This document shows positions 1 through 64,000 of a DNA stretch of 64,000 nucleotides, piece by piece. The position numbers and the translations under genes were made by a program. The DNA comes from Campylobacteraceae bacterium. GTDB lineage: Bacteria; Campylobacterota; Campylobacteria; Campylobacterales; Campylobacteraceae. The notes under the pieces are model-generated. The model had not been told where the DNA came from, ran no database searches, and saw nothing but the letters and a program-made list of their open reading frames with translations. The DNA lies in the NCBI GenBank assembly GCA_031263195.1, contig JAISGD010000010.1, forward strand, positions 32,075-96,074. The letters are read 5' to 3'. How positions within the stretch are numbered: position 1 is the stretch's first letter; the number at the start of each line of letters is the position of its first letter.

Positions 1-308
1 ACTTCGTTAGTGCCTATACTGTTTATGGCAAAATCCGCTAAAGCGCCGCCTACGCCTTTTCCAAAGTATTTGGGAGAGACGAACAACATCTCTATTTTAT
101 TTTCAAAAATACCGATAAAGCCTAATATTTCGCCTTTTTCGTCTTTATACGCGTAAACTTTTAAGCTTGGCAAATATCCAACCACGCACGATTTAATCTC
201 CGCGATATCATTATCGGTTAAAAAACGATGGGTCGCTTTCACGGATTCTTCCCAAATCAAGACTATTTTTTCATATTCTTTTTTATCTATCAGGGTTATA
301 TTTTTCAT
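1..308 (-). CDS. GNAT family N-acetyltransferase (partial; C-terminus lies left of the window)
   Basis: My own translation of the minus strand from the ATG at 308-306 gives MKNITLIDKKEYEKIVLIWEESVKATHRFL...GIFENKIEMLFVSPKYFGKGVGGALADFAI. It contains a GNAT-type acetyl-CoA loop (GKGVGGAL). It is absent from the ORF track because the frame runs off the window edge. Confidence 0.7.
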   Translation of the reverse strand, partial: MKNITLIDKKEYEKIVLIWEESVKATHRFLTDNDIAEIKSCVVGYLPSLKVYAYKDEKGEILGFIGIFENKIEMLFVSPKYFGKGVGGALADFAINSIGTNE

Positions 309-309
309 C

Positions 310-636
310 TTAGAAAACAACTTGTACCAAAAACATATAAAAAAACGTAGCGTCTATAATACTTAAAAGCGCATTTTTAAACTTCACATGCAGTAAAAGC
401 GCGCTCAAGATACCAATAATTTCACTCATTCCATAAGGATATTCATTAAAATTCGTATTTCTAATCGCATAAAAAACCAAAATAACCATTATCATTAAAG
501 GCATATTTTTCTCAAAAAGTTCTAAAAGTTTACTCGGTTTTCGTTTTTTGTCAAAAAGCAAAAACGGCAAAACTCTGGTGGCAAAAGTCGCTAAAGTCGC
601 CGTTAAAATCGCCAATAACAGATAACTTGGCTGCAT
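310..636 (-). CDS. azlD: Branched-chain amino acid exporter small subunit AzlD
   Basis: 108-aa hydrophobic protein directly downstream of an AzlC-like gene, abutting it with no gap. Its size and TM pattern are typical of AzlD. Confidence 0.8.
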   Translation of the reverse strand: MQPSYLLLAILTATLATFATRVLPFLLFDKKRKPSKLLELFEKNMPLMIMVILVFYAIRNTNFNEYPYGMSEIIGILSALLLHVKFKNALLSIIDATFFYMFLVQVVF

Positions 637-1320
637 TTATATACGTCCTTTAAAAGTTATTAAGCAAAAAGAGCATATCAGCAAAGATAAAATTAACATA
701 TCCGACGCTGGAAAACACAACATCCCCAAAGCCCCGATTATTAAAGATAAAAACAGCGTTTTTTTAGCCCTGTTTTTTTGATAAATCTCCACGCTTAAAA
801 CCACAAAAAGAGCGGTTAGGGCAAACTCTATACCTTTAAAATCAAAAGACGATAAACGTCCGCCAAGAGAGCCTATAAGAGTCCCCGCGACCCAATACGT
901 TTGATTTAGAAGCGTTATGGTAACGACCGTTTTTTCTTTATCCTCTTTGGACAGTTCAAAAGTTCGTAAAAGTGCGAAAGTCTCGTCGGTAAGTCCGAAA
1001 ATAGCGTATTTTTTCGCGAATCCTTTTAACGCTTTAAATTCGCTTATCATAGAAAGTCCGTAAAAAAAGTGACGAAGATTTAGTAAAAATATAGCTATAA
1101 ATATCTCAACCAAAGAGGCGATTTCGCTAAAAAGTAAAACGCATAAAAATTGCGCCGAACCGGCATAAATAAAAATACTCATCAAAAGAGCGTAATACCA
1201 AGCTATTCCAAATTTAACGGCCAAAAGTCCAAAAGCTATGCCTAAAGGAATATAGCCCATAAATACCGGAATACTCAAGCGAAAAATTTTAAGAAAGCTC
1301 AAAAAACGACACCTTAGCAA
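637..1320 (-). CDS. azlC: AzlC family branched-chain amino acid exporter permease
   Basis: 227-aa polytopic membrane protein with an AzlC-like N-terminus (IPVFMGYIPLGIAFGLLA). TTG start at 1320. Forms an azlCD pair. Confidence 0.85.
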   Translation of the reverse strand: MLRCRFLSFLKIFRLSIPVFMGYIPLGIAFGLLAVKFGIAWYYALLMSIFIYAGSAQFLCVLLFSEIASLVEIFIAIFLLNLRHFFYGLSMISEFKALKGFAKKYAIFGLTDETFALLRTFELSKEDKEKTVVTITLLNQTYWVAGTLIGSLGGRLSSFDFKGIEFALTALFVVLSVEIYQKNRAKKTLFLSLIIGALGMLCFPASDMLILSLLICSFCLITFKGRI

Positions 1321-1393
1321 TTAAAAATTAATAATCATACCAATAAAATCGTAAATTATCTCTTTATTTTTTCGCAGTAATCTATTTCACTCT

Positions 1394-1583
1394 TTACATG
1401 TAACGGAAATTTAAATTAGTGTTTCGCGAAATTGCTGATTTTATACCTATAAACATATTTAAACCCACACATGTAACAAAAAACTTTTAGCAACTATTGA
1501 TTGTTCTTACATGTAGTGGAAAATTTAACGTTTGGTTTTTACCATAAAAACGGTTAATTTTGTTTTTATTTTCTTTACATGTA
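1394..1583. repeat. Cluster of four (T)TACATGTA palindromes in one intergenic spacer
   Basis: Copies: TTACATGTAA 1394-1403, ACATGTAA 1469-1476, TTACATGTA 1507-1515, TTACATGTA 1575-1583. The 1394 and 1507 copies sit in an alignable ~30-bp unit (TTACATGTArYGGAAAwTTTAA). Confidence 0.85.
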
Positions 1584-1638
1584 TCACTCAAAACAAACCC
1601 GCTTGAATTCGTTTCGAGTGATTGAAGTAATTAAAAAG

Positions 1639-4600
1639 CTAGAAACTGTATTTGTATCCGAGATTTGCTTTTTTGTTATTAAAACTATCTCCGATTTGAT
1701 AAGTTCCTTCAAAATATATATGATGATCGTCGCCTATAGTTGATGTGATACCTATAGCGTTATCAAACATATCTCCGTCTAATTTGTAAGTTTGCTTATC
1801 GCCGCTATCGTTAAAACTATACGATATATCGCCGTCAAACTCTTTTATATACCCTATCTTGTAGTATACGTTTGTTTTATCTTTGAGGCTTAGCCCAAGA
1901 ACAGTTCCCACTCTTCCCAAGATTGAGTTATAAGCGTCGAATTTTGTCTTTAAACCCGACGACGCGACGCTTGTTCCTGACGATTGTTTGCTGAAAGTAA
2001 ATTCGGCTTGGGGCTCTACATAAAAACCGCTGCCAACGTCAAACCTTTTCCCGCTCTCAATAGATAAAGAGTACGAATTAGCGTCCGCGTCTCCTTTTAT
2101 ATACGCTCCGTTTGAGGTTGTCATGTCAAACTCATTGTCGTTTTTTGTGTATTTCAAAAGAGTGTCGATATAAAATTTATTCTCATTTTTATATGAAGCG
2201 TATAAACCAAGATCATAAGAGTTAACCTCTCCATTTCCTTGTCTGTAATCAATATCCGTTTTTGAGACGCCAAACGTAAGACCTATAAAGCCTTTAGCGT
2301 TTCCTATGCTGTATATTCTGTCAAATCCCGCTTGCAAACCGTAGTAAGAGGTATCTTGTATGTTAAATTTTTCATCAAACGAGTTTAGTTCCCCAGCGTA
2401 AGTTCTAACCCAAACGTCATCAAGCGTGTCTCTGTCGATGTCAAGCTCTCCCATTCTTTGAAGCAGCGTTTGGGTATTGGCGTAGTTGGAGACATAGTTT
2501 ATATTGGAAAAACTTATTGACGACGCGGCTATAGGGTTTATGGATGGACCGCCGGACGAACCGCCGCCGCCGGAATTATTGGAAGTTCCCGTAGTTAAGT
2601 ACTGGGTATTGTTTATATCGTTTATGCGATAAGTGTACGCTCCTATATAAACTTCGCCTGTAAATACGGCGTTATACGCGCCACTTTGATTTTGCTCCAC
2701 AACCAAAAATGCTTCGCTTCCATCGACCGTATAACCTCCTAAGGCACTATCGTCAAATATTAATTTGTGATTTCCCGAAGAGCTATTGTTTATCGTTATC
2801 AAATCCCCATTTCCGCCTAAATTTATTCTTTGATAAAACACTCCATTGCCTGAAAGATTGTCAATGATTAGATTTACATAAGAGGAACTTTTAGTTAAAT
2901 CGACCTTAGCTTCGTTTGTCAAGAAGAGATTTGTCAAAGACGAGTCACCTTTTAATCTCCATAACGAGCCGCTTCCGTCAAACGCTAAATTGATATGTCC
3001 GCCGTTAAGTGCCGTATTTCCCATTAATCTAGAGCCGTCTTTCAAATCCAAATCAACAATGCCGTTATTTACAGCCGTTATATCCCCAAAAATATTTAAT
3101 TTTGACGAACCGTTTGTTTGGATTATACCGTTTGCGGTAGAATACAAAGCATAAGAGTTGTCGCCAAGAGCCGATATATTTGTATCGGTATTTAAAATAA
3201 TCCCTACAACTGAATCATTATTACTTCTGCCTTCAACAAACAAAGCGTGAGAACCCTCACCCTCAGTAGAGATAACGGAATTTTTGCCAATGACGGTAGT
3301 CGCACTGCCCGCATACGAGGCGGTCGTCGTAGCGAACGCCAAAGTATGAACGGCGTGAGAAGCGTCTCCTCTGGTAGCTATAAAAGCGTTATCGCCGATA
3401 GTGGCATTGCTTCTATCATAAGTTTCAAGAGCGGTAGCGCTATTTCCATATGTAAGGATAGTCAAGTTATCGCCAAATGTTCCTACGCTTCTTTCTCTGA
3501 TTTGCACGCCTACGGCTTGATTTCCGTATGTGGTTATCACGGCATTGTCGCCCACAAGTAGATTAGATAAGCTGCCTCTGATTTTTATGCCAAAACCTCC
3601 CTCGTTACTGCTTGAAGCGCCCGTATATCTTCCTTCCCCGTATGTAGTGATGCGAGCGTTATCGCCCAATATAACGTTTGCGTAACTGCTGGCACTTATT
3701 GCGCTGGCGTCATATCCGTATGTAGTTATATTTACATTGTCGCCGGCAATAAAAGTACTGTTGGTCGCCAACCCTGACGAACCTGCAACCCATACCGCAT
3801 GCGATGGATTGAGCCCTGTACCGGAAACTGCATTGCCTGTGGTAGTTATAACGGCGCTGTCGCCTACTTCAACTTTTCCTCCGTTATATGCATACACTGC
3901 CACCGAACCGTTGTTTCCGTATGTGGCGATAGTCGCATTGTCGCCGAAATAAACAGCCGTATTGGTATTGCCAGAAGCAACTCCATAAGCTCTTGCTCCC
4001 TGTGTGCTTATAAATGCATTGTCTCCAAAAGTAACGTCTGAATTTTTAGTAGTCAAATAAACGCCGTAAGACCACCAGCCTGTAGTTGGACTTAGTCCGC
4101 ACTGTCCGCAGTTGGTATCTCCGCCTGTCGTAATTATACGCGTATCATCTCCGATAACTATATGGATATTCTCATTGCCCGTAGCGCCGTAAGTATATAT
4201 GCCGCTGCTGCCGACTCCTGTCGTAAAAATAGTTGTGTTATCACCGATAGTGATATTTGAGTTACTAGCCGCGTATACTCCATGACTTCTGGTTTGAGAT
4301 GGAAAATCCGAACCGTACGTAATTATGTTGGCGTTATCTCCTATATTTATATTGGAATTGGTTGTCGCGTAAACAGCGTGCGCGTCGGTATTGTTTGTTA
4401 TCATATTCGCGTTGTCGCCTATATTGACAATCCCGCCGTTTTGCGCGTAAACGGCATACGAACCCACACCGCTTGTACTTATATAAGCGCCCTCTCCCAC
4501 ATCTATATTCGCGCCGTTTTGCACTAAAAGAGCGTGAGCGTTGTCGCCTTTCGTAGAAACGTTCAATCCATTGAAACTCCAGCTTCCGTTATTGTTATTA

Positions 4601-4845
4601 TGCACTCCATAAGAATTACTGCCTATTACATTCACATCTAACGACGACGAACCCGAAACTCCGTTTGACGCGTTCGCGTAAACAACGGAATTAACCGTCT
4701 CATCGCAGCTTACATGTCCTCCTCCCAAATTAACGCAATCAGCGTTAAGATTTGAAACCAAAAACAAACCGACAAAAACAAAAATATAAGAAAAGCTTCT
4801 TACGCTTATCTTTCTGCCGCAACTATTTGAGTATATTTTATACAT
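1639..4845 (-). CDS. Autotransporter outer-membrane protein (beta-helix passenger plus C-terminal beta-barrel)
   Basis: 1068 aa. N-terminal signal peptide, then dozens of ~22-25-aa IGDNAxIxTxG...GVYA repeats. A Gly/Ser linker (NNSGGGGSSGGP) follows, then an autotransporter junction/barrel signature (LLQRMGELD...DVWVRTYAGELNSFD) and a terminal aromatic residue (YKYSF). Confidence 0.9.
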   Translation of the reverse strand: MYKIYSNSCGRKISVRSFSYIFVFVGLFLVSNLNADCVNLGGGHVSCDETVNSVVYANASNGVSGSSSLDVNVIGSNSYGVHNNNNGSWSFNGLNVSTKGDNAHALLVQNGANIDVGEGAYISTSGVGSYAVYAQNGGIVNIGDNANMITNNTDAHAVYATTNSNINIGDNANIITYGSDFPSQTRSHGVYAASNSNITIGDNTTIFTTGVGSSGIYTYGATGNENIHIVIGDDTRIITTGGDTNCGQCGLSPTTGWWSYGVYLTTKNSDVTFGDNAFISTQGARAYGVASGNTNTAVYFGDNATIATYGNNGSVAVYAYNGGKVEVGDSAVITTTGNAVSGTGLNPSHAVWVAGSSGLATNSTFIAGDNVNITTYGYDASAISASSYANVILGDNARITTYGEGRYTGASSSNEGGFGIKIRGSLSNLLVGDNAVITTYGNQAVGVQIRERSVGTFGDNLTILTYGNSATALETYDRSNATIGDNAFIATRGDASHAVHTLAFATTTASYAGSATTVIGKNSVISTEGEGSHALFVEGRSNNDSVVGIILNTDTNISALGDNSYALYSTANGIIQTNGSSKLNIFGDITAVNNGIVDLDLKDGSRLMGNTALNGGHINLAFDGSGSLWRLKGDSSLTNLFLTNEAKVDLTKSSSYVNLIIDNLSGNGVFYQRINLGGNGDLITINNSSSGNHKLIFDDSALGGYTVDGSEAFLVVEQNQSGAYNAVFTGEVYIGAYTYRINDINNTQYLTTGTSNNSGGGGSSGGPSINPIAASSISFSNINYVSNYANTQTLLQRMGELDIDRDTLDDVWVRTYAGELNSFDEKFNIQDTSYYGLQAGFDRIYSIGNAKGFIGLTFGVSKTDIDYRQGNGEVNSYDLGLYASYKNENKFYIDTLLKYTKNDNEFDMTTSNGAYIKGDADANSYSLSIESGKRFDVGSGFYVEPQAEFTFSKQSSGTSVASSGLKTKFDAYNSILGRVGTVLGLSLKDKTNVYYKIGYIKEFDGDISYSFNDSGDKQTYKLDGDMFDNAIGITSTIGDDHHIYFEGTYQIGDSFNNKKANLGYKYSF

Positions 4846-4983
4846 ATTAACCCCTCTTAATTAATAGATTACGAATTATATATCTTGAAATATTAAAATG
4901 ATATTAATAACGATATCTATTATCAATTTATTTTTTCACCAGTTTCAAGTATTTTGTATTTAAACTTTTAAAATTAAAACCAA

Positions 4984-5148
4984 TATATCAGATAGCAAAA
5001 CTTGAAGAGTTTGGAATTATGGAAGTTACGGATATATCGTCATTTGGCGCGTTTGTTGATTGGGGTTTGAGAGCTTTTTGTGCCGATAAAATATCAAAAA
5101 ACTCCGTTTAAAATTGGCGAGAAAAGAGTAATTTTAGTAGCGCTTGAC
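4984..5148 (+). pseudogene. Inverted, frameshifted copy of an internal fragment of the neighbouring cvfB-like gene
   Basis: Hand alignment shows 4984-5148 equals the reverse complement of 5651-5820. Differences are about 3 substitutions and one 5-nt deletion (CCAAA). The fragment would encode ...IAKLEEFGIMEVTDISSFGAFVDWGL then shift frame. It has no start codon and no N-terminal part. Confidence 0.85.
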
Positions 5149-5179
5149 TATTTATCGAGGCGGTCATGTAAAATTCATG

Positions 5180-5923
5180 TTATTTCATTTCAACACCATT
5201 ATCGGTTATACGTATTAGCCCTTCTTTTTGCAGATTATTTATGACTTGTTTGAAGCTTTTTTTACTAATGCCAAAAACCTCATATATCTCTTCCGCTGAA
5301 CTTTTTGTATTGTACGGCATTTTATAACCGTTCTTGCGCAAAACTTCAAGCACTTTTGTTTGCGCGGCAAGTTCCGCGCTATCTCCTATGGGTTGCAGCG
5401 ACGCGTCTATCTTGCCGTCAACTCTAACTTTTTTAACGAAACCTTCTTTTTTGCTTCCTATCTCAAGATTTTCAAAAATCTCGTTTTGATAAAGCACGCC
5501 TTCGTATCTATTGTTAATGATGACTTTAAATCCTAAAGGCGTTTTTGCCAAAATAAAAAGCTCGACCTTCTCATTTTGCGTAAATTTAGGCTGCGATTTT
5601 GGTAAAAATTTGCCGAACCTCTCAACTCCGATAAGCCTTCCGCTTAATTCGTCAAGCGCTACTAAAATTACTCTTTTCTCACCAATTTTAAACGGAGTTT
5701 TTTGATATTTTATCGGCACAAAAAGCTCTTTTGGCAAACCCCAATCAACAAACGCGCCAAATGACGATATATCCGTAACTTCCATAATTCCAAACTCTCC
5801 AAGTTTTGCTATCGGATATAGTGTCGAGGCGACCAATCTGTTTTCAGAATCGTGATAAATAAAAACGTCCACAGCTTTTCCTATCTGCATAAAAGGAGTT
5901 ACATAAGCGTTTGGAAGTAACAC
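5180..5923 (-). CDS. CvfB/YitL family S1-like RNA-binding protein
   Basis: S1-like repeats and a C-terminal winged-helix-like tail (FGISKKSFKQVINNLQKEGLI). The tracked ORF starts at GTG 5923. The open frame with family-like sequence (KVIDIKTGKINQLKVARQSDFGLYLSDKEENE) continues to about 6022 without any ATG/GTG/TTG, so the true start is uncertain; ATT at 6013-6011 is a candidate. Confidence 0.8.
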   Translation of the reverse strand: MLLPNAYVTPFMQIGKAVDVFIYHDSENRLVASTLYPIAKLGEFGIMEVTDISSFGAFVDWGLPKELFVPIKYQKTPFKIGEKRVILVALDELSGRLIGVERFGKFLPKSQPKFTQNEKVELFILAKTPLGFKVIINNRYEGVLYQNEIFENLEIGSKKEGFVKKVRVDGKIDASLQPIGDSAELAAQTKVLEVLRKNGYKMPYNTKSSAEEIYEVFGISKKSFKQVINNLQKEGLIRITDNGVEMK

Positions 5924-6099
5924 CTCGTTTTCCTCTTTGTCCGATAAATACAGCCCAAAGTCGCTTTGCCTGGCAACTTTTAGTTGATTGATTTTTCCTG
6001 TTTTGATATCAATAACCTTTACATGTAAATATAAAAAGGATATTATAACAAAGCTATATTATAAAGAGGTTTTAAATAAAAAAAATTATTTTTACGTGC

Positions 6100-6651
6100 T
6101 TGTTTTTTTGCGCGTTTATCTTTGCCAACAATGTTGATTTTGCGAAAAAACTTTCAAACGCGGCGTTGCTTTTGACTGAGGATTTTGTAATTTATAATGG
6201 AGCGTATTTTAAGATTTCTTATCCAAACGGCGATATACCGTCGAAATTTGGCGTTTGTACGGATGTTGTCATAAGAGCTTATAGGAAACTTGACATAGAT
6301 TTGCAAAAAGAGGTGCATGAGGATATGGCGGCAAATTTTAGCAAATACCCTAAAAATTGGGGTGCTAAAAGTACCGACAAAAATATTGACCATCGCCGTG
6401 TGCCAAATCTCATGAAATTTTTTGAAAGACATGGTCAAACAAAACCCTTAACAAAAAATGCCGAAGATTATAAAGCGGGAGATATCGTGGCGTGGAAACT
6501 TGATAACGGTTCTACGCACATAGGCATAGTAGTTGATAAAAAAGCAGCTGATAGCGACAGGCTAATGATAGTGCACAATATAGGTTTTGGACAAGTTGCC
6601 GAGGATTGTCTATTTTGTTATAAAATTATAGGTCATTATGTTTATAAATAA
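6100..6651 (+). CDS. DUF1287 domain-containing protein
   Basis: YPNGDIPSKFGVCTDVVIRAYRKLDIDLQKEVHEDM...DHRRVPNLMKFF is typical of DUF1287. The signal-peptide-like sequence begins upstream (IKKIIFTCLFFCAFIFA from 6076), but only ATA/ATT codons are available there, behind an AAGAGG Shine-Dalgarno at 6064-6069. TTG 6100 is the first canonical start. Confidence 0.8.
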   Translation: MFFCAFIFANNVDFAKKLSNAALLLTEDFVIYNGAYFKISYPNGDIPSKFGVCTDVVIRAYRKLDIDLQKEVHEDMAANFSKYPKNWGAKSTDKNIDHRRVPNLMKFFERHGQTKPLTKNAEDYKAGDIVAWKLDNGSTHIGIVVDKKAADSDRLMIVHNIGFGQVAEDCLFCYKIIGHYVYK

Positions 6652-6697
6652 TTTTTTTGATACAATAACAAGCTAATTTTGCAATCAAGGAATTTTA

Positions 6698-8002
6698 ATG
6701 CGTCCTTCAATAGCGATTATGGCTGCCGGTCTTGGCACAAGAATGAAATCTTCTACTCCTAAAGTTTTACATAAACTTTGCGGATACACAATGCTGCATC
6801 ATATCTTAAAAGAAGCTCAATCGCTTTCAGACGATATACATGTAGTGCTTTTTCATCACAGCGAAGATATAAAAGCCGAGCTTTTGAAAAAATTCGCAGG
6901 TCTTCATATAGTCATACAAAATCACGAACGTTTTCCAGGAACCGGCGGCGCTATCATGGGACTTAAACCAAAATACAATAGAGTGCTTGTTTTAAGCGGC
7001 GATATGCCTCTTTTGCAAACGGAAGATATGAGGCTTTTATGCCAAGATGAAAATATAGATATCGTTATGGGCGCATTTTACACAAATAAGCCCAAAGGTT
7101 ATGGGCGCGTTTTAGCGGATGAGGCGTTACATGTAAGAGAAATTGTTGAGGAAAAAGACGCCGATGATGAGCAAAAAAGAGTAAAACTTGTAAATGCGGG
7201 CGTATACTCTTTTAATACGCATTTTTTAAATAAAATGCTGCCAAAACTCAACAACAATAATGCGCAAAAAGAGTACTATATAACGGATTTGATAAAATTA
7301 GCCAATGAATGCGGCAACAGCGTAAAAGCGGTTTTGGTGGAAGAAAACAAATTTATGGGCATTAACTCAAAAGCTCAACTTGCCGCAGCGGAGAGCATTA
7401 TGCAAAATCGCATTAAGCATACGCTGATGAAAGAAGGCGTTATTATGAGGCTTCCTGAAACTATCTATATTGAGATGGGCGTTACTTTTGAGGGCGAAAG
7501 CATATTGGAAAACGGCGTAACATTGCTTGGTAAAACGCATATACAAAACAGTCATATTAAATCGCATACGAGAATAGAATCAAGCACCGTTATAGATTCG
7601 TCCGTCGGACCGTTCGCGCATGTGCGTCCCTATTCGCTCATTAAAAACTCTCATATAGGAAATTTTGTAGAGATAAAAAAATCAACTCTTACGGGAGTAA
7701 AAGCCGGACATTTAAGCTATCTTGGAGACGCCGTTATAGACGAAGGAACAAATGTGGGCTGCGGAACTATCACATGTAATTACGACGGCAAAGAGAAACA
7801 TCAAACGATTATCGGTAAAAATGTTTTTATTGGCAGCGATACGCAATTTATCGCTCCGATTGAAATTGGAGACGACGTTATAATAGCCGCTGGTACGACC
7901 GTTACGAAAAACGTTCCGAAAGGCTCTTTGGCGATTAACAGAGCGCCTTTAAAATTTATTAAAGATTTCTTTTATAAACGCTTTGGGGTAGATAAAAAAT
8001 AA
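6698..8002 (+). CDS. glmU: Bifunctional GlcNAc-1-P uridyltransferase / GlcN-1-P acetyltransferase
   Basis: N-terminal LAAGxGTRMKS nucleotidyltransferase motif and C-terminal left-handed beta-helix hexapeptide repeats. 434 aa. Confidence 0.95.
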   Translation: MRPSIAIMAAGLGTRMKSSTPKVLHKLCGYTMLHHILKEAQSLSDDIHVVLFHHSEDIKAELLKKFAGLHIVIQNHERFPGTGGAIMGLKPKYNRVLVLSGDMPLLQTEDMRLLCQDENIDIVMGAFYTNKPKGYGRVLADEALHVREIVEEKDADDEQKRVKLVNAGVYSFNTHFLNKMLPKLNNNNAQKEYYITDLIKLANECGNSVKAVLVEENKFMGINSKAQLAAAESIMQNRIKHTLMKEGVIMRLPETIYIEMGVTFEGESILENGVTLLGKTHIQNSHIKSHTRIESSTVIDSSVGPFAHVRPYSLIKNSHIGNFVEIKKSTLTGVKAGHLSYLGDAVIDEGTNVGCGTITCNYDGKEKHQTIIGKNVFIGSDTQFIAPIEIGDDVIIAAGTTVTKNVPKGSLAINRAPLKFIKDFFYKRFGVDKK

Positions 8003-9198
8003 TGCGATTTTTGGAAAATAAAAATATTTTACTCGGAGTTACGGGCAGTATCGCGGCTTACAAAGCGCTTGAACTTATAAGGCTTTTCACAAAAGCGGGC
8101 GCAAATGTAAGAGTAATTTTGAGCGAAGACGCGAAACGTTTCGTAACGCCTCTTAGCTTTGAAGCCCTTAGTAAAAATAGAGTTTTGCACAGTTCCACGG
8201 AGAGTTGGGAAAACGATAACAATCATATTTTTATCAATAAATGGGCTGATATTTTTGTCATCGCTCCCGCTACTGCAAATACGATAAATAAACTTTCCGC
8301 CGGCATTGCCGACAATCTTTTGACGTCCACAGCGCTTGCCTTTACAAAACCCATACTTATAGCCCCAGCGGCAAATACGGCTATGTTTTTACACAAAAGC
8401 ACGCAAAACTCGCTTCTTAAATTAAAAAGTTTCGGATACAAAATATGTTCTGTGCAAAATAAACTCTTAGCTTGCGACGATAAAGGTGAAGGAGCTTTGA
8501 GTGAGCCAAAAGCTATATTTTTTGAAACAGCGCGCGTTTTACTTTCAAACCCTTTTTGGCAAGATAAAAATATCATATTAACAGGCGGCGGAACTATCGA
8601 AAAGATAGACGATGTAAGATTTATCTCAAACTTTTCAAGCGGCAAAATGGCTGAAAGCTTAGCGACGGCTCTATTTTTAAAAGGCGCTAATGTCTTATAT
8701 ATCCAAAGTTGCGCGTCGCATGAAACGCATTTGCCCATAAAAAGAGTATTTGCGCAAAGCGCTGAAGAGATGAAAAAAACTCTTAATAACGCTCTTTTGA
8801 GCGAAAAATACGCATTTTTATTTATGGTAGCCGCGGTAAGCGATTATAGAGTGGAAAACCAAAGTATCGGCAAATTAAAAAAAGAGGTTTTAGGAGATAA
8901 GTTTGAACTAAAACTTGTAAAAAATGACGATATACTTTTAAATATCAACAAAAAAGATATGAAAATCGTCGGTTTTAAAGCTGAGCTTGACGCTAAAAAC
9001 GCGTTTCAAAACGCGAAAAATATGTTGAAAGAAAAAAATCTTGACGCTGTTTGTCTGAATGTGATAGATAACGCCAATCCGTTTGGCAGCGATACCAACG
9101 CTATAACGTTCATCACAAAAAAAGAGACGATAGAATTTCTTAAAAAAAGTAAACTTGAGATATCGTTCGATATTTTAAAAAATTGCGAAGAGTTGTAA
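8002..9198 (+). CDS. coaBC: Phosphopantothenoylcysteine decarboxylase / phosphopantothenate-cysteine ligase
   Basis: Flavoprotein N-domain (ILLGVTGSIAAYKALELIR, PATANTINK) fused to a CoaB domain (ISNFSSGKM). Its start overlaps the glmU stop. Confidence 0.95.
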   Translation: MRFLENKNILLGVTGSIAAYKALELIRLFTKAGANVRVILSEDAKRFVTPLSFEALSKNRVLHSSTESWENDNNHIFINKWADIFVIAPATANTINKLSAGIADNLLTSTALAFTKPILIAPAANTAMFLHKSTQNSLLKLKSFGYKICSVQNKLLACDDKGEGALSEPKAIFFETARVLLSNPFWQDKNIILTGGGTIEKIDDVRFISNFSSGKMAESLATALFLKGANVLYIQSCASHETHLPIKRVFAQSAEEMKKTLNNALLSEKYAFLFMVAAVSDYRVENQSIGKLKKEVLGDKFELKLVKNDDILLNINKKDMKIVGFKAELDAKNAFQNAKNMLKEKNLDAVCLNVIDNANPFGSDTNAITFITKKETIEFLKKSKLEISFDILKNCEEL

Positions 9199-9199
9199 A

Positions 9200-9877
9200 T
9201 TGAACGAATTATTACATGCGGCGATTATTATGGACGGCAATGGACGATGGGCTGAAAAGAGAGGCAAAAATAGAAGTTTTGGTCACGAGGCGGGAGCGAA
9301 ATCGGTAGAAAAGATTACGACTTACGCAGCAAAAATAGGCTTAAAATATCTTACTCTTTACGCTTTTAGTACGGAAAATTGGAATCGTCCCAAAAGCGAA
9401 GTAGCTTTTTTGATGAAACTTTTTAAACGTTTTTTGATAACTCATTTGGGCGTTTTGCGAAATAACAATATAAAATTTGAAACCATCGGAAACTTGGATA
9501 TACTGGATAGCGGATTGCAAAAAAAAATAGAAATTGTTAAAGACAGAACAAAAAATAATAGCGGATTAACGCAAATTTTAGCCATTAATTACGGTTCGCG
9601 CGACGAGATAGTAAGGGCTTGCAAAAAGCTTTTTGAAAGCAAAGACGATATTAATGAGCAAACTTTGCAAGCGAATCTGGACACAAAAGATATTCCTCCA
9701 GTAGATTTACTGATACGAACGGGCGGGGAGCGGAGATTGTCAAATTTTTTGCTTTGGCAAGCCTCTTATGCGGAACTTTTTTTTATAAATACTTTATGGC
9801 CCGATTTTAACGAGACTCATTTTGAACAAATAATACAAGTGTATCAAAAAACGCAAAGAAAGTTTGGTGGATTATGA
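9200..9877 (+). CDS. uppS: Di-trans,poly-cis-undecaprenyl-diphosphate synthase
   Basis: Motifs HAAIIMDGNGRWA, YAFSTENWNRP and RTGGERRLSNFLLWQ. TTG start. Confidence 0.95.
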   Translation: MNELLHAAIIMDGNGRWAEKRGKNRSFGHEAGAKSVEKITTYAAKIGLKYLTLYAFSTENWNRPKSEVAFLMKLFKRFLITHLGVLRNNNIKFETIGNLDILDSGLQKKIEIVKDRTKNNSGLTQILAINYGSRDEIVRACKKLFESKDDINEQTLQANLDTKDIPPVDLLIRTGGERRLSNFLLWQASYAELFFINTLWPDFNETHFEQIIQVYQKTQRKFGGL

Positions 9878-10602
9878 ATATAGCTTATTTAACTGTTTTC
9901 GGATTGCTGTTCGGCTCATTTTTAAATGTTTTGATATTAAGAATTCCAAAAAACGAAAGTATAATTTTTCCTTCGTCTCATTGCGTTAATTGCGGCACAC
10001 CTTTAAAATGGTATCACAATATACCGCTTATCTCTTGGGTATTTTTAGGCGGGAAATGCGCGTATTGCAAAAAAAAGATAAGTTTTCAATATCCGCTTGT
10101 TGAACTCATAACCGCACTTTTGTTTTTCACCTGCGCTTTAAAAGAGAGTAATGTATATTTTGCTTTGGTACAAGGCGTTATTTTCGCTTTGCTGTTGGCG
10201 CTATCCGTGATAGATTTAAGGTATAAAGCCGTGCCTGACAGTCTAAGTTTGCCCACACTTGTTTTGGCGCTTGTCGGCATTGAAATACTCTCAAAACTCC
10301 AATACGCGCTTTTATTTGCGGGTGGATTTGCCCTACTTCGTATATTTATAACCGCCATTATCAAAAGAGAAGCTATGGGGGAAGCTGATATTATAATAGC
10401 CGCTGTTATAGGAGCGATGCTTGGTATTCCTTTAGGATTTGTCGCTATATATTTGTCAGCGCTTTTCGCCCTGCCCGCTTTTTTTATAGTCGCCAAAAGA
10501 GGATTTGAGTTGCCGTTTATTCCATTTTTGGCTGCCGGACTTTTTGTGACATATCTATTTAACGATCAAATATCCGCGCTTTTGAAGTATGTATATGGGT
10601 AA
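9874..10602 (+). CDS. A24 family prepilin/pre-pseudopilin peptidase
   Basis: N-terminal Cys cluster (CVNCGTPL...CAYCKKKI) followed by polytopic TM segments with conserved Asp (SVIDLRYK, GEADI). Confidence 0.85.
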   Translation: MNIAYLTVFGLLFGSFLNVLILRIPKNESIIFPSSHCVNCGTPLKWYHNIPLISWVFLGGKCAYCKKKISFQYPLVELITALLFFTCALKESNVYFALVQGVIFALLLALSVIDLRYKAVPDSLSLPTLVLALVGIEILSKLQYALLFAGGFALLRIFITAIIKREAMGEADIIIAAVIGAMLGIPLGFVAIYLSALFALPAFFIVAKRGFELPFIPFLAAGLFVTYLFNDQISALLKYVYG

Positions 10603-11611
10603 AACGAATCATTATCTTTTAAGTCAATTCATATCGGTTTTCGGTTCGCTGTTTTTTACGCTGTTTTTTATCACTTCGGTAATATATTTCATACAAATAG
10701 CTCGTATCACATCGGTCATAAAAATAACGTTTTTTGAGCTTGGGAAATTGTATCTTTTTTTGTTGCCAAAAGTTTTGATTTTCACTCTGCCTATCACTTT
10801 TTTTATAGCTTTGGCTATAGTTTTATTCAAACTTTCCCGCGAAAATGAGACTATAGTTCTTTTCTCGCTTGGATTTTCACCAAAAAAAATAGCTAAATTT
10901 TTTGTACTTATATCTTCCCTGCTATCGTTTTTTTTAGTTTTAAATGTGCTTATTTTAATGCCTTTATCGAAAGAACTTCAATCAAATTTTGTTGATTACA
11001 AAAAAGCGGAAGCTCGTTTTAATATAGAGGCTACGGAGTTTGGACAAAAATTTTCTGATTGGTTTGTTTTTGTAAATAGCGCCGGCAAAGATTATTACAA
11101 AGATATCGTTATGTATCAAAACGAACAAAAACAAGATAGGATTGTTTCCGCTTCAGAAGCTTTTATCGATAACGGCAAAGGAGAAATAAGTCTTGAACTT
11201 AAAAATGGAAAAGCTTATAATATCGCGAAAAATGAGATAAATCAGTTGGACTTTGAGACAATGCTTATGCGTGCACTCATCGGTGATAAAGTGAGAGATA
11301 TCAATAGTATAAGAACGTATTGGTTTGATATATTTGAAGATAAAAAGAAGGCGAAAGATTTTGTATTTTATATGCTTATAGCGCTCTTTCCGCTTGCTAC
11401 TACTCTCTTTGCGCTCTCATTTGGTATAGTTACATACAGATATGAACGAAGCGGTATTTACTTTAGTATTTCTTTGGTGATCATAGCTTACTTTGCCGCA
11501 GTAATGATACTTCAACAGTTCCATCCGATAGGAAGCGTTATTCTAATATTCGGCACTACAGCTATACTCTCTTTTGTCGCTTTTAAACAAAAAGTTCTAA
11601 AACGTTTTTAA
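10589..11611 (+). CDS. LptF/LptG (YjgP/YjgQ) family LPS export permease
   Basis: 340 aa. Has the 3 TM - periplasmic domain - 3 TM architecture and a family-like N-terminus. Its position between the prepilin peptidase gene and truA is the arrangement I recall for Campylobacter; this is from memory. Confidence 0.8.
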   Translation: MYMGKTNHYLLSQFISVFGSLFFTLFFITSVIYFIQIARITSVIKITFFELGKLYLFLLPKVLIFTLPITFFIALAIVLFKLSRENETIVLFSLGFSPKKIAKFFVLISSLLSFFLVLNVLILMPLSKELQSNFVDYKKAEARFNIEATEFGQKFSDWFVFVNSAGKDYYKDIVMYQNEQKQDRIVSASEAFIDNGKGEISLELKNGKAYNIAKNEINQLDFETMLMRALIGDKVRDINSIRTYWFDIFEDKKKAKDFVFYMLIALFPLATTLFALSFGIVTYRYERSGIYFSISLVIIAYFAAVMILQQFHPIGSVILIFGTTAILSFVAFKQKVLKRF

Positions 11612-12328
11612 ATGAGAGTTTTTCTTTATATTAGTTATGACGGAAGCAAATTTCAAGGTTTTCAGCAACAGCCAAATAAAAACGGCGTTATGGATAAAAT
11701 TATTTTTGCTGCAAAAGAGCTTGGCATAACTTCAAAACCCATAGGAAGTTCACGTACAGACAAAGGAGTGCATGCGCTAAATCAAGTTGTGCATATTGAT
11801 ATTCCGCTTTTTTGGGAAGATTTGGAAAAACTGAAAAATACGCTAAATCGTCTGTTTTCTCCTTACATACATGTAGGAAATATACTGCCCTCTAATTTAC
11901 ATGCAAGGTTTGACGCTAAGAAAAGATTATACAGATATGTCTGTTATGGCGGCGAATATAACCCGTTTTTGAGCGATTACGCGCTTTTTTTACCAAAATT
12001 TGATTTAAATCTTATAAACAAAGCTCTTTTACTTTTTGTCGGAAAACACGATTTTGGCTTTTTTAAAAAAACAGGCAGCGAAACGAAAGACGATATAAGA
12101 ATTCTATATAAAGCGGACGCTTACATGTATAAAAACTTTTTAATTTTTAGATTTTTGGCGAACGGTTTTTTACGCTCGCAAGTAAGACTTATAACAAGCG
12201 CGGCATTAAGCGTGCAAGAAGGAGCGCTCACGCTTTCAGAATTAAAAGCTCAAATAGATAAAAAAAGCCGCGTTTTCACTAAAGCCGCGTCTGCTTGCGG
12301 ATTGTATTTGAGTAGGGTTTATTACTGA
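11612..12328 (+). CDS. truA: tRNA pseudouridine(38-40) synthase
   Basis: YDGSKFQGFQQQ and catalytic GSSRTDKGVHAL motif. Confidence 0.95.
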   Translation: MRVFLYISYDGSKFQGFQQQPNKNGVMDKIIFAAKELGITSKPIGSSRTDKGVHALNQVVHIDIPLFWEDLEKLKNTLNRLFSPYIHVGNILPSNLHARFDAKKRLYRYVCYGGEYNPFLSDYALFLPKFDLNLINKALLLFVGKHDFGFFKKTGSETKDDIRILYKADAYMYKNFLIFRFLANGFLRSQVRLITSAALSVQEGALTLSELKAQIDKKSRVFTKAASACGLYLSRVYY

Positions 12329-12446
12329 AAATTTGCAGATTTTCATTTGACACTAAGTAAATATAGTTTTATAAATCTACATGCAATAATATTTTTGTCA
12401 TTTGCAAAAAGCAAAACAAAGTTGATTTTCTAGGTAATATATAAAA

Positions 12447-12745
12447 TTATTACCGTTACATGTAGCGTTAAACGGTTTTTCATAAAATACTATTTATTAG
12501 CTTCTATCAAATTTACTTGGCATAAGTGTTTACACAACAAATGAATCCGCCTAAAATTTACTATAGCAGATGATAATATGAGAATTTCTTTTTTAATTTT
12601 AGTGTACGATTTTTTATATCAAAATGGTCATTTGCGTCCAATATATACTTCTTTTTGCTTTATTTATTTTGCTCATTTACTGATTTAGCTTTTCAATAAT
12701 CATTTTCATACCACTTGTTTCAACGTTATTACCGCTACATGTAGC
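12447..12745. repeat. Pair of 20-nt direct repeats (TTATTACCGyTACATGTAGC) bracketing 259 bp of non-coding DNA
   Basis: The copies are at 12447-12466 and 12726-12745 and match at 19/20 positions. Each contains the TACATGTA palindrome. The second copy ends 4 nt before the stop codon of the ABC-F gene. Confidence 0.8.
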
Positions 12746-12749
12746 CAAA

Positions 12750-14225
12750 TTACAACTCTATAATTTTTGTAGCGATTTTTTCGGCAAACACTTTGTCGTG
12801 CTCCACAAATAACATTGTGGGGCGATACTCTAAAAGCATATTTTCAATCTGCATTCTTGAAAGCACGTCGATGAAATTCAACGGTTCGTCCCATACGTAT
12901 ATATGAGCGCTCTCGCACAAACTTTTCGCCACAAGAACTTTTTTCTTTTGTCCGTCGCTAAATTCGCTCATGTCTTTCTCGAATTGTTCGCGCGAAAAGT
13001 CTAATTTACGCAAAATAGTCTTGAAAAGACTCTCGTCTATTTTGGAAATATTCGCGAAATCTTTTAAGTTTCCCTCCAACGCTATAGTTTGCGGCACATA
13101 AGATATTTTCAAATTACTCTGCACGTAAAGTTTGCCATCATAAGCTATATTTTCGCCTAAAATCAATTTTATAAGAGTACTTTTACCGCAACCGTTCTGC
13201 CCTTTTAGCAAAACTCGCTCGCCGTTTTCAATCGTAAAACTTAATTTTTCAAAAACAGTTTTATCGTAAAACGGACTAAGATTTACCGCCTCTATCAATC
13301 TTTTTTGCGAATATTCCAAAAAGGAGAGTTTCAAATCCGGAGCATATTCGAGATTTTTCAGCAGTTTAGACTTTTCATCAGCGGCTTTATTAAAGCAATT
13401 TTGAGCGTTTTTCGCTTTTTGCATAAGTTTGGCGGATTTATGTCCGATAAAACCTTTGTCCGCCGCTACTCCGCTGTTTTTATCTATATGGTATTTACTG
13501 CGTTCGGTTTTATTTGACCACGCGATTATATCTTTTGCTGCTGCTTGTAAACGCTTAATGTCTTTAGAAAGTTTCTTATTTTGCGATAACTCAAAATTAT
13601 CTTTATACTCTTTATTTTGCTGCCACGAAGAAAAGTTGCCGTATTGCATCTCTAATCCCGTTTGATTTATGGACAATATATGGTCTACGCAATTGTCCAA
13701 AAAATAGCGGTCATGGGATACTAAAATGAAACCTTTTTTGTATTTTAAATACTCCGATATATTTTGTACGGCTTGAGTATCCAAATGATTGGCAGGTTCG
13801 TCCAAAAGTAAAAAATTATCCTCTTTTAAAAATAAAATCGCGAGTAGCGATTTAGCCTGTTCGCCGCCGCTTAAAGTTTCAAATGCTCTATGCAAAACAT
13901 TTTTGTTTAAACTTAAAAGCGAAATCTCTTTTTCCAATTGCCATAGCTCTATAAAAGGATAAATTTTTTGAGCTATTTCCAGCACGGTTTTTTCAGGCTC
14001 ATTCACTTCAAACGGAAAATAGTCAAAGTTCACTGACGCCGATATAGTGCCCGTATATTCGTATTGTCCCATTAAAAGTTTTAAAAGAGTCGTTTTGCCG
14101 CGCCCGTTTCTACTGATAAAGCCTAATTTCCAATCAGTATCCAAAGTTATGGAAACATTTTCAAAAATAGCGTCGCTCCCATTTTCATAAGTAAAACTTA
14201 GATTTTTGATATTTATCAGCGACAT
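12750..14225 (-). CDS. Lsa-like ABC-F ribosomal protection protein (two ABC domains, no TM domain)
   Basis: 491 aa. Collinear from memory with Lsa(A)-type proteins: NWKLGFISRNGRGKTTLLKLL, LSGGEQAK...LLLDEPANHLD, GFILVSHDRYFLD, and a basic interdomain linker (KLSKDIKRLQAAAK...GFIGHKSAKLMQKAKN). The second cassette reads GQNGCGKSTL...FSDGQKKK...YVWDEPLNFID. Confidence 0.85.
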   Translation of the reverse strand: MSLINIKNLSFTYENGSDAIFENVSITLDTDWKLGFISRNGRGKTTLLKLLMGQYEYTGTISASVNFDYFPFEVNEPEKTVLEIAQKIYPFIELWQLEKEISLLSLNKNVLHRAFETLSGGEQAKSLLAILFLKEDNFLLLDEPANHLDTQAVQNISEYLKYKKGFILVSHDRYFLDNCVDHILSINQTGLEMQYGNFSSWQQNKEYKDNFELSQNKKLSKDIKRLQAAAKDIIAWSNKTERSKYHIDKNSGVAADKGFIGHKSAKLMQKAKNAQNCFNKAADEKSKLLKNLEYAPDLKLSFLEYSQKRLIEAVNLSPFYDKTVFEKLSFTIENGERVLLKGQNGCGKSTLIKLILGENIAYDGKLYVQSNLKISYVPQTIALEGNLKDFANISKIDESLFKTILRKLDFSREQFEKDMSEFSDGQKKKVLVAKSLCESAHIYVWDEPLNFIDVLSRMQIENMLLEYRPTMLFVEHDKVFAEKIATKIIEL

Positions 14226-14557
14226 GTGATAGATTCCTCTAAAAAGTTTTTAAGGTATAGTTTATCCAAAAATATCATTTTAGTAAAATCATAATAAATT
14301 ACGGCGTGCTTTAACTTTAGACCTGTTTTTGTAGTTTTTATTTTGAAATTGATTTTGTTTCTACATGTAAGTAGATTTTTGAAATAGCTAATAAGCGTAG
14401 ATAATCAAAAAACGCTTTAAATTTCGTTTTACATGTACTCAAAAAAACAGCGAAACAACTATCTAATTTAAGCTTATATTAAGTTTTTTGAATACAAACT
14501 ATTTTTATACGTTTTAAAGTTTATATATTAAATAAGTCGTATTTCATTACTTTATTA

Positions 14558-15778
14558 TCAATTTCTTTTATATACGACTTTGCCTTTCGCTATCGTATAA
14601 AGTATTTTTCCTTTTAACGTTTCGCCCGAATATACAGAATCTGATATATTTAGTTTTTCCTCACATGCAGGATCAAATATAACCAAATCAGCGTCAAACC
14701 CCTCTTTTATCTCGCCTTTTGTTTTTAAATCCAAGATTTTCGCGGGCGTTTTGCTTGTCAAATTTATAAACTGTTCTATGGTTATCAATTTTGTATCGAT
14801 TAAATAGGTAAAAATGAGCGGCAAATAATCGCAAATAGCGTGTATGCCGTACGCCGCTTCCTCAAAAGCTACGTCTTTGTAAAGAATAGAACGCGGAGAA
14901 TGCGCGGAAGTTAAAATATCTATGTCGTTATTCAACTCTTCCAGCAATTTTTGACGTTCACTCTCATCGCGCAAAGGCGGTTTTATTTTCGCGTAAGTAT
15001 TAAAATCATCGCAACTTGTGTCGTTTTTAAGCAGATGGTGGATGGAAACTTCGGCATAAGCTTCCATCGTTTCTTTGGCTTCTTTTACAAGTTCAACGGA
15101 ACGTTTGGCGGATAATGTTTGAAAAAGAATCGGCATATTGTAGTATTTTGCCATCTCGCACAATTTAGCCACTTCGCTGGTTTCCGATATCTTTGAAATG
15201 CCCGGAAGTCCGAGTTTAAACGCTACTTCGCCGTCATTCATCACGCCGTTATCGTCCAAGTCATCGTCATAACAATCTATCAAAAAAGGCGTTTTTCTCA
15301 TTTTGGCATATTGCATGCCGCGTCTAATTAGATTTGAATTCACATGCGATTTGCCCCATATGGCGATTGCGCCGTTTTGTATCAAAGTAGCGATATTATT
15401 GAGTTTGTTTGTCTCCTCATTCATCAAAGGAGCAGATAAAAATATAGTTGTAGGCAGAGTATTTACCTTGGCATTTAAAAGTTCCAAAAAACTCTCATTA
15501 TCAAGGCGAGGGATAAAATCAGGAACAATAAGAGCTGTTGTAACGCCGCCTTTAACGCAATCATCGGAAAGAGTATTTAAATTTTTTTGATTTAACGTAT
15601 CGTTTTTAAGTCTTACATGTAAGTCTATAAGACCTGGAAACAAGTATGCGCCGTTTGCGTCTATCGTATCATTGTCTTTATCTGTGATACTGTCCGCTAC
15701 CTTAACTATTTTACCATTTTCAATAAAAATATCTTTTAAGTTTTTATCATCGGACATTTTGGCATTTTTAATTAACAT
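14558..15778 (-). CDS. Dihydroorotase-like amidohydrolase, probably a non-catalytic PyrC'-type
   Basis: 406-aa class I DHOase-like fold. The metal-binding DxHxH motif reads DLHVR, and the TDHAPH-type motif reads TSAHSPR. Confidence 0.8.
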   Translation of the reverse strand: MLIKNAKMSDDKNLKDIFIENGKIVKVADSITDKDNDTIDANGAYLFPGLIDLHVRLKNDTLNQKNLNTLSDDCVKGGVTTALIVPDFIPRLDNESFLELLNAKVNTLPTTIFLSAPLMNEETNKLNNIATLIQNGAIAIWGKSHVNSNLIRRGMQYAKMRKTPFLIDCYDDDLDDNGVMNDGEVAFKLGLPGISKISETSEVAKLCEMAKYYNMPILFQTLSAKRSVELVKEAKETMEAYAEVSIHHLLKNDTSCDDFNTYAKIKPPLRDESERQKLLEELNNDIDILTSAHSPRSILYKDVAFEEAAYGIHAICDYLPLIFTYLIDTKLITIEQFINLTSKTPAKILDLKTKGEIKEGFDADLVIFDPACEEKLNISDSVYSGETLKGKILYTIAKGKVVYKRN

Positions 15779-15835
15779 ACAGATCCTTTATTATGGTTTT
15801 TATTTAAGTTTAGAAACGGCGCGATGAAACTCTTT

Positions 15836-16732
15836 TCAGGCAAGCAAATCCCTTAAACTGTCAAGCGGAGATTTTCCTGCTATAATCATACTAACCTCTC
15901 TTGCTATAGGCGTGTAGATCTCTCTCTCTTTTGAGATTTTGCTTATGGCGCTTGACGTTAAAACGCCTTCGGCTACCTCTCCCAACTCTTGCAAAATTTT
16001 ATCAAGTTTCATGCCTTTGGCTAAAGCCACTCCTACGCGATAGTTGCGTGAAAGCACGCTTGAAGCGGTCAAAAACAGATCTCCTGCTCCGCTAAGTCCC
16101 AAAAATGTTATCTCTTTAGCGCCAAAACTTAACCCGAATCTTTGCATTTCAACAAGTCCTCTCGCTATAAGGCTCGCTCTTGCATTAAGTCCTAAATTAA
16201 GCCCGTCGCACACTCCGCTGGCAATCGCTAAAACATTTTTATACGCGCCGCTTATCTCCGCTCCAATGATATCGTCGCCGGCGTAAGCTTTAATAAAACT
16301 CGGAAAAAACGCGCAAAACTCTTTCGCCGTTTTTTGCTTTTTGGAACTTACCACTAAAGCTGTCGGCAGCGCTTTCATAACTTCCGCGGCAAACGAAGGA
16401 CCGGAAAGACAGGCAAGATTTGAATTTGGGATAAAATCCGAAAATATCTCGTTTAAAAATCTTCCGCTGCTCTCTTCTATGCCTTTAGCGGCTATAAGTA
16501 TTTTTTGATTATTGTATTTGAAGTTTTTTCTAAGCCATTCGCTGATAATTTGTGCAGGAAGCGCCATAACGATATATTCATTATCTAACGCTTCGGCAAG
16601 ACTTACAAAATTGGGGATATCTTTTTTTGTTCTTGAGGTAATCATGCTTTTATGATTTTGCGAAAACGCGAAATGTAACGCTTGTCCCCATTTGCCGCCG
16701 CCAATTACAGCTATATTCATTTTACACGCCAA
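15836..16732 (-). CDS. gpsA: NAD(P)H-dependent glycerol-3-phosphate dehydrogenase
   Basis: N-terminal Rossmann motif ([10 protein letters not shown]), plus GPSFAAEV and NVLAIASG motifs. Confidence 0.9.
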
Positions 16733-18149
16733 GCTTTGCTTTTAAAAGTTCGTTTACTTTTGCAGGATTTGCCGCGCCTTTACTTTTCTTTATCGCTTGT
16801 CCGACAAAAAATCCAAAAAGTTTATCTTTACCCGCCTTTATCTGTTCTACTTTATCTTGGTTTTCACTCAAAACCTCGTCTATTATCACCGCTATCGCGC
16901 TATCATCGCTCACTTGTTTCAGTCCCAATCTTTCGATAGCGCTATCTACATCCTCGTCGTTTTGCATTAAAAAGTCTAAAATCTCTTTTGCCGCTTTGCC
17001 GCTTATAGTGCCATCTTCTATTCTTTTAACTAACGCGGCTAATTTATCGGCTTTAACGGGAGAGTTTTCTATCCCCACCCCACCTTCAAGACGTCCTAAA
17101 AGCTCAACGCTAAGCCAGTTTACGCTATTTTTTGCGCCTGCTCCAAACTCTATCATCTCTTCAAAGTATTTGGCTAATTCAACGGAGTTTGTGATAACTC
17201 CGGCGTCATACGGTTTAATGTTAAACTCTTTTATATAGCGAGCTTTTTTTTCATCAGGAAGTTCAGGGATTTTAACGCACTCTTCCATCATTTTATCGTC
17301 TATTATTACCGGCAATAGATCGGGATCCGGAAAATAACGATACTCCGCGCTATCTTCCTTGTTTCTCATACTCCTCGTTTCGCCGCTTTCTATATTAAAA
17401 AGCCTTGTCTCTTGCACAACCTCTTTATCATAAACCCCATCTGTCCACGCTTCGCTTTGACGCTCCACCTCATAATCTATCGCTTTTTGTATAAATCTAA
17501 AAGAGTTTAGGTTTTTTATCTCTACTCTCGTATACAGTTTTGTATCGCCTTTAGGTCTTATAGAAACGTTCGCGTCGCAGCGGAAACTACCCTCTTGCAT
17601 ATTGGCGTCGCTAATATTGAGATATCTTAGTATCGCGTGAATTTTTTTAAGATACGATACGGCTTCGTCCGAACTTCTAAGATCAGGCTCGCTTACTATT
17701 TCCAAAAGCGGAGTGCCGGCGCGATTTAGATCAACGCCGCTAAAATTCGCTTCATGCACATTTTTACCGGCATCCTCTTCCAAATGAGCTCTTGTTACGC
17801 CTATTTTTTTTGTCGAACCGTCTTTTAAATCTATATAAACTTCACCTTTTTCAACTATGGGGATTTCAAATTGACTTATTTGATAGGCTTTTGGAAGATC
17901 GGGATAAAAATAGTTTTTTCTGTTAAAAATAGAGCGTTTATTTATAGTCGCGTTGATAGCCGTTCCAAAAGCTATCGATTTTTTGACAGCTTCTTTATTT
18001 AACACGGGAAGCGCTCCTGGAAGTCCTAAACACACGGGACACACATTTGTGTTTGGTTTCTCGCCAAAACTTGTGGGACACGAACAAAAAATCTTTGTTT
18101 TTGTATTTAGTTGAGTGTGAACTTCAAGACCTATTACAACTTCAAACAT
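16722..18149 (-). CDS. gatB: Asp/Glu-tRNA amidotransferase subunit B
   Basis: Motifs [30 protein letters not shown] and [19 protein letters not shown]-terminal YqeY-like tail. Confidence 0.97.
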
Positions 18150-18160
18150 ATATAAAACCT

Positions 18161-18712
18161 TTATTTTAAAAAATAACGAATGGACGCATATCCTATCGCC
18201 CCTGCTTCTTTACATGTATGTATTTGAGAATTTTCCAAAATACCGCCAAGCGCAATACATTTATTTGGTATTTTATCCGTTATTTCTTTTAACTTCTCTA
18301 AACCAAGAGGTTTATTTTTGTTCTCTACATAAAAAATCGGGCTTATTGTAATTAAATCTACTCCAAAGAGCAACGCTTCATTTGCCTCTTGCAGCGAATG
18401 CGCGCTTGCGACAGTAAAAAGATTTTCTGCTTTTGCCAAAGGAATATTTTCAAAATCTTTCGTTGAGAAGTGAACACCGTAAGCGCCTAAAATTGCCGTT
18501 TTTTGCCAAAAAGTATGCAAAATTGGCTTTATATTTAAATCCTTACATGTAGCGATAAAAATTTTGGCTAAATCCTCATAATTTCTAGCGTCTTTATCTC
18601 TTAAACAAGCGTAATCGATTTTATGTTTTTTAGCAGTTTGAAAAAGCGCCCGAGTTATAGACTGTTTACTGTTTCCGTAATATTTTGGATCAGTTATCAG
18701 ATACGATATCAT
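18161..18712 (-). CDS. Thiamine phosphate synthase (ThiE/TenI) family protein
   Basis: 183-aa TIM-barrel-like protein with family features (YLITD..., ISPIF, ALGGI). Confidence 0.75.
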
Positions 18713-18989
18713 CCGAGCTGTCCGAACCGCTTAATCTCTTTTTTAAAAGCGTCTCAAGCAACTTCGTTTGGCGTTTTAGTTCGGATAACTTTTGTATTTG
18801 TACGCTAAATATTTCTACTGCCAAAACCATAAAAAGTCCAAAAATAGCGCCGACAAAAGCGCATAGTAACCCAATAAAAAAACCAAATCTCAAAAAGATA
18901 AAGAAAAATAAAACAGCGCCCAAAAATACAAGAGCCCAAGAGACCCCTAATAAAAAGCTGATTAAAAATTCAATATATGATTTTCGCAA
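18690..18989 (-). CDS. Small membrane protein, function unknown
   Basis: 99 aa with two clear TM helices and a charged coiled C-tail. Lies directly downstream of atpB and overlaps the thiE-like start by 23 nt. I recognise no family. Confidence 0.5.
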   Translation of the reverse strand: MRKSYIEFLISFLLGVSWALVFLGAVLFFFIFLRFGFFIGLLCAFVGAIFGLFMVLAVEIFSVQIQKLSELKRQTKLLETLLKKRLSGSDSSDDIVSDN

Positions 18990-19001
18990 ATTCCGTGCTT
19001 T

Positions 19002-19679
19002 TTAATGCTCTTCACTGATTTGTACCGCACCGGCCAAGTACACATAAGTCAATATCATAAAAATGAAAGCCTGCAAAGCTCCGAAAAATACCAAAATAAA
19101 GAAAGGTAAAACAGGTAAAACCCATGGAGCAAGGAACAATATGACCATTAAGAACAAGTCGTCTCCTTTGACGTTTCCGAAAAGCCGGAAAGAGAGCGAT
19201 ACGATTCTTGATATATGCGAAATAATCTCTATTGGAAACATAAGAGGGGCAAGGAAAAGATTTGGTCCTAAAAAATGCTTGAAATATTTTATAAAACCAC
19301 TCTTTTTAATACCTTCAAAATTATAGTATAAAAAGACTATTAAAGCTAATGGTAAAGTTATATTTATATTGCTTGTAGGGGCTTCAAAACCTGGAATTAC
19401 GCCTATCATATTTGACACAAAAACAAAAAGAGCAATTGTCGCCGCTAACGGCAGGTATTTTCTCGCCACCTCTTCTCCGGCGATTTCAGATGCAACGCCT
19501 ATAACACCTTCCAAAAATGCTTCCATCACATTTTGCACACCTCTTGGAACAAGTTGCATGGACGAAGTAGCGGCTTTGGCGACAATTAAAATAATAATCG
19601 CAACAATAAGCATTTGAGATAAAACAAGCCAAGTGTGATTATCAGATATAAGACCGGTAAATAGAAAAAGTTCAGACAT
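19002..19679 (-). CDS. atpB: F0F1 ATP synthase subunit a
   Basis: 225 aa. Contains the conserved SLSFRLFGN motif with the essential Arg, and five TM helices. Confidence 0.93.
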
Positions 19680-19909
19680 TTTTAGCCCTGTTTTTTAATT
19701 TCAGTGATTATAGCAATCTAAGAATTAAGGTTTTATGAATTTCCACACTACATGTATGGTTTTTAAGGAGTTTACCAATTTTTCATACAAGCATTTATTT
19801 TTTTATATCATCCGGCATAGTTTTTTGTAAATGAATGACTTGTCGCACAATAGACAATAATAAAAAACATAAGAGGTTTTTCCGATATCCGGAAAAACCT
19901 CAAAATATC

Positions 19910-22900
19910 TTAAAAACTGTATCTATACCCGACATTAGCTTTTAAACTGTCAAACTCGCTGCCTTTTTGTAATCCCCCTTCCAAATAAAGATTATGGTTG
20001 CTGCCGCTTATTGTAATTCCAAGAGCGTTATCAAATATATTTTGATTTAATTTATACTCTTTTTGCGTATTTTGAGCGTCGTTGAAAGAGTATGTCGTTT
20101 TACCGCCAAGCTCTCTTGCATAACCTGTTTTAAAATAGAGATTCGCGTTATCTTTCAACTTATATCCAAGCACGACGCCAACTCTAGCGAGATACGAGTC
20201 AAAACCGTCAATATTGGTTTTTAGATTGTTTGACGAGCTTACGCTAAAACTTCCCTGTTTAGCATAAGTTAATTCTGCCTGAGGTTCAATGTAGATACTC
20301 TCTCTATCATATCTTTTGCCTACTTCAACGGATAAAGAAAATCCTTTGCTATCCCCGCTTCCGTCTACGCTCAGATTGTTTGATGTGCGAGTATTGAAAT
20401 CGTTATCGTTTTGAACATATTTGATAAGCGTGTCTATATAAAAATTGTTATCGCTTTTATATAAAGCGTACGCGCCAAAATCATACATGACACTTTCGCT
20501 ATCCCCTATGCTGTAATCCGTATCCGATTTTAAATATCCAAAAGTTAATCCCGTGTAAAGCTTACCCTCTTTTACGTAAGATAATTTGTCCGCTCCTATT
20601 TGAATACCATAATACCCAACGCTGTCTATTCTCGTGTTACCGTCGAACGAGCCAAGCTTTCCAAAATATGTCCTAGCCCATACATCGCCGTTATCTTTAT
20701 CGCTTGAACGCAATTCCCCCATTCTTTGAAGGATATTTTGCGTATTGATATAATTAGACAAATAGTTTACTGTTAAAAATCCTATTGAAGAGACCGCCGC
20801 ATTACTAAGAACGGCTCCGCCTCCCGGAACAATGCTGCCTGATGGCGTTACATCTCCGAAATAATAACTTTGCGTCGTATTGTCAAAATTTAAATTATAA
20901 GTATAAGCTCCGATATCGGCGTGTCCTCCGAAATTAGCTTGATAATCTCCGGCAGGGTTTAGATGTTGCACGACTATCAAAGAGAGATTGCCGCTTGGAT
21001 TGTACCCGCCCGTTGTTTTATCGTAAAAGTTTATAGTATGCGCTCCCGATGAACTATTGGAGATAAATATCTTATCGCTTATTTCGTTATTGACGTCAAA
21101 TCTTACGTTAAATATTCCATTGCCAAATATATTATCCGCCACAAGAGACACGGGATTTGATAAAGGAGAGTTATTGTAGCTTAAATCGACAATAGCGCCG
21201 TTTGAAAGTCTCAAATCGCTTACGGTTGAGTTTGCCGATACTATCCATTTGGAATTATCGAACGATAAATCCATAATTCCTCCGCTTGACAAAGATGCCG
21301 AACCTATAAATGAAGACGCGCTGTCAAACTCTAAAGAGATAGTTCCGCCGTTATCGCTTAATAAGTTCCCGAATATATCAAGAGTATTGCCGATTGAACT
21401 TACTATACCGTTATTTGCGTATATGGCGTAAGAGCTATCGTCAAACGCTTTTAAAGACGTCTTATTGTCAAGCGCTAAATTTGAACCTCCCGCTACATGT
21501 AGAGCGTAAGAGTTTGGACCGTAAACGTTTATATCAAGAGCGTTAAAATCATACGTATATCCGTTGTCAAGATATACGGCTTTTGAGTTGGAACCGTAAG
21601 TATTGATGTTAAGCGTGTCGTTGAAATAGACGTTTTGGTTAAATTGATTATTGCTGACGTTATTTATCGCGAATGCATTTATGCCATCGCCCAAAGTATT
21701 AAAAGTCGTTTCACCGTTAAAGTGAATTGACGCATTTGCGAACGTAAGTTCAATAACTTTAGTATTGTTTCCATTTGCGTTTAACGTAGATTTTCCGTTA
21801 AAAACAACATGGGCAGGAAGACGATTTCGTACATTGGCGTTTGCGTCGTAATTTGTGACATATACGGCAACGGCTTTGTCTCCACTTACGCTTATGTCGG
21901 CGTTATCACCTACAGTAACGTTTCCGTTCTGGCGGGCGATAATACCGTGAGAAGCGGTGGGACCGCCATAAGACGCGCTTACGATATCCGCGCCGCCGCT
22001 TGTGCTAATTGTAAGATTATCCCCTATGATAACATTTGAACCGCCTGTTGCGCTTTCCAGCGTGTTTGTACTGCCAGACCCCCAAGAGTAAACGCCAACA
22101 CTCTGGTCTCCTGTTGTAATGATATTGGCGTTATCCCCTATAGTGATATTACCATAATAAGAATAAACGCCATGAGAATATCCGCCCGTGCTGATTATGG
22201 TGGCGTTATCGCCCATATTTATGATAGGTATCAACCACTCCCCATTGACTTGCGAAGTATATCTTCCATCAGCCGCCACAGGCGAGGTAACACCTTTGTT
22301 GGTGCCTCCTATTGTGATTATATAAGCGTTATCTCCTATATTGATTTGACCTCCAGCGTCGGCATAAAGACCGCGAGACATGTCATTTCCTTCGGTTTTG
22401 ATATAAGCGTTATCTCCTATCGTGATAGTTGAGACGCCAAAACCGCGAGTTGCCCAATATGTCTGTGCCTGCACGGCATAAGTATTGTTTCCTTTTATAT
22501 TTACATATAAATTATCGCCGATAGTGATGTCAGAACCTCTCTTTGAAGATATCCCGTAAGACCACCATCCGTCATACGTGGTACTTGGCTGTCCGTGCTG
22601 TCCTGTGGTAACAATGCTAAGATTATCCCCGATAGTGATAGTCGACAAATAATCAGACCTGATACCCCAACTGCCGATACCTGTCGTTAATATATCCACA
22701 TTGTTACCGATAGTGATATCGCCGTATTTGGCGGCTATGCCATCGGAGCGGCTTTGAGTGGGATAAGTGTCGCTTCCTTGCGTTCTTATGAGAACATTAT
22801 CTCCCACATTGACAGTCGCTCTGCTGGCTTGATGTGCGTTATCATCGCCAGTTCCCGCCGCATTAATACCAATAGAATCTTGACCGTCCGTATATATGTT

Positions 22901-23362
22901 TATATTTGAGCCGACATTAATATACGAATTTTCTCCCGATAATATACCTTTAGAGCGATCGCCTACAGTATTTATATTTATATTATCGCCTGTCGTGATA
23001 CTACTGTTAAGAGCGTATATCGCGCTGGAATCCCCCCCCATTGTAACAATATTTAAACTATTAAATACCCAATCTTCCGTTACATTATTATATACCCCAT
23101 AAGCGCCGTTTACCGTGGTATTAATATCATAATTTGAATTTTGCGGATAAGCTCCGTAAGTAGACGAATCTACCGTATCATCACAATAAATTATGCTTCC
23201 CGACAACGTGCAAGCAGCGGATAAATTTGAAGTGAGAAAAGAGGCAAAAAATAGAGAAATAGCAAAAGATTTTTTCAAATCTCTTTTGTGATATTCTGTA
23301 TTTTTTGCGAACAGCTTTTGAGAAATATTGAGACAATATTTACCTAAATTATAGCGGTACAT
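19910..23362 (-). CDS. Autotransporter outer-membrane protein, paralog of 1639-4845
   Basis: 1150 aa with the same architecture and repeat type (ITIGDNxxIxTxG; GWWSYG). Junction sequence ILQRMGELRSS...DVWARTYFGKLGSFD, beta-barrel, terminal YRYSF. Confidence 0.9.
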   Translation of the reverse strand: MYRYNLGKYCLNISQKLFAKNTEYHKRDLKKSFAISLFFASFLTSNLSAACTLSGSIIYCDDTVDSSTYGAYPQNSNYDINTTVNGAYGVYNNVTEDWVFNSLNIVTMGGDSSAIYALNSSITTGDNININTVGDRSKGILSGENSYINVGSNINIYTDGQDSIGINAAGTGDDNAHQASRATVNVGDNVLIRTQGSDTYPTQSRSDGIAAKYGDITIGNNVDILTTGIGSWGIRSDYLSTITIGDNLSIVTTGQHGQPSTTYDGWWSYGISSKRGSDITIGDNLYVNIKGNNTYAVQAQTYWATRGFGVSTITIGDNAYIKTEGNDMSRGLYADAGGQINIGDNAYIITIGGTNKGVTSPVAADGRYTSQVNGEWLIPIINMGDNATIISTGGYSHGVYSYYGNITIGDNANIITTGDQSVGVYSWGSGSTNTLESATGGSNVIIGDNLTISTSGGADIVSASYGGPTASHGIIARQNGNVTVGDNADISVSGDKAVAVYVTNYDANANVRNRLPAHVVFNGKSTLNANGNNTKVIELTFANASIHFNGETTFNTLGDGINAFAINNVSNNQFNQNVYFNDTLNINTYGSNSKAVYLDNGYTYDFNALDINVYGPNSYALHVAGGSNLALDNKTSLKAFDDSSYAIYANNGIVSSIGNTLDIFGNLLSDNGGTISLEFDSASSFIGSASLSSGGIMDLSFDNSKWIVSANSTVSDLRLSNGAIVDLSYNNSPLSNPVSLVADNIFGNGIFNVRFDVNNEISDKIFISNSSSGAHTINFYDKTTGGYNPSGNLSLIVVQHLNPAGDYQANFGGHADIGAYTYNLNFDNTTQSYYFGDVTPSGSIVPGGGAVLSNAAVSSIGFLTVNYLSNYINTQNILQRMGELRSSDKDNGDVWARTYFGKLGSFDGNTRIDSVGYYGIQIGADKLSYVKEGKLYTGLTFGYLKSDTDYSIGDSESVMYDFGAYALYKSDNNFYIDTLIKYVQNDNDFNTRTSNNLSVDGSGDSKGFSLSVEVGKRYDRESIYIEPQAELTYAKQGSFSVSSSNNLKTNIDGFDSYLARVGVVLGYKLKDNANLYFKTGYARELGGKTTYSFNDAQNTQKEYKLNQNIFDNALGITISGSNHNLYLEGGLQKGSEFDSLKANVGYRYSF
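23032..23039 (-). repeat. Homopolymeric G8 (C8 on the + strand) inside the autotransporter coding sequence
   Basis: The + strand reads ggaaTCCCCCCCCAttg. On the coding strand this is ACA ATG GGG GGG GAT TCC = T-M-G-G-D-S, about codon 108, currently in frame. Confidence 0.9.
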
Positions 23363-23591
23363 GTAACCCCTTTTTAAAAAGATGATGAGATTTTATAAGA
23401 AAAATTCTTACAATAATATTAAAAATCGTTATCATTTTTGAGTAAATATCGTAAAACATTATCTTTAACGCGAGTTTAGTAAAATAATGACATTGAAAAG
23501 AAAAATAGGCTGTTTTAACTATCTATACAGAATGAAGATTTTGTAAAAAATAAATATATCAATTTATATGTAAAGGAGAGTTCAAAAAGTT

Positions 23592-23610
23592 AAGAACCGC
23601 TTGCGTTCTT
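23592..23610 (-). terminator. Possible intrinsic terminator downstream of the TIGR02757 gene
   Basis: 6-bp stem AAGAAC/GTTCTT with a 7-nt loop. On the minus strand it is followed by AACTTTTTG. The stem is short, so confidence is modest. Confidence 0.35.
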
Positions 23611-23638
23611 TAAAAACGGCGCTTTTGGTTCAGTCAAC

Positions 23639-24394
23639 TTATTGTTTAATAATTTTTTCTATCTCTTTTGACTGTCCAAGACGATATAGCGCAAAGTCGT
23701 ATTTTATAGGATCTTTGGCGTCAAATCCGCGAAGCGTTTGCGTCAATTCCAAAACAGCTTTAAAATCATAAGTTTTGCGATTTAAAAGTCCAAGTTTTTT
23801 TGAAACATTAAATGTATGCACGTCAAGCGGTATCAGTAGATCAGCTTTATCCACCCTCTTCCAAAGCCCCATATCAAGTTCATCATCCCTTACCATCCAA
23901 CGCAAAAACATATTCCATCTTTTATATGGCGACGAAGGATTTTGCAACGGTACTTTGCCAAGTAAAAACTCGTAACCAGAAGTTCTGTAAGGATTTAGAG
24001 AGTATAGTTTTTCCAATACATTTTTAATCCCATCTACAACTTTACGCTCTTTTTTGTATCCTTCTAAAAAAATGTCTTCCAAACTCGCTTCTTTTTTGAA
24101 TCTGGCAAATGTTTTAAAAATTTCCGTTACATCTTTGTTTGTCTGAAATCTATAATATCGCCCTTGCAATTTTTTCTCTATCGTCTCTTCATCGTCATTT
24201 AACGCTGAAAAATCGAGAGAAAGTAAAAATTTTTCAATGAGTTTTGCATTTCCATACGCAAACAGCGCGCAAATTAACGCTATGATATCGTCGCGATACG
24301 GTTTTGCAACCCTTAGCGGATCAGCCGCTTCCATAAGACCGATATCGCGATTTTTCTTTCCCGCTTCCAAATCAAGTAACTCTTTTATATCCAC
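23639..24394 (-). CDS. TIGR02757 (DUF2400) family protein
   Basis: 251 aa with LFAYGNAK, FLRWMVRDDELDMGLW and PLDVH motifs, which I associate with DUF2400. Confidence 0.7.
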   Translation of the reverse strand: MDIKELLDLEAGKKNRDIGLMEAADPLRVAKPYRDDIIALICALFAYGNAKLIEKFLLSLDFSALNDDEETIEKKLQGRYYRFQTNKDVTEIFKTFARFKKEASLEDIFLEGYKKERKVVDGIKNVLEKLYSLNPYRTSGYEFLLGKVPLQNPSSPYKRWNMFLRWMVRDDELDMGLWKRVDKADLLIPLDVHTFNVSKKLGLLNRKTYDFKAVLELTQTLRGFDAKDPIKYDFALYRLGQSKEIEKIIKQ

Positions 24395-24548
24395 AACTAT
24401 TCCACCTATTATAAAAACACAATTATATACAAAAATGACAAAATCGCACCAAAATTACCCTTTAATTTCCACCTTAACATCAATGCGAGTATCAAAAGGC
24501 TGTCATAAGTATTAGAGAAAAAGAGTTAAAGCGGTTAGAGATAGAGCA

Positions 24549-25043
24549 TTATATAAGTTTTCTTATCTCCTCTTCCAACTTATTTTGCGGAGTTAAACCT
24601 AAAAATCTGCTTGCTACCTTGCCATCTTTGTCATACATGTATATCACAGGTACGCCATAAACGCCGCCAACGGCGTGAGAAAGATATTCGACGGATTTGC
24701 TCTCGGAGATGACTTTGAAAGTTATATTTTGCGCCTTTAAAAGTTCCATATCGCTATCAAAACCCATACTTCCATTCATAATTCCTACGATATCGAATGA
24801 GCCTGAATATTTTTGCGCGAAAAAATTGATAGACGGTATCGCTTCCTTGCATGCTCCGCAGTCGGTTGAAAAGAAAAAGAGCATAAAAGCTCTTTTATTG
24901 TTTAAGCTAAGCGTCTTGTTTGAAGGTGAAAATGTAGTTTTTAAAGGACTTGTATCGTTTAATACTATATGGTTCTTTTCGCCGATATTCGAGCAAGAGC
25001 AAAGCAATAATGCCGATAGTGCGAAAAGCGCTATTTTATTCAT
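24549..25043 (-). CDS. Thioredoxin-fold (TlpA-like) lipoprotein, Cj1665-like last gene of the P19 cluster
   Basis: CGAC redox motif. Likely start at MNKIALFALSALLLCSCS (lipobox), which forms an ATGA overlap with the upstream stop. The track ORF extends to 25079. Confidence 0.8.
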   Translation of the reverse strand: MNKIALFALSALLLCSCSNIGEKNHIVLNDTSPLKTTFSPSNKTLSLNNKRAFMLFFFSTDCGACKEAIPSINFFAQKYSGSFDIVGIMNGSMGFDSDMELLKAQNITFKVISESKSVEYLSHAVGGVYGVPVIYMYDKDGKVASRFLGLTPQNKLEEEIRKLI

Positions 25044-25525
25044 AGAACTTCCAGTATCTTTTCCAGACTTTTTTCCCAAGATGACATACCAAATATCTTA
25101 TCTTTTAGCTTGCCGTTTTTATCTATGATAAACATTGTGGGGACAACGACAACGCCGTATTTTTTACTGCTTATATCAAGATCGTCTTTAAGAAGCGAAA
25201 ATGTGATATCGTACTCTTTTTGAAATGTCTTTATATCTTCTATAGAGTTGTAAGAATTAATGCCAATGACCGCCAAGTCGTCTTTGTATTCATTTTGCAA
25301 TTCTTGTAACTTTGGCATCTCCATCATACAATGATGACACCCTTTTTCCCAAAATCTTATAACTATGACTTTACCTTCAAATTGGCTTAGTTTTACGGAG
25401 TTACCATCCATATCTTTAGCCGATATTTCTGGAGCGCTCTCCCCTATTTTAACGCCGCCGCTTATCTGAGCCGATAAAAAAGAAAACATAAAAAGTACTG
25501 TTATAAAAACTACTTTTTTCATCAT
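25040..25525 (-). CDS. Periplasmic thioredoxin-fold (TlpA-like) protein, Cj1664-like
   Basis: Signal peptide plus WEKGCHHC (CxxC) motif. 161 aa. Confidence 0.8.
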   Translation of the reverse strand: MMKKVVFITVLFMFSFLSAQISGGVKIGESAPEISAKDMDGNSVKLSQFEGKVIVIRFWEKGCHHCMMEMPKLQELQNEYKDDLAVIGINSYNSIEDIKTFQKEYDITFSLLKDDLDISSKKYGVVVVPTMFIIDKNGKLKDKIFGMSSWEKSLEKILEVL

Positions 25526-26181
25526 AAATCTCCTTTGTGTTCTATTTTGCCATGATGAAGATGTATTGTTCTATCGCCAAGTTCGCCAAGTTCGGGGTTA
25601 TGCGTAATGGATATAATCGTCTTACCCTCTTGTTTTAACTTAGCAAAAAGTTCAAATATCACTCGCTCGTTATTCTCGTCCAAATTTCCTGTTGGCTCGT
25701 CTGCCAGCAGTATTTCAGGATCATTTATGAGCGCTCTTGCAATACAAAGCCTTTGCTGTTCACCGCCGGATAATTGTGACGGACGATGCGTCAAACGATG
25801 AGAAAGCCCCACTTTAGCTAAAACCGCCCTTGCATCCTCTTCATCTGTCGAACTGTGATAATATTGCGCCAACATCACATTTTCAAGAGCTGTGAGATAT
25901 GGTATCAGATGAAACTGTTGAAATATAAGTCCTATTTTTTCGCGTCGAAACAAAAGCTGCTTACTCTCATCAAATCCGCTCACATCCTCACCGCTAAAAA
26001 GATACTCTCCTCCGGTTGGATTATCCATTAACGATAATATATTTAAGAGTGTGGTTTTACCAGAGCCCGACGGCCCCATTATACTTACCCATTCGTTTTT
26101 ATTTACCGTTATGTTTATTCCCTCAAGCGCGCTTACATCGCCAAAACGCTTCTCTATGTTTTTTAATTCAATAACAGACAA
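25522..26181 (-). CDS. ABC transporter ATP-binding protein (MacB/LolD-like), Cj1663-like
   Basis: Walker A GPSGSGKTT, signature LSGGEQQR, Walker B LLADEPTGNLD. Confidence 0.9.
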   Translation of the reverse strand: MSVIELKNIEKRFGDVSALEGINITVNKNEWVSIMGPSGSGKTTLLNILSLMDNPTGGEYLFSGEDVSGFDESKQLLFRREKIGLIFQQFHLIPYLTALENVMLAQYYHSSTDEEDARAVLAKVGLSHRLTHRPSQLSGGEQQRLCIARALINDPEILLADEPTGNLDENNERVIFELFAKLKQEGKTIISITHNPELGELGDRTIHLHHGKIEHKGDL

Positions 26182-26182
26182 T

Positions 26183-27319
26183 TCATTCTCCTCGTAAAAT
26201 ATCAGCTACATTTATCCCCAGCGATCTCTTTATTGGTAAAAAGCATGCCGCTACAGCAAATATAAGCGAAATCAAAATAGCTGAAGGGATAGATAAAAAT
26301 CTAAAATCGATACCGGAACTAAATATCGCCTGCCCAAAAGCTTGTGATAACAAAAACCCAAATCCGGCACCAACAAGAGAGGCGATAAAAGCCATAATAA
26401 AAGTTTCCATACCGAACAGTCGCACAATACTTTTTTTGGAAGCTCCTAAAGCCCGTAAAAGCGCTATCTCTTTCGTCCTTGAAAAAATAATGGAACTAAG
26501 AGTTGTATTGACACATAAAGATGTTATGAGAAGAACACTCAAAGCCACAAGTGCCATTAAAAGTTTTATTTTCTCCAATATAATGCCTTCAGATTGTGAA
26601 ATAGCGGTTACGGGCTTTGCAATGAGAGTAGTATTTTGACTGATAATCTCGCCTAAAGCCTTTAACTCCTCAAAATTCCCCAGTACTACAATATCAGCGA
26701 AATTAATCAACCCTTCTTTTCCAAGCGTGATTTGAGCTGTACTTAGAGGCACAAACAAAATATTATCTTCTTTGCCACCGGTTGAAATAATACCTCTTAT
26801 CTTAAGTTTTACTATTCCATCAATGCCCACCATATCTACAGTTGAACCGACTTGAAGTTCCATTTTCTTTGCCAAATCAACTCCCGCAAGCGCGCCGAAA
26901 TCGTCAAAATCCACATTTATATAATTTCCATCTCGAACTTCTAAAAATGGTTTAACTTTTTTAAGCTCTTTAAAATTTACACCTGCTATCACGGCATTTC
27001 CAAGTTCAAGTCTGGCCATACCGAACAGATAAGCCGACGCACCCAGAAGTTTATCGTTTTGTATCTGCGAAAGCGCGTTTTCATAGATATTTTCGCTTAT
27101 ATAAGTATCTTTTGAGGCTATGATAAAATTGGCCCCATAAGCCTTCAACTCCCTATTCATTTTAGAGTCTATATCAAGATATATATTGATAAATGCCGCT
27201 GTTATCGCAGTTCCAAGTGCGACAGATACAAATATCACTCCAGCCGCACCACGGCTTAAAGAGAGACTTTTAAAGACCATTTTTACAAAAAAGATAAAAT
27301 TGGCTCTATTTTCTCTCAT
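26183..27319 (-). CDS. FtsX-like ABC transporter permease, Cj1662-like
   Basis: 378 aa with an N-terminal TM, a large periplasmic loop and a C-terminal FtsX 3-TM bundle (EIALLRALGASKKSI). Confidence 0.85.
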   Translation of the reverse strand: MRENRANFIFFVKMVFKSLSLSRGAAGVIFVSVALGTAITAAFINIYLDIDSKMNRELKAYGANFIIASKDTYISENIYENALSQIQNDKLLGASAYLFGMARLELGNAVIAGVNFKELKKVKPFLEVRDGNYINVDFDDFGALAGVDLAKKMELQVGSTVDMVGIDGIVKLKIRGIISTGGKEDNILFVPLSTAQITLGKEGLINFADIVVLGNFEELKALGEIISQNTTLIAKPVTAISQSEGIILEKIKLLMALVALSVLLITSLCVNTTLSSIIFSRTKEIALLRALGASKKSIVRLFGMETFIMAFIASLVGAGFGFLLSQAFGQAIFSSGIDFRFLSIPSAILISLIFAVAACFLPIKRSLGINVADILRGE

Positions 27320-28574
27320 GTAAAACCTCCGCAGGAAGCATGTGGGCTACATTTCTCATAGGTATCAATGAACCTATGAACGCTATCAAAACAGCGAAGC
27401 AGACTGTAAGCGGTAATACTATGAGGCTGATTTTTATCGTGTGTGAAAATATAAACCAAGCCATTAAAATAGATAGAGCGTATCCGCCGACCGTGCCGGC
27501 TAAACCTGCAGCTACAGCTGTGAACAGAGACTCTGCCAGAAAAAGTAAATAAATATTTAAATTATCCGCTCCGAGCGCCTTAAGTAAACCTATCTCTTTT
27601 TTACGTCTGTGTATCTCTGAAGTTAAAAGCGAAGCTATACCTATGGATGCTGAAAAGAGTGCTAAAATACTAACGACACCCATTAGGGATTGTATCTTTT
27701 TGACAATTTGACTCTCGCCTTCGCTGATTTTCATCAAAGCTTTTGCACTCGAAGACGGGTACTCTTCCTCTATCTGGTAAGCGATTGAACCCACATACGC
27801 CGAACAATACCATTTGTCGTGTTCTATAGCGTTTAGCCCTTCTAAATTCCGCCTTGCTTTTATCGATAAGTCATCTTCGGGGATTGTCAATGCCGAAACT
27901 TCTATTCGCGATATTTTGCCCTCTTTATTTAAAAGTTCTCCGGCAAACTTTAAAGAGACGATAATTTTATCGTCAATATCATCATTTGTTTTCAGGATTC
28001 CAGCTACTTGCAAATTTTTACCGGCTATTTCTATAATACTTCCAACTCTTAACTCAAGTTCTTCTGCCAAATTGTTTCCAATTAATGCTTCGCTTATCGA
28101 ATCGTCATTTGGAAACTTTCCCTCGAGTGTCCAAAACGGATACATGCTCTTTATGCCTGCGAAAAATTCTTCATCGTCTTCAAGAGCTATCTTTTTGTCA
28201 AAATATGTCCCCAAAATAGTCCTATTTTTACCTTCATAACTTATCTTCTCTTCTAAAAACGGCGTAAAGGAGATGATATTATTTCGCCAAAATATATTTT
28301 TTATACCGTTAATATATTTTTCGTCAAGATATGCTCCGTCTTGCAAAAGATTCAACTCTTCACCGCCTATATCAATACTTATTCCGCCACCCTTCGGTAA
28401 CACTATAATGTTTGAGCCGTAACTTCTAAGTTCCATCGCCACTTTATCGCCTATACCAAGCGTGATATTGAGCATGGAACAGATAAGCATTGATGCTAAA
28501 AATATAGTTAAAAAAGCTAAAAGTTTTTGCGTTTTATTGCCTAAAAGAGCGGCTTTTACCAATCTAAATCTCAT
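27306..28574 (-). CDS. FtsX-like ABC transporter permease, Cj1661-like
   Basis: 422 aa with the same architecture (EIGLLKALGADNLNI). Confidence 0.85.
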   Translation of the reverse strand: MRFRLVKAALLGNKTQKLLAFLTIFLASMLICSMLNITLGIGDKVAMELRSYGSNIIVLPKGGGISIDIGGEELNLLQDGAYLDEKYINGIKNIFWRNNIISFTPFLEEKISYEGKNRTILGTYFDKKIALEDDEEFFAGIKSMYPFWTLEGKFPNDDSISEALIGNNLAEELELRVGSIIEIAGKNLQVAGILKTNDDIDDKIIVSLKFAGELLNKEGKISRIEVSALTIPEDDLSIKARRNLEGLNAIEHDKWYCSAYVGSIAYQIEEEYPSSSAKALMKISEGESQIVKKIQSLMGVVSILALFSASIGIASLLTSEIHRRKKEIGLLKALGADNLNIYLLFLAESLFTAVAAGLAGTVGGYALSILMAWFIFSHTIKISLIVLPLTVCFAVLIAFIGSLIPMRNVAHMLPAEVLHERK

Positions 28575-29794
28575 TGAGCGCCCCCCTCTTTTATAATTTC
28601 ACTGAAAAAATTCGCCCCCGTTTTTATCTCGTCAAGTTCTATTATTAAGTACTCACCGTCATTTTCATATATAAGAGGTATGGGGTTGCAACCGCCCGCT
28701 TTTCCGACAGAAGGCAAAAAGATCCTCACATTGCAAGATATACATATAAGTTCATCGCCATTTTTTACATACCCCATATCGCCGCAAATCATACACGCGT
28801 CAAATACGACAACAGGCGAAGTTTTACCCTTAAAACGATTTATTGCAAAAAAACGTATTTTGTGACCGTCTTCGGTTATATAAGCAAATCTATGCAAATC
28901 GTCGTCTTCCAAAAGCTTAATCGGTATTTTAAATTTACCGTCAATTGGTTCCAAAATAGTTGATTTTGAAATTTTAGGCGGTTTTGAAGCATAAAGGTCA
29001 TAATATAAAAACAGCGCACTTAAAATCAAAATAGCTGATATTACACACTTCGCGCTTGTTTTTATGTATTCTCTTTTGGCTTTTACTTGCCTGTAAACTA
29101 TGCTGCCGACACTTTTCTTTTCTGGCAAAACAGGCATATTTTTCAGATAAACTGCCAATGCTATAAATGTCAAAACAACATATAAATAGTGTGAAAACGA
29201 ACCGTAATATATTAAAATCGCCGTTATGGATAAAAACAGTGATTTTGTCTCGATAAATCTAAAACGCATCATCTCGAGCGCACTTAGACCAAAAAAATTC
29301 AACACCATCAATAGTATGCTAATCGCGCCAAGAGCGATTAATACCCATTTTGGAAGAGTTGCTGCGATACTTCTAAAAAAAATATAAAAAAAGATTATTA
29401 TTGAAATTCCAAAAACAGTAAATCCGAAAGATATAATAGATACGGTATCTAAAAGCTCGCCGTTAAAAAGTGGAAAAAATTCGGATAATACCCTGTAATA
29501 CACACCGAAACAGAAAAATAAAACTGCAATAAGAGCAATTTTCAAAACACTGAAACGACTTAAAAAAATAGCGGATAAAAACACCAAAGAGAAAATAATC
29601 GTTATAAAGCACACCGTTTTAAGCCCATCCACACTTAAAAAATCAGAGGCTATCCTAAAAGCTGCAAAAGCGAAAACTATACCGATAGATAAGCCTAAAA
29701 ACGCCTCCTTGAGAGAGATTTTTTTATTCCAAAGTGCAAGGTAAAAGGTGATTGGTAAAAATGATTGTAAAATATGATAAAAATAGACTGACAC
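28571..29794 (-). CDS. DUF2318 membrane protein with C-terminal Cys-rich domain, Cj1660-like
   Basis: About 7 TM helices, then FDACMICGDMGY...LICISCNVRIF...GGCNP. Confidence 0.8.
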   Translation of the reverse strand: MSVYFYHILQSFLPITFYLALWNKKISLKEAFLGLSIGIVFAFAAFRIASDFLSVDGLKTVCFITIIFSLVFLSAIFLSRFSVLKIALIAVLFFCFGVYYRVLSEFFPLFNGELLDTVSIISFGFTVFGISIIIFFYIFFRSIAATLPKWVLIALGAISILLMVLNFFGLSALEMMRFRFIETKSLFLSITAILIYYGSFSHYLYVVLTFIALAVYLKNMPVLPEKKSVGSIVYRQVKAKREYIKTSAKCVISAILILSALFLYYDLYASKPPKISKSTILEPIDGKFKIPIKLLEDDDLHRFAYITEDGHKIRFFAINRFKGKTSPVVVFDACMICGDMGYVKNGDELICISCNVRIFLPSVGKAGGCNPIPLIYENDGEYLIIELDEIKTGANFFSEIIKEGGAQ

Positions 29795-29981
29795 TGTAAC
29801 CCTAACTTTCTTAATTTCTAAATTTTAAATCTATCAAAAAACTCATTTTGTTGCTAAGTGTTTTTTAAAATCCACATAATAGAGTTTATAGACTTAAATT
29901 TATCTGATTTTAACGCAGTTAAAAATAGCTGCCCTGTTTTTGTCAAATCAAACGACAAAACAGGGCTAAATATAATTGAAC

Positions 29982-30515
29982 CTATTTCTTAATTCCGGTA
30001 TATTTAAAATCATACTCAACATTAAACGGTTCAAACCATTTGCCAACGCCTGTGGCTTTATCGGAATGGCGTCCAAAACCTTGAGTTTGCGGATTTTCTA
30101 TCGTATATTTGAGGTGATAGTTACCCACGCCCAACATTTTTATATTCGCGCCATAGTGAGGACCGTCAATCGCTACCATAGGCATAAATGTTCCGCTCTT
30201 TTTAGCGCCCGTATCTTTATTTGTAAGCTCATAAGATACTTTAAGGTATGGTATCCACTCTCCGTCCCCAAAACCGTTTTTGTTACCTTCTATAGCGTGA
30301 ATATCGGCTTCCAAGTGAATATCAGCTTGAGATGGAGCCAAATCTATGCCTTTTGGCTCCATATCAATCGGCTCAAGATAAACAGCGGCAATGAGCATAT
30401 TGTTTATCTCAACTTCCTCTCCTATAGGAAACTCTTTAAACTCGTCGGCTGCTGCCGCGTTTAAAACAAAAACAGTAGCTATAGCTACAAATGACCTTGT
30501 CAATAACTTGACCAT
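29982..30515 (-). CDS. p19: Periplasmic iron/copper-binding protein P19 (FetP/Tp34 family)
   Basis: 177 aa with a signal peptide and P19-like motifs (MLIAAVYLEPIDMEP, HLEADIHA, GFGDGEWIPYL, MVAIDGPHYG). Lies immediately downstream of an FTR1 permease gene. Confidence 0.92.
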   Translation of the reverse strand: MVKLLTRSFVAIATVFVLNAAAADEFKEFPIGEEVEINNMLIAAVYLEPIDMEPKGIDLAPSQADIHLEADIHAIEGNKNGFGDGEWIPYLKVSYELTNKDTGAKKSGTFMPMVAIDGPHYGANIKMLGVGNYHLKYTIENPQTQGFGRHSDKATGVGKWFEPFNVEYDFKYTGIKK

Positions 30516-30565
30516 GTTCTCTCCTTGTTAAAATATGTTTTTATCAAAAATCTAAAAACCAAAAC

Positions 30566-32518
30566 CTATTTCGCGTTTGCGCGGACTTTTTTGTTTTCCG
30601 TTTTATCGCCGTTTTCACAATCATCTTTTGTTTTTTTAGCCCTGCTTCTTATTAGTATTGTTCCTATAATAATTCCTAAAATCAACGCTATTTGAGGCAA
30701 TAAACTCTGCACATAAGGATATATTCCAAGCCACGTAATAGTTGGGAATCCTTCTATAATGGTAGGTTCTATAATTTTGCCTTCAACCAATTCCATAATG
30801 CCTTTTCCCGTAAAAACCACCGACATGTAGAATATAATCGCGCTTGTTATAATAAAAAACGGTTTTATAGGTATTTTAACCGCTCCGGCTTTGAGAAGAA
30901 AAAATAAAATCGTAAGAAGCGCTAAACCTATGACAAGACCTACAGCTACCGCACTATATCCAAGCGCGTTTTTAGCGTCAAAAAGTATCGCTTGATAAAA
31001 TAAAACAGTTTCAGCGCCTTCTCTGTATACAGCCAAAAATACCGTAAACCAAAGAGCTTTTGCCGAACCGCTGCTAAGAGAATCTCTAACTTTTCCGGAT
31101 ATATATCGCGCCCATTTTTTCGCGTGGGCATTCGACAAAAGCCAAAATCCGACATAAAACAGTAAAAGTACGGCTATTAGCATAGTCACGCCTTCAAGCA
31201 TCTCTCTTGATTCTCCCGAAGCGTTAAAAAGATAATTCATAACAAAAGCAGTCGCGAAGCTAAGAATTATAGCTGTCCAAAGCGAACTATGAACGATACC
31301 TATTCTATCGCCGTTACCACTTTTGATAAGATAAGCTATAACTGCCGCGACAACTATCAACGCTTCAACGCCTTCTCTTAATATAATGATTAAAGCGTAA
31401 ATAAACAACGACCACGGCGTACCGGAATCCGACAGTTTCACAACCCCGCTCTCCACTTCACTGTAGAGTTTTTCTAAAGCCCACTCCACCTTATCTATAT
31501 CTGCGCCGCTTTTTATAAGAGCGGTTATTTCGCTGAAAGTACCCTCTATAGTCGTTTTTAGTCCATTGTCAACCGCGCCTACGCGCACTTCCATACCGCT
31601 TGCTTCAAATATATCAAAATAAGCGTTTTGTATTGTACTTATCGCTTTTTTGCTATCCCCACCCTTATATAATTCAAGTGTTTTCGCACCCTCTTTCTTG
31701 ACATCTTCCAATACAACTTTGAAATCTTGTCCTTGCTCCCCCACAGTATCCGCTTCAACATCAACCACAGCAAGCTCAGCTGCCTCTTTGGGAAGTTCAT
31801 TCAGTACGTTTAAGATATCATCTTCTATTTTGACAAGCTCAGTTCTAAGCTCAGTTTCGTTTGTCATAGAGTCTACAGCGATAATAACGCGGCGTATGTT
31901 ATTTTGTATCTGTCCGTCTTTTGCTTGAGATACATATTTGCGTATCGCGACCTCCATCATACTATTTCTATAATCCTCAAACTGAGCGGCTCTTATCAAC
32001 TCTTTAGTTTTTGTCCTGTCGCCGCTTTTAAACGCCTCAATAGAAGCTTGCAGCTTATCTGCTATATTATTATGTAAAGTCTGCCATTTCACGTCAAGAG
32101 TCTCTTCATTAACCGTATCGCTTTGCGTAGTCTCCGCCACTATAACCGTGCCGTCTTTAAGCTTTGGCAATACTTCATCCATATCGGCGTTGAGACTGTC
32201 TATCGTAGCTTTAATCTCCTCTACGTTCGCACCATCTTTAATGAGATTTCTTATTTTGGTAAATTTTCTCTCCATAGTCCACGATTTTTTACTTGAGACA
32301 TTTATCCTAATCGGACCTTCCAAATTTTCAAATAGTTCAAAATATGCGCTTTGCGCGACCTCTCTGGCTTCTTCTGCCTTACCGTCTTTATAAAGTTCAA
32401 GACTGCTCGCGAAACGCTCTTTTACTCTATTGGTCAAATCCTCGTAATCATAAGTTCTGGCATTCAAAACAAATGGAATGGCTAAAAAAATGAGTAGGAT
32501 TTTGACTATTTTTTTCAT
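30566..32518 (-). CDS. ftr1: FTR1-family high-affinity iron permease with a long N-terminal periplasmic domain
   Basis: 650 aa. The C-terminal 7-TM region carries two REGxE motifs (LREGVEAL, YREGAETV). Its arrangement with p19 matches cj1658-cj1659. Confidence 0.9.
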   Translation of the reverse strand: MKKIVKILLIFLAIPFVLNARTYDYEDLTNRVKERFASSLELYKDGKAEEAREVAQSAYFELFENLEGPIRINVSSKKSWTMERKFTKIRNLIKDGANVEEIKATIDSLNADMDEVLPKLKDGTVIVAETTQSDTVNEETLDVKWQTLHNNIADKLQASIEAFKSGDRTKTKELIRAAQFEDYRNSMMEVAIRKYVSQAKDGQIQNNIRRVIIAVDSMTNETELRTELVKIEDDILNVLNELPKEAAELAVVDVEADTVGEQGQDFKVVLEDVKKEGAKTLELYKGGDSKKAISTIQNAYFDIFEASGMEVRVGAVDNGLKTTIEGTFSEITALIKSGADIDKVEWALEKLYSEVESGVVKLSDSGTPWSLFIYALIIILREGVEALIVVAAVIAYLIKSGNGDRIGIVHSSLWTAIILSFATAFVMNYLFNASGESREMLEGVTMLIAVLLLFYVGFWLLSNAHAKKWARYISGKVRDSLSSGSAKALWFTVFLAVYREGAETVLFYQAILFDAKNALGYSAVAVGLVIGLALLTILFFLLKAGAVKIPIKPFFIITSAIIFYMSVVFTGKGIMELVEGKIIEPTIIEGFPTITWLGIYPYVQSLLPQIALILGIIIGTILIRSRAKKTKDDCENGDKTENKKVRANAK

Positions 32519-32542
32519 AAAAACTCCAAAATATAAAGATAT

Positions 32543-32560
32543 TGATTATCAAAATGATAA
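32543..32560 (-). promoter_or_regulatory. Fur-box-like AT-rich inverted repeat just upstream of ftr1
   Basis: TGATTATCAAAATGATAA lies 25-42 nt upstream of the ftr1 start codon and resembles GATAAT/ATTATC hexamer arrays. Confidence 0.5.
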
Positions 32561-32611
32561 AATATTAAATGGTAATTTTATCCTCTAAAAGCTTTATAAA
32601 TGATTAAAACG

Positions 32612-32624
32612 GATAATCATTATC
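32612..32624 (-). promoter_or_regulatory. Fur box half-consensus
   Basis: GATAATCATTATC is an exact match to the last 13 nt of the classical 19-bp Fur box GATAATGATAATCATTATC. It lies about 95 nt upstream of ftr1. Confidence 0.6.
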
Positions 32625-32795
32625 AAATTTTGGATGAAAAGATCGATATTGTCGAATTCTAAAAGAAAAAAGATAAGACAAATTCAGAGCATAAAAACGC
32701 CATATTTTTAAAACGTAAACTACACTAAAAGCTCTATTTTAACCGATAAAGATTTTAATCCAAACATTTATAAACGTAAAAACTAAAAAACTACT

Positions 32796-33593
32796 CTAAT
32801 ATCTTTGATTTGTCAAAAATTGCAAATAGTCACTGATATTAATGAGTGAAAATGTAACTAAAAATATCATAAGACCAGGGAAAAAACTAACCCACCAAGC
32901 GATATCTATAACCTCTTTACCTTCCGATATGATACTTCCCCAGCTTATATCCGGCGGCATAACGCCGATTCCTAAAAAACTAAGTCCGCTTTCGGCTAAT
33001 ATCGCTCCGCTAAGCGAAAAGGTAAAACTTATAAAAAATATGGGAGCTAAAAGAGGAGCGAAGTATTTAAATATGATTTTTGGTTTTGACACGTCAGCTA
33101 ATTTCAATACTTTTATAAACGGCTGCGAATTTATAGCAAAACTCTCGCTTCTGATTAACCTCGCCATACTCATCCATCCGGTTACCGATATAACGATAAT
33201 AAGCGTTAAAGCCGAAGCGTTTATATAACTTATAAGCGCCAGTAAAAGAAAAAACGTTGGAAAAGTAAGAAACAAGTCTATTATTACCACGATAATCTTA
33301 TCTGTGTTTTTCGCGAAAAATCCAGCGCTTATTCCTATAACAAGACCTGTAAAACTCGCTATCGCAGCGCTGCAAAATCCTATAAAAAGCGACACTTTCC
33401 CGCCTTCGATTATTCGGGCTAATATATCTCGTCCAAGTCTGTCCGTGCCTAAAATATGCGAAAAACCAGGCGCTTGCAAAAGTTCTTTGGAATTCATATC
33501 ATAAGGCGACAAAGGATATATAAAACTTCCCAAAAACGACAATAAAACTATAAAAGCCAAAACCGCAAAACTCGCTATAGGCGCTTTTTTCAT
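32796..33593 (-). CDS. DppC/OppC-type ABC transporter permease (no cognate partners adjacent)
   Basis: 265 aa with LGTDRLGRDILARIIEGGKVSL and an EAA-like loop. Confidence 0.8.
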   Translation of the reverse strand: MKKAPIASFAVLAFIVLLSFLGSFIYPLSPYDMNSKELLQAPGFSHILGTDRLGRDILARIIEGGKVSLFIGFCSAAIASFTGLVIGISAGFFAKNTDKIIVVIIDLFLTFPTFFLLLALISYINASALTLIIVISVTGWMSMARLIRSESFAINSQPFIKVLKLADVSKPKIIFKYFAPLLAPIFFISFTFSLSGAILAESGLSFLGIGVMPPDISWGSIISEGKEVIDIAWWVSFFPGLMIFLVTFSLINISDYLQFLTNQRY

Positions 33594-33637
33594 ACTTATG
33601 TTTCCCGCAATTTGTAAAAATATCTTTTTAAAACTCT

Positions 33638-34219
33638 TTACATGTAATAGCTTATTGAACTATTTCCAAAAGTTTTCCTCTTTAAAAGTTTAAAATCTTT
33701 TATGAAGTTTGGCATTTCAAAAGCGCTTACATGTTCAAACGCGGCAAGTTTTACTTTTGATTTTGGCAAAGAGGCAAACAGCTCTATAGCCTTTTCGTAA
33801 ATATCGCTCATTCCATCTCTTATGTCAAATGGCGGGTCAAAATAGAAAAACGCCGCTTTTTCTAAGCTTTGCGCGATTTGAGGAAGTCTAATAAACGTAT
33901 CGTCTAAAAAGCAGATGGTTTTTAAAGCGTCTACATTCTCGCAATTTCTTTTCAAAGTGCCAAATGCCGCTTTGTCCTTTTCTATAAAATAAGCCTTTTT
34001 AGCTCCGCGGCTTAACGCCTCAAGCCCCATACTTCCGCTTCCCGCGAACGCTTCTATGAAAGTAGCGTCTATGATATCAAACTGAACGGTATTAAAAAAC
34101 GATGATTTTAGTATCGCTTTTGTACTTCTTGTCGTATCTTTTGAGGGCAAAAACAGCTTTTTACCTTTAAATTTGCCTCCCAAAATGGTTACATGTAAGC
34201 TCTTTTGTGTCAATTTCAA
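33638..34219 (-). CDS. rsmD: 16S rRNA (guanine966-N2)-methyltransferase
   Basis: Motifs ILGGKFKGKKL...TRSTKAILKSSFFN, FAGSGSMGLEALSRGA and FDPPF. I prefer the TTG at 34219, preceded by AAGGAAA. The track ORF reaches an upstream ATG at 34258. Confidence 0.85.
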   Translation of the reverse strand: MKLTQKSLHVTILGGKFKGKKLFLPSKDTTRSTKAILKSSFFNTVQFDIIDATFIEAFAGSGSMGLEALSRGAKKAYFIEKDKAAFGTLKRNCENVDALKTICFLDDTFIRLPQIAQSLEKAAFFYFDPPFDIRDGMSDIYEKAIELFASLPKSKVKLAAFEHVSAFEMPNFIKDFKLLKRKTFGNSSISYYM

Positions 34220-34369
34220 ACGTTTCCTTATGAAAAATATCGGACAAAATTGTAACATACTTTCATGAAGCCATATGTCAAAAGCTTTAAAAAAGTAAAA
34301 ATAAGGGGTTTATAATCGTTTTTTAAATATCCTATTGCTTTGCATAATTTAAATAAATTTGGAGTTTTT

Positions 34370-36172
34370 ATGAAGCAAATTTTAATGGGTAATGAAGCTA
34401 TAGCGTTAGCGCTTATGCATTCAAATATTCAGATGATTTCCGGATATCCCGGAACTCCTTCCAGCGAAATTATTACTAACTATCAAAAATTAATAAACAA
34501 ATACGATATAGACGCTTACGCGCAATGGGCGACAAACGAGAAAGTAGGTTTTGAAGTAGCGTACGCGGGAGCAATATCCGGAAAAAGAGCGTGCGCGACT
34601 ATGAAGCAGGTAGGTCTTAATGTGGCAAGCGACGCATTGATGAGCGCGGCTTATATCGGAAACACGGGGGCTATGCTTTTGATAAGCGCGGATGATCCTG
34701 GGTTTTATTCATCCCAAACCGAACAAGACAGCAGAAGTTTCGCTAAATTCGCAAAAATTCCGGTATTTGACCCCTCAACTCCGCAAGAAGCTTACGATAT
34801 GACAAAAACGGCTATAGAACTTTCCGAAAAATTTCAAACTATCGTTATGCTTCGTCCGGTTATGAGAGTATGCCATGCGAGAGAAATTTGCGAAGTAGAT
34901 GAAATACACGAATTTACCGCGCGCGAAGGTGACTTTAAAAGAGACGCTTCAAGATGGGCTGCCGTGCCAAGAGGCGGAAGATTTTCTCAAGGCATAGAGC
35001 AGATAAAACGCATAGAAGAGTTGAAACGTTACAATTACGAAATATTTATAGAGCCTAAACTAAAAGATTTGAAAAACAATAAAACGCTTTGCCTAACATG
35101 CGGAACAGGCGACGGTTACGCGAAAGAGTGTTTAAAGGAAACCGGTATAAACGCCGATATTCTAAAGATTGATATGCCCTATCCTTTGCCCAAAAACGAG
35201 CTTGAAAAGTTATTTGAAAAGTATGAATTCGTAATCATTTTTGAAGAGAGTTATCCATGTATGGAAGAACAACTCTCAAGCGATAAAATACGCGGTAAGA
35301 TGACAAAAGACGTACATGTAATAGATGAATTTACAAAAGAGAAAGTTTTACAAACATTTATAAATATAGGACTTTGGAATAAAGAGAATATTTATAAAAA
35401 CGAACATTACGATAAAGAGTTGCCATCTCGTCCTCCAAATCTATGCCCCGGCTGTCCTCATAGAGATATATATTTCGCCATTAAAAAGACGTTTCGCGAA
35501 AAAAGCTCTATATTTCCTTCGGACATCGGCTGTTATACCTTAGGACTTAATCAAAACGCTATCGATTTGGTTTTATGTATGGGGGGAAGCATTGGAGCCG
35601 CCAGCGGTTTTGGCATAGCCGATCCGAAAAAGACAGTGATAGCGACTATAGGCGACAGCACGTTTTTACATGGCGGAATTCCGGCTCTAATAAACGCGGT
35701 ATATCAAAAACATAAATTTATCCTGGTCATTATGGATAACTCCACAACGGCGATGACTGGACGCCAAACGACGCCGGAGCGCGCCGCGCCTGAGAGCATT
35801 GATATAAAACGCATAGTAGAAGGTTGCGGGGCTGTTTGTTTTGAATATCTATATAAACCGGATATCAAAGAAACGATAGCCTTTATGAAAGAGTTGAAAA
35901 AAAAGCTTGAAAACGCAAGCGGTCCTATTGTGGCGGTTATGAGAGAGTTTTGCATACTTGATAAAGAGCGCTCATTTGAGTTTTTGCCAAATACTAAAGC
36001 TAAAGTCAATCAAGATAAATGCATTACATGTAATGAGTGTATAACCAAGCACAACTGCCCCGCTTTCAGATATAATGAAAACGGTAAAGTTGAGGTTGAT
36101 TCGTTTTTATGCGTAGGATGCGCGGCATGTATAAACGGATTGTGTCCTACAAACGCATTTGAATTGGCATAA
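34370..36172 (+). CDS. iorA: Indolepyruvate:ferredoxin oxidoreductase alpha subunit
   Basis: Motifs MGNEAIALA...GYPGTPSSEI, a TPP-binding GDSTF...H motif, and a C-terminal 2x[4Fe-4S] ferredoxin motif (CITCNECI...CPA / CVGCAACI). ATG at 34370 behind GGAG. Confidence 0.9.
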   Translation: MKQILMGNEAIALALMHSNIQMISGYPGTPSSEIITNYQKLINKYDIDAYAQWATNEKVGFEVAYAGAISGKRACATMKQVGLNVASDALMSAAYIGNTGAMLLISADDPGFYSSQTEQDSRSFAKFAKIPVFDPSTPQEAYDMTKTAIELSEKFQTIVMLRPVMRVCHAREICEVDEIHEFTAREGDFKRDASRWAAVPRGGRFSQGIEQIKRIEELKRYNYEIFIEPKLKDLKNNKTLCLTCGTGDGYAKECLKETGINADILKIDMPYPLPKNELEKLFEKYEFVIIFEESYPCMEEQLSSDKIRGKMTKDVHVIDEFTKEKVLQTFINIGLWNKENIYKNEHYDKELPSRPPNLCPGCPHRDIYFAIKKTFREKSSIFPSDIGCYTLGLNQNAIDLVLCMGGSIGAASGFGIADPKKTVIATIGDSTFLHGGIPALINAVYQKHKFILVIMDNSTTAMTGRQTTPERAAPESIDIKRIVEGCGAVCFEYLYKPDIKETIAFMKELKKKLENASGPIVAVMREFCILDKERSFEFLPNTKAKVNQDKCITCNECITKHNCPAFRYNENGKVEVDSFLCVGCAACINGLCPTNAFELA

Positions 36173-36181
36173 GGAGAAAAA

Positions 36182-36721
36182 ATGAAATACCAAGTGGTAA
36201 TAGCCGGTTTTGGCGGTCAAGGCGTCGTATTTTTAGTCAAAGTTCTCTCCATCGCTTCAAGTCTTAAAAACGAAAAATGTTTAGGAACTGAAAATCACGG
36301 CATGAGCCAAAGAGGCGGTTCGGTATCATGTTATGTAAAAATAGGCGATTTTAGTTCTCCTGCCATAGACGAAGGGCAAGCCGATTTACTTATAGCGTTG
36401 GAGGGCAACGAGGCTCTTAGAAATATTCAGTTTTTGCAAGCGCAAAATGGAGTAATAGTAGTAAACGCCGACAAAAATTTTCCGAAATTAAATTATAAAA
36501 CTATAAAAATAGACGCGTTTTCAAAAGCAAATCAAAATATTTTCAATATACAAGCATTGAACGTTTATATGCTTGGCATTTGCCTGGCTCGCGCGCAAAA
36601 TTTCCCTTTCACGCAAGAGGATATAGAAAAAGCCATACATGTAATGAATGAAAAAGTTGCCGATAAAAATATCATAGTTTTGCGTCAAGCTATAAAGGAC
36701 GCGAATGAGGAGGATGTATGA
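36182..36721 (+). CDS. iorB: Indolepyruvate:ferredoxin oxidoreductase beta subunit
   Basis: 179 aa with GFGGQGV..., typical of the 2-oxoacid oxidoreductase gamma-like domain. Adjacent to iorA. Confidence 0.85.
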   Translation: MKYQVVIAGFGGQGVVFLVKVLSIASSLKNEKCLGTENHGMSQRGGSVSCYVKIGDFSSPAIDEGQADLLIALEGNEALRNIQFLQAQNGVIVVNADKNFPKLNYKTIKIDAFSKANQNIFNIQALNVYMLGICLARAQNFPFTQEDIEKAIHVMNEKVADKNIIVLRQAIKDANEEDV

Positions 36722-38013
36722 TTTGGTCAAAAGAGGAGTCTTTGTCGCGCGATGAAATGTTCGCGCTTCAAAGTAAAAGGCTGCAAGATACCGTATCAAA
36801 AGTTTACGAGAAAGTGCCGTTTTACAAACGTAAATTTGACGAGCTTGGCATAAGCGCGCAAGATATCAAAACTATAGCTGACATAGCGAAGCTGCCTTTT
36901 ACGAAAAAGCAGGATTTGCGTGATAATTATCCGTTCGGACTTTTCGCCGTTGATAATTCCGAGCTTATCAGGATACACAGTTCCAGCGGCACTACAGGCA
37001 AACCAACCGTCGTAGGCTATACAAAGTCCGACATAGACGTTTGGGCTGAAGGAGTTGCAAGAGTGCTTACAATGGGCGGTATCACAAAAAATGATATTGT
37101 ACATGTAGCTTACGGATACGGGCTGTTTACGGGCGGTTTGGGTCTTCACGACGGAGCTACTAAAGTCGGCGCGACCGTTGTGCCAAGTTCGGGGGGATTT
37201 ACCTCAAGACAAGCGATGCTTTTAAAGGATTTTGGCGCAAGCGCGCTTGCTTGCACTCCAACGTTTGCTATGCATATTTTGGAAACCGCGCTTCATGAAG
37301 GATACGAACCGAAAAAAGATTTTAAACTAAAAGCCGGATTTTTTGGCGCGGAACCTACAAGCCGAGGGTTAAAAGATGAATTGGCAAATGGCTTAAATAT
37401 CAGCTATCACGACATCTACGGACTTTCGGAGATAATAGGTCCGGGGGTTGCGGGCAATTGCAAATACAGTAAAGATTTGCATATATTTGAAGATCACTTC
37501 TACCCTGAAATAATTGACCCGAACACTTTGGAAGTGCTGCCGTACGGAGAAAAAGGCGAACTTGTTATCACTTCTTTGACAAAACAAGCTCTTCCGATTA
37601 TCAGATACAGAACGGGCGACGTGACTATACTAAATCCTGAAGTTTGCAAGTGCGGCAGAACGCAGGTGCGCATGAAAAACATTATGGGCAGAGTTGACGA
37701 TATGTTGATTGTAAACGGTGTGAACGTATTTCCGTCTCAAGTTGAACATGTATTGTCAAATATAGATGAGATTACGCTCAATTATCAAATCATCGTTGAT
37801 AAAAAAGGCTATCTTGACAAACTTGACGTTATGGTCGAAGTCACGGAAGATATGCCAATGGACAGTATAGGCGCGCTTGAGAGAGTACAAAAAAAGATAC
37901 AAAACGAGCTTTTGAGCAATCTTTATATTCACGCTAATGTCAAATTGGTTGAGCCAAGGACTATTGAACGTTCGCAAGGAAAAGCTGTGCGCGTTGTTGA
38001 TAAAAGGAGTTAA
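36718..38013 (+). CDS. paaK: Phenylacetate-CoA ligase family adenylate-forming enzyme
   Basis: Motifs SSGTTGKPTVV, YGLSE and RYRTGD. 431 aa. Confidence 0.9.
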   Translation: MIWSKEESLSRDEMFALQSKRLQDTVSKVYEKVPFYKRKFDELGISAQDIKTIADIAKLPFTKKQDLRDNYPFGLFAVDNSELIRIHSSSGTTGKPTVVGYTKSDIDVWAEGVARVLTMGGITKNDIVHVAYGYGLFTGGLGLHDGATKVGATVVPSSGGFTSRQAMLLKDFGASALACTPTFAMHILETALHEGYEPKKDFKLKAGFFGAEPTSRGLKDELANGLNISYHDIYGLSEIIGPGVAGNCKYSKDLHIFEDHFYPEIIDPNTLEVLPYGEKGELVITSLTKQALPIIRYRTGDVTILNPEVCKCGRTQVRMKNIMGRVDDMLIVNGVNVFPSQVEHVLSNIDEITLNYQIIVDKKGYLDKLDVMVEVTEDMPMDSIGALERVQKKIQNELLSNLYIHANVKLVEPRTIERSQGKAVRVVDKRS

Positions 38014-38015
38014 AA

Positions 38016-38444
38016 ATGAAATATTTCGTCAAACAACTTACGGTATTTTTAGAAAATAAACCCGGAGAGCTTGCCTCTTTCACCCATATTTTAAGCGGTA
38101 AAAATGTCAATATCAAATCTTTGATATTGGTGGAATCCACAGAATACGGACTGGTACGCGCTATTGTAGACAATCCGCAAAAAGCAAAAGCCGTACTGGA
38201 GAGTGCGGGACTCAGCGTAAGATTTAGCGACGTTTTGGCTGTCAAAATAAAAGACGAGGTAGGAAGTTTTGACAGGATAGTAACGATTTTGAGTAAAAAT
38301 AGCATTAATATCCTATATACTTATAGTTTTTACTCCACAAACAGCGGTATTTTCATCTTTAGCGTTGATAATTTGCAAAAGGGTATTGACGCGCTTTTGG
38401 AGGCAAAAGAAAATGTTTTGGAAGCAGCGTATTTTTATGAGTAA
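38016..38444 (+). CDS. ACT domain-containing protein
   Basis: 142 aa with two ACT-like beta-alpha-beta-beta-alpha-beta repeats (LTVFLENKPGELA...). This is the usual fourth gene of iorAB-paaK clusters. Confidence 0.8.
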   Translation: MKYFVKQLTVFLENKPGELASFTHILSGKNVNIKSLILVESTEYGLVRAIVDNPQKAKAVLESAGLSVRFSDVLAVKIKDEVGSFDRIVTILSKNSINILYTYSFYSTNSGIFIFSVDNLQKGIDALLEAKENVLEAAYFYE

Positions 38445-38477
38445 GTGACGTAATATGATTAAAAAATTTTAATTTAT

Positions 38478-38828
38478 TTATAAAAAGCGGTGCAATTTAC
38501 ATCGAAAGTCCTTATTTTTAATTAAATCAAGAAATGATTTTATTCGTGCAGGTTCTTTTTTGAAAAATTGTGTTACTTTGACTTTGGAAAGCAAAGAAAA
38601 CAAATCATTTGCATCAACTCTTATTGCATATAGCCCAACAACTAGCCTTAAATAAACATTGTGCCTGAACCGCAAAAAGGGTCTAAAACAGTTGCGCTTT
38701 TATGTGCAAACTGCTTTATCATCGTGTGCGGCAGTTGCGGCGGGAACTTTGCAGGATATGGGTGCAAAGAATGGTGTTAAGTACATTGTGTCGCTGTTAT
38801 AGAAGTCAAAATCTATATTGTAATTCAT
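38478..38828 (-). pseudogene. Frameshifted, 3'-truncated DNA (N6/N4) methyltransferase remnant
   Basis: My own three-frame reading gives three pieces. First, ATG 38828 MNYNIDFDFYNSDTMYLTPFF, ending in a stop. Second, after a +1 shift, LHPYPAKFPPQLPHTMIKQFAHKSATVLDPFCGSGTMFI*. Third, ...GLYAIRVDANDLFSLLSKVKVTQ.... This covers the AdoMet motif I (DPFCGSGT) region only. No catalytic (D/N)PPY part follows. Confidence 0.65.
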
Positions 38829-38855
38829 TGTCTTATTATTTTACTTTGCTCATTA

Positions 38856-41477
38856 TCAGTTATTATATTGTACGTTTTTAAGGTCTTCTTTTAGCCTTTT
38901 AAAATCAGTTATTTGCTGTTCTAATATTTCAGGGCTTGGAATAATACCAAATTCATCAGAAGGCAAATGTCCTTCTATCAAATTCGATATTTCTCCGTGC
39001 TTTTCAACAACTGTTTCAATAAGCGTTTTTTCAAATTTTATTTCTTTTAATCTTCCCATTCTTATTTGAGGGTCGAAACGTTGTACTGTTCCTCCTAAAA
39101 TAGTAAAAATAGCCAAGGCTTCATAAGAAGCCCTTAATGCCGCCAGGCCTGCTTTGGAATAATCAATTCTTTCATTTCCATTGGTAATTTTACTTTTTCT
39201 CAACCATTCTTCTGCTTTTGTAGGGTCGTTATATTGCCCTTCATTTGCAGGGCTTGTATTTGCTACAACTTTTCCACAAATTTGATTATCACGTTCCAAA
39301 GTGTGGTGAATAAAACTATTCTCAATGCCATTCAAATACTTTTTACTAAAATTTTTGAGGTGGTAAAAGAAAATTAAATCATGTGTAAGTATGATTACTT
39401 GTTTTGAAGTTGCTTGTAGTGCCAGCCTTTCCGCAATTTGTTTTTTTCTATCGTTATCCAATGAATTTACAGGGTCATCGAAAATTAGCCCTCTGTTTAT
39501 TTCAGACATTTGGAGTTCAGCAAGAAAATCTGCAATAGCAATCACTTTTTGTTCGCCTTCGCTTAATACTGCATTAGGATTTTGCCCTTTTAATTTGAGT
39601 TGTCTGTAAGATTTTCCTTGTGTACCTGTATGATTGACTTCTATTCCGAAATTTCCGTTGAGTTTTTGACACTCGTTATTGAAAGTATCAATATATTTTT
39701 GGTTAAAATACTTGTTTGATAATGTTTTTTCGGCATTTGTTATTATCCGTTTTGCATAATCAGCATTGTGTGCTTTTTTTATCCAAACTTGATTATTGAC
39801 ATAAGTTTCAAATTTTGGAAAATGCGTATTGAATTTTTCTTTGTGTTCTAAAAATGTTTTTGCATTCAATAATTTTTCTAACTCCTTACTTTGTTCATCT
39901 TCCGTTAGATTTTTGATTAAAGCATCGACAGCCGTTTCAATCGCTGCGTGTTGTTCAACTCCTATTTCTATTGCTATTCTTTCATTTGCTGTTTTGCTTT
40001 GAATATCGGAAATAATATTTTTAGCAAGTGTTTTTTGTTCTGAAAGTTTTCGGTTCAATGCTACCAATTCGTCAGGATATTTTTCAGTTAACCAAACAGT
40101 AAGTGTATTGTCTTGTGGAAACAAGTCAAAATTTAAACTTTCATAACTTTGTTTTGCTTTGTCAAGCGTTTCTTGTGCCTGTTTTGCCTTTTGCTCCATA
40201 ATGCTTTTTATGAAAGTCCAATAGTTGGAAATTAGTTGTTTTGCATTATCCGAAAGTAGTTGTTGGCAAAATAAACAATTGTCGCCATTTTCAGGATAAA
40301 CAGCATTTCCTGTTTTCTGTGTTTTAGCAAATTCCTCGGCGGAAATAATAAAATTTTTCCATTCGATTGCTCCTACTCCTTGTATCTTGTCGGTTTTAAA
40401 ATTTTCAATACTTTCTGCTTTTGCTGTGGTTTCTTTTGAAATACAATCAGTAATTACTGATTGTATTTTTACAATCATTTCGATTGTAAAAAACTGATTA
40501 AGTTTTTCAATATCTTGCTTGTTTTTAGCCAGTAAGGTTTTGATATTTCCAAGTTTTTTTATTTCATTTTCTTTTCCTTTTAACGCCAATAGAAGTTCGT
40601 CATATTGTTTTTGTATCGTCTCTTTTTGGGTTTTATCATCATCAGAAAAAGGTGTGTATTTTTTCAAATCGTCATAAATATTTGTTTCCGCATTCAGATT
40701 TTGAACAATCGCTTTAATTTCCGAATTGCCGTCAAACAAGGCGGATAAATCATTTGCTGTATTTCCTAATTGTTTGGTTTGAATATCGGTATTTAGTTTT
40801 TCTTCAACTCGATTAATAGCACTTGTGTAATTTGCAAAAAAACTCAATCCCGCAGGGCGAAATTCAAATTCGTTTTTTTCAGCAAGTTGTTTAAATAAAC
40901 CTTTTCCATCAAAGACTGCAAATTGTTCAAATTCGGTATTATCTCTATTCGTAATAAATAACACTGTTTCAATATTATTTGATTTAAAAGTAAATTTTGC
41001 ATTAATAGATTTGTGCTCGTTTTCAATATTAATATTCGGCAAAATATCTTCGGGATATTTTGAATAAAAAACATTTTTCAAAAGCCTTACATAACCCGAC
41101 TTTCCCGAGCCATTTGCACCATAAATGATTGTGAGGTTTGGACTAAATTCTATTGTTTGATTTTCGGTTAAGGCGTTTACACCTTCAACATTTTCAAGTT
41201 TTGCAAGAAGTAAATCAGATTTGTATTGTCCTGCATTTATAATATTATAATCAATGGTGATTTCTGACTTTTCAGTTTCTTCTTTAATTTGCAATAATTC
41301 AAGCAAATAAGAATACGAGGTATCAATATAATTTTCAGAAACGGCGTTACCCGATAAAATTTTCTCTGCAAGAAATTTTGCCCAATAAGGCAGTTCGTTA
41401 GCAAATCTCTTTACTTCCGTTTCAAGCGTTTCTGCTTGTATGTGTATGTTTTCGATATTGTTATTTTCTTCATTCAT
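38856..41477 (-). CDS. AAA_13 (PrrC/RloC-like) ATPase with coiled-coil insert; candidate anticodon nuclease / abortive-infection protein
   Basis: 873 aa. Walker A YGANGSGKSG (~41.10-41.13 kb), then ~450 aa of heptad-rich K/E/Q/L sequence with a central CLFC (~40.27 kb). ABC signature LSEGEQKVIAIADFLAEL, Walker B LIFDDPVNSLD and ILTHD follow. The C-terminal ~190 aa contain LRASYE (R-x3-E) and downstream His residues (EKHG, NLIEGH), reminiscent of the PrrC Arg-Glu-His triad. Noticeably more AT-rich than the flanks (by eye). Confidence 0.72.
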   Translation of the reverse strand: MNEENNNIENIHIQAETLETEVKRFANELPYWAKFLAEKILSGNAVSENYIDTSYSYLLELLQIKEETEKSEITIDYNIINAGQYKSDLLLAKLENVEGVNALTENQTIEFSPNLTIIYGANGSGKSGYVRLLKNVFYSKYPEDILPNINIENEHKSINAKFTFKSNNIETVLFITNRDNTEFEQFAVFDGKGLFKQLAEKNEFEFRPAGLSFFANYTSAINRVEEKLNTDIQTKQLGNTANDLSALFDGNSEIKAIVQNLNAETNIYDDLKKYTPFSDDDKTQKETIQKQYDELLLALKGKENEIKKLGNIKTLLAKNKQDIEKLNQFFTIEMIVKIQSVITDCISKETTAKAESIENFKTDKIQGVGAIEWKNFIISAEEFAKTQKTGNAVYPENGDNCLFCQQLLSDNAKQLISNYWTFIKSIMEQKAKQAQETLDKAKQSYESLNFDLFPQDNTLTVWLTEKYPDELVALNRKLSEQKTLAKNIISDIQSKTANERIAIEIGVEQHAAIETAVDALIKNLTEDEQSKELEKLLNAKTFLEHKEKFNTHFPKFETYVNNQVWIKKAHNADYAKRIITNAEKTLSNKYFNQKYIDTFNNECQKLNGNFGIEVNHTGTQGKSYRQLKLKGQNPNAVLSEGEQKVIAIADFLAELQMSEINRGLIFDDPVNSLDNDRKKQIAERLALQATSKQVIILTHDLIFFYHLKNFSKKYLNGIENSFIHHTLERDNQICGKVVANTSPANEGQYNDPTKAEEWLRKSKITNGNERIDYSKAGLAALRASYEALAIFTILGGTVQRFDPQIRMGRLKEIKFEKTLIETVVEKHGEISNLIEGHLPSDEFGIIPSPEILEQQITDFKRLKEDLKNVQYNN

Positions 41478-41870
41478 ATCATTTTACCCCCTCCATTTTA
41501 CTTTACGAAATATTACCACAAAAGAGCAATTTTGGTTGGTGTAAAAAACACTAATCGCCCTAAATAATTAATCGGTCTATTTTTATAAAAAATAAGATAA
41601 TCGTAAACCAAATTTTATTGTAAATAACTATATCGTTAAAATAAAGAGTAAAAAATATATAAACTGGGGTGCAAAACTATTTACTTCATTGCATTTATTT
41701 TTTAATTTATAGCCATCCATATTGTGTATACTATAAAGTCGTGTATAATTTTGCAAAAATTGTGAATTACTTACAAGTAATATTAAAAAATATAGAAATA
41801 ATCTATTATATCCAATAAATAAAATAAGTGATAAGCATTATAAGTCTAGTAAAATTTTTACAAAAAGTCT

Positions 41871-41900
41871 GAAAGGCAGTAAAATTATTTACTACCTTTC
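41871..41900 (-). terminator. Probable terminator hairpin downstream of ridA
   Basis: GAAAGGCAGTAAA-atta-TTTACTACCTTTC forms a 13-bp stem with 1 mismatch, 75 nt past the ridA stop. On the minus strand it is followed by AGACTTTTTG. Confidence 0.45.
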
Positions 41901-41974
41901 GATTAAACAGTATTATTTTTCAGGAATCCCCACAAAGTGTAGCTTTGAATTAAAACCATTTTATTTAAGCGACA

Positions 41975-42361
41975 TCATTTTTTTGTCTTGCGAACCGCAG
42001 TTACCTCGATCTCCACAAACCACGCGGGATTTGCGAGTGCGGCGACTTGAACAACAGATCTTGTTGGTAGATTTGGCTGCTCTTTCGTGCCAAAAAATTT
42101 ACGATACCCATTCATAAACCCGTCAAAATCCATCTTTCCCGAAAGCTTTGGATCGCCCACTAAAAAGACTTGCATTTTAATAACATCGCCCATTTCCAAA
42201 CCAAGACTTTTTAAGGTTTTATCAATGCTTGCAAGCGAACTGATAGTCTGCTCTTCCGTATTGCCATACGCTTCAACCGATCCTTTTGTAGCATTTATAA
42301 TTGTCGGTACAACGCCGCTTAAATTAACAACAGTCGCGTCGGATGGAATCTCTACCGCCAT
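41975..42361 (-). CDS. RidA/YjgF family reactive-intermediate deaminase
   Basis: 128 aa with the family-typical core (QTISSLASIDKTLKSLGLEMGDVIKMQVFL...PTRSVVQVAAL...VEIEVTAV). Confidence 0.85.
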   Translation of the reverse strand: MAVEIPSDATVVNLSGVVPTIINATKGSVEAYGNTEEQTISSLASIDKTLKSLGLEMGDVIKMQVFLVGDPKLSGKMDFDGFMNGYRKFFGTKEQPNLPTRSVVQVAALANPAWFVEIEVTAVRKTKK

Positions 42362-42394
42362 CGCTATTGGAAAATCAGAACCCGGCGTCTTATG

Positions 42395-43756
42395 TTACAT
42401 CCAATCAATGACTTTAGCCACTTCGCTTACAGCGTAGCATTTTATGCCGCTTATCTCCTCAAGCGGTCGCGACGGGACTATGGCTTTTTTAAAGTGCTGT
42501 GTTTTGGCTTCTTTTAAGCGGTTGTCAAGTTGATAAACGTCTCTTATGTCGCCGATTAGGCTAACTTCTCCAATAAAGATAGTATCTTTGCTTAGAGGTC
42601 GGTTTCTGAAACTGCTTATAATAGCCGCTACTATCGCCACATCCGCGGCTGTTTCGGTTATCTTTATTCCTCCGGCGATATTTATAAAAACGTCATATCT
42701 GTTTAACGGCAAGTCAAGCTTGCGCTCCAAAAGCGCTAAAAGCATAGTCAAACGATTTAGTTCATAACCTGTTGAAGCGCGTTTGGGATTTGGATATGTG
42801 CTTTCGCTAAGTAACGCTTGCACTTCCAAAACTATCGGACGAGAACCCTCCATTACAACCGTTATCGCCGAACCGGCTTGCGAATCATTTCTTGTGAAAA
42901 ATTTCTTTGAGATATCCTTAGCGCTTTCAAGTCCCGTTTTTGTCATCTCAAAAATTCCGACTTCGCTGGTTGAACCGAAACGATTTTTAAAACCTCTTAA
43001 TATTCTAAGCTCTCTATTTGAGTCGCCTTCAAAATACAGTACCGTATCTACCATATGCTCAAGTATCCTGGGTCCTGCTATAGAGCCCTCTTTTGTGATA
43101 TGCCCGATAATAAAAACCGCTACGTTTTTATCTTTGGCGTAGCGCATAAGTTCAAACGTTATCTCTCTTACTTGCGATACGCTTCCTGGAGCTGATGATA
43201 TTTTTTCGCTAAATAGTGTTTGAATAGAGTCTACTATCAAAACATCAAATTTTTTCAAAGAGAGTTCATGCAAAATCGTATCAAGATTTATTTCGCACAA
43301 AAGATATAGGTTTTTATGCAAACTATCCAATCTTTGCGCGCGCAATTTTATTTGACCTGCGGACTCTTCGCCGCTTACATAGAGCGTATTTTTACCGGAT
43401 TTTGCGAGATTGCCACCGATTTTTAAAAGCAGCGTTGATTTGCCAACGCCAGGACTTCCTCCGATAAGCGTGAGACTGCCCTCTACTATGCCGCCGCCCA
43501 AAACCAGATCAAGCTCTTCATTATTTGAGCTAAATCTCTCAACGCTCTCGTCCTCTATCTCAGTTATGGATTTCGCGCTGTTTTGTGAAGATTTTGAATT
43601 TGGCGATTTTGACGTCTCTTTTAAAGTTGTAATTTGTTCTTGCGTTAATTCCAAGAACTCGCCCCACGCACCGCAATTTGGGCATTTGCCAAGCTCTGCC
43701 GCGCTTTGAAAACCGCACGCTTGACACTCGTAAAGCTGCTGTTTTTTCTTGCCCAT
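42395..43756 (-). CDS. radA: DNA repair protein RadA
   Basis: N-terminal zinc ribbon (YECQACGF...CPNCGAW), Walker A GGSPGVGKST, KNRFG motif and a Lon-like C-domain. Confidence 0.95.
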   Translation of the reverse strand: MGKKKQQLYECQACGFQSAAELGKCPNCGAWGEFLELTQEQITTLKETSKSPNSKSSQNSAKSITEIEDESVERFSSNNEELDLVLGGGIVEGSLTLIGGSPGVGKSTLLLKIGGNLAKSGKNTLYVSGEESAGQIKLRAQRLDSLHKNLYLLCEINLDTILHELSLKKFDVLIVDSIQTLFSEKISSAPGSVSQVREITFELMRYAKDKNVAVFIIGHITKEGSIAGPRILEHMVDTVLYFEGDSNRELRILRGFKNRFGSTSEVGIFEMTKTGLESAKDISKKFFTRNDSQAGSAITVVMEGSRPIVLEVQALLSESTYPNPKRASTGYELNRLTMLLALLERKLDLPLNRYDVFINIAGGIKITETAADVAIVAAIISSFRNRPLSKDTIFIGEVSLIGDIRDVYQLDNRLKEAKTQHFKKAIVPSRPLEEISGIKCYAVSEVAKVIDWM

Positions 43757-43758
43757 AA

Positions 43759-44637
43759 CTACTCTTTCGCGTTAAAAATAGCATCCAAAATGCTATCGAC
43801 ATAACTTTCCGCATCAAAAGGTATAAGGTCGTCCATGCTTTCTCCAACGCCAACATAAAGTATCGGAAGTTGTAAAGTTTTGGCTATACTAAAAAGCGCG
43901 CCGCCTTTAGCCGTACCATCAAGTTTTGTTATGATAAGCGCGTCTATGCCTATCATTTCATTAAACGCCAACGCTTGATTTATCGCGGAATTTCCTTGAG
44001 TTCCATCAAGTATTAATATCTTTCTATGAGGAGCGTTATCAGCCGCCTTTGCGCAGATTTTCACTATTTTTTTAAGCTCATTAGCTAAATTTATTTGATT
44101 ATGCAAACGCCCCGCTGTATCTATAATGACATTATCAATACCTCTTGCTTTTGCGGAAGAGATCGTATCGTACGCTACTGCGGAAGGATCATGTCCTTGT
44201 TGCGTATAAATTATCGGAACGTCTATTTTTTCACTCCAGCGTTTTAACTGTTCTATAGCCGCCGCTCTAAAAGTATCTCCGGCTCCGAGCAAAACGCTTT
44301 TGTTTTGGTTTTTATATATATTCGCAAGTTTTGCGATGGTAGTTGTTTTGCCCGCGCCATTTACCCCTACTATTAACTCCACAAAAGGATTTGCCGAGAT
44401 ATTCGCGTTTTTATCGTATATGAAATATGATTTTAAAACTCTTTTTATATCGTCTTTACCAACGCTATTTTGAGGTGGGAGGTAGTAGAGTATCTCTTCT
44501 ACCAATTCATAGCTCACGTCCGCTTCCAAAAGCACTTCTTCTAAAATCTCTTTGCTAACTTTTTCTTGTTTTGCTGGGACTATCTCTTTTATCGCTTCAA
44601 GAGTTTTGCCAAGTCCTTTTTTGATAGACGCGAACAC
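43759..44637 (-). CDS. ftsY: Signal recognition particle receptor
   Basis: NG domain with [15 protein letters not shown] and [10 protein letters not shown] motifs. Confidence 0.95.
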
Positions 44638-45149
44638 TAAAAAATCCTCTTCAAGTCAGCCTCTATCATCTCCTCGGGTATTGCTCCTGTATAATCGGTA
44701 ACATACGCGCCATCTTTATCATATATCACTATATACGGCACACTTGTTATATTGCCCAAAGTAGCCGAAAGTCTGAGGTTATTTTTATCAGTTGAGACAG
44801 AAAAATCCACACCATTTTTGGATATAAAATCTTGTGCATCTTCCAAAGAGCTGTTATCAAGAACAGCAGATATGATATTGAGGTCGTTTTGATATCTGCT
44901 TTGAAGATTATTCAGGTTTGGGATTTGCGCATCACACGGTATGCACGAAGTCGTAAAAAAGGCTAAAAGCAGCGATTTGTTATCATATGAAAATCCATCC
45001 TCTGTTTTTTTTAGAATAATGGTTTTATTATTTGTCGTTTTCAAGACGATATTTTGATTGCTTACGAGCGGTTTATCAATATTGTCACCGCAACCAAAAA
45101 AGAGAGCTAAACTAAAAAGAGGCAGTAAAAAAGAGATAGGTTTTATCAC
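44637..45149 (-). CDS. Thioredoxin-fold (TlpA/ResA-like) lipoprotein
   Basis: Lipobox LFFGC and a CIPC redox motif. 170 aa. Confidence 0.75.
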
Positions 45150-45201
45150 GAAGCTGTCCTTATTATTGTAAAATACTTCTTAAAAAAAGGATTATAAACA
45201 A

Positions 45202-45858
45202 ATGTCGCTTAAAAGCACAAATAGTAATCTACCCAAAGAAAGATTTCGCGAAATTTCTCTTAAAAAATTAAAATGCGCCGCCGATGAAAAATATTTCAAA
45301 AATTCACACACTGTCGTAAAATCTCTTGAAAAAATATTAAAATTGCTACGATTTAAGACAATAGCATTATATATTCCGCTTAAAATTGAGGTTGATATAC
45401 GAACAATTTTTCCAAAACTTAGACGAGACAAAATAATTTATGTTCCATTTATGGAATGTGTCAGTTTTAAATTGGTAAAATACAGATTACCTGTTTGGAA
45501 AAAGAAGTTTAATATTTTGGAGCCTGCCGATTCTTGCAGGTTTAGGCAAAAAGTTGATATTATAGTAGTTCCTGTCATCGGGGTTGATGGGGATTTGAGA
45601 AGAGTAGGTTTCGGGAAAGGGATGTACGATAGGTTTTTTGCTACTTTAAAACCACAACCCTTTACCATTTTTGTTCAACTTATAAAATGTTATACTCAAG
45701 ATAAGCTTTGTGAAGCTTATGATATACAGGCTGATATTTATATAACCCCAACAGATATTATAATAAAAAGAGGGAAAAATGGTTTTAGAGATAGGAGTAG
45801 GAGTATTTACAGCGGCAGCAACAGGAGTGGCAGGATTTATAATAGCAAAAAAGCTTGA
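45202..45858 (+). CDS. 5-formyltetrahydrofolate cyclo-ligase
   Basis: VVPVIGVDGDLRRVGFGKGMYDRFF is the family signature. The 3' end overlaps the rny start by 80 nt. Confidence 0.8.
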   Translation: MSLKSTNSNLPKERFREISLKKLKCAADEKYFKNSHTVVKSLEKILKLLRFKTIALYIPLKIEVDIRTIFPKLRRDKIIYVPFMECVSFKLVKYRLPVWKKKFNILEPADSCRFRQKVDIIVVPVIGVDGDLRRVGFGKGMYDRFFATLKPQPFTIFVQLIKCYTQDKLCEAYDIQADIYITPTDIIIKRGKNGFRDRSRSIYSGSNRSGRIYNSKKA

Positions 45859-47335
45859 CGCGGCAAATCACGAGATATATATTGCGCAAGCTAAAGCGAG
45901 GGCTAAAGCGATAGAACATGAGGCGGAATTAACGCTTAAAAATGTTAATATCAAAGTAGCCGAAGCCGAACTTAATGCTAAAAGGCGTTTTGAGGAAGAG
46001 GCACTGAAACTCAAAAAAGAGTATGCATTAAAATCAACTGATGTGGAAAAAAAAGAGATAGGCTTGCGTGAGGATACCAAAAAACTTATAAAAGAGCGCG
46101 AAGAGATACATAATTTCAAGCGTATCGTTGATGAAATGGGCGCGGAAGCAGCAAAACTGAAGCAAGATTATCAAGTCAAACTTAAAGACGCTATTCGCGT
46201 ATTGGAACATTCGGCAGGACTTACCGAAGATGAGGCCAAAGATATAATACTAAAAAAAGTGGAAGAACAGTCCAGAGCCGAAATAGCTCATATAGTTAGG
46301 AAATGCGAAGAAGAAGCAAAACAAGATGCGAAGAGGAAGGCAAATTATATATTAGCACAAGCTACCACAAGATTTGCGGGTGATTTTGCTGCGGAGCGAT
46401 TGATAAATGTCGTCAATATCAAAGATGATGATTTAAAAGGGCGCATTATCGGCAAAGAGGGTAGAAATATAAAAACTCTTGAAATGCTCTTAGGCGTTGA
46501 TATTATCATAGACGACACACCTAACGCGATTATTTTGAGTAGTTTTAATCTTTATCGCAGAGCAGTCGCAACAAAAGTTATTCAACTTTTAGTAGAGGAC
46601 GGCAGGATTCAACCTGCGCGCATTGAAGATATACACGAAAAAGTTAAAGATGAGTTTGAACAAAATCTCAAAGAAGAAGGTGAAAATATCGTTATGGATT
46701 TGGGACTTACAAAAATTCATCCGGAAATTATCAAATTGATAGGTAAACTGAAATTCCGTGCCAGTTATGGACAAAATGCTCTTGGACATTCTCTAGAAGT
46801 GGCAAATCTTGCAGGTATTATTGCAGCAGAACTTGGAGGAAACGAACAACTTGCAAAAAGAGCGGGACTTTTGCATGACATTGGCAAAGCCTTAACACAA
46901 GAGTTTGCCGGAAGCCATGTTGATTTGGGGGCGGACGTTTGCAAACGCTATAAAGAACACCCTGTTGTTATAAACGCTATTTACGCTCATCACGGACATG
47001 AGGAAGCCACGTCTATAGAGGCTGCTGCTGTCTGTGCCGCCGATACACTTTCTGCCGCGCGTCCTGGCGCTAGACGTGAAGTACTTGAAAGCTTCTTAAA
47101 ACGTGTTCAAGATATCGAGGACATCGCCAAATCAAAAGAGGGTATCAAACAAGCATATGCGATAAATGCCGGTCGCGAAATAAGAGTTATTGCTAACGCA
47201 AAACTTGTAAACGACGATGAAGCCGTACTTTTAGCAAAAGAGATAAGTAAAGAGATAGAGGCTAAAGTGCAATATCCGGGCGAGATAAAAGTCAATGTTA
47301 TCAGAGAGACAAGAGCAATAGATTACGCTAAATAA
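45779..47335 (+). CDS. rny: Ribonuclease Y
   Basis: N-terminal TM, coiled coil, KH domain (GRIIGKEGRNIK) and HD domain (GLLHDIGK). Confidence 0.95.
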   Translation: MVLEIGVGVFTAAATGVAGFIIAKKLDAANHEIYIAQAKARAKAIEHEAELTLKNVNIKVAEAELNAKRRFEEEALKLKKEYALKSTDVEKKEIGLREDTKKLIKEREEIHNFKRIVDEMGAEAAKLKQDYQVKLKDAIRVLEHSAGLTEDEAKDIILKKVEEQSRAEIAHIVRKCEEEAKQDAKRKANYILAQATTRFAGDFAAERLINVVNIKDDDLKGRIIGKEGRNIKTLEMLLGVDIIIDDTPNAIILSSFNLYRRAVATKVIQLLVEDGRIQPARIEDIHEKVKDEFEQNLKEEGENIVMDLGLTKIHPEIIKLIGKLKFRASYGQNALGHSLEVANLAGIIAAELGGNEQLAKRAGLLHDIGKALTQEFAGSHVDLGADVCKRYKEHPVVINAIYAHHGHEEATSIEAAAVCAADTLSAARPGARREVLESFLKRVQDIEDIAKSKEGIKQAYAINAGREIRVIANAKLVNDDEAVLLAKEISKEIEAKVQYPGEIKVNVIRETRAIDYAK

Positions 47336-47372
47336 TTTTAAAAAGCTAAATATACAAAATTAAGGTGAAAAA

Positions 47373-47945
47373 TTGGAAGATATTATAAAGGATTTGAGCA
47401 CTTACGGCTATTTGATACTCTTTTTTTACTCTCTATCAGGCGGTATAGTAGCGCTTGTAGCTGCCGGCATATTGTCCTCTCAGGGAAGCATGAATATATG
47501 GATTTGTATCGCTACGGCTATGGCAGCAAATATAATTGGCGACGCCGCTTTGGTATGGCTTAGCAGATATAATAAAAGCGCTGTTATGCCTTATATCAAA
47601 AAACATCGCAGAAAGTTAGCCCTAAGTCATTTGCTCATTAAGAGACAAGGGGCGAAGATTATCATTATGCAAAAATTTATCTATGGACTTAAAACATTAG
47701 TACCTTTGGCTATCGGTTTTACAAAGTACCCTATATTGAGGTTTAATATCATTAGCACAATCGGAGCTTGTTTATGGGCATTTGTGATGGGATTTGGCAG
47801 TTATTACGCAGGTACATATTTCGCGAAATTTTTTAATGTATTCAGCGATAAACCGTATATTGCATTGATTATCTTATTAGTATTAGTGGGTTTGATCTGG
47901 ACATATTTTAATTTCGCTACAAAAAAAAATAAGCCGCCGCTTTAA
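47373..47945 (+). CDS. DedA family membrane protein
   Basis: 190 aa with a DedA-like N-terminus (YGYLILFFYSLSGGI). TTG start. Confidence 0.85.
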   Translation: MEDIIKDLSTYGYLILFFYSLSGGIVALVAAGILSSQGSMNIWICIATAMAANIIGDAALVWLSRYNKSAVMPYIKKHRRKLALSHLLIKRQGAKIIIMQKFIYGLKTLVPLAIGFTKYPILRFNIISTIGACLWAFVMGFGSYYAGTYFAKFFNVFSDKPYIALIILLVLVGLIWTYFNFATKKNKPPL

Positions 47946-47960
47946 TCGCGGCGCAAACTT

Positions 47961-48449
47961 TTAACTCTCGGTTATCTCTATTGTTTTTATCGTATCGCCG
48001 ACCCTTATACTATCAAGCACTTTTAAAGAATTTTCGTCTACTATATCGCCAAAAACAGTGTGAATACCATCCAAATGCGGTTGTTTCGAGTGACAAATGA
48101 AAAATTGGCTTCCTCCCGTATTGCGTCCGGCATGCGCCATAGAAATAGTTCCTCTTTGGTGTTTATGTGTATTTTTGTCGCATTCGCACCCTATCTGCCA
48201 TCCAGGACCTCCGCTTCCCGTACCGTTTGGACAACCGCCTTGAATTACAAAATTTGGAATTACTCTGTGAAATTTAAGTCCATCATAAAATCCGCTTTTT
48301 GACAAATGCACAAAGTTCGCCACTGTGACCGGTGTTTCTTCTGGATAGAGTTTCAACCTCATATCACCCTTATCTGTTTTTATAACAGCGTAGGCGAATT
48401 TCGCCAACTCTTCAGATGTAAAATTATAAGTTTTAAGTGCCATAAGCAT
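47961..48449 (-). CDS. Cyclophilin-type peptidyl-prolyl cis-trans isomerase
   Basis: Motifs FHRVIPNFVIQGG and SMAHAG.NTGGSQFFI. Confidence 0.93.
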   Translation of the reverse strand: MLMALKTYNFTSEELAKFAYAVIKTDKGDMRLKLYPEETPVTVANFVHLSKSGFYDGLKFHRVIPNFVIQGGCPNGTGSGGPGWQIGCECDKNTHKHQRGTISMAHAGRNTGGSQFFICHSKQPHLDGIHTVFGDIVDENSLKVLDSIRVGDTIKTIEITES

Positions 48450-48504
48450 CCTTTTTTGAAAAATTTTTGTATTATACCAAAAGAGTATTTTTTAAAAAAG
48501 GATT

Positions 48505-49413
48505 TTGTTGAAAAGAGCAGTAATTTTACTAAATATGGGAGGAGCAAGAAGTAAAGATGAACTTAGAGAATTTCTAAAAAATATGTTTTTGGATAAAAGA
48601 ATCATCAATTCTCATGCGCGTTTTTTCGTATCATTTTTCATTAGTAATTTAAGGACTCCTAAAGTTTGGAGGGATTATGAAAAAATCGGCGGAAGTAAAA
48701 TATATGAACATACGCAAAAACTCACAAATAAGTTAAATATGTTATCAAAAGACAATTACAACGCATTTTTCGCCATGCGTTATACAAAGCCAAATGTCGT
48801 TCAGGTTTTGAAAGATAAAAATTACGATGAAGTACTGCTTTTTCCACTCTATCCGCACCTTTCGTCGACAACTACATTATCATCATTTGACGATGCGGAT
48901 ATTTTTTTAAAAGGCAAAAATATCAAAGTTAAAAAAATAAACGATTTTTTTGAAGATCAGCGATTCAATGAGACTATCATAACTTCTATCAAAAAATGCT
49001 ATAGTAAAGGAGCACATCTGATATTTTCCGCACACTCTCTGCCACTTAGCATCGCTAAAAATGATCTCTATCCAATACATATAAAAAAGCACGTTGAAAT
49101 TTTAAGTCAAATGCTCACTTGTAAGGGAATGGAATTTGAAAATATACATTTGGCTTACCAGTCAAAATTGGGACCGGTGAAGTGGCTGAGGCCCAATATC
49201 GGTGATGTTTTGCGCTCTTTGACACGTGAAAAAGTTATCGTTTATCCGCTATCTTTTACAATTGAGAATTCCGAAACTGCTTTCGAGCTCGAACTGCACT
49301 ATGCAAATATCGCCAAAAACTGCGGCGTAGCATCATATAAAGTATGCAAAGTACAAAATAGCGGTGATGACTTTGTAAAATTTATAGATGAAAAAATAAG
49401 AGAAAGTTTTTAA
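48505..49413 (+). CDS. hemH: Ferrochelatase
   Basis: AVILLNMGG, LFPLYPHLSSTTT and FSAHSLP motifs. TTG start. Confidence 0.9.
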   Translation: MLKRAVILLNMGGARSKDELREFLKNMFLDKRIINSHARFFVSFFISNLRTPKVWRDYEKIGGSKIYEHTQKLTNKLNMLSKDNYNAFFAMRYTKPNVVQVLKDKNYDEVLLFPLYPHLSSTTTLSSFDDADIFLKGKNIKVKKINDFFEDQRFNETIITSIKKCYSKGAHLIFSAHSLPLSIAKNDLYPIHIKKHVEILSQMLTCKGMEFENIHLAYQSKLGPVKWLRPNIGDVLRSLTREKVIVYPLSFTIENSETAFELELHYANIAKNCGVASYKVCKVQNSGDDFVKFIDEKIRESF

Positions 49414-49427
49414 ACCTTGCTTTTTTA

Positions 49428-50138
49428 TTACGCTATATTCGTATAGACCGCTTGAACATCGTCATCATCTTCCAAACGGTCTATAAGTTTTTCGATATCC
49501 GTTAACTGCTCTTCGCTAAATTCCATAGGTGTATTTGGAATATATTCAAGTGCCGCTTTTTTAGGCTCAATGCCAAGACTCTCCAAAGCTGTCGAAAGCA
49601 AACCGAAATCAGAATAATCCGCATACGCGTAAAACGTATCTTCGATCTCTTCAAGCTCCTCAAGTCCGCCGTCTATGAGAGATAGCTCCAAATCATCTCT
49701 GCTTATTTGCGATCTATCAAACTCAAATACCGCTTTGCGTGAAAACATAAACTCTAAAGAGCCGTTTTGCAACATCTGACCGCCGCATTTACCAAAGTGC
49801 GTTTTGATATTCGCTACAGTTCTTGTCGGATTATCCGTCGCACACTCCACCCATATAAGTGCACCGTGAGGCGCTTTGCCCTCATAATGTACTTCTTTTA
49901 TATCCTGCGCATCTTTGCCTGCAGCACGTTTAATCGCCGCTTCTATGTTGTCTTTCGGCATATTTTGTGCTTTGGCGGTTAAAATAGCCGTACGAAGCTT
50001 GGAGTTCATCTCCGGATCGAGTCCGCCCTGTTTAGCCGCCATCGTTATGGATTTAGCAAGTTTTGGAAATACTTTGGACATTTTATCCCAGCGTTTCTCT
50101 TTCGCCGCTTTGCGATATTCAAATGCTCTTCCCATCAA
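49428..50138 (-). CDS. YebC/PmpR family DNA-binding regulator
   Basis: [23 protein letters not shown]...[12 protein letters not shown] is the family signature. Confidence 0.93.
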
Positions 50139-50373
50139 TCTATCCTAATTAAAATCTGCCCGTAATGATATCTCACAAAAGATAAAAAATATTTTAGCTA
50201 CCAAAAAACCATAAACTTTTTGATATAAAAACACAAAACTTGCTTGAGGCTGAGTATAAAAACGATTTAAGAATTTTGAACTATAAATATTGATAGTTTA
50301 AGAGTATCGTGATCATTTGTGACTTTCGAAATATAGTCTTCACACTACATCCATCTCCGATTGTATAAATTTT

Positions 50374-50417
50374 AATATCATTAGCGAGGGCAAGTGAGTT
50401 GTTATGCTAATGATATT
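50374..50417 (+). other. 12-bp-stem hairpin followed by a T-run, in gene-less DNA
   Basis: AATATCATTAGC-(20 nt loop)-GCTAATGATATT, then TTTT. There is no adjacent gene on either strand. It could be an orphan terminator or the 3' end of an sRNA. Confidence 0.35.
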
Positions 50418-50663
50418 TTTACCATTTAAAGATGCAATTTCAATAAATCATTGCACCAAATCTACCGTTTAATAAGTACTCCCATACATCTGCAATAGCA
50501 ATATTGATCATGCCGCCCTACTCTGCTTCCACATTTTGGCAGAAAAAATAGGCAGAATAGCCAAAAGTTTATTAGTTTATAAATATGAAATACACACACC
50601 ATATACGTTAAAGCGTTAATCAAACCTTTCCAGCAAAATAGCGAAAGCAGCACCTTTGATACA

Positions 50664-50901
50664 GTAAAGTTTTTGCGGATAACTTAGTTAATCTTTTATG
50701 CGCTAACTTTTAATGCTTGCAGCACTAAAAAGTATATATCTGTACCATTTCAACTCTGTTGAAATGCCTGCAGCGCATTGTAACAATACACCATGTACGC
50801 AAAAAGATGATTTTGAGCTTACGAAGTATGTGATAATTAAGAAAGAAACTCTTGTAACAGATTACAACAATCTCTTAGGAGCGTTTAACGCGTATAAATA
50901 G
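50664..50901 (+). pseudogene. Decayed small lipoprotein-like gene
   Basis: One frame reads (GTA)KFLRIT-TAG-LIFYALTFNAC|STKKYISVPFQLC*, a signal peptide plus lipobox interrupted by a stop. The 62-aa tracked ORF (50713-50901) continues in the +1 frame. No canonical start is in phase. Confidence 0.4.
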
Positions 50902-50910
50902 TTAGAGATA

Positions 50911-51334
50911 TTATCTATAGCTATAAAGGTAAAAAACACAACCGTCCAAAACAGTATGTTCAGTATCTTTGCTTGCATTTAAACTCCTTCTATCGTTTAT
51001 TTCACAACCTGAATTTGTAAAATATCCTCGCCATTCAACATGATTTCCGGCTGCCGCAAAATCAACCTTGTAATAGTTGTCATATAACTGCTATAGTTTG
51101 GAATTTCTTGTAGAGATGGAATACAGCACATCCAGTCACCACGCCGTTTAATTTACAGGTTACGAAAAATTCGCAATCAGTAAATGCAACATCACAAAAG
51201 CCGGTATAAAAGATGTCATTTCACACGTTTGATTGTACATTGCAGCTTTTTAAGGGTTGCTACTATCGTTCACCCCCAACAACCTGCAAAAAGAATAGCT
51301 ACAAATGTAGCAATAAAATAATTTTAAAACACAT
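50911..51334 (-). pseudogene. Decayed Cys-rich lipoprotein-like gene (multiple frameshifts/stops)
   Basis: My minus-strand reading gives ATG 51334 MCFK.., and in a shifted frame NYFIATFVAILFAGC|WG (lipobox). Fragments follow in two further frames: NDIFYTGFCDVAFTDCEFFVTCKLNGVVTGCAVFHLYKKF, and LYDNYYKVDFAAAGNHVEWRGYFTNSGCEINDRRSLNASKDTEHTVLDGCVFYLYSYR*. Confidence 0.4.
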
Positions 51335-51539
51335 ATACCCCCGTGAAATACGTTTGACGCTTGAAATTTTTAACGTTCTATTTTTAGATAGTCCAAAATT
51401 TGTGCTACCAATAAGAAATAGAAGAATACCCTATAGCTATAAGATAATTTTTAAAATATATTCTTATTAATATTAAATTAAATTTAAATATTTATAGTAA
51501 AAATGCTGAAGGATTAAGCGTTTTATAGAAAAAGAAATA

Positions 51540-52457
51540 TTAGCTTAATATATATTCCTCTATCTTTTTTATAACATAACTACGCAAAGAGATATCAAGC
51601 TTTAAAATAGATAGTGGCAAGTCGAAATGCTCCATTTTGACCGCGTCTTTTGTCGTAGTTAAAATACTTTTTGCTCCGCTTTGCTCCAAAATCTCTCTTA
51701 ATTCGCTTTCTTGAAACATATAATGGTCGGGAAATATCCGTTTAGCAGTGGTAAGTGGTAAAAATTTATCAAGCCTTGAAGGATTCGCTATAGCTGTTAC
51801 TAAAATCATATTTTCGGTTTTGTTTAGTATCATGACTTCTCTTGTAAAATCTATACCCTCTTTTAAAACCAAATCAGCTTTTTTATAGTTAAAAATACTC
51901 TCTCTGTATGCACCCGATGGGATACAAAAAGTATTGGCTGGAGATATATTTGGAAAAATGAGAATATCAAATTTTTTGATATTTACTTTGCCGAAACCAT
52001 CATCCAATATGATCATCTGAGCGCCTAATTCTTTTGCTTTTTTTATCCCTTGAGCTCTATCTTCACTTACGATAATCAAAGCATTTTGCAACTCTTGAGC
52101 ATATAGCATAGCCTCATCACCGCTTGTTTTTACATCACATAAAATCTCCCCGAAACGGCTTACCACGACTAACCCTTTGGAGAACCTCCCATAACCTCTT
52201 GAAACAATAGCCGGCTTTTTAAACTTTTTGGCTATAGCGATACAAAGCGGGGTTTTACCGCTGCCGCCCACGGTTAGATTGCCAACACTGATAATTGGTA
52301 TATGATAATCAACCGGCTTTATCACAGCGCGTCTTATTCGTGCGCATACACACCAGATAATAGCTAAAGGCAGAAGTAGAAAAGTGATAAAACGCTGAAA
52401 AAGAGATGGACGATAGAGATACTCTTCCGTCCATAAGACAAGTTTGTGTTTAAGCAC
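51540..52457 (-). CDS. lpxK: Tetraacyldisaccharide 4'-kinase
   Basis: P-loop VGNLTVGGSGKTP with an N-terminal membrane anchor. 305 aa. Confidence 0.9.
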   Translation of the reverse strand: MLKHKLVLWTEEYLYRPSLFQRFITFLLLPLAIIWCVCARIRRAVIKPVDYHIPIISVGNLTVGGSGKTPLCIAIAKKFKKPAIVSRGYGRFSKGLVVVSRFGEILCDVKTSGDEAMLYAQELQNALIIVSEDRAQGIKKAKELGAQMIILDDGFGKVNIKKFDILIFPNISPANTFCIPSGAYRESIFNYKKADLVLKEGIDFTREVMILNKTENMILVTAIANPSRLDKFLPLTTAKRIFPDHYMFQESELREILEQSGAKSILTTTKDAVKMEHFDLPLSILKLDISLRSYVIKKIEEYILS

Positions 52458-53583
52458 GACGCTGTGCTATCCTTTGTACGGTTTCACAAACATAATCAAC
52501 ATCATCATCGCTCATAGCCGCATAAATCGGTAAAGAGAGTATCTGTTGATAATTGGCCAAAGCGACGGGAAATTCATTGACTTTTAGTCCATATTTATTT
52601 TTATAATAGGATAAAAGATGCATTGGTATATAATGAAGACCCGTAAAAATACCTGCCTCTTTCAAATCCTTAGCAAATCCGTCCCGGTTTTTATCAATTT
52701 TTATGATGTATTGGCCGTATATATGGTCTCTTTTAACAACTGGTGTTCTGATATTGTGATACTTCTCAAAAGCTTTATTATAGATAGAGGCTATCTTTTT
52801 GTGTCGCGCTATACTTTTGTTTATTTTTGCGAGTTTCGCTAATATATAAGCTGCGCTGATTTCGTTTATATCGTATTTGACGCCAATATCAACTACATCA
52901 TATATATAGCCTAAATTGCCGAACTTATCCCATCCGCTGCCTACTATAGCGTGATTGATAAGCAGTTTAGCTCTTTCATACAATTCATCATCGGCCATTG
53001 TCATCATACCGCCACTCGCTGTACTGCATTTGAGGCGTGGAGAAAATCTAAAACACGATATAGCCGAATCCATAGCACCTATTTTTCTACCCTTATACGT
53101 CGCTCCAAAAGCACTTGTGGCATCATCTACGATTTTTACATTATGATGCTTTGCTAATTCGTAAATCACATCCATATCGGATGGCTGTCCTGCCATATGC
53201 GATATAAATATGCCTTTTAATTTTTTATGAGCCTCTTTAATCAGCGTTTGTTCAAGTTTATTAATATCAATATTAAAATCATCAGCGTCTATATCTACGA
53301 AAATAGGTTCGGCGTCAAAGTGCCTTACGACTTCCGCTACAGCCGGAGATGAATTTACCGAACATATAAATTTATCGCCTCGTTTTATATTCATAGCGCA
53401 CATAGCTAAATGCATAGCCGCTGTCCCGTTACAAGTAGCGATGGCGTGCTGTGCGCCTATAAATTTTGCTGCATTTATTTCAAGCTGGTCAATTTTGGAG
53501 GGTTTATCGCCTTCCAAAACTTCATTTATATATGCAAATTCCAATTTGTCAACCATTGGTCTGTAAAATGGTATTTCTCTCAT
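52450..53583 (-). CDS. DegT/DnrJ/EryC1/StrS family PLP-dependent sugar aminotransferase
   Basis: Family-typical fold with the PLP Lys region (AISCFRFSPRLKC). Likely start MREIPFYRP (53583); the track starts 6 codons earlier. It could be a PseC-like enzyme, but I cannot tell from the sequence alone. Confidence 0.85.
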   Translation of the reverse strand: MREIPFYRPMVDKLEFAYINEVLEGDKPSKIDQLEINAAKFIGAQHAIATCNGTAAMHLAMCAMNIKRGDKFICSVNSSPAVAEVVRHFDAEPIFVDIDADDFNIDINKLEQTLIKEAHKKLKGIFISHMAGQPSDMDVIYELAKHHNVKIVDDATSAFGATYKGRKIGAMDSAISCFRFSPRLKCSTASGGMMTMADDELYERAKLLINHAIVGSGWDKFGNLGYIYDVVDIGVKYDINEISAAYILAKLAKINKSIARHKKIASIYNKAFEKYHNIRTPVVKRDHIYGQYIIKIDKNRDGFAKDLKEAGIFTGLHYIPMHLLSYYKNKYGLKVNEFPVALANYQQILSLPIYAAMSDDDVDYVCETVQRIAQRRA

Positions 53584-53741
53584 AACACTACCCTCCCACA
53601 TTTAATATTACTTTTTACCTTATAATAAACATTTAAATTATACTAAAACAAAAATTAAGCAATTCTTTTAAAAAACAAAAATGGCAGTTATTTTTATTTA
53701 AAAAACTACGTTATGATTTCTTATTTCCAAAAGGATACAAA

Positions 53742-54338
53742 ATGTTTGAAATAATATCAAAACCAATGGGTTTCTTGGAGACAAACTGTTACATTATATA
53801 TTTATCAAAAGGCGAGATTATCGTTGATCCAGGTATTGGAGCAGATGAGTGGATAATACAAAATGTACAAAATCCTTTAGCTGTTTTAAATACTCACGGA
53901 CATTTTGATCATGTATGGTCAAATCGTAAATTGCAAGATAGTTTAAAAGTTATTTTATATACACCAAAAAAAGATACATTTATGTTACAAAATGATACAT
54001 TTGGATACGGAATGGACTCCAGTATTCCCGACATTGAGGTTGACGGAGACCAAAAATTTGAGATAGGAGGAGAGGTCGTAGAGTTTTTACACTTTCCGGG
54101 CCATACTCCAGGATGCAGCGTTATCAGGATGGCAGATACTATTTTTAGCGGGGATTTTATATTTAAAAATTCAATAGGAAGCACGGATTTTCCATATAGT
54201 TCATCCAAAGATATGAAAAAAAGCATTTTAAAATTTTTAGAATTTAAAGAGGATTTGAAAATTTATCCAGGACACGGAGAAAGCACGAATGTAAAAGCGG
54301 AACAAAAAAATCTACCATATTGGCTTAAGTATTTATAA
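53742..54338 (+). CDS. MBL-fold metallo-hydrolase (glyoxalase II-like)
   Basis: THGHFDHV motif, plus GHTPG and a later PGHG. Confidence 0.85.
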   Translation: MFEIISKPMGFLETNCYIIYLSKGEIIVDPGIGADEWIIQNVQNPLAVLNTHGHFDHVWSNRKLQDSLKVILYTPKKDTFMLQNDTFGYGMDSSIPDIEVDGDQKFEIGGEVVEFLHFPGHTPGCSVIRMADTIFSGDFIFKNSIGSTDFPYSSSKDMKKSILKFLEFKEDLKIYPGHGESTNVKAEQKNLPYWLKYL

Positions 54339-54500
54339 CTATTTTTCAAGAATTTTTTTTCATATTAAAATGAGTATTTTTGTTACATATAAAGTCAATG
54401 GTATCGATATAGAATTTTATATAAAATACATAAATGGTGATTTTGTACATATAATTTTGTAGAAAATTAATTTTTATCACTTATCATGCAAAGTTGATAT

Positions 54501-55394
54501 CTATTTTTTTATTTTTACATAAACCCTTTTGGGGGACGGGTATCCTTCAATAGTTTTTGAGTTGTCGTTCGGATCTAAAAAGTCTTTCAGACTTTGCCCT
54601 AAAATCCACTCCGTTTTTCTCTGTTCGGTCGCATCGGTCGGCTTTTTTGCCAGTACTTCAACTTTACTAAATCCAACCCTCTCACACCAGTTTTTAAGAG
54701 CGTTTACGGTCGGAATGAAGTAGACATTTGATATTTTTGAATAACTTTTCTTAGGGCATAACACTATATCCTCATCGCCGTCAATCATAAAAGTATCCAA
54801 AAAAAGCTCCCCATCTTTTTCAAGTCCGTTAAAGAGCGATTTTAAACACCCAAGCGGGTCGCTTCTATGGTATAAAACGCCAAGACAAAAAATCACATCA
54901 AATTTTTCGCCGTAATCCGACAAATCCTCTACGCCTAAAAGTTCATATAAAATATCTGTTTTGGCAAAACGGTTAATAAAATCAAATTGACACCAAAAAA
55001 GCGGCGTAGGGTCAAATCCTACAAGTTTTTTAGGTTTCTCTTGCAACATTTTAAAAAGATAATATCCGTTATTGCAACCGATATCGGCAACTTTTTTATC
55101 TTTAAGGTTGAAATGCGGGCGCAAAAGATTGTATTTTATAAAACTCTGCCATTCGGAATCTATAAAAAGTTCTCCTATACTAAAAGGACCTTTTCTCCAC
55201 GAACGCAAAGCAAGTGCGCATTTTTTTATCATAGAGGTATTTTGAGGCAATATATCCGATAAAGAGAGCGTAAACGCATCGCCAAAAACGATATCGGCAT
55301 TGATCTGAGGCAGAGAATCTATCATGGATCTTAGCGGTTTTATATCTTTCCACTGTACTGCCAGTTCTTTTTGGATTTTTGATTTTTCACTCAT
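54501..55394 (-). CDS. cmoB: tRNA U34 carboxymethyltransferase
   Basis: WRKGPF motif (LRSWRKGPFSIGELFIDSEWQS) and an AdoMet-MTase core (VADIGCNNGYY). Confidence 0.88.
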   Translation of the reverse strand: MSEKSKIQKELAVQWKDIKPLRSMIDSLPQINADIVFGDAFTLSLSDILPQNTSMIKKCALALRSWRKGPFSIGELFIDSEWQSFIKYNLLRPHFNLKDKKVADIGCNNGYYLFKMLQEKPKKLVGFDPTPLFWCQFDFINRFAKTDILYELLGVEDLSDYGEKFDVIFCLGVLYHRSDPLGCLKSLFNGLEKDGELFLDTFMIDGDEDIVLCPKKSYSKISNVYFIPTVNALKNWCERVGFSKVEVLAKKPTDATEQRKTEWILGQSLKDFLDPNDNSKTIEGYPSPKRVYVKIKK

Positions 55395-55467
55395 CGCTGT
55401 CCTTTTTTAAGTTCGCTTTTAAAGAAGAAATAATAGCATAAACGACTAATATTTATAAAGGTTAAAA

Positions 55468-56751
55468 ATGGATACGATAGAGATATTTAAAAGTTTTTCT
55501 TCCACGCCAAGATGCAGTTTTGATGCTCTGAAAATGAGAGATTTTATCGTCAAATCTGTTTTACCTCTCGGCTATGAAGTAAATATAGATAAAGCCAACA
55601 ATATAATATGCCGCAAAAAAAAGCCGTTACTATGCTTACAATCGCATTATGATATGGTATGTTTAGCCGATGCACCGAATGTTGAGATATATGAGAAAGA
55701 TGGTTTTTTGATGGCAAAAAACTCAACTCTTGGCGCGGATAACGGTATAGGCGTGGCATTGATGCTTTATATGATGAGTAAATTTGATAATATAGAGTGT
55801 CTTTTTACATCTGACGAAGAGGTTGGGCTTATTGGAGCTAATAACTTTGAGTATAAAATAACTGCACCATATCTTCTAAATCTTGACAGTGAAGAGGAAG
55901 GAGCAATATTCGTAGGGTGTGCAGGCGGCGTTGATATCATAGGTGAAATTGACGCGCTAAAAAAACCGTATAGAAATCGCTATAAGACATATGATATATG
56001 CATTAAGGATTTGCAGGGCGGACACTCAGGAATAGATATAGATAAAAATATTCCAAACGCTATTAAAGTTTTAGCGGAGGAATTGATAAAGAGTAAATGC
56101 GAATTGATATCCATAGACGGCGGTGAGAGGATAAACTCTATCCCAAAATCCGCATTCGCCAAAGTTTACGCGCCAAACGGCTTTACTTCAAAAAATATAG
56201 ATTTGAGCATTAAAGAGATAGAAAATGACGGCAATGTTTTGACGCATTCGGATAATATTATACAAATGCTGCAAAACTTTGTCCAAGGTGTGCGCTCATT
56301 TGATGAAAAACTCAAAATACCGAGTCAAAGTATCAATCTATCAACTGTTAAAACAGATGCAGATAAAGTAAAAGTAGAATTTTTCGCACGTGCAATGGAT
56401 AAAAAATCTTTAGAGAGTTTGAGCGATGAGACAGAAAAATTTTTGAAAAGTTTTGGTTTTAGGGTTAAAACAGAAGGATTTTCAGCTCCTTGGAAGCCGA
56501 ATATCACGCCATTTGCAAAAAAACTTCAAGCAGTAATGGGAAGATTTTTTGAAAACGTAAATTTTAAAGCGATTCATGCCGGACTTGAGTGCGGTATTTT
56601 TGAAAACAAACAAAAATCTTTGCAAGTTGTATCTATAGGTGCGAATATCAATTTCCCTCACTCTTTGCGTGAAAACTGTGAAATAGCTTCTGTCAAAAAG
56701 CTCGAAACAATAGTGACAGAGTTGATGTTAGACTTAAAGCACACTTTATAG
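55468..56751 (+). CDS. pepD: M20C family Xaa-His dipeptidase
   Basis: LQSHYDMV, TLGADNGIGVA, TSDEEVGLIGA and DSEEEGAIFVGCAGG are collinear with E. coli PepD motifs. Confidence 0.85.
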   Translation: MDTIEIFKSFSSTPRCSFDALKMRDFIVKSVLPLGYEVNIDKANNIICRKKKPLLCLQSHYDMVCLADAPNVEIYEKDGFLMAKNSTLGADNGIGVALMLYMMSKFDNIECLFTSDEEVGLIGANNFEYKITAPYLLNLDSEEEGAIFVGCAGGVDIIGEIDALKKPYRNRYKTYDICIKDLQGGHSGIDIDKNIPNAIKVLAEELIKSKCELISIDGGERINSIPKSAFAKVYAPNGFTSKNIDLSIKEIENDGNVLTHSDNIIQMLQNFVQGVRSFDEKLKIPSQSINLSTVKTDADKVKVEFFARAMDKKSLESLSDETEKFLKSFGFRVKTEGFSAPWKPNITPFAKKLQAVMGRFFENVNFKAIHAGLECGIFENKQKSLQVVSIGANINFPHSLRENCEIASVKKLETIVTELMLDLKHTL

Positions 56752-56903
56752 ATTTTGGATTTATCAAATATATAAAACAAAACAGTGCTGTTAAAATATG
56801 ATAAAATTTTTTATTTTTATAATAGGATTTTCCTCTGCTTTGTTTATATCCAGAAGTTGCAGTAAGCGATAAAAATAAAAGCCGTTATTTGTAAAAACTT
56901 GAG

Positions 56904-57548
56904 TTATTTTACCTTAAATCCATTTTTACTTTTGCAAAATTCGGTCAAAAAACATTCGTTGCATTTAGGATTTTTAGCTTTACAGATATACCTTCCGAAA
57001 AGCACCATCCCTTGGTGAAGTATATGCAGATCGTCTTTAAAAGCCGCCACCAAATCAAGCTCTGTTTTTTCCGGAGTTTTTGCTGCAGATAAGCCAAGCC
57101 TGTGAGATGTGCGGAATACATGTGTATCTACCGCCATAAAATTGGCGTTTTCGTACTCAATCATCACAACATGCGCTGTCTTTTGGCCGACACCGGCTAA
57201 ACTCATAAGCTTTGTCTCATCAAGCGGTATTTCGCCTTGAAAATTATCACTCACACTCTTAGCCATCGCGATTAGATTTTTGGCTTTATTGTTAAAAAAA
57301 GAGCAGCTTTGTATGAGAAGTTTCAGTGATTCCAAGTTTGCATTTGCCAGAGCATTTATATCTGGATAATTCTCAAAAAGAGCTGGCGTAATGATATTTA
57401 CCCTCTTATCGGTGCACTGTGCCGAGAGCATAACACATACAAGAAGCTCATAAATGTTTTTGTACGAAAGCTCTGTTTTAGCATTTTGATAATGCTCTAT
57501 AAAAATGGACTTTATTTGCGCTATCTCTTTTTTTGTTGATAATTTCAC
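56904..57548 (-). CDS. nth: Endonuclease III
   Basis: HhH-GPD (LAGVGQKTAHVV), catalytic VDTHVFR, and a C-terminal 4Fe-4S cluster CxxxxxxCxxC...C. Confidence 0.95.
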   Translation of the reverse strand: MKLSTKKEIAQIKSIFIEHYQNAKTELSYKNIYELLVCVMLSAQCTDKRVNIITPALFENYPDINALANANLESLKLLIQSCSFFNNKAKNLIAMAKSVSDNFQGEIPLDETKLMSLAGVGQKTAHVVMIEYENANFMAVDTHVFRTSHRLGLSAAKTPEKTELDLVAAFKDDLHILHQGMVLFGRYICKAKNPKCNECFLTEFCKSKNGFKVK

Positions 57549-57714
57549 TGTTTTTTATTCCTGATATATTTTAGGCTTAAGATATGAAATTTTATCATAA
57601 ATACCAAGAAAAGCATCCGATTAACATAAGTCATTAACTTATATTAATATAAAAATCAGTATAATTCAATCTTTTACCGCACTTGGCGGAAAAATTCTTT
57701 TAAAGGAAAAATAG

Positions 57715-58539
57715 ATGAAAAAATTTATCATAGGTGCGCTAGCGCTTATTGTCGCGGCTAATATCAATGCCGCCGTTATTGCTACTGTTAATGGTCAGGA
57801 GATAACAGATGAGGATGCGAATCTTGTAATTCGTCAATTAACGGGAGGTGCTGGCGGCAGCTACGACAACCTCAATGACGAACTTAAAAAACAGATAGTC
57901 GACCAATTGGTTGAAAAGAAACTTTTGACAAGTTACGCTATCAAAAACGGCATTGAAAAAGACTCTAAATATATAAAAACGCTTTCGCAAGTAAAAAATG
58001 ATATAGCTTTGCAAGTTTGGCTAGACAAAGAGTTCGATAAATTAAAAATAACCGATGAGCAAGTCAAACAGTATTATGATGAAAATACAGACAAATTCCC
58101 ACTAAAACCGGAAGCATGGAAAGTAAGTCATATTTTAGTAAAAGATGAGGCTACGGCAAAAAAAGTTATTAAAGAACTTAACGGCGCTAAAGATTTGCCC
58201 GCTAAATTTATTGAAGCTGTGCAAAAATATTCTGAAGACAATGCTTCCAAAGCAACTAGCGGTGCTTTAGGTACAATAACAAAACAAACACCGTTTGTAA
58301 AAGAGTTTTTGGATGCAACATTTACGATGAAAAAGGGAGACTTGTCAAAAACTCCTGTAAAAACGATACATGGCTATCATATCATATATGTTACGGATAA
58401 AAGTGCGGAGAGCAAATATACATTTGAAGAAATTAAAGATGAACTTACCAATAATGTTGTAAAAAGAGCCGAGTTCCAGAAAAACCTCCAATCTCAAGTA
58501 CAAAAATTGAAAGACAAAGCTAAAATAGAGATTAAATAA
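57715..58539 (+). CDS. peb4: Periplasmic SurA-like parvulin PPIase/chaperone (PEB4-like)
   Basis: Signal peptide and a parvulin domain (VSHILV...GYHIIYV). Its position directly upstream of fba matches C. jejuni cj0596-cj0597. Confidence 0.85.
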   Translation: MKKFIIGALALIVAANINAAVIATVNGQEITDEDANLVIRQLTGGAGGSYDNLNDELKKQIVDQLVEKKLLTSYAIKNGIEKDSKYIKTLSQVKNDIALQVWLDKEFDKLKITDEQVKQYYDENTDKFPLKPEAWKVSHILVKDEATAKKVIKELNGAKDLPAKFIEAVQKYSEDNASKATSGALGTITKQTPFVKEFLDATFTMKKGDLSKTPVKTIHGYHIIYVTDKSAESKYTFEEIKDELTNNVVKRAEFQKNLQSQVQKLKDKAKIEIK

Positions 58540-58558
58540 CCTCAAAAGGGCTTTTTAG

Positions 58559-59629
58559 ATGAAAGTATTTGATATTATGGAAAGCGGTGTAATAAACAAA
58601 GATAGTGTGGGCAGACTTTTTGAGTTGGCAAAAACAGAAAAGTTTGCCATACCCGCTGTCAATGTCGTAGGTAGTGATTCCATCAATGCTGCTTTAGAGG
58701 CGGCAAAAGCTGTAAATTCACCGATAATTGTTCAATTTTCAAATGGCGGCGGCGAATTTATGGCAGGTAAGGGTTTGGACATTTCCAATACTGCCGCGCT
58801 TGGCGCGATATCCGGCGCGCAGCATATTCATCTGGTGGCTGAATCGTATGGTGTGCCGGTTATTATTCACACAGACCACGCTGCTAGAAAACTCCTTCCG
58901 TGGATTGACTCTTTGCTTGATGCCGGCGAGGAGTTTTATAAAACTCACAAAAAACCGCTTTTTAGTTCTCACATGTTAGATTTATCCGAAGAGCCTTTAG
59001 AACAAAATATAGCTACTTGCGCCAAATACTTGGAGCGAATGAGTAAAATAGGTATGACGCTTGAAATAGAGATAGGCGTAACAGGTGGCGAAGAGGATGG
59101 CGTGGACAATACAAGCATTGATAACGCGCTACTTTATACGCAGCCAAAAGACGTGGCTTACGCGTATGAAGAGTTAAAAAAGGTAAGCGATAACTTTACG
59201 ATAGCGGCGTCATTCGGTAATGTTCATGGTGTTTATAAACCCGGAAACGTCGTATTAACTCCAAAGATTTTGGGCAACTCCCAAACATATATAAGAGAAA
59301 AATTTAATCTTAACGCGCAAAAACCGGTAAATTTTGTTTTTCACGGCGGTTCGGGTTCAACTTTGACAGAAATAAGAGAAGCCATAAGTTATGGTGTTGT
59401 AAAGATGAATATAGACACCGATACGCAGTGGGCTTTTTGGGATGGCGTCAGAGAATACGTCAATAAAAATAGCGCGTATTTGCAAGGTCAGCTTGGAAAT
59501 CCCGAAGGCGAAGATAAACCGAATAAAAAATATTATGACCCCAGAAGATGGTTGAGAGAGGGTCAAAAAAGTATGGTAGAACGTTTAAAAACAGCTTTTT
59601 GCGATTTAAATTGCCTAGATAGAAACTAA
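58559..59629 (+). CDS. fba: Class II fructose-bisphosphate aldolase
   Basis: Collinear with E. coli FbaA (FAIPAVNVVGSDSINAALEAA...IVQFSNGG, HTDHA, FHGGSGS). Confidence 0.95.
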   Translation: MKVFDIMESGVINKDSVGRLFELAKTEKFAIPAVNVVGSDSINAALEAAKAVNSPIIVQFSNGGGEFMAGKGLDISNTAALGAISGAQHIHLVAESYGVPVIIHTDHAARKLLPWIDSLLDAGEEFYKTHKKPLFSSHMLDLSEEPLEQNIATCAKYLERMSKIGMTLEIEIGVTGGEEDGVDNTSIDNALLYTQPKDVAYAYEELKKVSDNFTIAASFGNVHGVYKPGNVVLTPKILGNSQTYIREKFNLNAQKPVNFVFHGGSGSTLTEIREAISYGVVKMNIDTDTQWAFWDGVREYVNKNSAYLQGQLGNPEGEDKPNKKYYDPRRWLREGQKSMVERLKTAFCDLNCLDRN

Positions 59630-59635
59630 AATACT

Positions 59636-59666
59636 CTGTCCGTGTTTAAGACACGGGCAGATTTTA
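59636..59666 (+). terminator. Rho-independent terminator of fba
   Basis: CTGTCCGTGT-ttaag-ACACGGGCAG forms a 10-bp stem including one G:U, followed by ATTTTA. It lies 7 nt after the fba stop. Confidence 0.65.
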
Positions 59667-59710
59667 AACTCCAAGACGATATAATAAGCCACTTGTACTA
59701 AAGGTTTTTG

Positions 59711-61009
59711 ATGAAGATAATATATACAAAAGATAAGAATTTCAAAGTTGAGTTTGATGCGCTTTTATCGCGCGGTGAGATAGATTTAAAAGAAGCCGGA
59801 ATAATTGTAAACAGTTTACTTAACGAGATAAAAAATGAAAAAAACAGCGCTCTTAAAAGACATATTTTAAAATTTGACAAATGGGAAGTTAAAAGCGATA
59901 ATGAGCTGGAAATTTCGCCTTCTTTGATGGAAAAAACTTATAATGAACTTGGTCGCGATTTGAAAGACGCGCTCCATAAAGCATATAATAGAATTTTCGC
60001 ATTCCACGAAAAACAACTTCCAAAATCATGGCTTACATATGAAGATAACGGAATAGTTTTAGGACAAAAGATAAGTTCAGTGGACAAAGCCGGACTTTAT
60101 ATTCCAGGAGGTAAAGCCGCGTATCCAAGTTCGCTTTTGATGAACGCTATTCCTGCTATTGTCGCCGGCGTAAAAGAGATAGTTGTTTGCACGCCCGCGC
60201 CGAACAACGAATTAAATTCGCTTCTTTTAGCCGCTATGCATCTTTGCAATATCAAAAAAGCTTTCAAAGTCGGAGGCGCTAGCGCGATAGGAGCTATGGC
60301 TTACGGTACAGAAAGTATACCGAAGGTTGATGTGATAACGGGTCCTGGAAATATATTTGTAGCGACTGCTAAAAAGATGGTTTTTGGGGATGTAAATATA
60401 GATATGATAGCAGGTCCCAGCGAAATAGGCATATTAGCGGATAAAAGTGCGAATGCGAAATATTTGGCTATAGATTTGTTGTCTCAAGCCGAGCACGATG
60501 AGATGGCAAGTTCCATTTTGATAACAACGGATGAGGAGATCGCAAAAGATACGTTAAAAGAGCTTGAAGCTTACTTACCAAAACTTTCGCGCCAAAAAAT
60601 CGCAACTGTTTCAGCGCAAACAAGAGGCGCTATAATTGTTGCCGAAGATTTGGATGAAGCGGTCTTTTTGATGAACAAAATAGCGCCTGAACATTTGGAA
60701 GTCGTAACCGAAAATCCGTTTGATTTATTGCCAAAAATTAAGCATGCAGGTGCTATTTTTATGGGTTCTTTTACGCCTGAACCGATAGGCGATTATATAG
60801 CGGGACCAAACCATACGCTTCCGACAGGCGGAACAGCAAGATTTTTTTCACCTTTAAACGTTGAGCATTTTATGAAAAAGTCGTCAATTATCAGTATGAG
60901 CAAAGATGGAATGAAGGCGATAGGCGAAAGTTGCGCGAATATCGCAAACGCAGAAGGGTTAAGCGCACACGAAGAGTCCATAAGGATTAGACTTAAAGAT
61001 TTGAAATAG
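59711..61009 (+). CDS. hisD: Histidinol dehydrogenase
   Basis: GGKAAYPSSLLM, QAEHDE and PEHLE motifs. ATG at 59711; the track begins one TTG codon earlier. Confidence 0.95.
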   Translation: MKIIYTKDKNFKVEFDALLSRGEIDLKEAGIIVNSLLNEIKNEKNSALKRHILKFDKWEVKSDNELEISPSLMEKTYNELGRDLKDALHKAYNRIFAFHEKQLPKSWLTYEDNGIVLGQKISSVDKAGLYIPGGKAAYPSSLLMNAIPAIVAGVKEIVVCTPAPNNELNSLLLAAMHLCNIKKAFKVGGASAIGAMAYGTESIPKVDVITGPGNIFVATAKKMVFGDVNIDMIAGPSEIGILADKSANAKYLAIDLLSQAEHDEMASSILITTDEEIAKDTLKELEAYLPKLSRQKIATVSAQTRGAIIVAEDLDEAVFLMNKIAPEHLEVVTENPFDLLPKIKHAGAIFMGSFTPEPIGDYIAGPNHTLPTGGTARFFSPLNVEHFMKKSSIISMSKDGMKAIGESCANIANAEGLSAHEESIRIRLKDLK

Positions 61010-61016
61010 GAAAAAT

Positions 61017-61682
61017 ATGCGCAAAAACAGAGCACAAGGCGAAACGGGAAACTGGAGCGGTTTTAGCAAAGAAGAAGAGTTGTTTAACAGCTTAACTCAC
61101 ATAGTGGGCTTTCTATTCTCCGTAGCGGCACTTGTCGTTTTGGTGGTTTTGGCGTCTTTGGAGGGGAATGTCTGGAAAATAGTAAGTTTTAGCATTTACG
61201 GCTCAACGCTTATTATTTTATATGGCATCTCGACTCTATACCACAGCATAAAAGGCAGAAGTAAAAAAATCTTTCAAAAATTAGACCATATAAGCATATA
61301 TTTGCTGATAGCAGGCTCTTACACGCCTTTTACGCTTGTTAGTATGCGAGGCGGCTGGGGCTGGAGTATATTTGGCGTTATATGGGGACTGGCTATTTTT
61401 GGCATTGTTCAAGAATTTTTTGTAAAATCCCAAAAGCGCATTTTATCTTTAGTGATATATATTGTTATGGGTTGGCTGATTTTGATAGCCGTAGTTCCGC
61501 TCGTGAAAAGCTTGCCTGTAGGCGGACTTGTTTGGCTTGTTGTGGGTGGACTTTTTTATACGGGCGGAGTGTATTTTTTTATAAATGACGAGAGAATACG
61601 ACATTTTCACGGCATATGGCATATATTTGTTATGGCAGGATCCATAAGTCACTTTTTTACGATGGCGTTTTATGTACTGTGA
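61017..61682 (+). CDS. Hemolysin III / PAQR family channel protein
   Basis: 7 TM helices, with DHISIYLLIAGSYTPF and a terminal HxxxH-like HGIWHIFV. Confidence 0.9.
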   Translation: MRKNRAQGETGNWSGFSKEEELFNSLTHIVGFLFSVAALVVLVVLASLEGNVWKIVSFSIYGSTLIILYGISTLYHSIKGRSKKIFQKLDHISIYLLIAGSYTPFTLVSMRGGWGWSIFGVIWGLAIFGIVQEFFVKSQKRILSLVIYIVMGWLILIAVVPLVKSLPVGGLVWLVVGGLFYTGGVYFFINDERIRHFHGIWHIFVMAGSISHFFTMAFYVL

Positions 61683-61983
61683 TAGAGAAGCATATACGTT
61701 TGTTGGACTGCTTCGCCGCTAACACTTTTAGCAGTGATAAAGAAAAATATCATTGTAAAGAATATATTTCCGACTTACTATTAAGTATCATCTTACATTG
61801 TAAAAAGATTTTTAGTTTAAATATTGCACTATCATCTATTGCAGCAAAGAATTATGAGGTATTTCATTTTTGAAATAGTTTGCAATTTTAACAAGCGACT
61901 TTAAAATAACAGCTCAACTATATTTTAACTCTTTATTGGTACAATTTGGGATTTATAAAATACAAAATAGAGATTTGACACGA

Positions 61984-63390
61984 ATGGTACATATTGACAA
62001 AGTCTATATAAACGGCGAATTTGTAAAACCTCACGGCATAAAAACTTTGACACTCATAAATCCAAATACTTTAGATGCTATAGGCGAAGTTACCCTGTGT
62101 GACAAAAAAGATGCCGCTTACGCCATAAAGTGTGCAAAAGAAGCTTTCAAAACTTTTTCAAAAACTTCCATACAAGAGCGCGGTGAGATTCTGCAAAGAC
62201 TCTATAATGCTATGAGTAAAAGAGAGGATGAATTGAATGCAGCCGCTTTGATGGAATACGGCTCACCTATAAGCGCTACAAAAGGCAGGACTCGTTTTGC
62301 TAAAAACTCATTTTTAATAGCGCGTGAACAAATGAATAGATTTGAATTTAAACGCATTCTGGAAGACAACTCAAAAATTTTGAAAGTTCCTTTAGGTGTT
62401 GTAGCAGCCATCGCTCCTTGGAATGCAAATTATACGCATATATGTCAAAAACTCGCTCCCGCTATTGCAGCAGGTTGTACGGTCGTATTTAAGCCGAGCG
62501 AATACAGCGCAATAGAGACACAAATCCTTTGCGAATGTTTTGATGATGCGCGTCTCCCCAAAGGGGTTATCAATATCGTTAATGGTATTGGCGAAGAGGT
62601 TGGAAGCTATATCGTAAAACATAAAGATATCGCACTTATAAATTTTACAGGCTCAACAAAAGTCGGCAGACAAATAAGCAAAAATGCCGCCAAAATGATA
62701 AAGAGAACTATCTTAGAGCTTGGCGGAAAATCGTCGAATATTATACTGGACGATGCCGATTTGACGACTGCCATACCAAACGCCCTAAAAATTGCTTTTA
62801 GCAACAGCGGTCAGGCATGTCATGCCGGAAGCAGATTATATGTACCCGAGAACAAATTTGGATTAATATGTGAAATGCTGATCAAGACCATCAAAGAGAT
62901 AAAAATAGGTGATATTCACGATGAAAAGTGCTATATTGGGCCGCTCATAAACCAAACGCAATTTGATAGAGTGCAGTCATATATCGCTTCCGGTATAAAA
63001 GATGGGGCAAAAGTTCTTGCAGGCGGACTTGGTAAATTGGATGGTTTGAAGGGATACTATGCCAAACCGACGATTTTTACAAATGTGAAAGCAGATATGA
63101 AAATAGCGCGCGAAGAGATATTTGGTCCGGTGCTTTGCGTATTTACATATAAAAGCGAACAAGAAGCTATAAAAATGGCTAATGATACTATTTACGGGCT
63201 TGCTGGATATGTAAGCGGAATGGATTTGGAACATGCAAGAAGAGTTGCGGAGCAGATTTTCGCGGGTTGGGTTTATATCAATAAAGGTGTATATGAAGGT
63301 AAAGGCGTTATACCTCACATAGGCGCTAAGCAGTCCGGCATAGGTACAAACGGCATTGATGATTATTTGCAATTCAGATTTATATCTTAA
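61984..63390 (+). CDS. NAD(P)-dependent aldehyde dehydrogenase
   Basis: ELGGKSSNII (catalytic Glu) and FSNSGQACHAGSRL (catalytic Cys). Preferred start is MVHIDKVYINGEFV at 61984; the track starts at TTG 61936. Confidence 0.9.
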   Translation: MVHIDKVYINGEFVKPHGIKTLTLINPNTLDAIGEVTLCDKKDAAYAIKCAKEAFKTFSKTSIQERGEILQRLYNAMSKREDELNAAALMEYGSPISATKGRTRFAKNSFLIAREQMNRFEFKRILEDNSKILKVPLGVVAAIAPWNANYTHICQKLAPAIAAGCTVVFKPSEYSAIETQILCECFDDARLPKGVINIVNGIGEEVGSYIVKHKDIALINFTGSTKVGRQISKNAAKMIKRTILELGGKSSNIILDDADLTTAIPNALKIAFSNSGQACHAGSRLYVPENKFGLICEMLIKTIKEIKIGDIHDEKCYIGPLINQTQFDRVQSYIASGIKDGAKVLAGGLGKLDGLKGYYAKPTIFTNVKADMKIAREEIFGPVLCVFTYKSEQEAIKMANDTIYGLAGYVSGMDLEHARRVAEQIFAGWVYINKGVYEGKGVIPHIGAKQSGIGTNGIDDYLQFRFIS

Positions 63391-63403
63391 TTAAGGGGTT
63401 TTG

Positions 63404-64000
63404 ATGGCAGATAAAGTCTACGTTATAGACACAAATATTATTTTACAAAATATACAGCATGTTAAAAATCTTTGCGAAGAAGGTAAAAATACCGTTGTAA
63501 TTCCCGAAACCGTTCTCATTGAACTCGAAGAAAAAAAGAAGCAAACCGGCGAACTTGGATTTCAAGCACGTGAATTTGCGAGATTTTTGGCCGAATCAAA
63601 AGTCAAAGAAGTTGATATATCTGGCAATTATAGAGTCGTAAAATTATATAATGAAAATTACAATATTCACTTGATGAGTAAAACAGAATATGATTCCGAT
63701 ATAGAAGCGCGTCATATAGCTGAAAGTAATGATAAGCGCATTATCGAGATAGCCGATGCCGCGCGAAACTACTATAAAGGGCAGAAAGTTATCTTTGTTT
63801 CTTTGGATATATACGCAAGAATGTTTGGGCTTTTTAAAAATCTCAAAATAGAATCCTTGCGTGAAGATCGCTCCGAAGTGCCGCGTGCGCAATTTTTAAA
63901 GAGTATAGAGTTGGACTCTTCATTTTTTAACACTCTTGAAAATACAAATATTAAAAAAATAGACCCTAATTATAAAATAGAAAACTTTTGTTATGAGTTC
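63404..64000 (+). CDS. PIN-domain/PhoH-like ATPase (YlaK-type), partial at the right edge
   Basis: My own translation from ATG 63404 gives MADKVYVIDTNIILQNIQHV...VVIPETVLIELEEKK...DKRIIEIADAA, a PIN-like N-domain. The frame is open to the window end, 199 codons. Confidence 0.75.
   Translation, partial: MADKVYVIDTNIILQNIQHVKNLCEEGKNTVVIPETVLIELEEKKKQTGELGFQAREFARFLAESKVKEVDISGNYRVVKLYNENYNIHLMSKTEYDSDIEARHIAESNDKRIIEIADAARNYYKGQKVIFVSLDIYARMFGLFKNLKIESLREDRSEVPRAQFLKSIELDSSFFNTLENTNIKKIDPNYKIENFCYEF

Follow-up and report, generated by a model that had tools for sequence, protein, structure and literature searches.

Two questions are raised by the 64,000-nt stretch analysed here (the window): what is the palindromic octamer TACATGTA that recurs throughout one part of it, and why is this word missing from the remainder? 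A scripted count confirmed the 25 exact copies in about 36 kb previously reported, all at positions 1395-37107, and returned zero from 37108 to 64000. With 0.68 sites per kb, a Poisson model gives a probability of ~1e-8 for a complete lack of copies across the last 26.9 kb, and this absence is not due to chance.

A palindromic word in the window

Markov models of order 0, 1, 2, and 3 built on positions 1-37800 expect 1.25, 0.39, 0.42, and 0.48 copies of TACATGTA, respectively, i.e., an excess of ~20- to 60-fold that bears out the more than tenfold enrichment first estimated. Orders 4 and 5 expect 4.4 and 18 copies, only because the 5- and 6-mers of TACATGTA are already contained in these models. 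The word is by a wide margin the most over-represented 8-mer palindrome, and the runners-up, AT-only TTTTAAAA and TTTATAAA, both occur at expectation. One-mismatch variants are likewise at expectation (14 observed vs. 14.3 expected), so that TACATGTA is a sharply defined word. The longer TTACATGTAA was counted 7 times. Of the 35 ACATGT in the window, 33 lie left of 37.8 kb, which agrees with the original count. Most individual positions in the preliminary description were also accurate: 21 of 25 starts were exact, and the other four were off by 10 (18221, 24644, 33649, and 35323 correspond to 18211, 24634, 33639, and 35313; Table 1). Four longer palindromes are present where described (6018-6029, 12734-12745, 15612-15623, and 36022-36035), while the one placed at 24643-24652 lies at 24633-24642. 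The overlaps described with a start codon at 23358 and with a stop codon hold, the latter at the corrected position, but the second start codon (14222) carries ACATGT only, not the full octamer.

Beyond the octamer, the extended logo reads YYY-TACATGTA-RRR, with a pyrimidine-rich 5′ flank (Y at 88%, 73%, and 72% for positions -1, -2, and -3), a purine-rich 3′ flank, and flank information that falls off gradually. About 70% of the sites are inside genes, and spacers are 3.5 times denser (1.51 vs. 0.43 sites per kb in coding sequence), often holding tandem pairs spaced by 12-24 bp. Within genes, all three codon phases are used, the stop-creating phase being the rarest, which upholds the original view of a DNA-level signal rather than a peptide motif.

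Table 1 Copies of TACATGTA and related features in the window.
Feature	Position	Strand	Context
TACATGTA copy	1395-1402		intergenic (1321-1638); opens cluster of three
TACATGTA copy	1508-1515		intergenic; next copy 68 bp away
TACATGTA copy	1576-1583		intergenic; beside hairpin downstream of autotransporter gene 1639-4845
TACATGTA copy (TTTACATGTAAA)	6020-6027		divergent intergenic region 5924-6099
TACATGTA copy	6837-6844		within glmU-like gene 6698-8002
TACATGTA copy	7128-7135		within glmU-like gene; TGCATGTA in motif-poor relative L003
TACATGTA copy	11868-11875		within truA; kept in L001; TACATATA in L003
TACATGTA copy	12122-12129		within truA; kept in L001
TACATGTA copy	12457-12464		convergent intergenic region 12329-12749
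TACATGTA copy (GCTACATGTAGC)	12736-12743		intergenic; stop of ORF 12750-14225 at 7 bp
TACATGTA copy	14362-14369		intergenic 14226-14557; 68-bp pair with 14430
TACATGTA copy	14430-14437		intergenic
TACATGTA copy (CTTACATGTAAG)	15614-15621		amidohydrolase gene; kept in L001 and L002; 1-3 mismatches in L003-L007
TACATGTA copy	18211-18218		thiE-like gene
TACATGTA copy	18544-18551		thiE-like gene; kept in L002 and distant relative L008 (~70% nt identity)
TACATGTA copy	19749-19756		intergenic 19680-19909
TACATGTA copy	21494-21501		autotransporter gene 19910-23362; kept in L001 and L002
TACATGTA copy	23358-23365		on start codon of ORF 19910-23362
TACATGTA copy	24634-24641		thioredoxin-like gene 24549-25079; last before 9-kb gap
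TACATGTA copy (TTACATGTAA from 33638)	33639-33646		on stop codon, rsmD-like gene 33638-34258
TACATGTA copy	34190-34197		rsmD-like gene
TACATGTA copy	35313-35320		iorA-like gene
TACATGTA copy (CATTACATGTAATG)	36025-36032		iorA-like gene
TACATGTA copy	36636-36643		iorB-like gene
TACATGTA copy	37100-37107		paaK-like gene; last in window
P19/Ftr1 iron-uptake cluster	24549-32518	-	one TACATGTA at edge, otherwise none
AT-rich island (~29% GC)	38445-41974	-	873-aa AAA_13 / RloC-like ATPase gene 38856-41477; no TACATGTA
Unbridged stretch	42054-42334		inside ridA-like gene; in independent assembly, one contig ends 42053, next begins 42335
Recombination breakpoint	44400-44800		ftsY / thioredoxin junction; sharp, ~44.6 kb
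Motif-free core-gene segment	44638-64000		trx, rny, hemH, yebC, lpxK, nth, fba, hisD, and others
Relic site TACATATA	54384-54391		17-nt left flank same as TACATGTA at L082:18897

Distribution and conservation among Campylobacterales

Around gatB, ~20 other Campylobacterales genomes, most of them Sulfurospirillum or the closest MAG relatives, carry TACATGTA at 0.3-0.9 per kb. Pooling 17 motif-rich loci (314 kb) yielded 168 copies vs. 4.6-11.3 expected. Loci classed as motif-rich were L001, L002, L008, L009, L011-L014, L016, L029, L031, L034, L046, L079, L082, and L211, with L008 and L211 being two loci of a single MAG, rich at both; this classification of genomes as rich or poor is based on 5-21 kb sampled per genome. 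The word was absent from the sampled loci of Campylobacter concisus, C. showae, and several close relatives, and close relatives differ in its presence even where gene order is the same. Two lineages use dialects instead: L080 carries ATCATGAT 8 times in 11.5 kb and L010 the asymmetric hybrid TACATGAT 11 times in 21 kb, with no TACATGTA in either of these sampled loci. All three words share a CATG core. Separately, CACTACATGTAGTG forms operator-like arrays on a phage contig.

Individual sites are also conserved in place. Aligned TACATGTA sites were identical in the partner species in 61 of 97 cases (63%), compared to 36 of 316 for equal-GC palindromes (11%), 15 of 83 for one-mismatch variants, and 19% for all 8-mers (Fisher P = 7e-23), while motif-poor relatives had kept the word at 0 of 285 orthologous positions. 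Part of this conservation could stem from sites arising again and again at the same permissive proto-sites instead of being retained. Based on the loci sampled (5-21 kb per genome), TACATGTA is thus a genome-wide, hyper-abundant, positionally conserved palindromic word in some of the Sulfurospirillum-like Campylobacterales, among them the uncultured lineage of the window. Consistent with the preliminary description, which knew of no such element in Campylobacterota, literature searches yielded no account of TACATGTA for this phylum, and signature words like HIP1 (Highly Iterated Palindrome) or DNA uptake sequences seem undescribed in this bacterial group.

The motif-free stretches

The regional appearance of the word had suggested a confined array of protein-binding sites such as matS, SlmA, or Noc sites. 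This view did not hold: an independent contig from the same sample has TACATGTA again from 69.5 to 71.1 kb in window-equivalent coordinates, and two motif-rich relatives each have 12 copies per 21.5 kb in the orthologue of the desert. A regional binding-site array or a mobile element was likewise rejected given the ~20 other genomes with the word.

Instead, the motif-free parts differ in ancestry. Their CpG and CpA/TpG frequencies agree with those of motif-poor relatives, and two independently trained composition models follow TACATGTA density (Spearman ~0.7). Between 24 and 30 kb, the P19/Ftr1 cluster matches motif-poor relatives in its oligonucleotide signature, and since the cluster does not adjoin the DUF2400 gene in L001, L002, or L003, it is probably an inserted block. 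At ~44.6 kb, identity to motif-rich L082 falls from 92-93% to 66-78% (about 72%), as reflected in the encoded proteins (RadA 98.5% and FtsY 95.9% vs. Trx 56% and FTHF ligase 63%), and the best match switches to motif-poor relatives L086 and L210. The segment beyond has a motif-poor-type signature (fewer CpG, more CpA/TpG) up to ~66 kb window-equivalent, with its closest match only ~84% identical. It includes one relic, TACATATA at 54384, whose shared flank marks it as the orthologous position of an L082 copy, one G-to-A change away. The distinct signature of the motif-free parts and the breakpoint together indicate a chromosome that is a mosaic of ancestries, with TACATGTA following ancestry: the regional look is due to DNA of motif-poor ancestry at 24.5-32.5 kb, 38.4-42 kb, and ~44.6 to ~66 kb, the last being a core segment that was replaced.

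The same pattern would arise artefactually if the window were a chimeric metagenome contig joining a motif-rich to a motif-poor species. The window is indeed of metagenomic origin, composition differs between the two kinds of segment, and an independent assembly of the same run (SRR14710921) breaks at 42054-42334. However, two contigs of that assembly, both 100% identical to the window, cross the switches themselves: one (~17.4-42.05 kb) those at 24, 30, and 38 kb, and the other (42.3 to ~80.9 kb) the 44.6-kb breakpoint as well as the 66-69.5 kb interval in which the motif resumes. The gap between the contigs, at 42.05-42.33 kb, does not fall on the ancestry breakpoint, and two assemblers are very unlikely to have reproduced at least four chimeric joins, making this explanation highly improbable. 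Taken jointly, a genome-wide conserved word, its dialects, and a mosaic origin of its patchiness are very probable.

Candidate roles and known analogues

We propose that TACATGTA most likely serves to tag self-DNA during natural transformation or recombination. The CATG-centred palindrome would be read by a sequence-specific and probably dimeric factor, which would thereby recognise the lineage's own DNA, perhaps depending on whether the nested CATG or ACATGT is methylated, as reported for HIP1; biased uptake or repair, or selection, would then keep the word abundant and exact. This mechanism taken by itself is tentative, at somewhat under even odds, and we give the statement as a whole (conserved word, mosaic, and self-DNA tag) a probability of roughly 0.55. 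None of the window genes encodes a DNA methyltransferase, an uptake receptor, or a protein that is a candidate for binding the word, and literature searches found no report of competence in these organisms. Uptake requiring TACATGTA would disfavour import of the ~21-kb motif-free segment, which conjugation or transduction could deliver.

Alternatively, the word could be a functionless by-product of a CATG or ACATGT methyltransferase combined with mismatch or very-short-patch repair turning near-matches into TACATGTA, a type of model that Elhai reportedly put forward for HIP1. Variation in presence among close relatives would fit gain or loss of a gene, and the complete lack of kept sites in motif-poor relatives also favours this reading. 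One-mismatch variants also lean mildly to the outermost positions (ratio 1.36 vs. 0.76-1.02 at inner ones; 11 outer-position variants vs. ~4 expected in window and extension), and the 4-bp and 6-bp palindromes nested in the octamer are typical of methyltransferase sites, to which HIP1 has been connected (PMC4390886). Yet efficient conversion of near-matches should deplete these variants in motif-rich DNA, and no such depletion is observed. Neither a methyltransferase gene nor a Vsr-like one came to light, the graded flanks recall the logo of a binding protein rather than the exact site of an enzyme, and the asymmetric TACATGAT is hard to fit to symmetric methylation and repair. High positional conservation, which Xu et al. 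argued reflects selection rather than replenishment for HIP1 (PMC5861425), is a further difficulty, and we consider a by-product origin unlikely.

Binding by an abundant protein that organises the chromosome or associates with the nucleoid, with the sites selected for chromosome structure or global transcription, would account for the palindromic logo of 14 bp and its graded flanks (as suits a dimeric DNA-binding protein), the positional conservation, and the spacer enrichment, with tandem pairs resembling cooperative operators. A nucleoid role was also proposed for HIP1 (PMC5861425), and the arrays on the phage contig imply that proteins reading this core exist. Against such a role, the sites spread beyond any one chromosomal domain, most are intragenic, close relatives lack the word despite sharing the gene order, and a candidate protein was not found. 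Moreover, matS, SBS, NBS, and parS arrays are far sparser than the 0.4-0.9 TACATGTA per kb seen here. We consider this role distinctly unlikely.

Finally, a rare restriction-modification system specific for ACATGT or the 8-bp word, present in rich and absent from poor genomes, could be suspected from the scarcity of CATG outside the motif (~1.2 per kb in both window halves), the near-confinement of ACATGT to TACATGTA in motif-rich Sulfurospirillum loci (168, 36, and 12 with both, one, and no flanks in the pooled rich loci), and the absence of TACATGTA from orthologous positions in motif-poor genomes, but it is very improbable: restriction targets are usually avoided rather than enriched, avoidance cannot yield a conserved, hyper-abundant word, and some motif-poor genomes do not avoid CATG (1.5 times expectation in L083; 65 in 21 kb in L024).

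For the preferred self-DNA tag, precedents exist. In Campylobacter jejuni, RAATTY underlies methylation-dependent recognition of own DNA in transformation. The DNA uptake sequences of Neisseria resemble TACATGTA, whose density falls within their range, as the preliminary description had noted, but known DUS and USS are non-palindromic. Cyanobacterial HIP1 is a formal match, conserved between genomes yet uneven at the 10-90 kb scale (PMC5861425), and its methylated form raises transformation (bioRxiv 10.1101/2024.09.10.611283). HIP1 and DNA uptake sequences are thus the closest known analogues of TACATGTA.

Abundance, exactness and dialects of the palindrome

A scripted scan identified 25 exact copies of TACATGTA, an 8-bp palindrome with a CATG core, in the 64 kb of the window, all of them within 1395–37107. 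This equals the count in the preliminary description, whose start coordinates were exact for all but four copies; these four were off by ten, the correct positions being 18211, 24634, 33639 and 35313. Its count of 33 nested ACATGT sites left of 37.8 kb was likewise reproduced (35 in the window). Across 1–37800, Markov models of order 0–3 predict 1.25, 0.39, 0.42 and 0.48 copies, so that the word is in 20- to 60-fold excess, and no other 8-mer palindrome in this region came near it in over-representation. The word is also sharply defined, since its single-mismatch variants occur 0–3 times each and in total at expectation (14 vs. 14.3). About 15 of the 25 copies lie within genes and the other ~10 in the intergenic DNA that makes up ~9% of the sequence, while the last 26.9 kb of the window hold no copy (Poisson P ~1e-8 given the left-hand density).

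Scanning one genome per species for GatB yielded 80 loci, among which the closest relatives at gatB were uncultured "Campylobacteraceae bacterium" MAGs, followed by Sulfurospirillum and, further away, by Campylobacter concisus and C. showae. Judging by their isolate names, the nearest MAGs may resemble those that Arora et al. 2022 (PMC9137090) obtained from termite guts. Per-locus counts, which sample 5–21 kb per genome, divide the genomes into two classes: a rich class with 0.3–0.9 copies per kb (L001, L002, L008, L009, L011–L014, L016, L029, L031, L034, L046 and L079), in several loci of which every ACATGT is part of TACATGTA, and a poor class with ~0 per kb (L003–L007, several Sulfurospirillum MAGs, and every C. 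concisus or C. showae locus). Taken together, 17 rich loci contain 168 copies in 314 kb, against 4.6–11.3 expected. From loci sampled across many genomes, together with two loci of a single MAG (L008 and L211), we infer that the over-representation is genome-wide.

Replacement words were found in two other lineages. L080, an uncultured Sulfurospirillum, contains ATCATGAT, or (T)ATCATGAT(A) with its optional flanks, eight times in 11.5 kb, seven of these as TATCATGATA. In L010, a Campylobacterales MAG, 21 kb hold 11 copies of the hybrid TACATGAT, or TACATGAT(A), seven of them as TACATGATA. Both have zero copies of TACATGTA, and neither palindrome (TACATGTA or ATCATGAT) is in excess in L010. The three words share the CATG core and differ only in two flanking bases per side, which points to a putative sequence-specific reader whose specificity would shift between lineages. 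A search for over-represented 8-mers gave no replacement word in two poor loci (L003, L086) or in the motif-free right part of the window.

Several other repeats and biases were observed alongside. CATG outside the motif is low in both halves of the window (~1.2 per kb) and nearly absent from some relatives (one in 15 kb in L052, four in 9 kb in L088), which is consistent with a lineage-variable, CATG-specific restriction pressure. Non-palindromic 8-mers are repeated 14–17 times in L083 (GGAATGAC, GGGAATGA) and 10–16 times in L005 (CAATGACG, ATTGCGAG), suggesting a CRISPR-like or other repeat array. A terminase-encoding phage fragment (L125, IMG/VR contig 3300035510_000526) carries ten 14-bp palindromes resembling CACTACATGTAGTG within a non-coding stretch of ~800 bp (3138–3960), and these look like an operator or iteron array with the core of TACATGTA and other flanks. 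As to viral contigs as carriers of the word, a scan for tandem pairs returned only unrelated phage repeat arrays.

The pooled sites gave the extended logo YYY-TACATGTA-RRR, with T (63%) or C (25%) at position −1 and ~73% pyrimidines at both −2 and −3, and no similarity around the sites past ~14 bp. Of the ACATGT sites in the rich loci, 168 are flanked by T..A on both sides, 36 on one side and 12 on neither, and among one-mismatch variants of the pooled sites a mild enrichment is confined to the outermost positions (ratio 1.36 vs. 0.76–1.02). Coding DNA carries the word at 0.43 per kb and non-coding DNA at 1.51 per kb, with 43/156 sites non-coding and ~70% genic. The first T of the word falls on codon positions 2, 3 and 1 at 65, 35 and 13 sites, respectively; the low count at position 1 reflects the stop codon at the end of TAC-ATG-TA(A/G). 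With all codon frames and non-coding DNA occupied, and no Rfam hit in the window, the word is neither a peptide nor an RNA motif. Copies in spacers are frequently direct tandem pairs, spaced by 12–24 bp or about 65–68 bp.

Individual sites are conserved between species. L001 has TACATGTA at window sites 11868, 12122, 15614 and 21494, L002 has it at 15614, 18544 and 21494, and site 18544 is intact even at an identity as low as ~70%, in L008; in motif-poor relatives these positions differ from the word by 1–3 mismatches. Across nine species pairs, the partner was identical at 61/97 aligned motif sites (63%), compared to 36/316 (11%) for palindromic octamers of equal GC, 15/83 for one-mismatch variants and 19% for other 8-mers. 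The difference from the palindrome controls is significant (Fisher P = 7e-23); counting both directions of each pair roughly halves the effective sample. In comparisons of rich with poor genomes, whose pairs are not independent, 0/285 aligned sites were conserved vs. 8.7% for background 8-mers; poor genomes could be purging the word, or the sites could equally lie at fast-evolving, permissive positions.

Ancestry of motif-bearing and motif-free DNA

Both halves of the window consist of ordinary chromosomal and housekeeping genes. The left half includes glmU, coaBC, uppS, a prepilin peptidase gene, lptF/G, truA, gpsA, gatB and atpB, along with two autotransporters, a Campylobacter-type P19/Ftr1 iron-uptake cluster, iorAB and paaK, and the right half includes radA, ftsY, the RNase Y gene, ppiB, hemH, yebC, lpxK, nth and fba. 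The window contains no tRNA genes, no Rfam matches and no DNA methyltransferase genes. A prophage or genomic island as the carrier of the motif is ruled out by the housekeeping content of both halves and the lack of tRNA and Rfam hits.

Independent Logan contigs of run SRR14710921 match the window at 100% identity; they cover 1–5035, about 17.4–42.05 kb, and 42335 to ~80.9 kb in window-equivalent positions. On the third contig, NACATGTA variants appear at 66.4, 67.1, 68.8 and 69.0 kb, and exact TACATGTA is back at 69.5, 71.0 and 71.1 kb. The loci of two motif-rich relatives around the RNase Y gene, L082 and L211, contain 12 copies each in 21.5 kb that cover much of the orthologue of the window's motif-free stretch (radA to lpxK or beyond), so that this stretch, the desert, is no conserved domain of the chromosome. 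These relatives and the contig extension rule out sites limited to a macrodomain or to the origin or terminus. GC-skew switches in the window track gene orientation, and no dnaA was found among the ORFs scanned.

The desert is not freshly decayed rich DNA, as its one-mismatch relics are close in number to expectation (16 vs. 12.8), nor does it use another dialect, any other over-represented 8-mer being absent. It holds one clear relic, TACATATA, whose left flank matches that of a TACATGTA copy in L082. The tetranucleotide usage of the rich parts of the window correlates at 0.96–0.98 with that of other species (L001, L082), and at only 0.92–0.93 with the window's own desert. Order-3 Markov models were trained on rich and poor relatives after masking each ACATGT along with its 6-bp flanks. 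Their rich/poor log-likelihood ratio is positive at 1–24, 30–38 and 66–70 kb and negative at 24–30 and 44–66 kb, a pattern on which two training sets non-orthologous to the tested regions agree. The Spearman correlation of this ratio with motif count is ~0.7 on overlapping windows, and 0.56–0.65 on small sets of non-overlapping, non-orthologous windows. Rich-type composition has higher CpG and lower CpA/TpG, and the deserts of the window carry poor-type values. CpG was rejected as a mechanistic correlate, its link to the word being limited to the clade of the window's closest relatives and reversed across Sulfurospirillum; it marks ancestry and not mechanism.

Direct phylogenetic comparison points the same way. 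The radA-ftsY segment is 92–93% identical to L082 (protein: RadA 98.5%, FtsY 95.9%); from ~44.6 kb on, identity to L082 drops to 66–78% (Trx 56%, FTHF ligase 63%), and the best matches become the motif-poor L086 and L210, at 79–88%. The P19/Ftr1 block does not adjoin the DUF2400 gene in L001, L002 and L003 and hence looks like an insertion. The motif-free stretch therefore has several components, namely native DNA without a copy, the AT-rich island, native ridA-radA-ftsY and the replaced core segment (see table). An assembly chimera joining unlike DNA would be a trivial source of such a pattern, and the independent assembly does break once, inside the ridA-like gene; this artefact is nevertheless very unlikely, since independent contigs cross every other switch point and the break lies away from the ancestry change at 44.6 kb, which itself falls inside one contig. 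The unbridged interval suggests population heterogeneity or low coverage at that point. Recombination mosaicism, and not periodicity, accounts for the uneven distribution of the word here.

Positions of features along the window
Feature	Position	Remarks
First pertactin-type autotransporter gene	1639–4845	paralogous to second
Prepilin peptidase gene	9874–10602	
Region with truA, compared with L086	10670–12324	
Second pertactin-type autotransporter gene	19910–23362	paralogous to first
P19/Ftr1 block	24.5–32.5 kb	
Native DNA without copy	37.1–38.4 kb	~1.3 kb; plausibly chance
AT-rich island with presumed RloC-like gene	38.4–42 kb (38445–41974)	29% GC
AAA_13/SMC-like ATPase gene	38856–41477	873 aa
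ridA-like gene	41975–42361	intact
Logan contig end/start	42054–42334	unbridged
Native ridA-radA-ftsY		copies lacking in L082 too
Region with radA, compared with L086	42395–43756	
Replaced core segment, motif-poor ancestry	44.6–66 kb	~21 kb
yebC-lpxK interval	50139–51539	1.4 kb
Relic TACATATA	54384	

Other features of the window were recorded in passing. A fragment of L086 (4259–4733) matches the second of the two large autotransporter genes at 74% identity. The ATPase gene stands alone in its island, which has no motif copies and is flanked by an ACT-domain gene and ridA; its product presumably resembles RloC/PrrC-type anticodon nucleases or another defence ATPase. The yebC-lpxK interval is without a convincing ORF or Rfam match, and looks like an insertion or a decayed gene because only ~60 bp separate the two genes in L086. 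In the same motif-poor locus (1–6549), truA is followed by radA within 3.5 kb, with a Glug-domain gene in between, against a separation of 30 kb in the window (12.3–42.3 kb), and the gene order near radA differs in every relative examined (L082, L083, L086, L211).

Possible function

In the lineages that have it, TACATGTA keeps fixed positions, is exact and shows a palindromic logo that is graded; its changes take the form of discrete dialects, and DNA of other ancestry lacks it. A dimeric sequence-specific factor may read such a word, which selection or a biased process would maintain. Our preferred reading, to which we assign a probability of roughly 40%, is that TACATGTA is a self-DNA tag in natural transformation or recombination, which might act via methylation of the nested CATG or ACATGT. 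We favor it because uptake sequences are characterized by just such density, exactness and dialects and by absence from foreign DNA, because Campylobacterota are widely competent and C. jejuni reportedly uses a methylated palindrome, and because the mosaic chromosome shows recombination in these lineages. It is also favored by work on the cyanobacterial palindrome HIP1, which when methylated raises Synechococcus transformation up to 100-fold (bioRxiv 10.1101/2024.09.10.611283) and whose abundance co-varies with DNA-uptake genes (bioRxiv 10.64898/2026.06.24.733823). Somewhat more tentatively, Sulfurospirillum-like Campylobacterales might at large have a so far undescribed system that recognizes self-DNA, for natural transformation or recombination, by a CATG-centred tag evolving as the dialects TTACATGTAA and TATCATGATA and as the hybrid TACATGATA; the tag would probably be methylated when read. 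It is unlikely that the word is instead a repair-driven by-product, and less likely again that it marks the sites of an abundant architectural DNA-binding protein. A restriction-related signal is highly improbable.

If confirmed, a self-DNA tag would give Campylobacterota their first uptake-sequence-like system and would extend HIP-type elements beyond cyanobacteria for the first time, and the mosaic chromosome would be a record of exchange between tag-bearing and tagless lineages. The role of HIP1 has stayed unsettled for some thirty years, and to our knowledge HIP1 has so far been known in cyanobacteria only. With an independent word of this form, another phylum would provide a second system in which to examine an uptake tag, a recombination enhancer, a repair by-product or a role in nucleoid structure. 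Close relatives offer clear gains, losses and dialects of TACATGTA, tagged and untagged DNA lie side by side in one chromosome and so form a natural experiment, and some Sulfurospirillum species are culturable, so that methylome, DAP-seq and transformation work is feasible. The word is moreover a sensitive ancestry marker, through which a recombined stretch of core genes (~21 kb) and an apparently inserted iron-uptake cluster came to light, neither of which GC content alone reveals.

Comparison with known systems

Literature searches on TACATGTA, on ACATGT in Sulfurospirillum, on Campylobacterota uptake sequences and on Sulfurospirillum methylomes returned nothing relevant, in line with the preliminary description, which knew of no such element in Campylobacterota. 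That description had also proposed a regional array of the matS, SlmA or Noc type. Such arrays consist of palindromic 12–14-bp sites with dimeric protein readers, at tens of sites per genome; TACATGTA resembles them in its palindromic sites and regional presence or absence, but is far denser (~1 site per 1.5–2 kb), and its presence tracks ancestry, not chromosome domain. The proposal fails on the density of 0.4–0.9 copies per kb, the 12 sites per 21.5 kb in the orthologue of the desert in L082 and in L211, and the return of the word at 69.5 kb. Its other suggestion, a density in the range of the DNA-uptake sequences (DUS), holds across the sampled loci. The DUS of Neisseriaceae and USS of Pasteurellaceae occur ~1 per kb in genes and spacers, with an exact core that outnumbers one-mismatch variants, have lineage-specific dialects and are absent from DNA of foreign ancestry, all of which TACATGTA shares. 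DUS and USS are, however, asymmetric 9–12-mers, whereas TACATGTA is a perfect palindrome. DUS also have a specific receptor, e.g., the ComP minor pilin, whereas no ComP-like receptor was found in the window, its prepilin peptidase gene being non-specific as evidence for one. In Neisseria, inverted-repeat terminators are typical, unlike the direct tandem pairs of TACATGTA in spacers. The statistical features of a DUS (~1 per kb, dialects) are thus present, and an uptake role is putative.

Within the same phylum, Beauchamp et al. 2017 are said to have found that methylation of RAATTY by CtsM lets Campylobacter jejuni discriminate its own DNA in transformation. There too a short palindrome tags own DNA for natural transformation, and a CATG-centred palindrome could plausibly act by such a route; RAATTY itself, a degenerate hexamer, is common and not known to be over-represented. 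REP/MITE-type repeats were rejected, ~70% of sites being genic and similarity not exceeding ~14 bp, and so was an asymmetric, strand-biased Chi-type hotspot, a palindrome having no possible orientation. A Chi-like effect on recombination, suggested for HIP1 (bioRxiv 10.1101/2024.09.10.611283), may nonetheless apply to TACATGTA.

HIP1 (GCGATCGC, Highly Iterated Palindrome 1) and the alternate HIPs are 15- to 300-fold over-represented, at ~1 per kb (PMC4390886, PMC5861425). Like them, TACATGTA is an exact 8-bp palindrome nesting 6-bp and 4-bp palindromes typical of methyltransferase sites, occupies coding DNA in all frames as well as non-coding DNA, is conserved between genomes above control palindromes, has flanking extensions in some genomes, is missing or replaced by another palindrome in related lineages, and is uneven along the chromosome (PMC4390886, PMC5861425). 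Elhai reported a bias of HIP1 one-mismatch deviations to the first and last base (PMC4390886), and those of TACATGTA are also skewed to the outermost positions. Where HIPs are abundant, cognate orphan methyltransferases for the nested 4- and 6-bp sites accompany them; the window encodes no DNA methyltransferase. The systems differ in that HIP1 belongs to Cyanobacteria, is GC-rich and has a GATC core, whereas TACATGTA belongs to Campylobacterota, is AT-rich and has a CATG core; spacer enrichment and close tandem pairs are conspicuous for TACATGTA, and the hybrid dialect TACATGAT of L010 is asymmetric. Membership in the cyanobacterial GCGATCGC family by sequence or descent was rejected, both sequence and phylum being different. 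With an over-representation of at least 15-fold (the genome-wide part of which we infer), occupation of all frames, conservation above controls, outer-position deviation bias and replacement palindromes, TACATGTA appears to match the HIPs in every testable respect, a resemblance of form and not of ancestry.

Follow-up and report, generated by a model that had tools for sequence, protein, structure and literature searches.

Why should an eight-base word be crowded into one side of a stretch of chromosome and vanish from the other? The window analysed here, the whole 64,000-nucleotide stretch from GCA_031263195.1 (contig JAISGD010000010.1, forward positions 32,075 to 96,074), holds 25 exact copies of TACATGTA, where shuffles predict 0.72, and all of them lie between positions 1395 and 37107. 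The shorter word ACATGT occurs 35 times, 33 times at or left of 37751 and then only at 57118 and 58971, within the near-sites TACATGTG (57117-57124) and CACATGTT (58970-58977). A first-pass annotation, whose counts and flanking letters proved exact, described the last 26 kb as a motif desert that begins at a defence islet, and proposed a mosaic junction, a chromosomal domain boundary or an assembly chimera as its cause.

The source genome (G000; 1.79 Mb, 32 contigs) belongs to the Campylobacteraceae/Sulfurospirillaceae group, and the relatives recovered are metagenome-assembled genomes of uncultured gut and environmental bacteria. Specifically, the comparison draws on a word-rich subclade (G004, 1.52 Mb and only 74% complete, with G012 and G011), the word-poor congeners G002 and G003, and the distant word-free relative G001. 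The available data make it highly probable that G000 is a recombination mosaic, with a G002/G003-like backbone and imports from the donor clade, and that one edge of a cluster of introgressed tracts falls inside the window.

A dense patch on a sparse background

Motif density plotted over the whole genome, a check that the first-pass annotation had itself proposed, reverses its emphasis. G000 contains 16 motif-free gaps of at least 26 kb, and 13.7% of all its 26.2-kb windows hold no TACATGTA; because motif-free stretches are this common, the desert alone is not special. The right end is the normal state of the genome, and the real anomaly is the dense left side, where 25 copies fall within 37.75 kb; nowhere in the genome is the count higher, and just 0.25% of windows reach it (Poisson P = 3e-10 at the genome mean). 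The chance figure of 0.58^25 attached to the desert presumed uniform placement, which G000 breaks everywhere: counts in 10-kb bins are overdispersed (variance/mean 2.93; chi2 = 471, df 161, p = 4e-32).

Two ancestries in one genome

Alignment of G000 with G004 over 986 kb, with classes set by identity alone and blind to the motif, gives a bimodal distribution that peaks at 68-76% and at 86-92% and dips at 80-84%. By identity class, the aligned DNA and the TACATGTA sites in G004, in G000 and shared by both are as follows.

At least 85%: 274 kb aligned; 110 in G004, 100 in G000, 83 shared
80-85%: 84 kb aligned; 29 in G004, 19 in G000, 12 shared
75-80%: 207 kb aligned; 65 in G004, 15 in G000, 13 shared
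Below 75%: 420 kb aligned; 158 in G004, 11 in G000, 5 shared

Site density varies 14-fold across these classes in G000 and is flat in G004 (3.1-4.0 per 10 kb), which places the bimodality beyond gene conservation. Blocks below 80% identity hold 8 sites found in G000 only, against about 8.5 expected by chance, and the backbone is thus at chance level. The donor type accounts for 28% of what aligns with G004 and is dispersed over many contigs as about 55 tracts of 0.7-22 kb. Motif-rich pieces on four other contigs are nearest to G004 (86-92%; G002 73-84%), two further ones without a match in the incomplete G004 are nearest, narrowly, to G012 (83-86%), and identity to G012 is likewise raised in the high-identity tracts. 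On three contigs, pieces poor in the motif follow G002 in collinear runs of 13-19 kb at 83-87% identity (G004 69-77%). Tetranucleotide usage, with the word masked, separates G004-type from native blocks (distance 0.100; random relabelling 0.029 +/- 0.004); the two halves of the window alone, for which the first-pass annotation had proposed a k-mer comparison, are not significantly different (11% of random windows, split alike, differ as much). Fitting the two-ancestry picture less readily, 51 sites lie in G000 DNA that adjoins native blocks and has no counterpart in G004, a genome 74% complete.

Along the window, the following features can be distinguished.

1-4521: G004-type DNA (88% identity at 13-1417, 83% at 1490-4521), sites at 1395, 1508 and 1576
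1395-37107: hot patch with the 25 TACATGTA copies, the densest 37.75-kb stretch for the word genome-wide
5220-18000: G004-type tracts (G004 88-89%, G002 79-82%, G001 72-77%) with 10 sites and a lower-identity kilobase near 11-12 kb
24552-32626, minus strand: putative iron-uptake gene cluster, mostly non-G004 type, single site at 24634
32804-38446, plus strand: G004-type tract with iorA, iorB, a paaK-like ligase gene and an ACT-domain gene, 91% identity; 6 sites, 4 common to G004
38447-42396, minus strand: motif-free low-GC islet (28-34% GC) in a variable defence-gene slot (38.4-42.4 kb)
38856-41477, in the islet: gene for an 873-aa AAA_13 ATPase matching the PADLOC candidate defence family PDC-S06
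41975-42361: RidA-family gene in the islet
41977-42393, minus strand: 417-bp repeat (RidA plus 32 bp), second copy at G000:C23:1257-1673, 96.6% identical
42397-44650, minus strand: radA and ftsY, G004 type, 92% identity, informative sites 194:31; no motif here in G000 or in the G004 orthologue
44650-44800: recombination breakpoint, G004 type to G002 type, between ftsY and a thioredoxin-like gene
44797-46196: G002-type (native) tract, informative sites 60:226
46197-46596, plus strand: short G004-type patch inside the RNase Y gene, informative sites 30:8
47000-64000: mostly native DNA, no motif; where compared, G002 is nearest at 81-83%, with G004 at 67-77%

The left side is itself a patchwork. 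Over the iron-uptake cluster (about 24.5-32.6 kb), identity to G004 is 70-78% except for one kilobase at about 30-31 kb (89%), and G006, G008 and G003 score highest (74-84%) over most of its length. Twelve of the 18 window sites alignable to G004 are TACATGTA there too. Less in keeping with a G004-like source, some sites at 18-22 kb fall in kilobases that share just 76-82% identity with G004. A single G001 contig (G001:C19) runs collinear with the left part, which marks the import there as allelic replacement and not insertion. The islet ATPase gene has no DNA match among 13 congeners; the same ACT-RidA slot in G004 holds an OLD-like ATPase-TOPRIM gene.

Phylogenies change along with identity, and the proposed comparison of genes left and right finds strong incongruence. 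G000 falls within the (G011, G012, G004) clade with 100/100 support at 5.2-11.7, 14.6-18, 32.8-35.9 and 42.4-44 kb, and is sister to G004 in three of these four left-side trees; trees that keep G000 out of the clade fail the AU test at 14.6-18 kb (p = 6e-07), where it is one such sister, and at 32.8-35.9 kb (p = 0.001), where the two are sisters with 100/100. From 44.7 to 47.3 kb the tree becomes (G000,(G002,G003)), again 100/100, and G000+G004 is rejected at p = 6.6e-56, the AU-test groups having been chosen once trees of overlapping regions had been inspected. G004 keeps its place beside G012 and G011 throughout, so the shifting position belongs to G000.

The change of ancestry is sharp. Informative sites per 200 bp pass from 20:5 through 13:13 to 10:40, a resolution of about 100-150 bp, and intact genes contain at least two changes of ancestry within 2 kb (at 44.7 and 46.2 kb), the pattern becoming mixed from about 46.6 kb; the RNase Y patch shows mosaicism below the kilobase scale. 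A spacer at 45.18 kb carries a motif-bearing insertion in G004, G012 and G011 that is absent from G000, G002, G003, G006, G008, G005 and G001. As a side observation, a possible short G004-type patch (85-90%) lies at about 59-61.7 kb. Ancestry changes at about 44.7 kb, to the right of both the 37.75-kb mark and the islet where the first-pass annotation had set the switch; each flank of the islet is 92% identical to G004.

Taken together, the window bears the marks of an interspecies mosaic: sharp breakpoints in collinear core genes (44.65-44.8 kb, and 46.2 kb inside the RNase Y gene) and strongly supported conflicting phylogenies in adjacent segments. A mosaic junction with one side imported, the first cause proposed, is supported by these together with the bimodal identity and the sharing of sites, which is confined to the high-identity class. 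The findings favour a model in which a backbone closest to G002 and G003, where TACATGTA occurs at chance frequency only, had at least 274 kb swapped in by homologous recombination, as the roughly 55 tracts described above. The donor would belong to the G004/G012 subclade without being among the genomes sampled, its divergence from G004 being about 11% (the highest identity is 86-92%, to that genome). The imported tracts would have carried their own sites along, so that motif density in G000 would read out ancestry, and uptake was probably by natural transformation into a lineage that presumably does not make the word itself. In the window, the left 38 kb would be mainly donor DNA, continuing through the defence islet, radA and ftsY and stopping sharply near 44.7 kb, with mainly backbone in the remainder. 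As the recipient species is represented by one genome only, the events have no population-level timing.

Polarity, assembly and other readings

The direction of exchange follows from taking the majority class as the backbone, and bimodality and incongruence would also fit if G000 descended from the G004/G012 subclade, rich in the word, and DNA of a G002-like, word-free lineage had overwritten about 70% of its genome. The desert would then be the import and the hot patch a remnant, which would also suit the very good retention of G004-type sites (78-86% versus 44% for control words). We nevertheless regard this reversal as unlikely: the G002-type class is the majority (627 kb below 80% versus 274 kb at or above 85%), the short G004-type tracts resemble imports rather than a backbone, and cold pieces remain collinear with G002 over the long runs noted above.

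A composite, in which co-occurring G004-like and G002-like populations were stitched into chimeric contigs at assembly or binning, would accord with the relatives being metagenome-assembled genomes. RidA adjoins radA in G000 and in no congener, and this adjacency, together with the 417-bp repeat, means that the linkage of 1-42 kb to 42.4-64 kb could be a misjoin; the adjacency is either a rearrangement specific to G000 or possibly such a misjoin. The longest exact run shared by the repeat copies is, however, 116 bp, the repeat's flanks are both of G004 type, and a misjoin there would leave the breakpoint at 44.7 kb unaffected. G000 is 99.68% complete with 0.27% contamination, and each region is therefore present once; the two ancestries, about 25% apart, are probably too distant for an assembler to cross, and it would have had to do so at least twice in 2 kb inside intact genes and in some 55 tracts over many contigs. 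We consider such a composite very unlikely.

The sharp regional differences in density within G000 might also suggest a chromosomal domain boundary, the second cause proposed, with the word as the binding site of a protein that organises part of the chromosome in the style of matS, parS or Noc. Sites of that type are confined to one chromosomal domain in every genome that has the system, whereas the word-rich subclade carries one TACATGTA per 1.7 kb throughout: G004 has 894 copies in 1.52 Mb, evenly spread (variance/mean 1.29; 2 of 142 10-kb bins empty), and keeps its normal density, 158 sites, in the 420 kb orthologous to G000 deserts. With counts across congeners ranging from 5 to 894 and hot patches dispersed over at least 10 of the 32 contigs of G000, a domain boundary is most improbable.

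Restriction avoidance stripping ACATGT from the right-hand DNA, finally, deserves next to no credence: the 8-9 copies expected there by the first-pass annotation reflect single-base composition (8.9), but dinucleotide and maximal-order Markov models expect 4.5 and 2.3, so that the two observed are not a depletion (P(<=2 | 3.9) = 0.25). In the motif-poor 1.42 Mb of G000, ACATGT occurs 264 times against 259 expected (ratio 1.02) and ranks 48 among the 64 six-base palindromes, far from the observed/expected values well below 1 that mark a restriction-avoided palindrome under a Markov model; others, such as CCTAGG (1 versus 114) and GGGCCC (1 versus 73), are genuinely avoided.

The word and its known counterparts

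The mosaic reading recasts the locus: the desert becomes ordinary background, the hot patch DNA acquired by introgression, and the line between them a recombination breakpoint. TACATGTA is no domain marker but travels with DNA of one ancestry, and a viable genome in which it saturates about a quarter of the alignable DNA and stands at chance level elsewhere implies that it is not needed chromosome-wide. Its patchy density offers an alignment-free marker of introgression in this group, and introgression could possibly account for the intermediate copy numbers (60-250) of many congeners. Such hybrids are, furthermore, natural experiments on whether imported sites decay, with no resident upkeep, or persist.

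The word arises in place, orthologous columns in word-poor relatives showing stepwise near-misses, and in the G004-type class it is retained at 77.6% and 85.6%, roughly double the 44.2% for words of equal composition. It is rather doubtful, though conceivable, that TACATGTA acts as a signal in uptake or recombination and so favours its own spread, DNA that bears it being passed on preferentially; the roughly 15-30% of donor-clade DNA, in a genome whose own lineage does not make the word, would then be the footprint of a cross-species drive. If so, the hybrid would show the word to be dispensable over most of the chromosome, ruling out an essential architectural role. In G004 its spacing is that of an uptake sequence, even and with about one copy per 1-2 kb, a pattern that the overdispersed counts of G000 do not share; within the imported tracts the word is no denser than elsewhere in G004 (4.01 versus 3.54 per 10 kb), a comparison without power at this density.

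Among known words, HIP1 (GCGATCGC), the highly iterated palindrome of cyanobacteria, is also eight bases long, and a tie to a methyltransferase and Vsr-type repair has been proposed for it, not established. TACATGTA resembles it as an eight-base palindrome that point substitutions write into unrelated genes and spacers and whose conservation exceeds the neutral rate, well above that of comparable words. It differs in phylum and in sequence, and canonical Vsr does not accompany it: Pfam Vsr is present in G000, G002, G005, G007, G008 and G031 and was not found in the word-rich G004, G012, G022, G023 and G024, which argues against a partnership with Vsr. We know of no report of HIP-rich and HIP-free DNA forming a mosaic in one genome.

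In Neisseriaceae, the distributions of DNA uptake sequence (DUS) dialects (PMC3630211) are reported to flag foreign DNA (PMC7371117). Both cases involve a short, hyper-abundant, lineage-specific word whose density departs from background where the DNA has another origin. There, the resident is word-rich and foreign elements stand out as atypical, whereas in G000 the word is missing from resident DNA and abundant in imported core DNA; what is foreign in G000 consists of allelic replacements of core genes rather than integrated elements, and an uptake role of TACATGTA is only putative.

The closest parallel in process is the genome-wide introgression between Campylobacter coli and C. jejuni, also Campylobacterales, in which up to 23% of the core is reported to have been replaced in some lineages (PMC3749442) and alleles are mosaic (PMC3139442); the corresponding share here is 28% of the G004-alignable DNA. 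In both, DNA from a species at least about 15% diverged replaces homologous core in many tracts. The present case differs in involving uncultured congeners about 25% apart, an unsampled donor and one recipient genome, and in that the donor DNA bears a hyper-abundant word, which makes the tracts visible without alignment.

Two ancestries in one genome

The genome that holds the window at C10:32075-96074 (G000; 1.79 Mb, 32 contigs, 37% GC) carries DNA of two ancestries, and the eight-base palindrome TACATGTA (the word) is limited to one of them, as revealed by sharing of individual sites with a relative and by a sharp breakpoint. The genome contains 246 copies of the word against 25 of a reversed control word, and these are clumped (variance/mean 2.93 in 10-kb bins; chi2 = 471, df 161, p = 4e-32). 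Among 40 relatives, counts run from 5-12 in G001 and G009, which is no excess, up to 894 and 729 in two members of the same genus, G004 and G012, and to 1037-1528 in three other genera of the family. In G004 (25 contigs, 1,523,948 bp, an assembly that is 74% complete), the word is spread evenly, at 5.9 per 10 kb, with a variance/mean of 1.29 and 2 empty bins among 142. The nearest relatives of one window protein come from uncultured Campylobacteraceae and Sulfurospirillaceae genomes, and in the literature the 20 best-ranked of 425 papers containing the string TACATGTA included nothing relevant.

A whole-genome blastn comparison of G000 with G004 aligned 986 kb, in blocks classed by identity alone; an initial division into hot and cold regions by means of the motif is circular, and the identity-defined classes carry the conclusions instead. 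Identity is bimodal (mode 68-76%, trough 80-84%, second mode 86-92%), and over the classes word density is flat in G004 and 14-fold different in G000.

Word sites in blocks aligned between G000 and G004 (identity; aligned; G004 sites; G000 sites; sites in a shared column)
at least 85%; 274 kb; 110; 100; 83
80-85%; 84 kb; 29; 19; 12
75-80%; 207 kb; 65; 15; 13
below 75%; 420 kb; 158; 11; 5

Because the density in G004 is flat across classes and that in G000 is not, the pattern cannot be put down to gene conservation; as a source of the high identity it is also ruled out by the trees, which relocate G000 beyond mere branch shortening. In tracts of G004 type (DNA of the donor clade), G000 matches G004 exactly at 43.9% of positions for any 8-mer and at 44.2% for words of the same composition, whereas TACATGTA sites of G004 are kept at 77.6% (83/107, p = 2e-12), and 85.6% of the G000 sites (83/97) are present in G004. 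In native blocks, the G000 backbone, G004 sites are matched at 3.5% versus 10.3% for average words, as expected if the sites are novelties of the G004 lineage. Sites private to G004 or to G000 (24 vs 14) do not differ significantly (p ~0.14, estimated). Blocks below 80% identity hold 8 G000-only sites against ~8.5 expected by chance, and there is no sign that the backbone of G000 makes the word.

The blocks of G004 type merge into ~55 tracts of 0.7-22 kb. With the word masked, their tetranucleotide composition differs from that of native blocks by 0.100, against 0.029 +/- 0.004 in random relabellings, at equal GC content. The window's two halves, for which the first-pass annotation had suggested a k-mer comparison, are not distinctive in tetranucleotides by themselves. 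Word-rich 20-kb pieces of contigs C3, C12, C28 and C31 match G004 best (86-92%), with G012 next and the word-poor congener G002 at 73-84%; two further word-rich pieces without a counterpart in G004 are narrowly closest to G012 (83-86%). Word-poor pieces of C25, C1 and C27 are collinear with G002 at 83-87%, with 69-77% to G004, the comparison with G002 covering sampled pieces only.

The breakpoint and the defence islet

A 1-kb identity profile together with regional comparisons gives the layout of the window, in which the 26 kb of kilobases at least 85% identical to G004 contain 15 sites and the 26 kb below 85% contain 5.

Ancestry along the window (segment; identity; type or remark)
0-3 kb; 89% to G004; G004 type
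5-11 kb; 90-91% to G004; G004 type
13-18 kb; 88-92% to G004; G004 type
23.6-24.5 kb; 88% to G004; G004 type
~24.5-32.6 kb, putative iron-uptake cluster; 70-78% to G004, one kilobase 89%; G006, G008, G003 mostly top (74-84%); one site
32.8-38.4 kb; 89-94% to G004; G004 type
42.4-44 kb; 92% to G004; G004 type
right of 45 kb; 67-77% to G004; G002 top in the comparisons made (81-83%); a short patch of G004 type is possible at 59-61.7 kb

Maximum-likelihood trees of 5.2-11.7, 14.6-18, 32.8-35.9 and 42.4-44 kb place G000 inside the clade of G011, G012 and G004 (support 100/100), as sister to G004 in three of these trees. At 44.7-47.3 kb the topology is (G000,(G002,G003)), again with 100/100 support. 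AU tests, with groups named after the first trees of overlapping regions had been viewed, rejected the exclusion of G000 from the G004 clade on the left (p = 6e-07, 0.001 and 0.008; 5.2-11.7 kb not significant) and, at 44.7-47.3 kb, rejected G000+G004 (p-AU = 6.6e-56) and membership of the G004 clade (1.6e-51). G004 groups with G012 and G011 in every tree, which rules it out as the mosaic; since it keeps its place throughout, G000 is the genome with segments of differing origin. The incongruence between left and right genes that the first-pass annotation had proposed looking for is thus present, and its suggestion of a mosaic junction with one side imported is upheld by bimodal identity, site sharing, incongruent trees and a sharp breakpoint.

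Specifically, at sites where G004 equals G012 and both differ from G002, G000 is of G004 type from 42397 to ~44650 (194:31 informative sites), switches within ~150 bp where ftsY meets a thioredoxin-like gene, and is of G002 type to 46.2 kb (60:226), before 0.4 kb of G004 type within the RNase Y gene and mixed sequence beyond. Because G004-type DNA runs to ~44650, the ancestry boundary lies ~7.6 kb right of the last word copy; the G004-type radA and ftsY in between have no word in the G004 orthologue either. The switch had earlier been placed at the defence islet. Both islet flanks are 92% identical to G004, so the islet is not an ancestry junction, and the break falls at ~44.7 kb.

Features of the islet and of related loci
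38447-42396: islet, GC 28-34%, also holding a RidA-family gene
38856-41477 (-): 873-aa AAA_13 ATPase, full-length match to PADLOC candidate defence family PDC-S06 (E = 2.6e-113); no DNA match among 13 congeners
41977-42393: RidA + 32 bp, duplicated at C23:1257-1673 with 96.6% identity and exact runs of at most 116 bp
G004 L114:16549-18462 (+): OLD-like AAA_15 + TOPRIM gene in the ACT-RidA slot

Since G000 and G004 hold different genes there (PDC-S06-type and OLD-like), the interval from the ACT-domain gene to RidA appears to be a variable slot for defence genes. The C23 copy of the RidA repeat has its right flank as in G004, and the window copy adjoins radA, a neighbour that RidA has in no congener; as for a reciprocal swap at the repeat, neither flank is matched by the left end of C23. 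The RidA-radA junction is a G000-specific rearrangement or else, possibly, a misjoin, and the 44.7-kb breakpoint is unaffected by it.

The vertical backbone of G000 would be its G002-type majority. The reversed polarity, with backbone and import exchanged, we regard as improbable. An assembly composite, raised in the first-pass annotation as a chimera, is a little less probable still: single-copy completeness is 99.68% with contamination of 0.27%, the two ancestries diverge by ~25%, switching occurs at sub-kilobase scale inside intact genes, and the tracts number ~55.

The word-free right end and the origin of sites

A scripted recount reproduced the earlier counts exactly: 25 copies of TACATGTA, all at 1395-37107, against 0.72 expected from shuffles, and 35 copies in the window of ACATGT, the 6-mer within the word, only two of them right of 37751 (57118, flanked as TACATGTG, and 58971, as CACATGTT). 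Contrary to the earlier calculation, the word-free right end does not exceed chance: G000 has 16 word-free gaps of at least 26 kb, and 13.7% of its 26.2-kb windows have zero copies. What stands out is the left 37.75 kb, with the highest word density of any G000 stretch. A chromosomal domain for a binding protein, also suggested earlier, is very improbable and is rejected on the even spread of the word in G004, where its density is normal in orthologues of the G000 deserts.

Least probable of all, and likewise rejected, is restriction avoidance of ACATGT, whose supposed depletion at the right rested on a single-base expectation of 8.9, against 4.5 from dinucleotides and 2.3 at maximal order, and which in the word-poor 1.42 Mb of G000 occurs 264 times vs 259 expected. 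In that same DNA several other six-base palindromes are near-absent, and these may mark genuine restriction avoidance or an avoidance of CTAG.

Six-base palindromes in the word-poor 1.42 Mb of G000 (observed vs expected)
Near-absent: CCTAGG 1 vs 114; GGGCCC 1 vs 73; AGGCCT 11 vs 198; ACTAGT 21 vs 222; TCTAGA 34 vs 317; GCTAGC 37 vs 281; CGATCG 36 vs 219; TTCGAA 135 vs 755

The flank logo, yyT-TACATGTA-Arr, has a weak extension around a stand-alone palindrome, which rules out a longer repeat element containing the word. Word-poor kin carry stepwise near-misses at orthologous coding positions (for example CGCGTGCA, CGCATGCA, TGCATGCA, TGCATGTA, TACATGTA), indicating that substitutions create the sites. 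In the spacer at 45178-45190, between the thioredoxin-like and 5-FTHF cyclo-ligase genes, G004, G012 and G011 have insertions with the word, duplicated in G004, and G000, G002, G003, G006, G008, G005 and G001 have none; the word thus also enters spacers by small insertion or duplication. Near-identical flanks surround the word at C3:503, C3:2576 and C9:32089, and at C3:797 and C3:2870, and these copies belong to a repeated element and are not independent sites.

Within the window, spacers and gene boundaries account for ~11 of the 25 copies; the central CAT of the copy at 23358-23365 is the ATG start codon of a 1150-aa gene (minus strand), and TTACATGTAA at 33638-33647 gives the gene at 33638-34258 its TAA stop. 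The congener G011 (93 copies) is word-poor though in the G004/G012 clade in every tree, so the expansion is younger than this clade or was lost in G011; there the word is absent from most positions common to G004, G012 and G000, and present at 37100. A Vsr-type endonuclease is encoded left of the window (G000:C10:9578-9790, minus strand, 121 bits). Among 41 genomes searched, Vsr was found only in G000, G002, G005, G007, G008 and G031, none word-rich, leaving Vsr-type repair unsupported as maker of the word; nor is the transition neighbour TATATGTA depleted.

Probable import by recombination, and known systems

The single identity peak at 86-92% suggests that an unsampled species within the G004/G012 subclade was the donor. 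Import would have proceeded by homologous recombination in many short to medium tracts, as the left part holds the gene order of the distant G001 even where G004 is rearranged, and natural transformation, by analogy with Campylobacter, may have been the route. As for motif-biased import, the imported tracts have no word enrichment in G004 (4.01 vs 3.54 per 10 kb, in a test low in power).

The mosaic constrains what the word can be: dispensable across most of a chromosome and passed on with the DNA, yet conserved. Word density also serves as an alignment-free marker of ancestry in this group. The pattern in G000 works as introgression does in the C. coli / C. jejuni pair, where, according to PMC3749442 and PMC3139442, the replaced share of the core genome reaches as much as 23%. 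It further resembles the Neisseriaceae, in which atypical DUS distributions are used to spot foreign DNA, as PMC7371117 and PMC3630211 describe, with the roles reversed, since in G000 it is the import that is rich in the word.

Follow-up and report, generated by a model that had tools for sequence, protein, structure and literature searches.

The window, as the whole analysed stretch of 64,000 nucleotides is called here, carries at positions 38445-41974 a 3.5-kb block (the islet) with one intact ATPase gene and one broken methyltransferase fragment. The features of the islet are the following.

38478..38828, minus strand: N4/N6 DNA methyltransferase pseudogene, N-terminal ~116 codons, with motif X-I HPYPAKFPPQL...VLDPFCGSGT
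38856..41477, minus strand: RloC-like / PDC-S06 ABC ATPase, intact open reading frame of 873 aa, stop codon included
38859..39368, minus strand: C-terminal helical domain, aa 704-873, putative effector, with R782-x3-E786, R800, H837, S840 and D841
39369..39662, minus strand: ABC head C-lobe, aa 606-703, with signature LSEGEQ, Walker B/D-loop LIFDDP..SLD and H-loop THD
39663..40847, minus strand: helical coiled-coil insert, aa 211-605, with an apical CxxC, the candidate zinc hook CLFC (nt 40266-40277)
40848..41213, minus strand: ABC head N-lobe, aa 89-210, with Walker A GANGSGKS (nt 41097-41120) and Q-loop Q185
41214..41477, minus strand: N-terminal extension, aa 1-88, with a three-helix bundle at aa 18-61 (AF2)
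41478..41870, no strand: upstream region, non-coding and very AT-rich (24-28% GC), read from sequence

The islet is compositionally foreign. The window as a whole has 36.8% GC and the neighbouring core genes about 40-44%, but the islet 30.5%; its tetranucleotide profile correlates with the rest of the window at 0.87-0.89 when the two flanks correlate with each other at 0.97-0.98. Both measures confirm the AT-rich foreign islet described in an earlier note on this DNA, and inspection of the flanks likewise bears out that note in that neither an integrase nor convincing flanking repeats were found there. Window positions 28856-42053, both islet junctions included, are reproduced without a difference in an independent assembly (Logan SRR14710921). 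The remark that the islet contains no ACATGT is true but without signal, since 0.82 sites are expected, the probability of finding none is 0.44 and 50 of the 64 palindromic hexamers are missing as well. The scarcity is not specific to the islet either, as only 2 sites occur in the 22 kb to its right.

On its right, the islet ends at some point within the upstream region, and a terminator-like hairpin of ridA at 41900-41871 already belongs to the host side. A ribosome-binding site (GGAGG), a good Shine-Dalgarno sequence, precedes the start codon of the ATPase gene, and a promoter-like site for this gene is found at 41834-41805 on the minus strand (10 of 12 matches). No trace of the HTH gene found ahead of the ATPase in relatives was seen in this region.

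The methyltransferase remnant is recognised by Pfam N6_N4_Mtase (E=8.3e-10) and aligns from Met1 with intact relatives at 50-70% amino acid identity, the relatives running past the end of the fragment; the decayed methyltransferase reported earlier is thereby corroborated. It is broken by two frameshifts and a stop, where a single frameshift and a stop had been reported, and its 3′ end is truncated. The gap from the ATPase stop codon to the remnant is 27 nt and that from the remnant to the ACT gene 33 nt, which corrects the previous values of 28 and 34 nt. The remnant shares 80% nucleotide identity with L177, and plasmid methyltransferases of 464 aa match it with their residues ~80-176. Its family differs from that of the Mod protein next to the ATPase in the closest relatives, and the methyltransferase most similar to it is encoded behind another ATPase, so that an original partnership between the ATPase and the methyltransferase is uncertain.

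The open reading frame of 873 aa is intact, and the motifs quoted for it previously were all located in the translation, among them GANGSGKS (aa 120-127), CLFC (401-404) and LSEGEQ (638-643), together with LIFDDP (664-669), THD (698-700), LRASYE (781-786) and EGH (835-837). An identical protein, P0001, is annotated 'AAA family ATPase [Campylobacteraceae bacterium]'. A profile search upheld the proposed AAA_13 membership (Pfam, E=2.9e-17); the alignment stops at profile position 596 of 713, leaving the C-terminus of the AAA_13 consensus unmatched. The PADLOC profile PDLC04891 of PDC-S06 aligns aa 20-867 with its positions 5-854 of 858 (E=2.6e-113). The family is one already catalogued as PADLOC PDC-S06, and the window's protein is a member that nothing structural sets apart. 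At E<=1 the PADLOC profiles returned only PDC-S06 and generic ABC-ATPase families, PrrC not being among them. The coding region contains a perfect 30-nt palindrome that is unique to the window's copy.

Every family-invariant motif residue is kept in the window's ATPase. In all 71 relatives compared, the N-lobe residues G120, N122, G123, G125, K126 and Q185, the C-lobe residues S639, E640, G641, E642, D667, D668, P669, H699 and D700, and the cysteines C401 and C404 are invariant. The C-lobe matches Rad50 and AriA in a sequence search of the PDB, and the best Foldseek match for the ATPase is Rad50 (7zr1, E=7.5e-7), the top matches comprising Rad50, SMC and RecN as well as the defence ATPases PtuA, AriA, LmuB and JetC. 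In the AF2 model, long helices at 279-328, 332-355 and 371-387 lead to a loop with C401 and C404 and are followed by helices at 410-446, 468-494 and 508-570. The protein is thus modelled as a Rad50/SMC-type head split by an antiparallel helical arm of ~395 aa with the invariant CxxC at its apex. Conservation, AF2 and Foldseek agree here with the architecture read earlier from the sequence, although the insert is about 395 aa long and not ~450 aa.

At about 88 aa, the N-terminal extension is shorter than the ~110 aa first proposed, and its AF2 helices (18-27, 31-41 and 48-61) have a pLDDT of 80-92. In profile searches it is matched by PDC-S06 and by no other known family. A motif P-x-W...R-x-L is conserved in it even among members at 21-26% identity. 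The suggestion of a new N-terminal sensor does not hold, as this is a family-wide three-helix extension with nothing special to the window's copy.

In the C-terminal domain, R782-x3-E786, R800, H837, S840 and D841 are conserved in 69-71 of the 71 relatives, and the triad holds at 21-26% identity and across phyla. AF2 models the domain as a helical bundle (pLDDT 71). The domain is swapped as a module with a boundary near aa 700: at 12 loci it is ~80% identical to that of the window, which carries this minority 'variant 1', and at 58 loci it is ~25% identical. The arginine of a HEPN R-x4-H motif is present in 48 of 58 sister-variant proteins, whereas the window's variant has N832 in its place. 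D or N at position 832 is common to all 13 variant-1 proteins, indicating a lineage trait and not damage to the window's copy. Apart from PDC-S06, whose profiles are the only ones to match the domain, no nuclease profile was detected in it in Pfam, PADLOC, NCBIfam or PHROGs; a sequence search of the PDB gave no match, and the Foldseek matches, at a best E of 0.8, were generic four-helix bundles with a few toxins of the HEPN type among them. The nuclease triad of PrrC and RloC that the earlier note saw here therefore stands as a conserved R-x3-E...H that fits the RloC formula, but no profile or fold search recognises a nuclease, and the claimed likeness is further weakened by the missing R-x4-H arginine.

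The best matches to the ATPase are 75-79% identical and, where named, all from Bacteroidota. Its closest relatives lie inside restriction-modification (R-M) operons, mostly of Type III in the order HTH-ATPase-Mod-Res, with gaps of 8-27 nt to Mod and Res and an XRE-type HTH gene upstream. Of 80 genome loci, at least 25 have R-M genes no more than three genes away from the ATPase; 14 of them are HTH-ATPase-Mod cassettes, nine of these with Res as well. Other relatives occur in Type I or Type II loci, including two where the gene sits between hsdS and hsdR (L057 and L065). Within the same three-gene distance, 55 of the 80 loci have no recognised R-M partner, and many members stand alone in defence islands or on plasmids. 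Relatives were found in 202 plasmid records, and TIR, SMODS, Mrr, pAgo and Dsr1 are among the further neighbours. Members are spread patchily across phyla and occur on conjugative elements and plasmids as well as in defence islands. One and the same Type III cassette accompanies variant 1 at 3 of its 12 loci and the sister variant at 9 of its 58, and the variant thus does not track the type of partner. With the nearest relatives in Bacteroidota and their gene inside Type III operons, the islet is a cross-phylum transfer that has lost its restriction context, a loss that had been supposed before. The window's copy retains all motif residues, and only a dead methyltransferase stub is left beside it.

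The known proteins closest in design are the RloC anticodon nucleases (GkaRloC of Geobacillus kaustophilus and AbaRloC of Acinetobacter baylyi), which have the same coiled-coil-split ABC head and apical CxxC. RloC has been described by a length of 658-897 aa, ABC motifs, CXXC and Arg-X3-Glu-X36-52-His (PMC2610378); the window's protein has 873 aa, the ABC motifs, CxxC and R782-x3-E786-x50-H837. Compared by published positions, the landmarks of GkaRloC (K44, D572, R692, E696 and H737) match after a shift of about 82-118 residues, being 82 at the Walker A lysine (44 versus 126) and about 90-100 across the C-terminal landmarks. RloC is also occasionally linked to Type I/III R-M genes and often solitary, on mobile DNA and beside R-M relics; one such relic lies next to rloC of G. 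kaustophilus. The 2008 table of RloC orthologues already lists long forms (869-874 aa) from Bacteroidetes and Chlorobi, and several long ones are flagged there for poor or suboptimal triads. The window's protein differs from RloC in its extra 88-aa three-helix N-terminal extension, in a C-domain without similarity outside PDC-S06 in profile and fold searches, in the Gly before H837 where RloC often has Ser before its His, and in lacking R-x4-6-H. R-M linkage is much commoner among its relatives (at least 31% versus 8/73), which have a dedicated HTH gene upstream.

PrrC, the tRNA-Lys anticodon nuclease of the Type Ic EcoprrI locus, shares the N-terminal ABC ATPase and the C-terminal R-x3-E...H, and the hsdS-hsdR loci of the window's relatives reproduce its arrangement. 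In contrast, PrrC, at 341-416 aa, has half the length and neither coiled coil nor zinc hook. Its gene invariably accompanies a Type Ic R-M system, whose enzyme keeps PrrC silent, and the T4 Stp peptide activates it; the window's gene is solitary. Silencing by a linked R-M system, attributed earlier to PrrC and RloC alike, is documented for PrrC, whereas RloC has an internal DNA-dependent switch independent of R-M (PMC3874168).

Related ATPase heads are found in PARIS AriA (the best PDB sequence match, E=6.6e-5), Septu/retron PtuA, Lamassu LmuB and Wadjet JetC. These systems share an abortive-infection logic in which an ATPase sensor is coupled to an effector. Their nuclease (TOPRIM, HNH and others) is a subunit of its own, whereas the window's protein has a candidate effector fused at its C-terminus and no conserved effector gene alongside.

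The most plausible explanation of these observations, to which we give a probability of about 0.6, is that the islet is a piece of a defence locus that arrived by horizontal transfer and whose one working gene encodes a 'long' RloC-like PDC-S06 protein of the anticodon-nuclease type. A separate and rather doubtful possibility is that the ATPase is a sensor or regulator without a nuclease of its own, its C-domain serving as an adaptor to R-M enzymes (Mod/Res, Hsd) or another effector after the models of Rad50 with Mre11, AriA with AriB and PtuA with PtuB; without such partners the window's copy would be useless or dependent on unlinked R-M systems. The tight packing of the closest relatives with Mod and Res behind an HTH gene favours this, as do the separate effectors of the structural neighbours and the lack of a detectable nuclease signature in the C-domain, and modular exchange would also suit a partner-specific adaptor. 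However, the two variants share one Type III cassette, most loci have no recognised R-M partner nearby and many members are solitary. The polar residues R, E, R, H, S and D, invariant down to 21% identity, are more like an active site, and the sister variant has the HEPN motif.

It is improbable that the ATPase is an inert relic, left intact by chance after a recent transfer, unexpressed or non-functional and heading for decay. The adjoining methyltransferase is already a pseudogene, there is no counterpart of the HTH gene found ahead of the ATPase in 14 relatives, the R-x4-H arginine is absent and the palindrome is peculiar to this copy. Yet a frame of 2,622 nt in 30% GC DNA would hardly stay open unselected, since such AT-rich sequence is full of stop codons in the other frames; the invariant residues are retained, a good Shine-Dalgarno and promoter-like sites precede the start codon, and D/N832 belongs to the whole lineage. 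Very improbable indeed is a housekeeping role as a Rad50/SbcC-like ATPase of DNA repair or chromosome maintenance. Rad50 and SMC are the best structural matches, and the split ABC head, long antiparallel coiled coil and apical CxxC hook are shared with Rad50, SbcC and SMC, but the arm is much shorter and no nuclease partner of the Mre11/SbcD type is present here or in relatives. The extra N-terminal domain, the mobile and defence-island context and the foreign composition of the islet also set it apart, and an RloC-type C-terminal domain is absent from Rad50/SbcC (PMC2610378).

If the islet encodes an RloC-like anticodon nuclease, one may speculate by analogy with RloC and PrrC that the protein dimerises through zinc hook and head, and that its ATPase senses a sign of phage attack, which is linear or broken DNA for Geobacillus RloC and loss of the restriction partner for PrrC. 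ATP hydrolysis would then switch on the C-terminal domain, a putative metal-independent RNase acting on tRNA anticodon loops, whose cleavage would stop translation and abort the infection. The canonical HEPN R-x4-H of the sister variant is evidence for the RNase reading. In its host genome the protein may act alone, like most RloC genes, or with unlinked R-M systems.

PDC-S06 was proposed computationally as a single-gene candidate for phage defence, while the closest relatives of the window's gene sit in multi-gene R-M operons. Two points are of note for this still computational candidate family: its candidate status itself, and the exchange of its C-terminal domain as a module.

The islet at 38445-41974, an AT-rich block holding one ATPase gene and a broken methyltransferase fragment (the stub), is real and largely as the earlier note described it. 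Its parts and immediate neighbours are as follows.

Ends at 38444, + strand: ACT-domain gene, last of the iorA-iorB-paaK-ACT operon, left neighbour of the islet
38828-38478, - strand: methyltransferase stub, broken frame; Pfam N6_N4_Mtase at E=8.3e-10 on the conceptual translation
38856-41477, - strand: ATPase open reading frame, 873 codons, open
41900-41871: predicted terminator-like hairpin of ridA
From 41975, - strand: ridA-radA-ftsY, right neighbour of the islet

The ATPase stop codon and the stub are separated by 27 nt on the same strand. The 497 nt 5′ of the ATPase start are non-coding with 24-28% GC, and a GGAGG ribosome-binding site and promoter-like sites are found within them. The GC content of the islet is 30.5% against 36.8% for the window, and its tetranucleotide correlation with the rest of the window is 0.87-0.89, while that between the left and right flanks is 0.97-0.98. 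The low GC and low correlation of the islet, together with the matching flanks, identify the islet as foreign and the contig as non-chimeric. Run SRR14710921, assembled independently, gives the identical sequence over window positions 28856-42053 and crosses both junctions; a chimeric contig as the source of the junction was ruled out by this assembly and by the matching flank profiles. In agreement with the earlier note, no integrase was found in the islet and no convincing terminal repeats were present, since the flanking direct or inverted repeats examined as att sites were short, AT-rich and chance-like. Nor were remnants of the genes that accompany the ATPase in its relatives (an XRE-type HTH gene and the Type III modification and restriction genes mod and res) found in the islet flanks.

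The iorAB-paaK-ACT operon is conserved in paaK relatives (72-75% PaaK identity), among which no empty site was found. Synteny with ridA-radA is not conserved, so that the ends of the islet are not definable by comparison. After ACT these relatives carry a second paaK and unrelated genes in place of ridA-radA, which places the islet at a rearranged junction devoid of the second paaK. In six of seven related contigs (L084, L085, L088, L090, L091 and L095) the order is iorA-iorB-paaK-ACT-paaK2, the last gene being a paralogue with 62-64% identity to the window paaK. The window has no paaK2, and the islet takes its position with the junction at 38445, after the ACT gene.

Membership of the ATPase in PDC-S06, a PADLOC candidate anti-phage family, is near-certain on the profile evidence. 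Profile PDLC04891 matches end to end (aa 20-867, E=2.6e-113), and the further PDC-S06 profiles PDLC04893, PDLC04888 and PDLC04892 match with E values from 1e-96 to 4e-76. The proposal that the protein belongs to Pfam AAA_13 (PF13166) was confirmed, with 63.1 bits against a gathering cut-off of 36 over aa 117-726. This match spans profile positions 20-596 of 713 and leaves the C-terminal fifth of the profile unmatched. Pfam SMC_N, AAA_23 and AAA_21 also match, and a PADLOC scan at E<=1 returned only PDC-S06 and ABC-ATPase families of a generic kind. When the N- and C-terminal domains were searched on their own, they gave no match beyond PDC-S06 in Pfam, PADLOC, NCBIfam and PHROGs. In the searchable literature PDC-S06 appears as a computational prediction and never as a tested system, and the PADLOC group itself describes its PDC families as untested candidates. 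The islet gene is thus not new in kind: its family is already catalogued as PDC-S06, and it fits the published definition of RloC.

Every motif quoted in the earlier note is present. In an alignment of 71 full-length relatives from 80 genome loci, reaching down to 37% identity, the Walker A motif GANGSGKS, Q185, LSEGEQ, LIFDDP..SLD and THD are invariant or nearly so, as are D667-D668-P669 and H699-D700. The CxxC motif, C401-L-F-C404, is kept in 71/71. The LRASYE motif (R-x3-E) with downstream histidine to which attention had been drawn is likewise conserved in 69-71 of the 71, the individual counts in the C-domain (aa 704-873) being 69/71 for R782, 71/71 for E786, 68/71 for R800 and 70/71 for H837; S840 and D841 are also invariant or nearly so. 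R782, E786, R800 and H837 are retained even in four plasmid-borne members of only 21-26% identity, from Shewanella, Bradyrhizobium, Arsenophonus and Rhizobium.

The full-length AlphaFold2 model (mean pLDDT 69) predicts a three-helix bundle at aa 18-61 with confidence, two ABC head lobes at about aa 89-210 and 606-703, and a helical C-terminal domain. Between the lobes run long helices (279-328, 332-355 and 371-387, then 410-446, 468-494 and 508-570), and the CxxC sits in the turn loop that joins the ascending to the descending helices, as a candidate zinc hook. A Foldseek search with the full model placed Rad50 at the top (E=7.5e-7) and also matched SMC heads, RecN and the defence ATPases PtuA, AriA, LmuB and JetC. 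As a separate observation, the stretch encoding aa 337-346 of the coiled-coil arm contains a perfect 30-nt palindrome, AAATACAATCAGTAATTACTGATTGTATTT, at window 40439-40468. It is unique to the window copy, its relatives being self-complementary at only 6-18 of the 30 positions, and an arm of 15 was reached in 0/300 codon shuffles (maximum 11).

The operational definition of RloC (Davidov & Kaufmann 2008, PMC2610378) describes a protein of 658-897 aa that has ABC ATPase motifs, an ATPase head split by a coiled-coil insert in which a CXXC lies, and a C-proximal Arg-X3-Glu-X36-52-His in which Ser often precedes the His. All four features are found in the window ATPase, which has 873 aa, the ATPase motifs, CLFC in a predicted helical arm and R782-x3-E786-x50-H837, although Gly takes the place of the Ser. 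This comparison employs the published motif formula and landmark positions. The Geobacillus RloC landmarks K44, D572, R692, E696 and H737 correspond to K126, D667/D668, R782, E786 and H837. The window numbering runs ahead by 82 residues at the Walker A lysine and by about 90-100 elsewhere, which fits an N-terminal extension of roughly 82-88 aa together with minor differences in internal length. Proteins of 869-874 aa are already entered in the orthologue table of 2008 (PMC2610378); they come from Bacteroidetes, Chlorobi and Proteobacteria, and Type III restriction genes flank some of them. Several long forms are marked in that table as having poor or suboptimal triads. From their size, taxa and context, the 869-874-aa entries likely belong to the present clade. 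A 50-kb stretch of Shewanella sp. ANA-3 plasmid 1 contained no AAA_13 gene, and the named 2008 orthologues were absent from the top 120 matches of a search with a Chlorobaculum member. PrrC is a more distant comparison, since it has about 341-416 aa and no coiled coil and always lies within a Type Ic hsd locus, whereas the window protein has 873 aa with a coiled coil and no hsd genes lie in the window. A search for a solved structure of RloC or PrrC found none. The picture of an orphan beside a restriction-modification relic has a direct precedent in Geobacillus rloC, which adjoins an hsdR relic (PMC2610378).

The resemblance of the C-domain to the PrrC/RloC nuclease that had been proposed was not recovered by profile, PDB-sequence or fold search. 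Matches of the C-domain profile to PDB sequences were at chance level. Modelled alone, the domain is predicted to be a helical bundle (pLDDT 71), and its best Foldseek hit in the PDB had E 0.8, which is not significant and speaks neither for nor against a HEPN fold. The HEPN toxins 7ae6, 1jog, 6m6u and 1o3u were scattered among cytochrome b562-like bundles in that list, all at E >=0.8. An exhaustive search with the C-domain profile yielded 865 clusters at 50% identity; the best 150 of these all have the same ~860-aa architecture or are fragments of it, and hence no PrrC-sized carriers are among them.

Among relatives that share 70-77% identity with the window ATPase in the core (aa 96-703), the C-domain exists in two forms. 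Variant 1, the form of the window, is about 80% identical to the window's and occurs at 12 loci, while variant 2 is only about 25% identical to it and occurs at 58. Identity drops sharply within 20 residues past the H-loop, and exchange of the C-terminal domain as a module at a fixed junction is clear from these comparisons. As both variants are found in the same Type III cassette, the swap is independent of the restriction partner. Both keep R782, E786, R800 and H837. The HEPN motif R-x4-6-H is absent from the window protein, which reads S-N-L-I-E-G-H837 and so has N832 five residues before the His. Arg occupies this position in 0/13 variant-1 proteins, all 13 (the window's included) having Asp or Asn. 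Variant 2 reads C-C-R-Y-M-E-G-H in 48/58 members, a canonical HEPN R-x4-H that supports a HEPN-like origin of the domain family. The exchange can be viewed in six individual loci, L009, L011, L012 and L015 versus L001 and L010, which share the same HTH-ATPase-Mod-Res cassette and a recombination-like boundary at aa ~700. Their ATPases are 76-78% identical over aa 96-703, while over aa 704-873 the identity is either no more than 24-25% or 81-83%, and only the divergent form carries the HEPN-like R-x4-H.

The relatives are commonly embedded in restriction loci. A scan of one genome per species gave 546 loci, and the best 80 of these were examined. A Type III cassette arrangement is common to 14 of the 80, the closest relatives L001 (79% identity) and L010 (76%) included: an XRE-type HTH gene whose end lies about 36 nt before the ATPase, the ATPase itself, and a Mod-like N6_N4 methyltransferase of 540-565 aa that starts 8-27 nt downstream in most of the 14; in a few it begins up to 15 nt before the ATPase reading frame has ended. 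An 834-841-aa ResIII helicase-nuclease is also present in 9/14, and an HD-CE + GHKL-ATPase gene in 3/14. A paraMORC-like protein of ~818 aa with HD-CE and GHKL-ATPase (HATPase_c_3) domains recurs beside the PDC-S06 ATPase, inserted between mod and res at L040, L050 and L058 and also adjacent to the ATPase at L015, L045, L049 and L078. The Type I loci L057 and L065 read hsdM-hsdS-ATPase-pAgo-x-hsdR. In L057 (Galbibacter sp., 5225-16916) and L065 (Autumnicola tepida) the Type I locus is split by two embedded genes, hsdS being followed by the ATPase, a 763-aa Piwi-domain prokaryotic Argonaute, a 286-aa product and hsdR. Elsewhere, hsdM-hsdS-YhcG-hsdR lies downstream of the ATPase (L029), a BsoBI-type Type II pair lies near it (L025), and Dam-like and C5 methyltransferases form further restriction-modification contexts; ResIII, Mrr, D12, MmeI, TIR and SMODS genes occur as singleton neighbours. 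Recognised restriction-modification genes are within three genes at no fewer than 25 of the 80 loci (>=25/80). Relatives are carried on 202 plasmid records and have integrases, relaxases and TraG-like genes nearby, from which the family is seen to be mobile. A protein identical to the window ATPase is on record from a Campylobacteraceae MAG, and the next best named matches (75-79% identity) are in Riemerella, Epilithonimonas, Empedobacter, Sphingobacterium and other Bacteroidota. Taken with the composition of the islet, these matches indicate a cross-phylum transfer of the gene.

The stub was correctly described as an N-terminal methyltransferase fragment, broken by frameshift and stop and cut off near the ACT gene; its damage amounts to two frameshifts and a stop, and it is truncated 33 nt from that gene. 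Alignments with its closest relatives (50-70% aa identity) begin at residue 1 of those proteins, longer relatives that end at contig ends (189-195 aa) run past its stopping point, and in plasmid homologues of 464-500 aa the matching part is the N-terminal third, all of which marks it as an N-terminal fragment. The stub differs in type from the Mod found beside the nearest relatives of the ATPase. The sequence closest to the stub, in L177, has 80% nt identity from 13 nt upstream of the start codon and follows, at a distance of 4 nt, an ABC-type ATPase gene of another kind, outside PDC-S06. On these two grounds the islet is a mosaic. The L177 sequence (1-1084 of JGI metagenome contig Ga0123354_10316522) is the closest intact stub relative, and its upstream ATPase has the motifs LSHGQQG, DQPEDDLD and VSHN. 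Methyltransferases of the stub type recur downstream of unrelated ATPases and, in L173-L175, L178 and L180, after other methyltransferases. That the stub relatives are contig-end fragments downstream of PDC-S06 ATPases was ruled out, as they are preceded by other methyltransferases or by the different ABC ATPase.

The earlier note also remarked that the islet contains no ACATGT. This lack carries no statistical weight and is not islet-specific, and ACATGT avoidance as a restriction-modification footprint of the islet was therefore rejected. In the window ACATGT is over-represented 3.7-fold (35 observed, 9.5 expected), mostly within the 8-mer TACATGTA, which has 25 copies. Left of the islet (1396-37746) lie 25/25 of the TACATGTA and 33/35 of the ACATGT sites, four sites clustering at 1396-1577. 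On the right side (38445-64000), the 22 kb beyond the islet have 0 and 2, respectively, where about 14 TACATGTA would be expected at the left-hand density, despite the matching tetranucleotide profiles of the flanks. Several palindromic hexamers are strongly avoided in the window, namely TTCGAA (1 observed, 39.8 expected), ACTAGT (0, 8.8), GGCGCC (0, 8.1) and CGGCCG (0, 7.3). This avoidance suggests that restriction systems were active in the host lineage in the past; none is encoded in the window.

Direct support exists for the architecture, the conserved residues, the restriction-embedded relatives, the foreign origin and the intact state of the gene. A mechanism may be proposed by analogy with RloC and PrrC biochemistry (PMC2610378, PMC3458546, PMC3874168), in which the protein would dimerise through hook and head, sense DNA ends or a disabled restriction enzyme through its ATPase, and in an ATP-driven manner switch on the C-domain as a metal-independent RNase directed at tRNA anticodon loops, the outcome being abortive infection. 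Since RloC activation is independent of restriction-modification genes (PMC3874168), the solitary window copy can plausibly work alone. We consider a defence role for the ATPase quite probable. RNase or anticodon-nuclease activity of the window variant is close to an even call, perhaps slightly below it, and such a role draws on the conservation of polar residues, on agreement with the published motif and on the R-x4-H of variant 2. The composite explanation, a transferred RloC-like PDC-S06 defence gene acting as an RNase, is given a probability of roughly 0.6.

It is also conceivable, and in our estimate unlikely, that the long PDC-S06 clade is a distinct class of restriction-embedded sentinels with no RloC-type anticodon nuclease. 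The N-terminal three-helix domain could then sense what condition the neighbouring Type III or Type I enzyme is in, or sense an anti-restriction protein of a phage, and the C-domain could be a cassette-exchangeable effector whose two ~25%-identical forms are swapped right after the H-loop. The window form, in which the arginine of the HEPN R-x4-H is missing, would use another active site, composed of R782/E786/R800/H837, and its target would possibly be other than tRNA anticodons.

What interest there is sits at the level of the family rather than in the window, in its specific N-terminal extension, its close integration into Type III loci together with an HTH regulator and its swappable C-domain in two forms. 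In practical terms the islet is a pointer to an abundant family, so far a candidate only, with its 546 loci, 202 plasmid records and 865 C-domain clusters. If the inference of an RloC-like RNase is right, the islet would be another case of a restriction-linked, translation-disabling backup gene that moves between phyla and outlasts the decay of its restriction partner.
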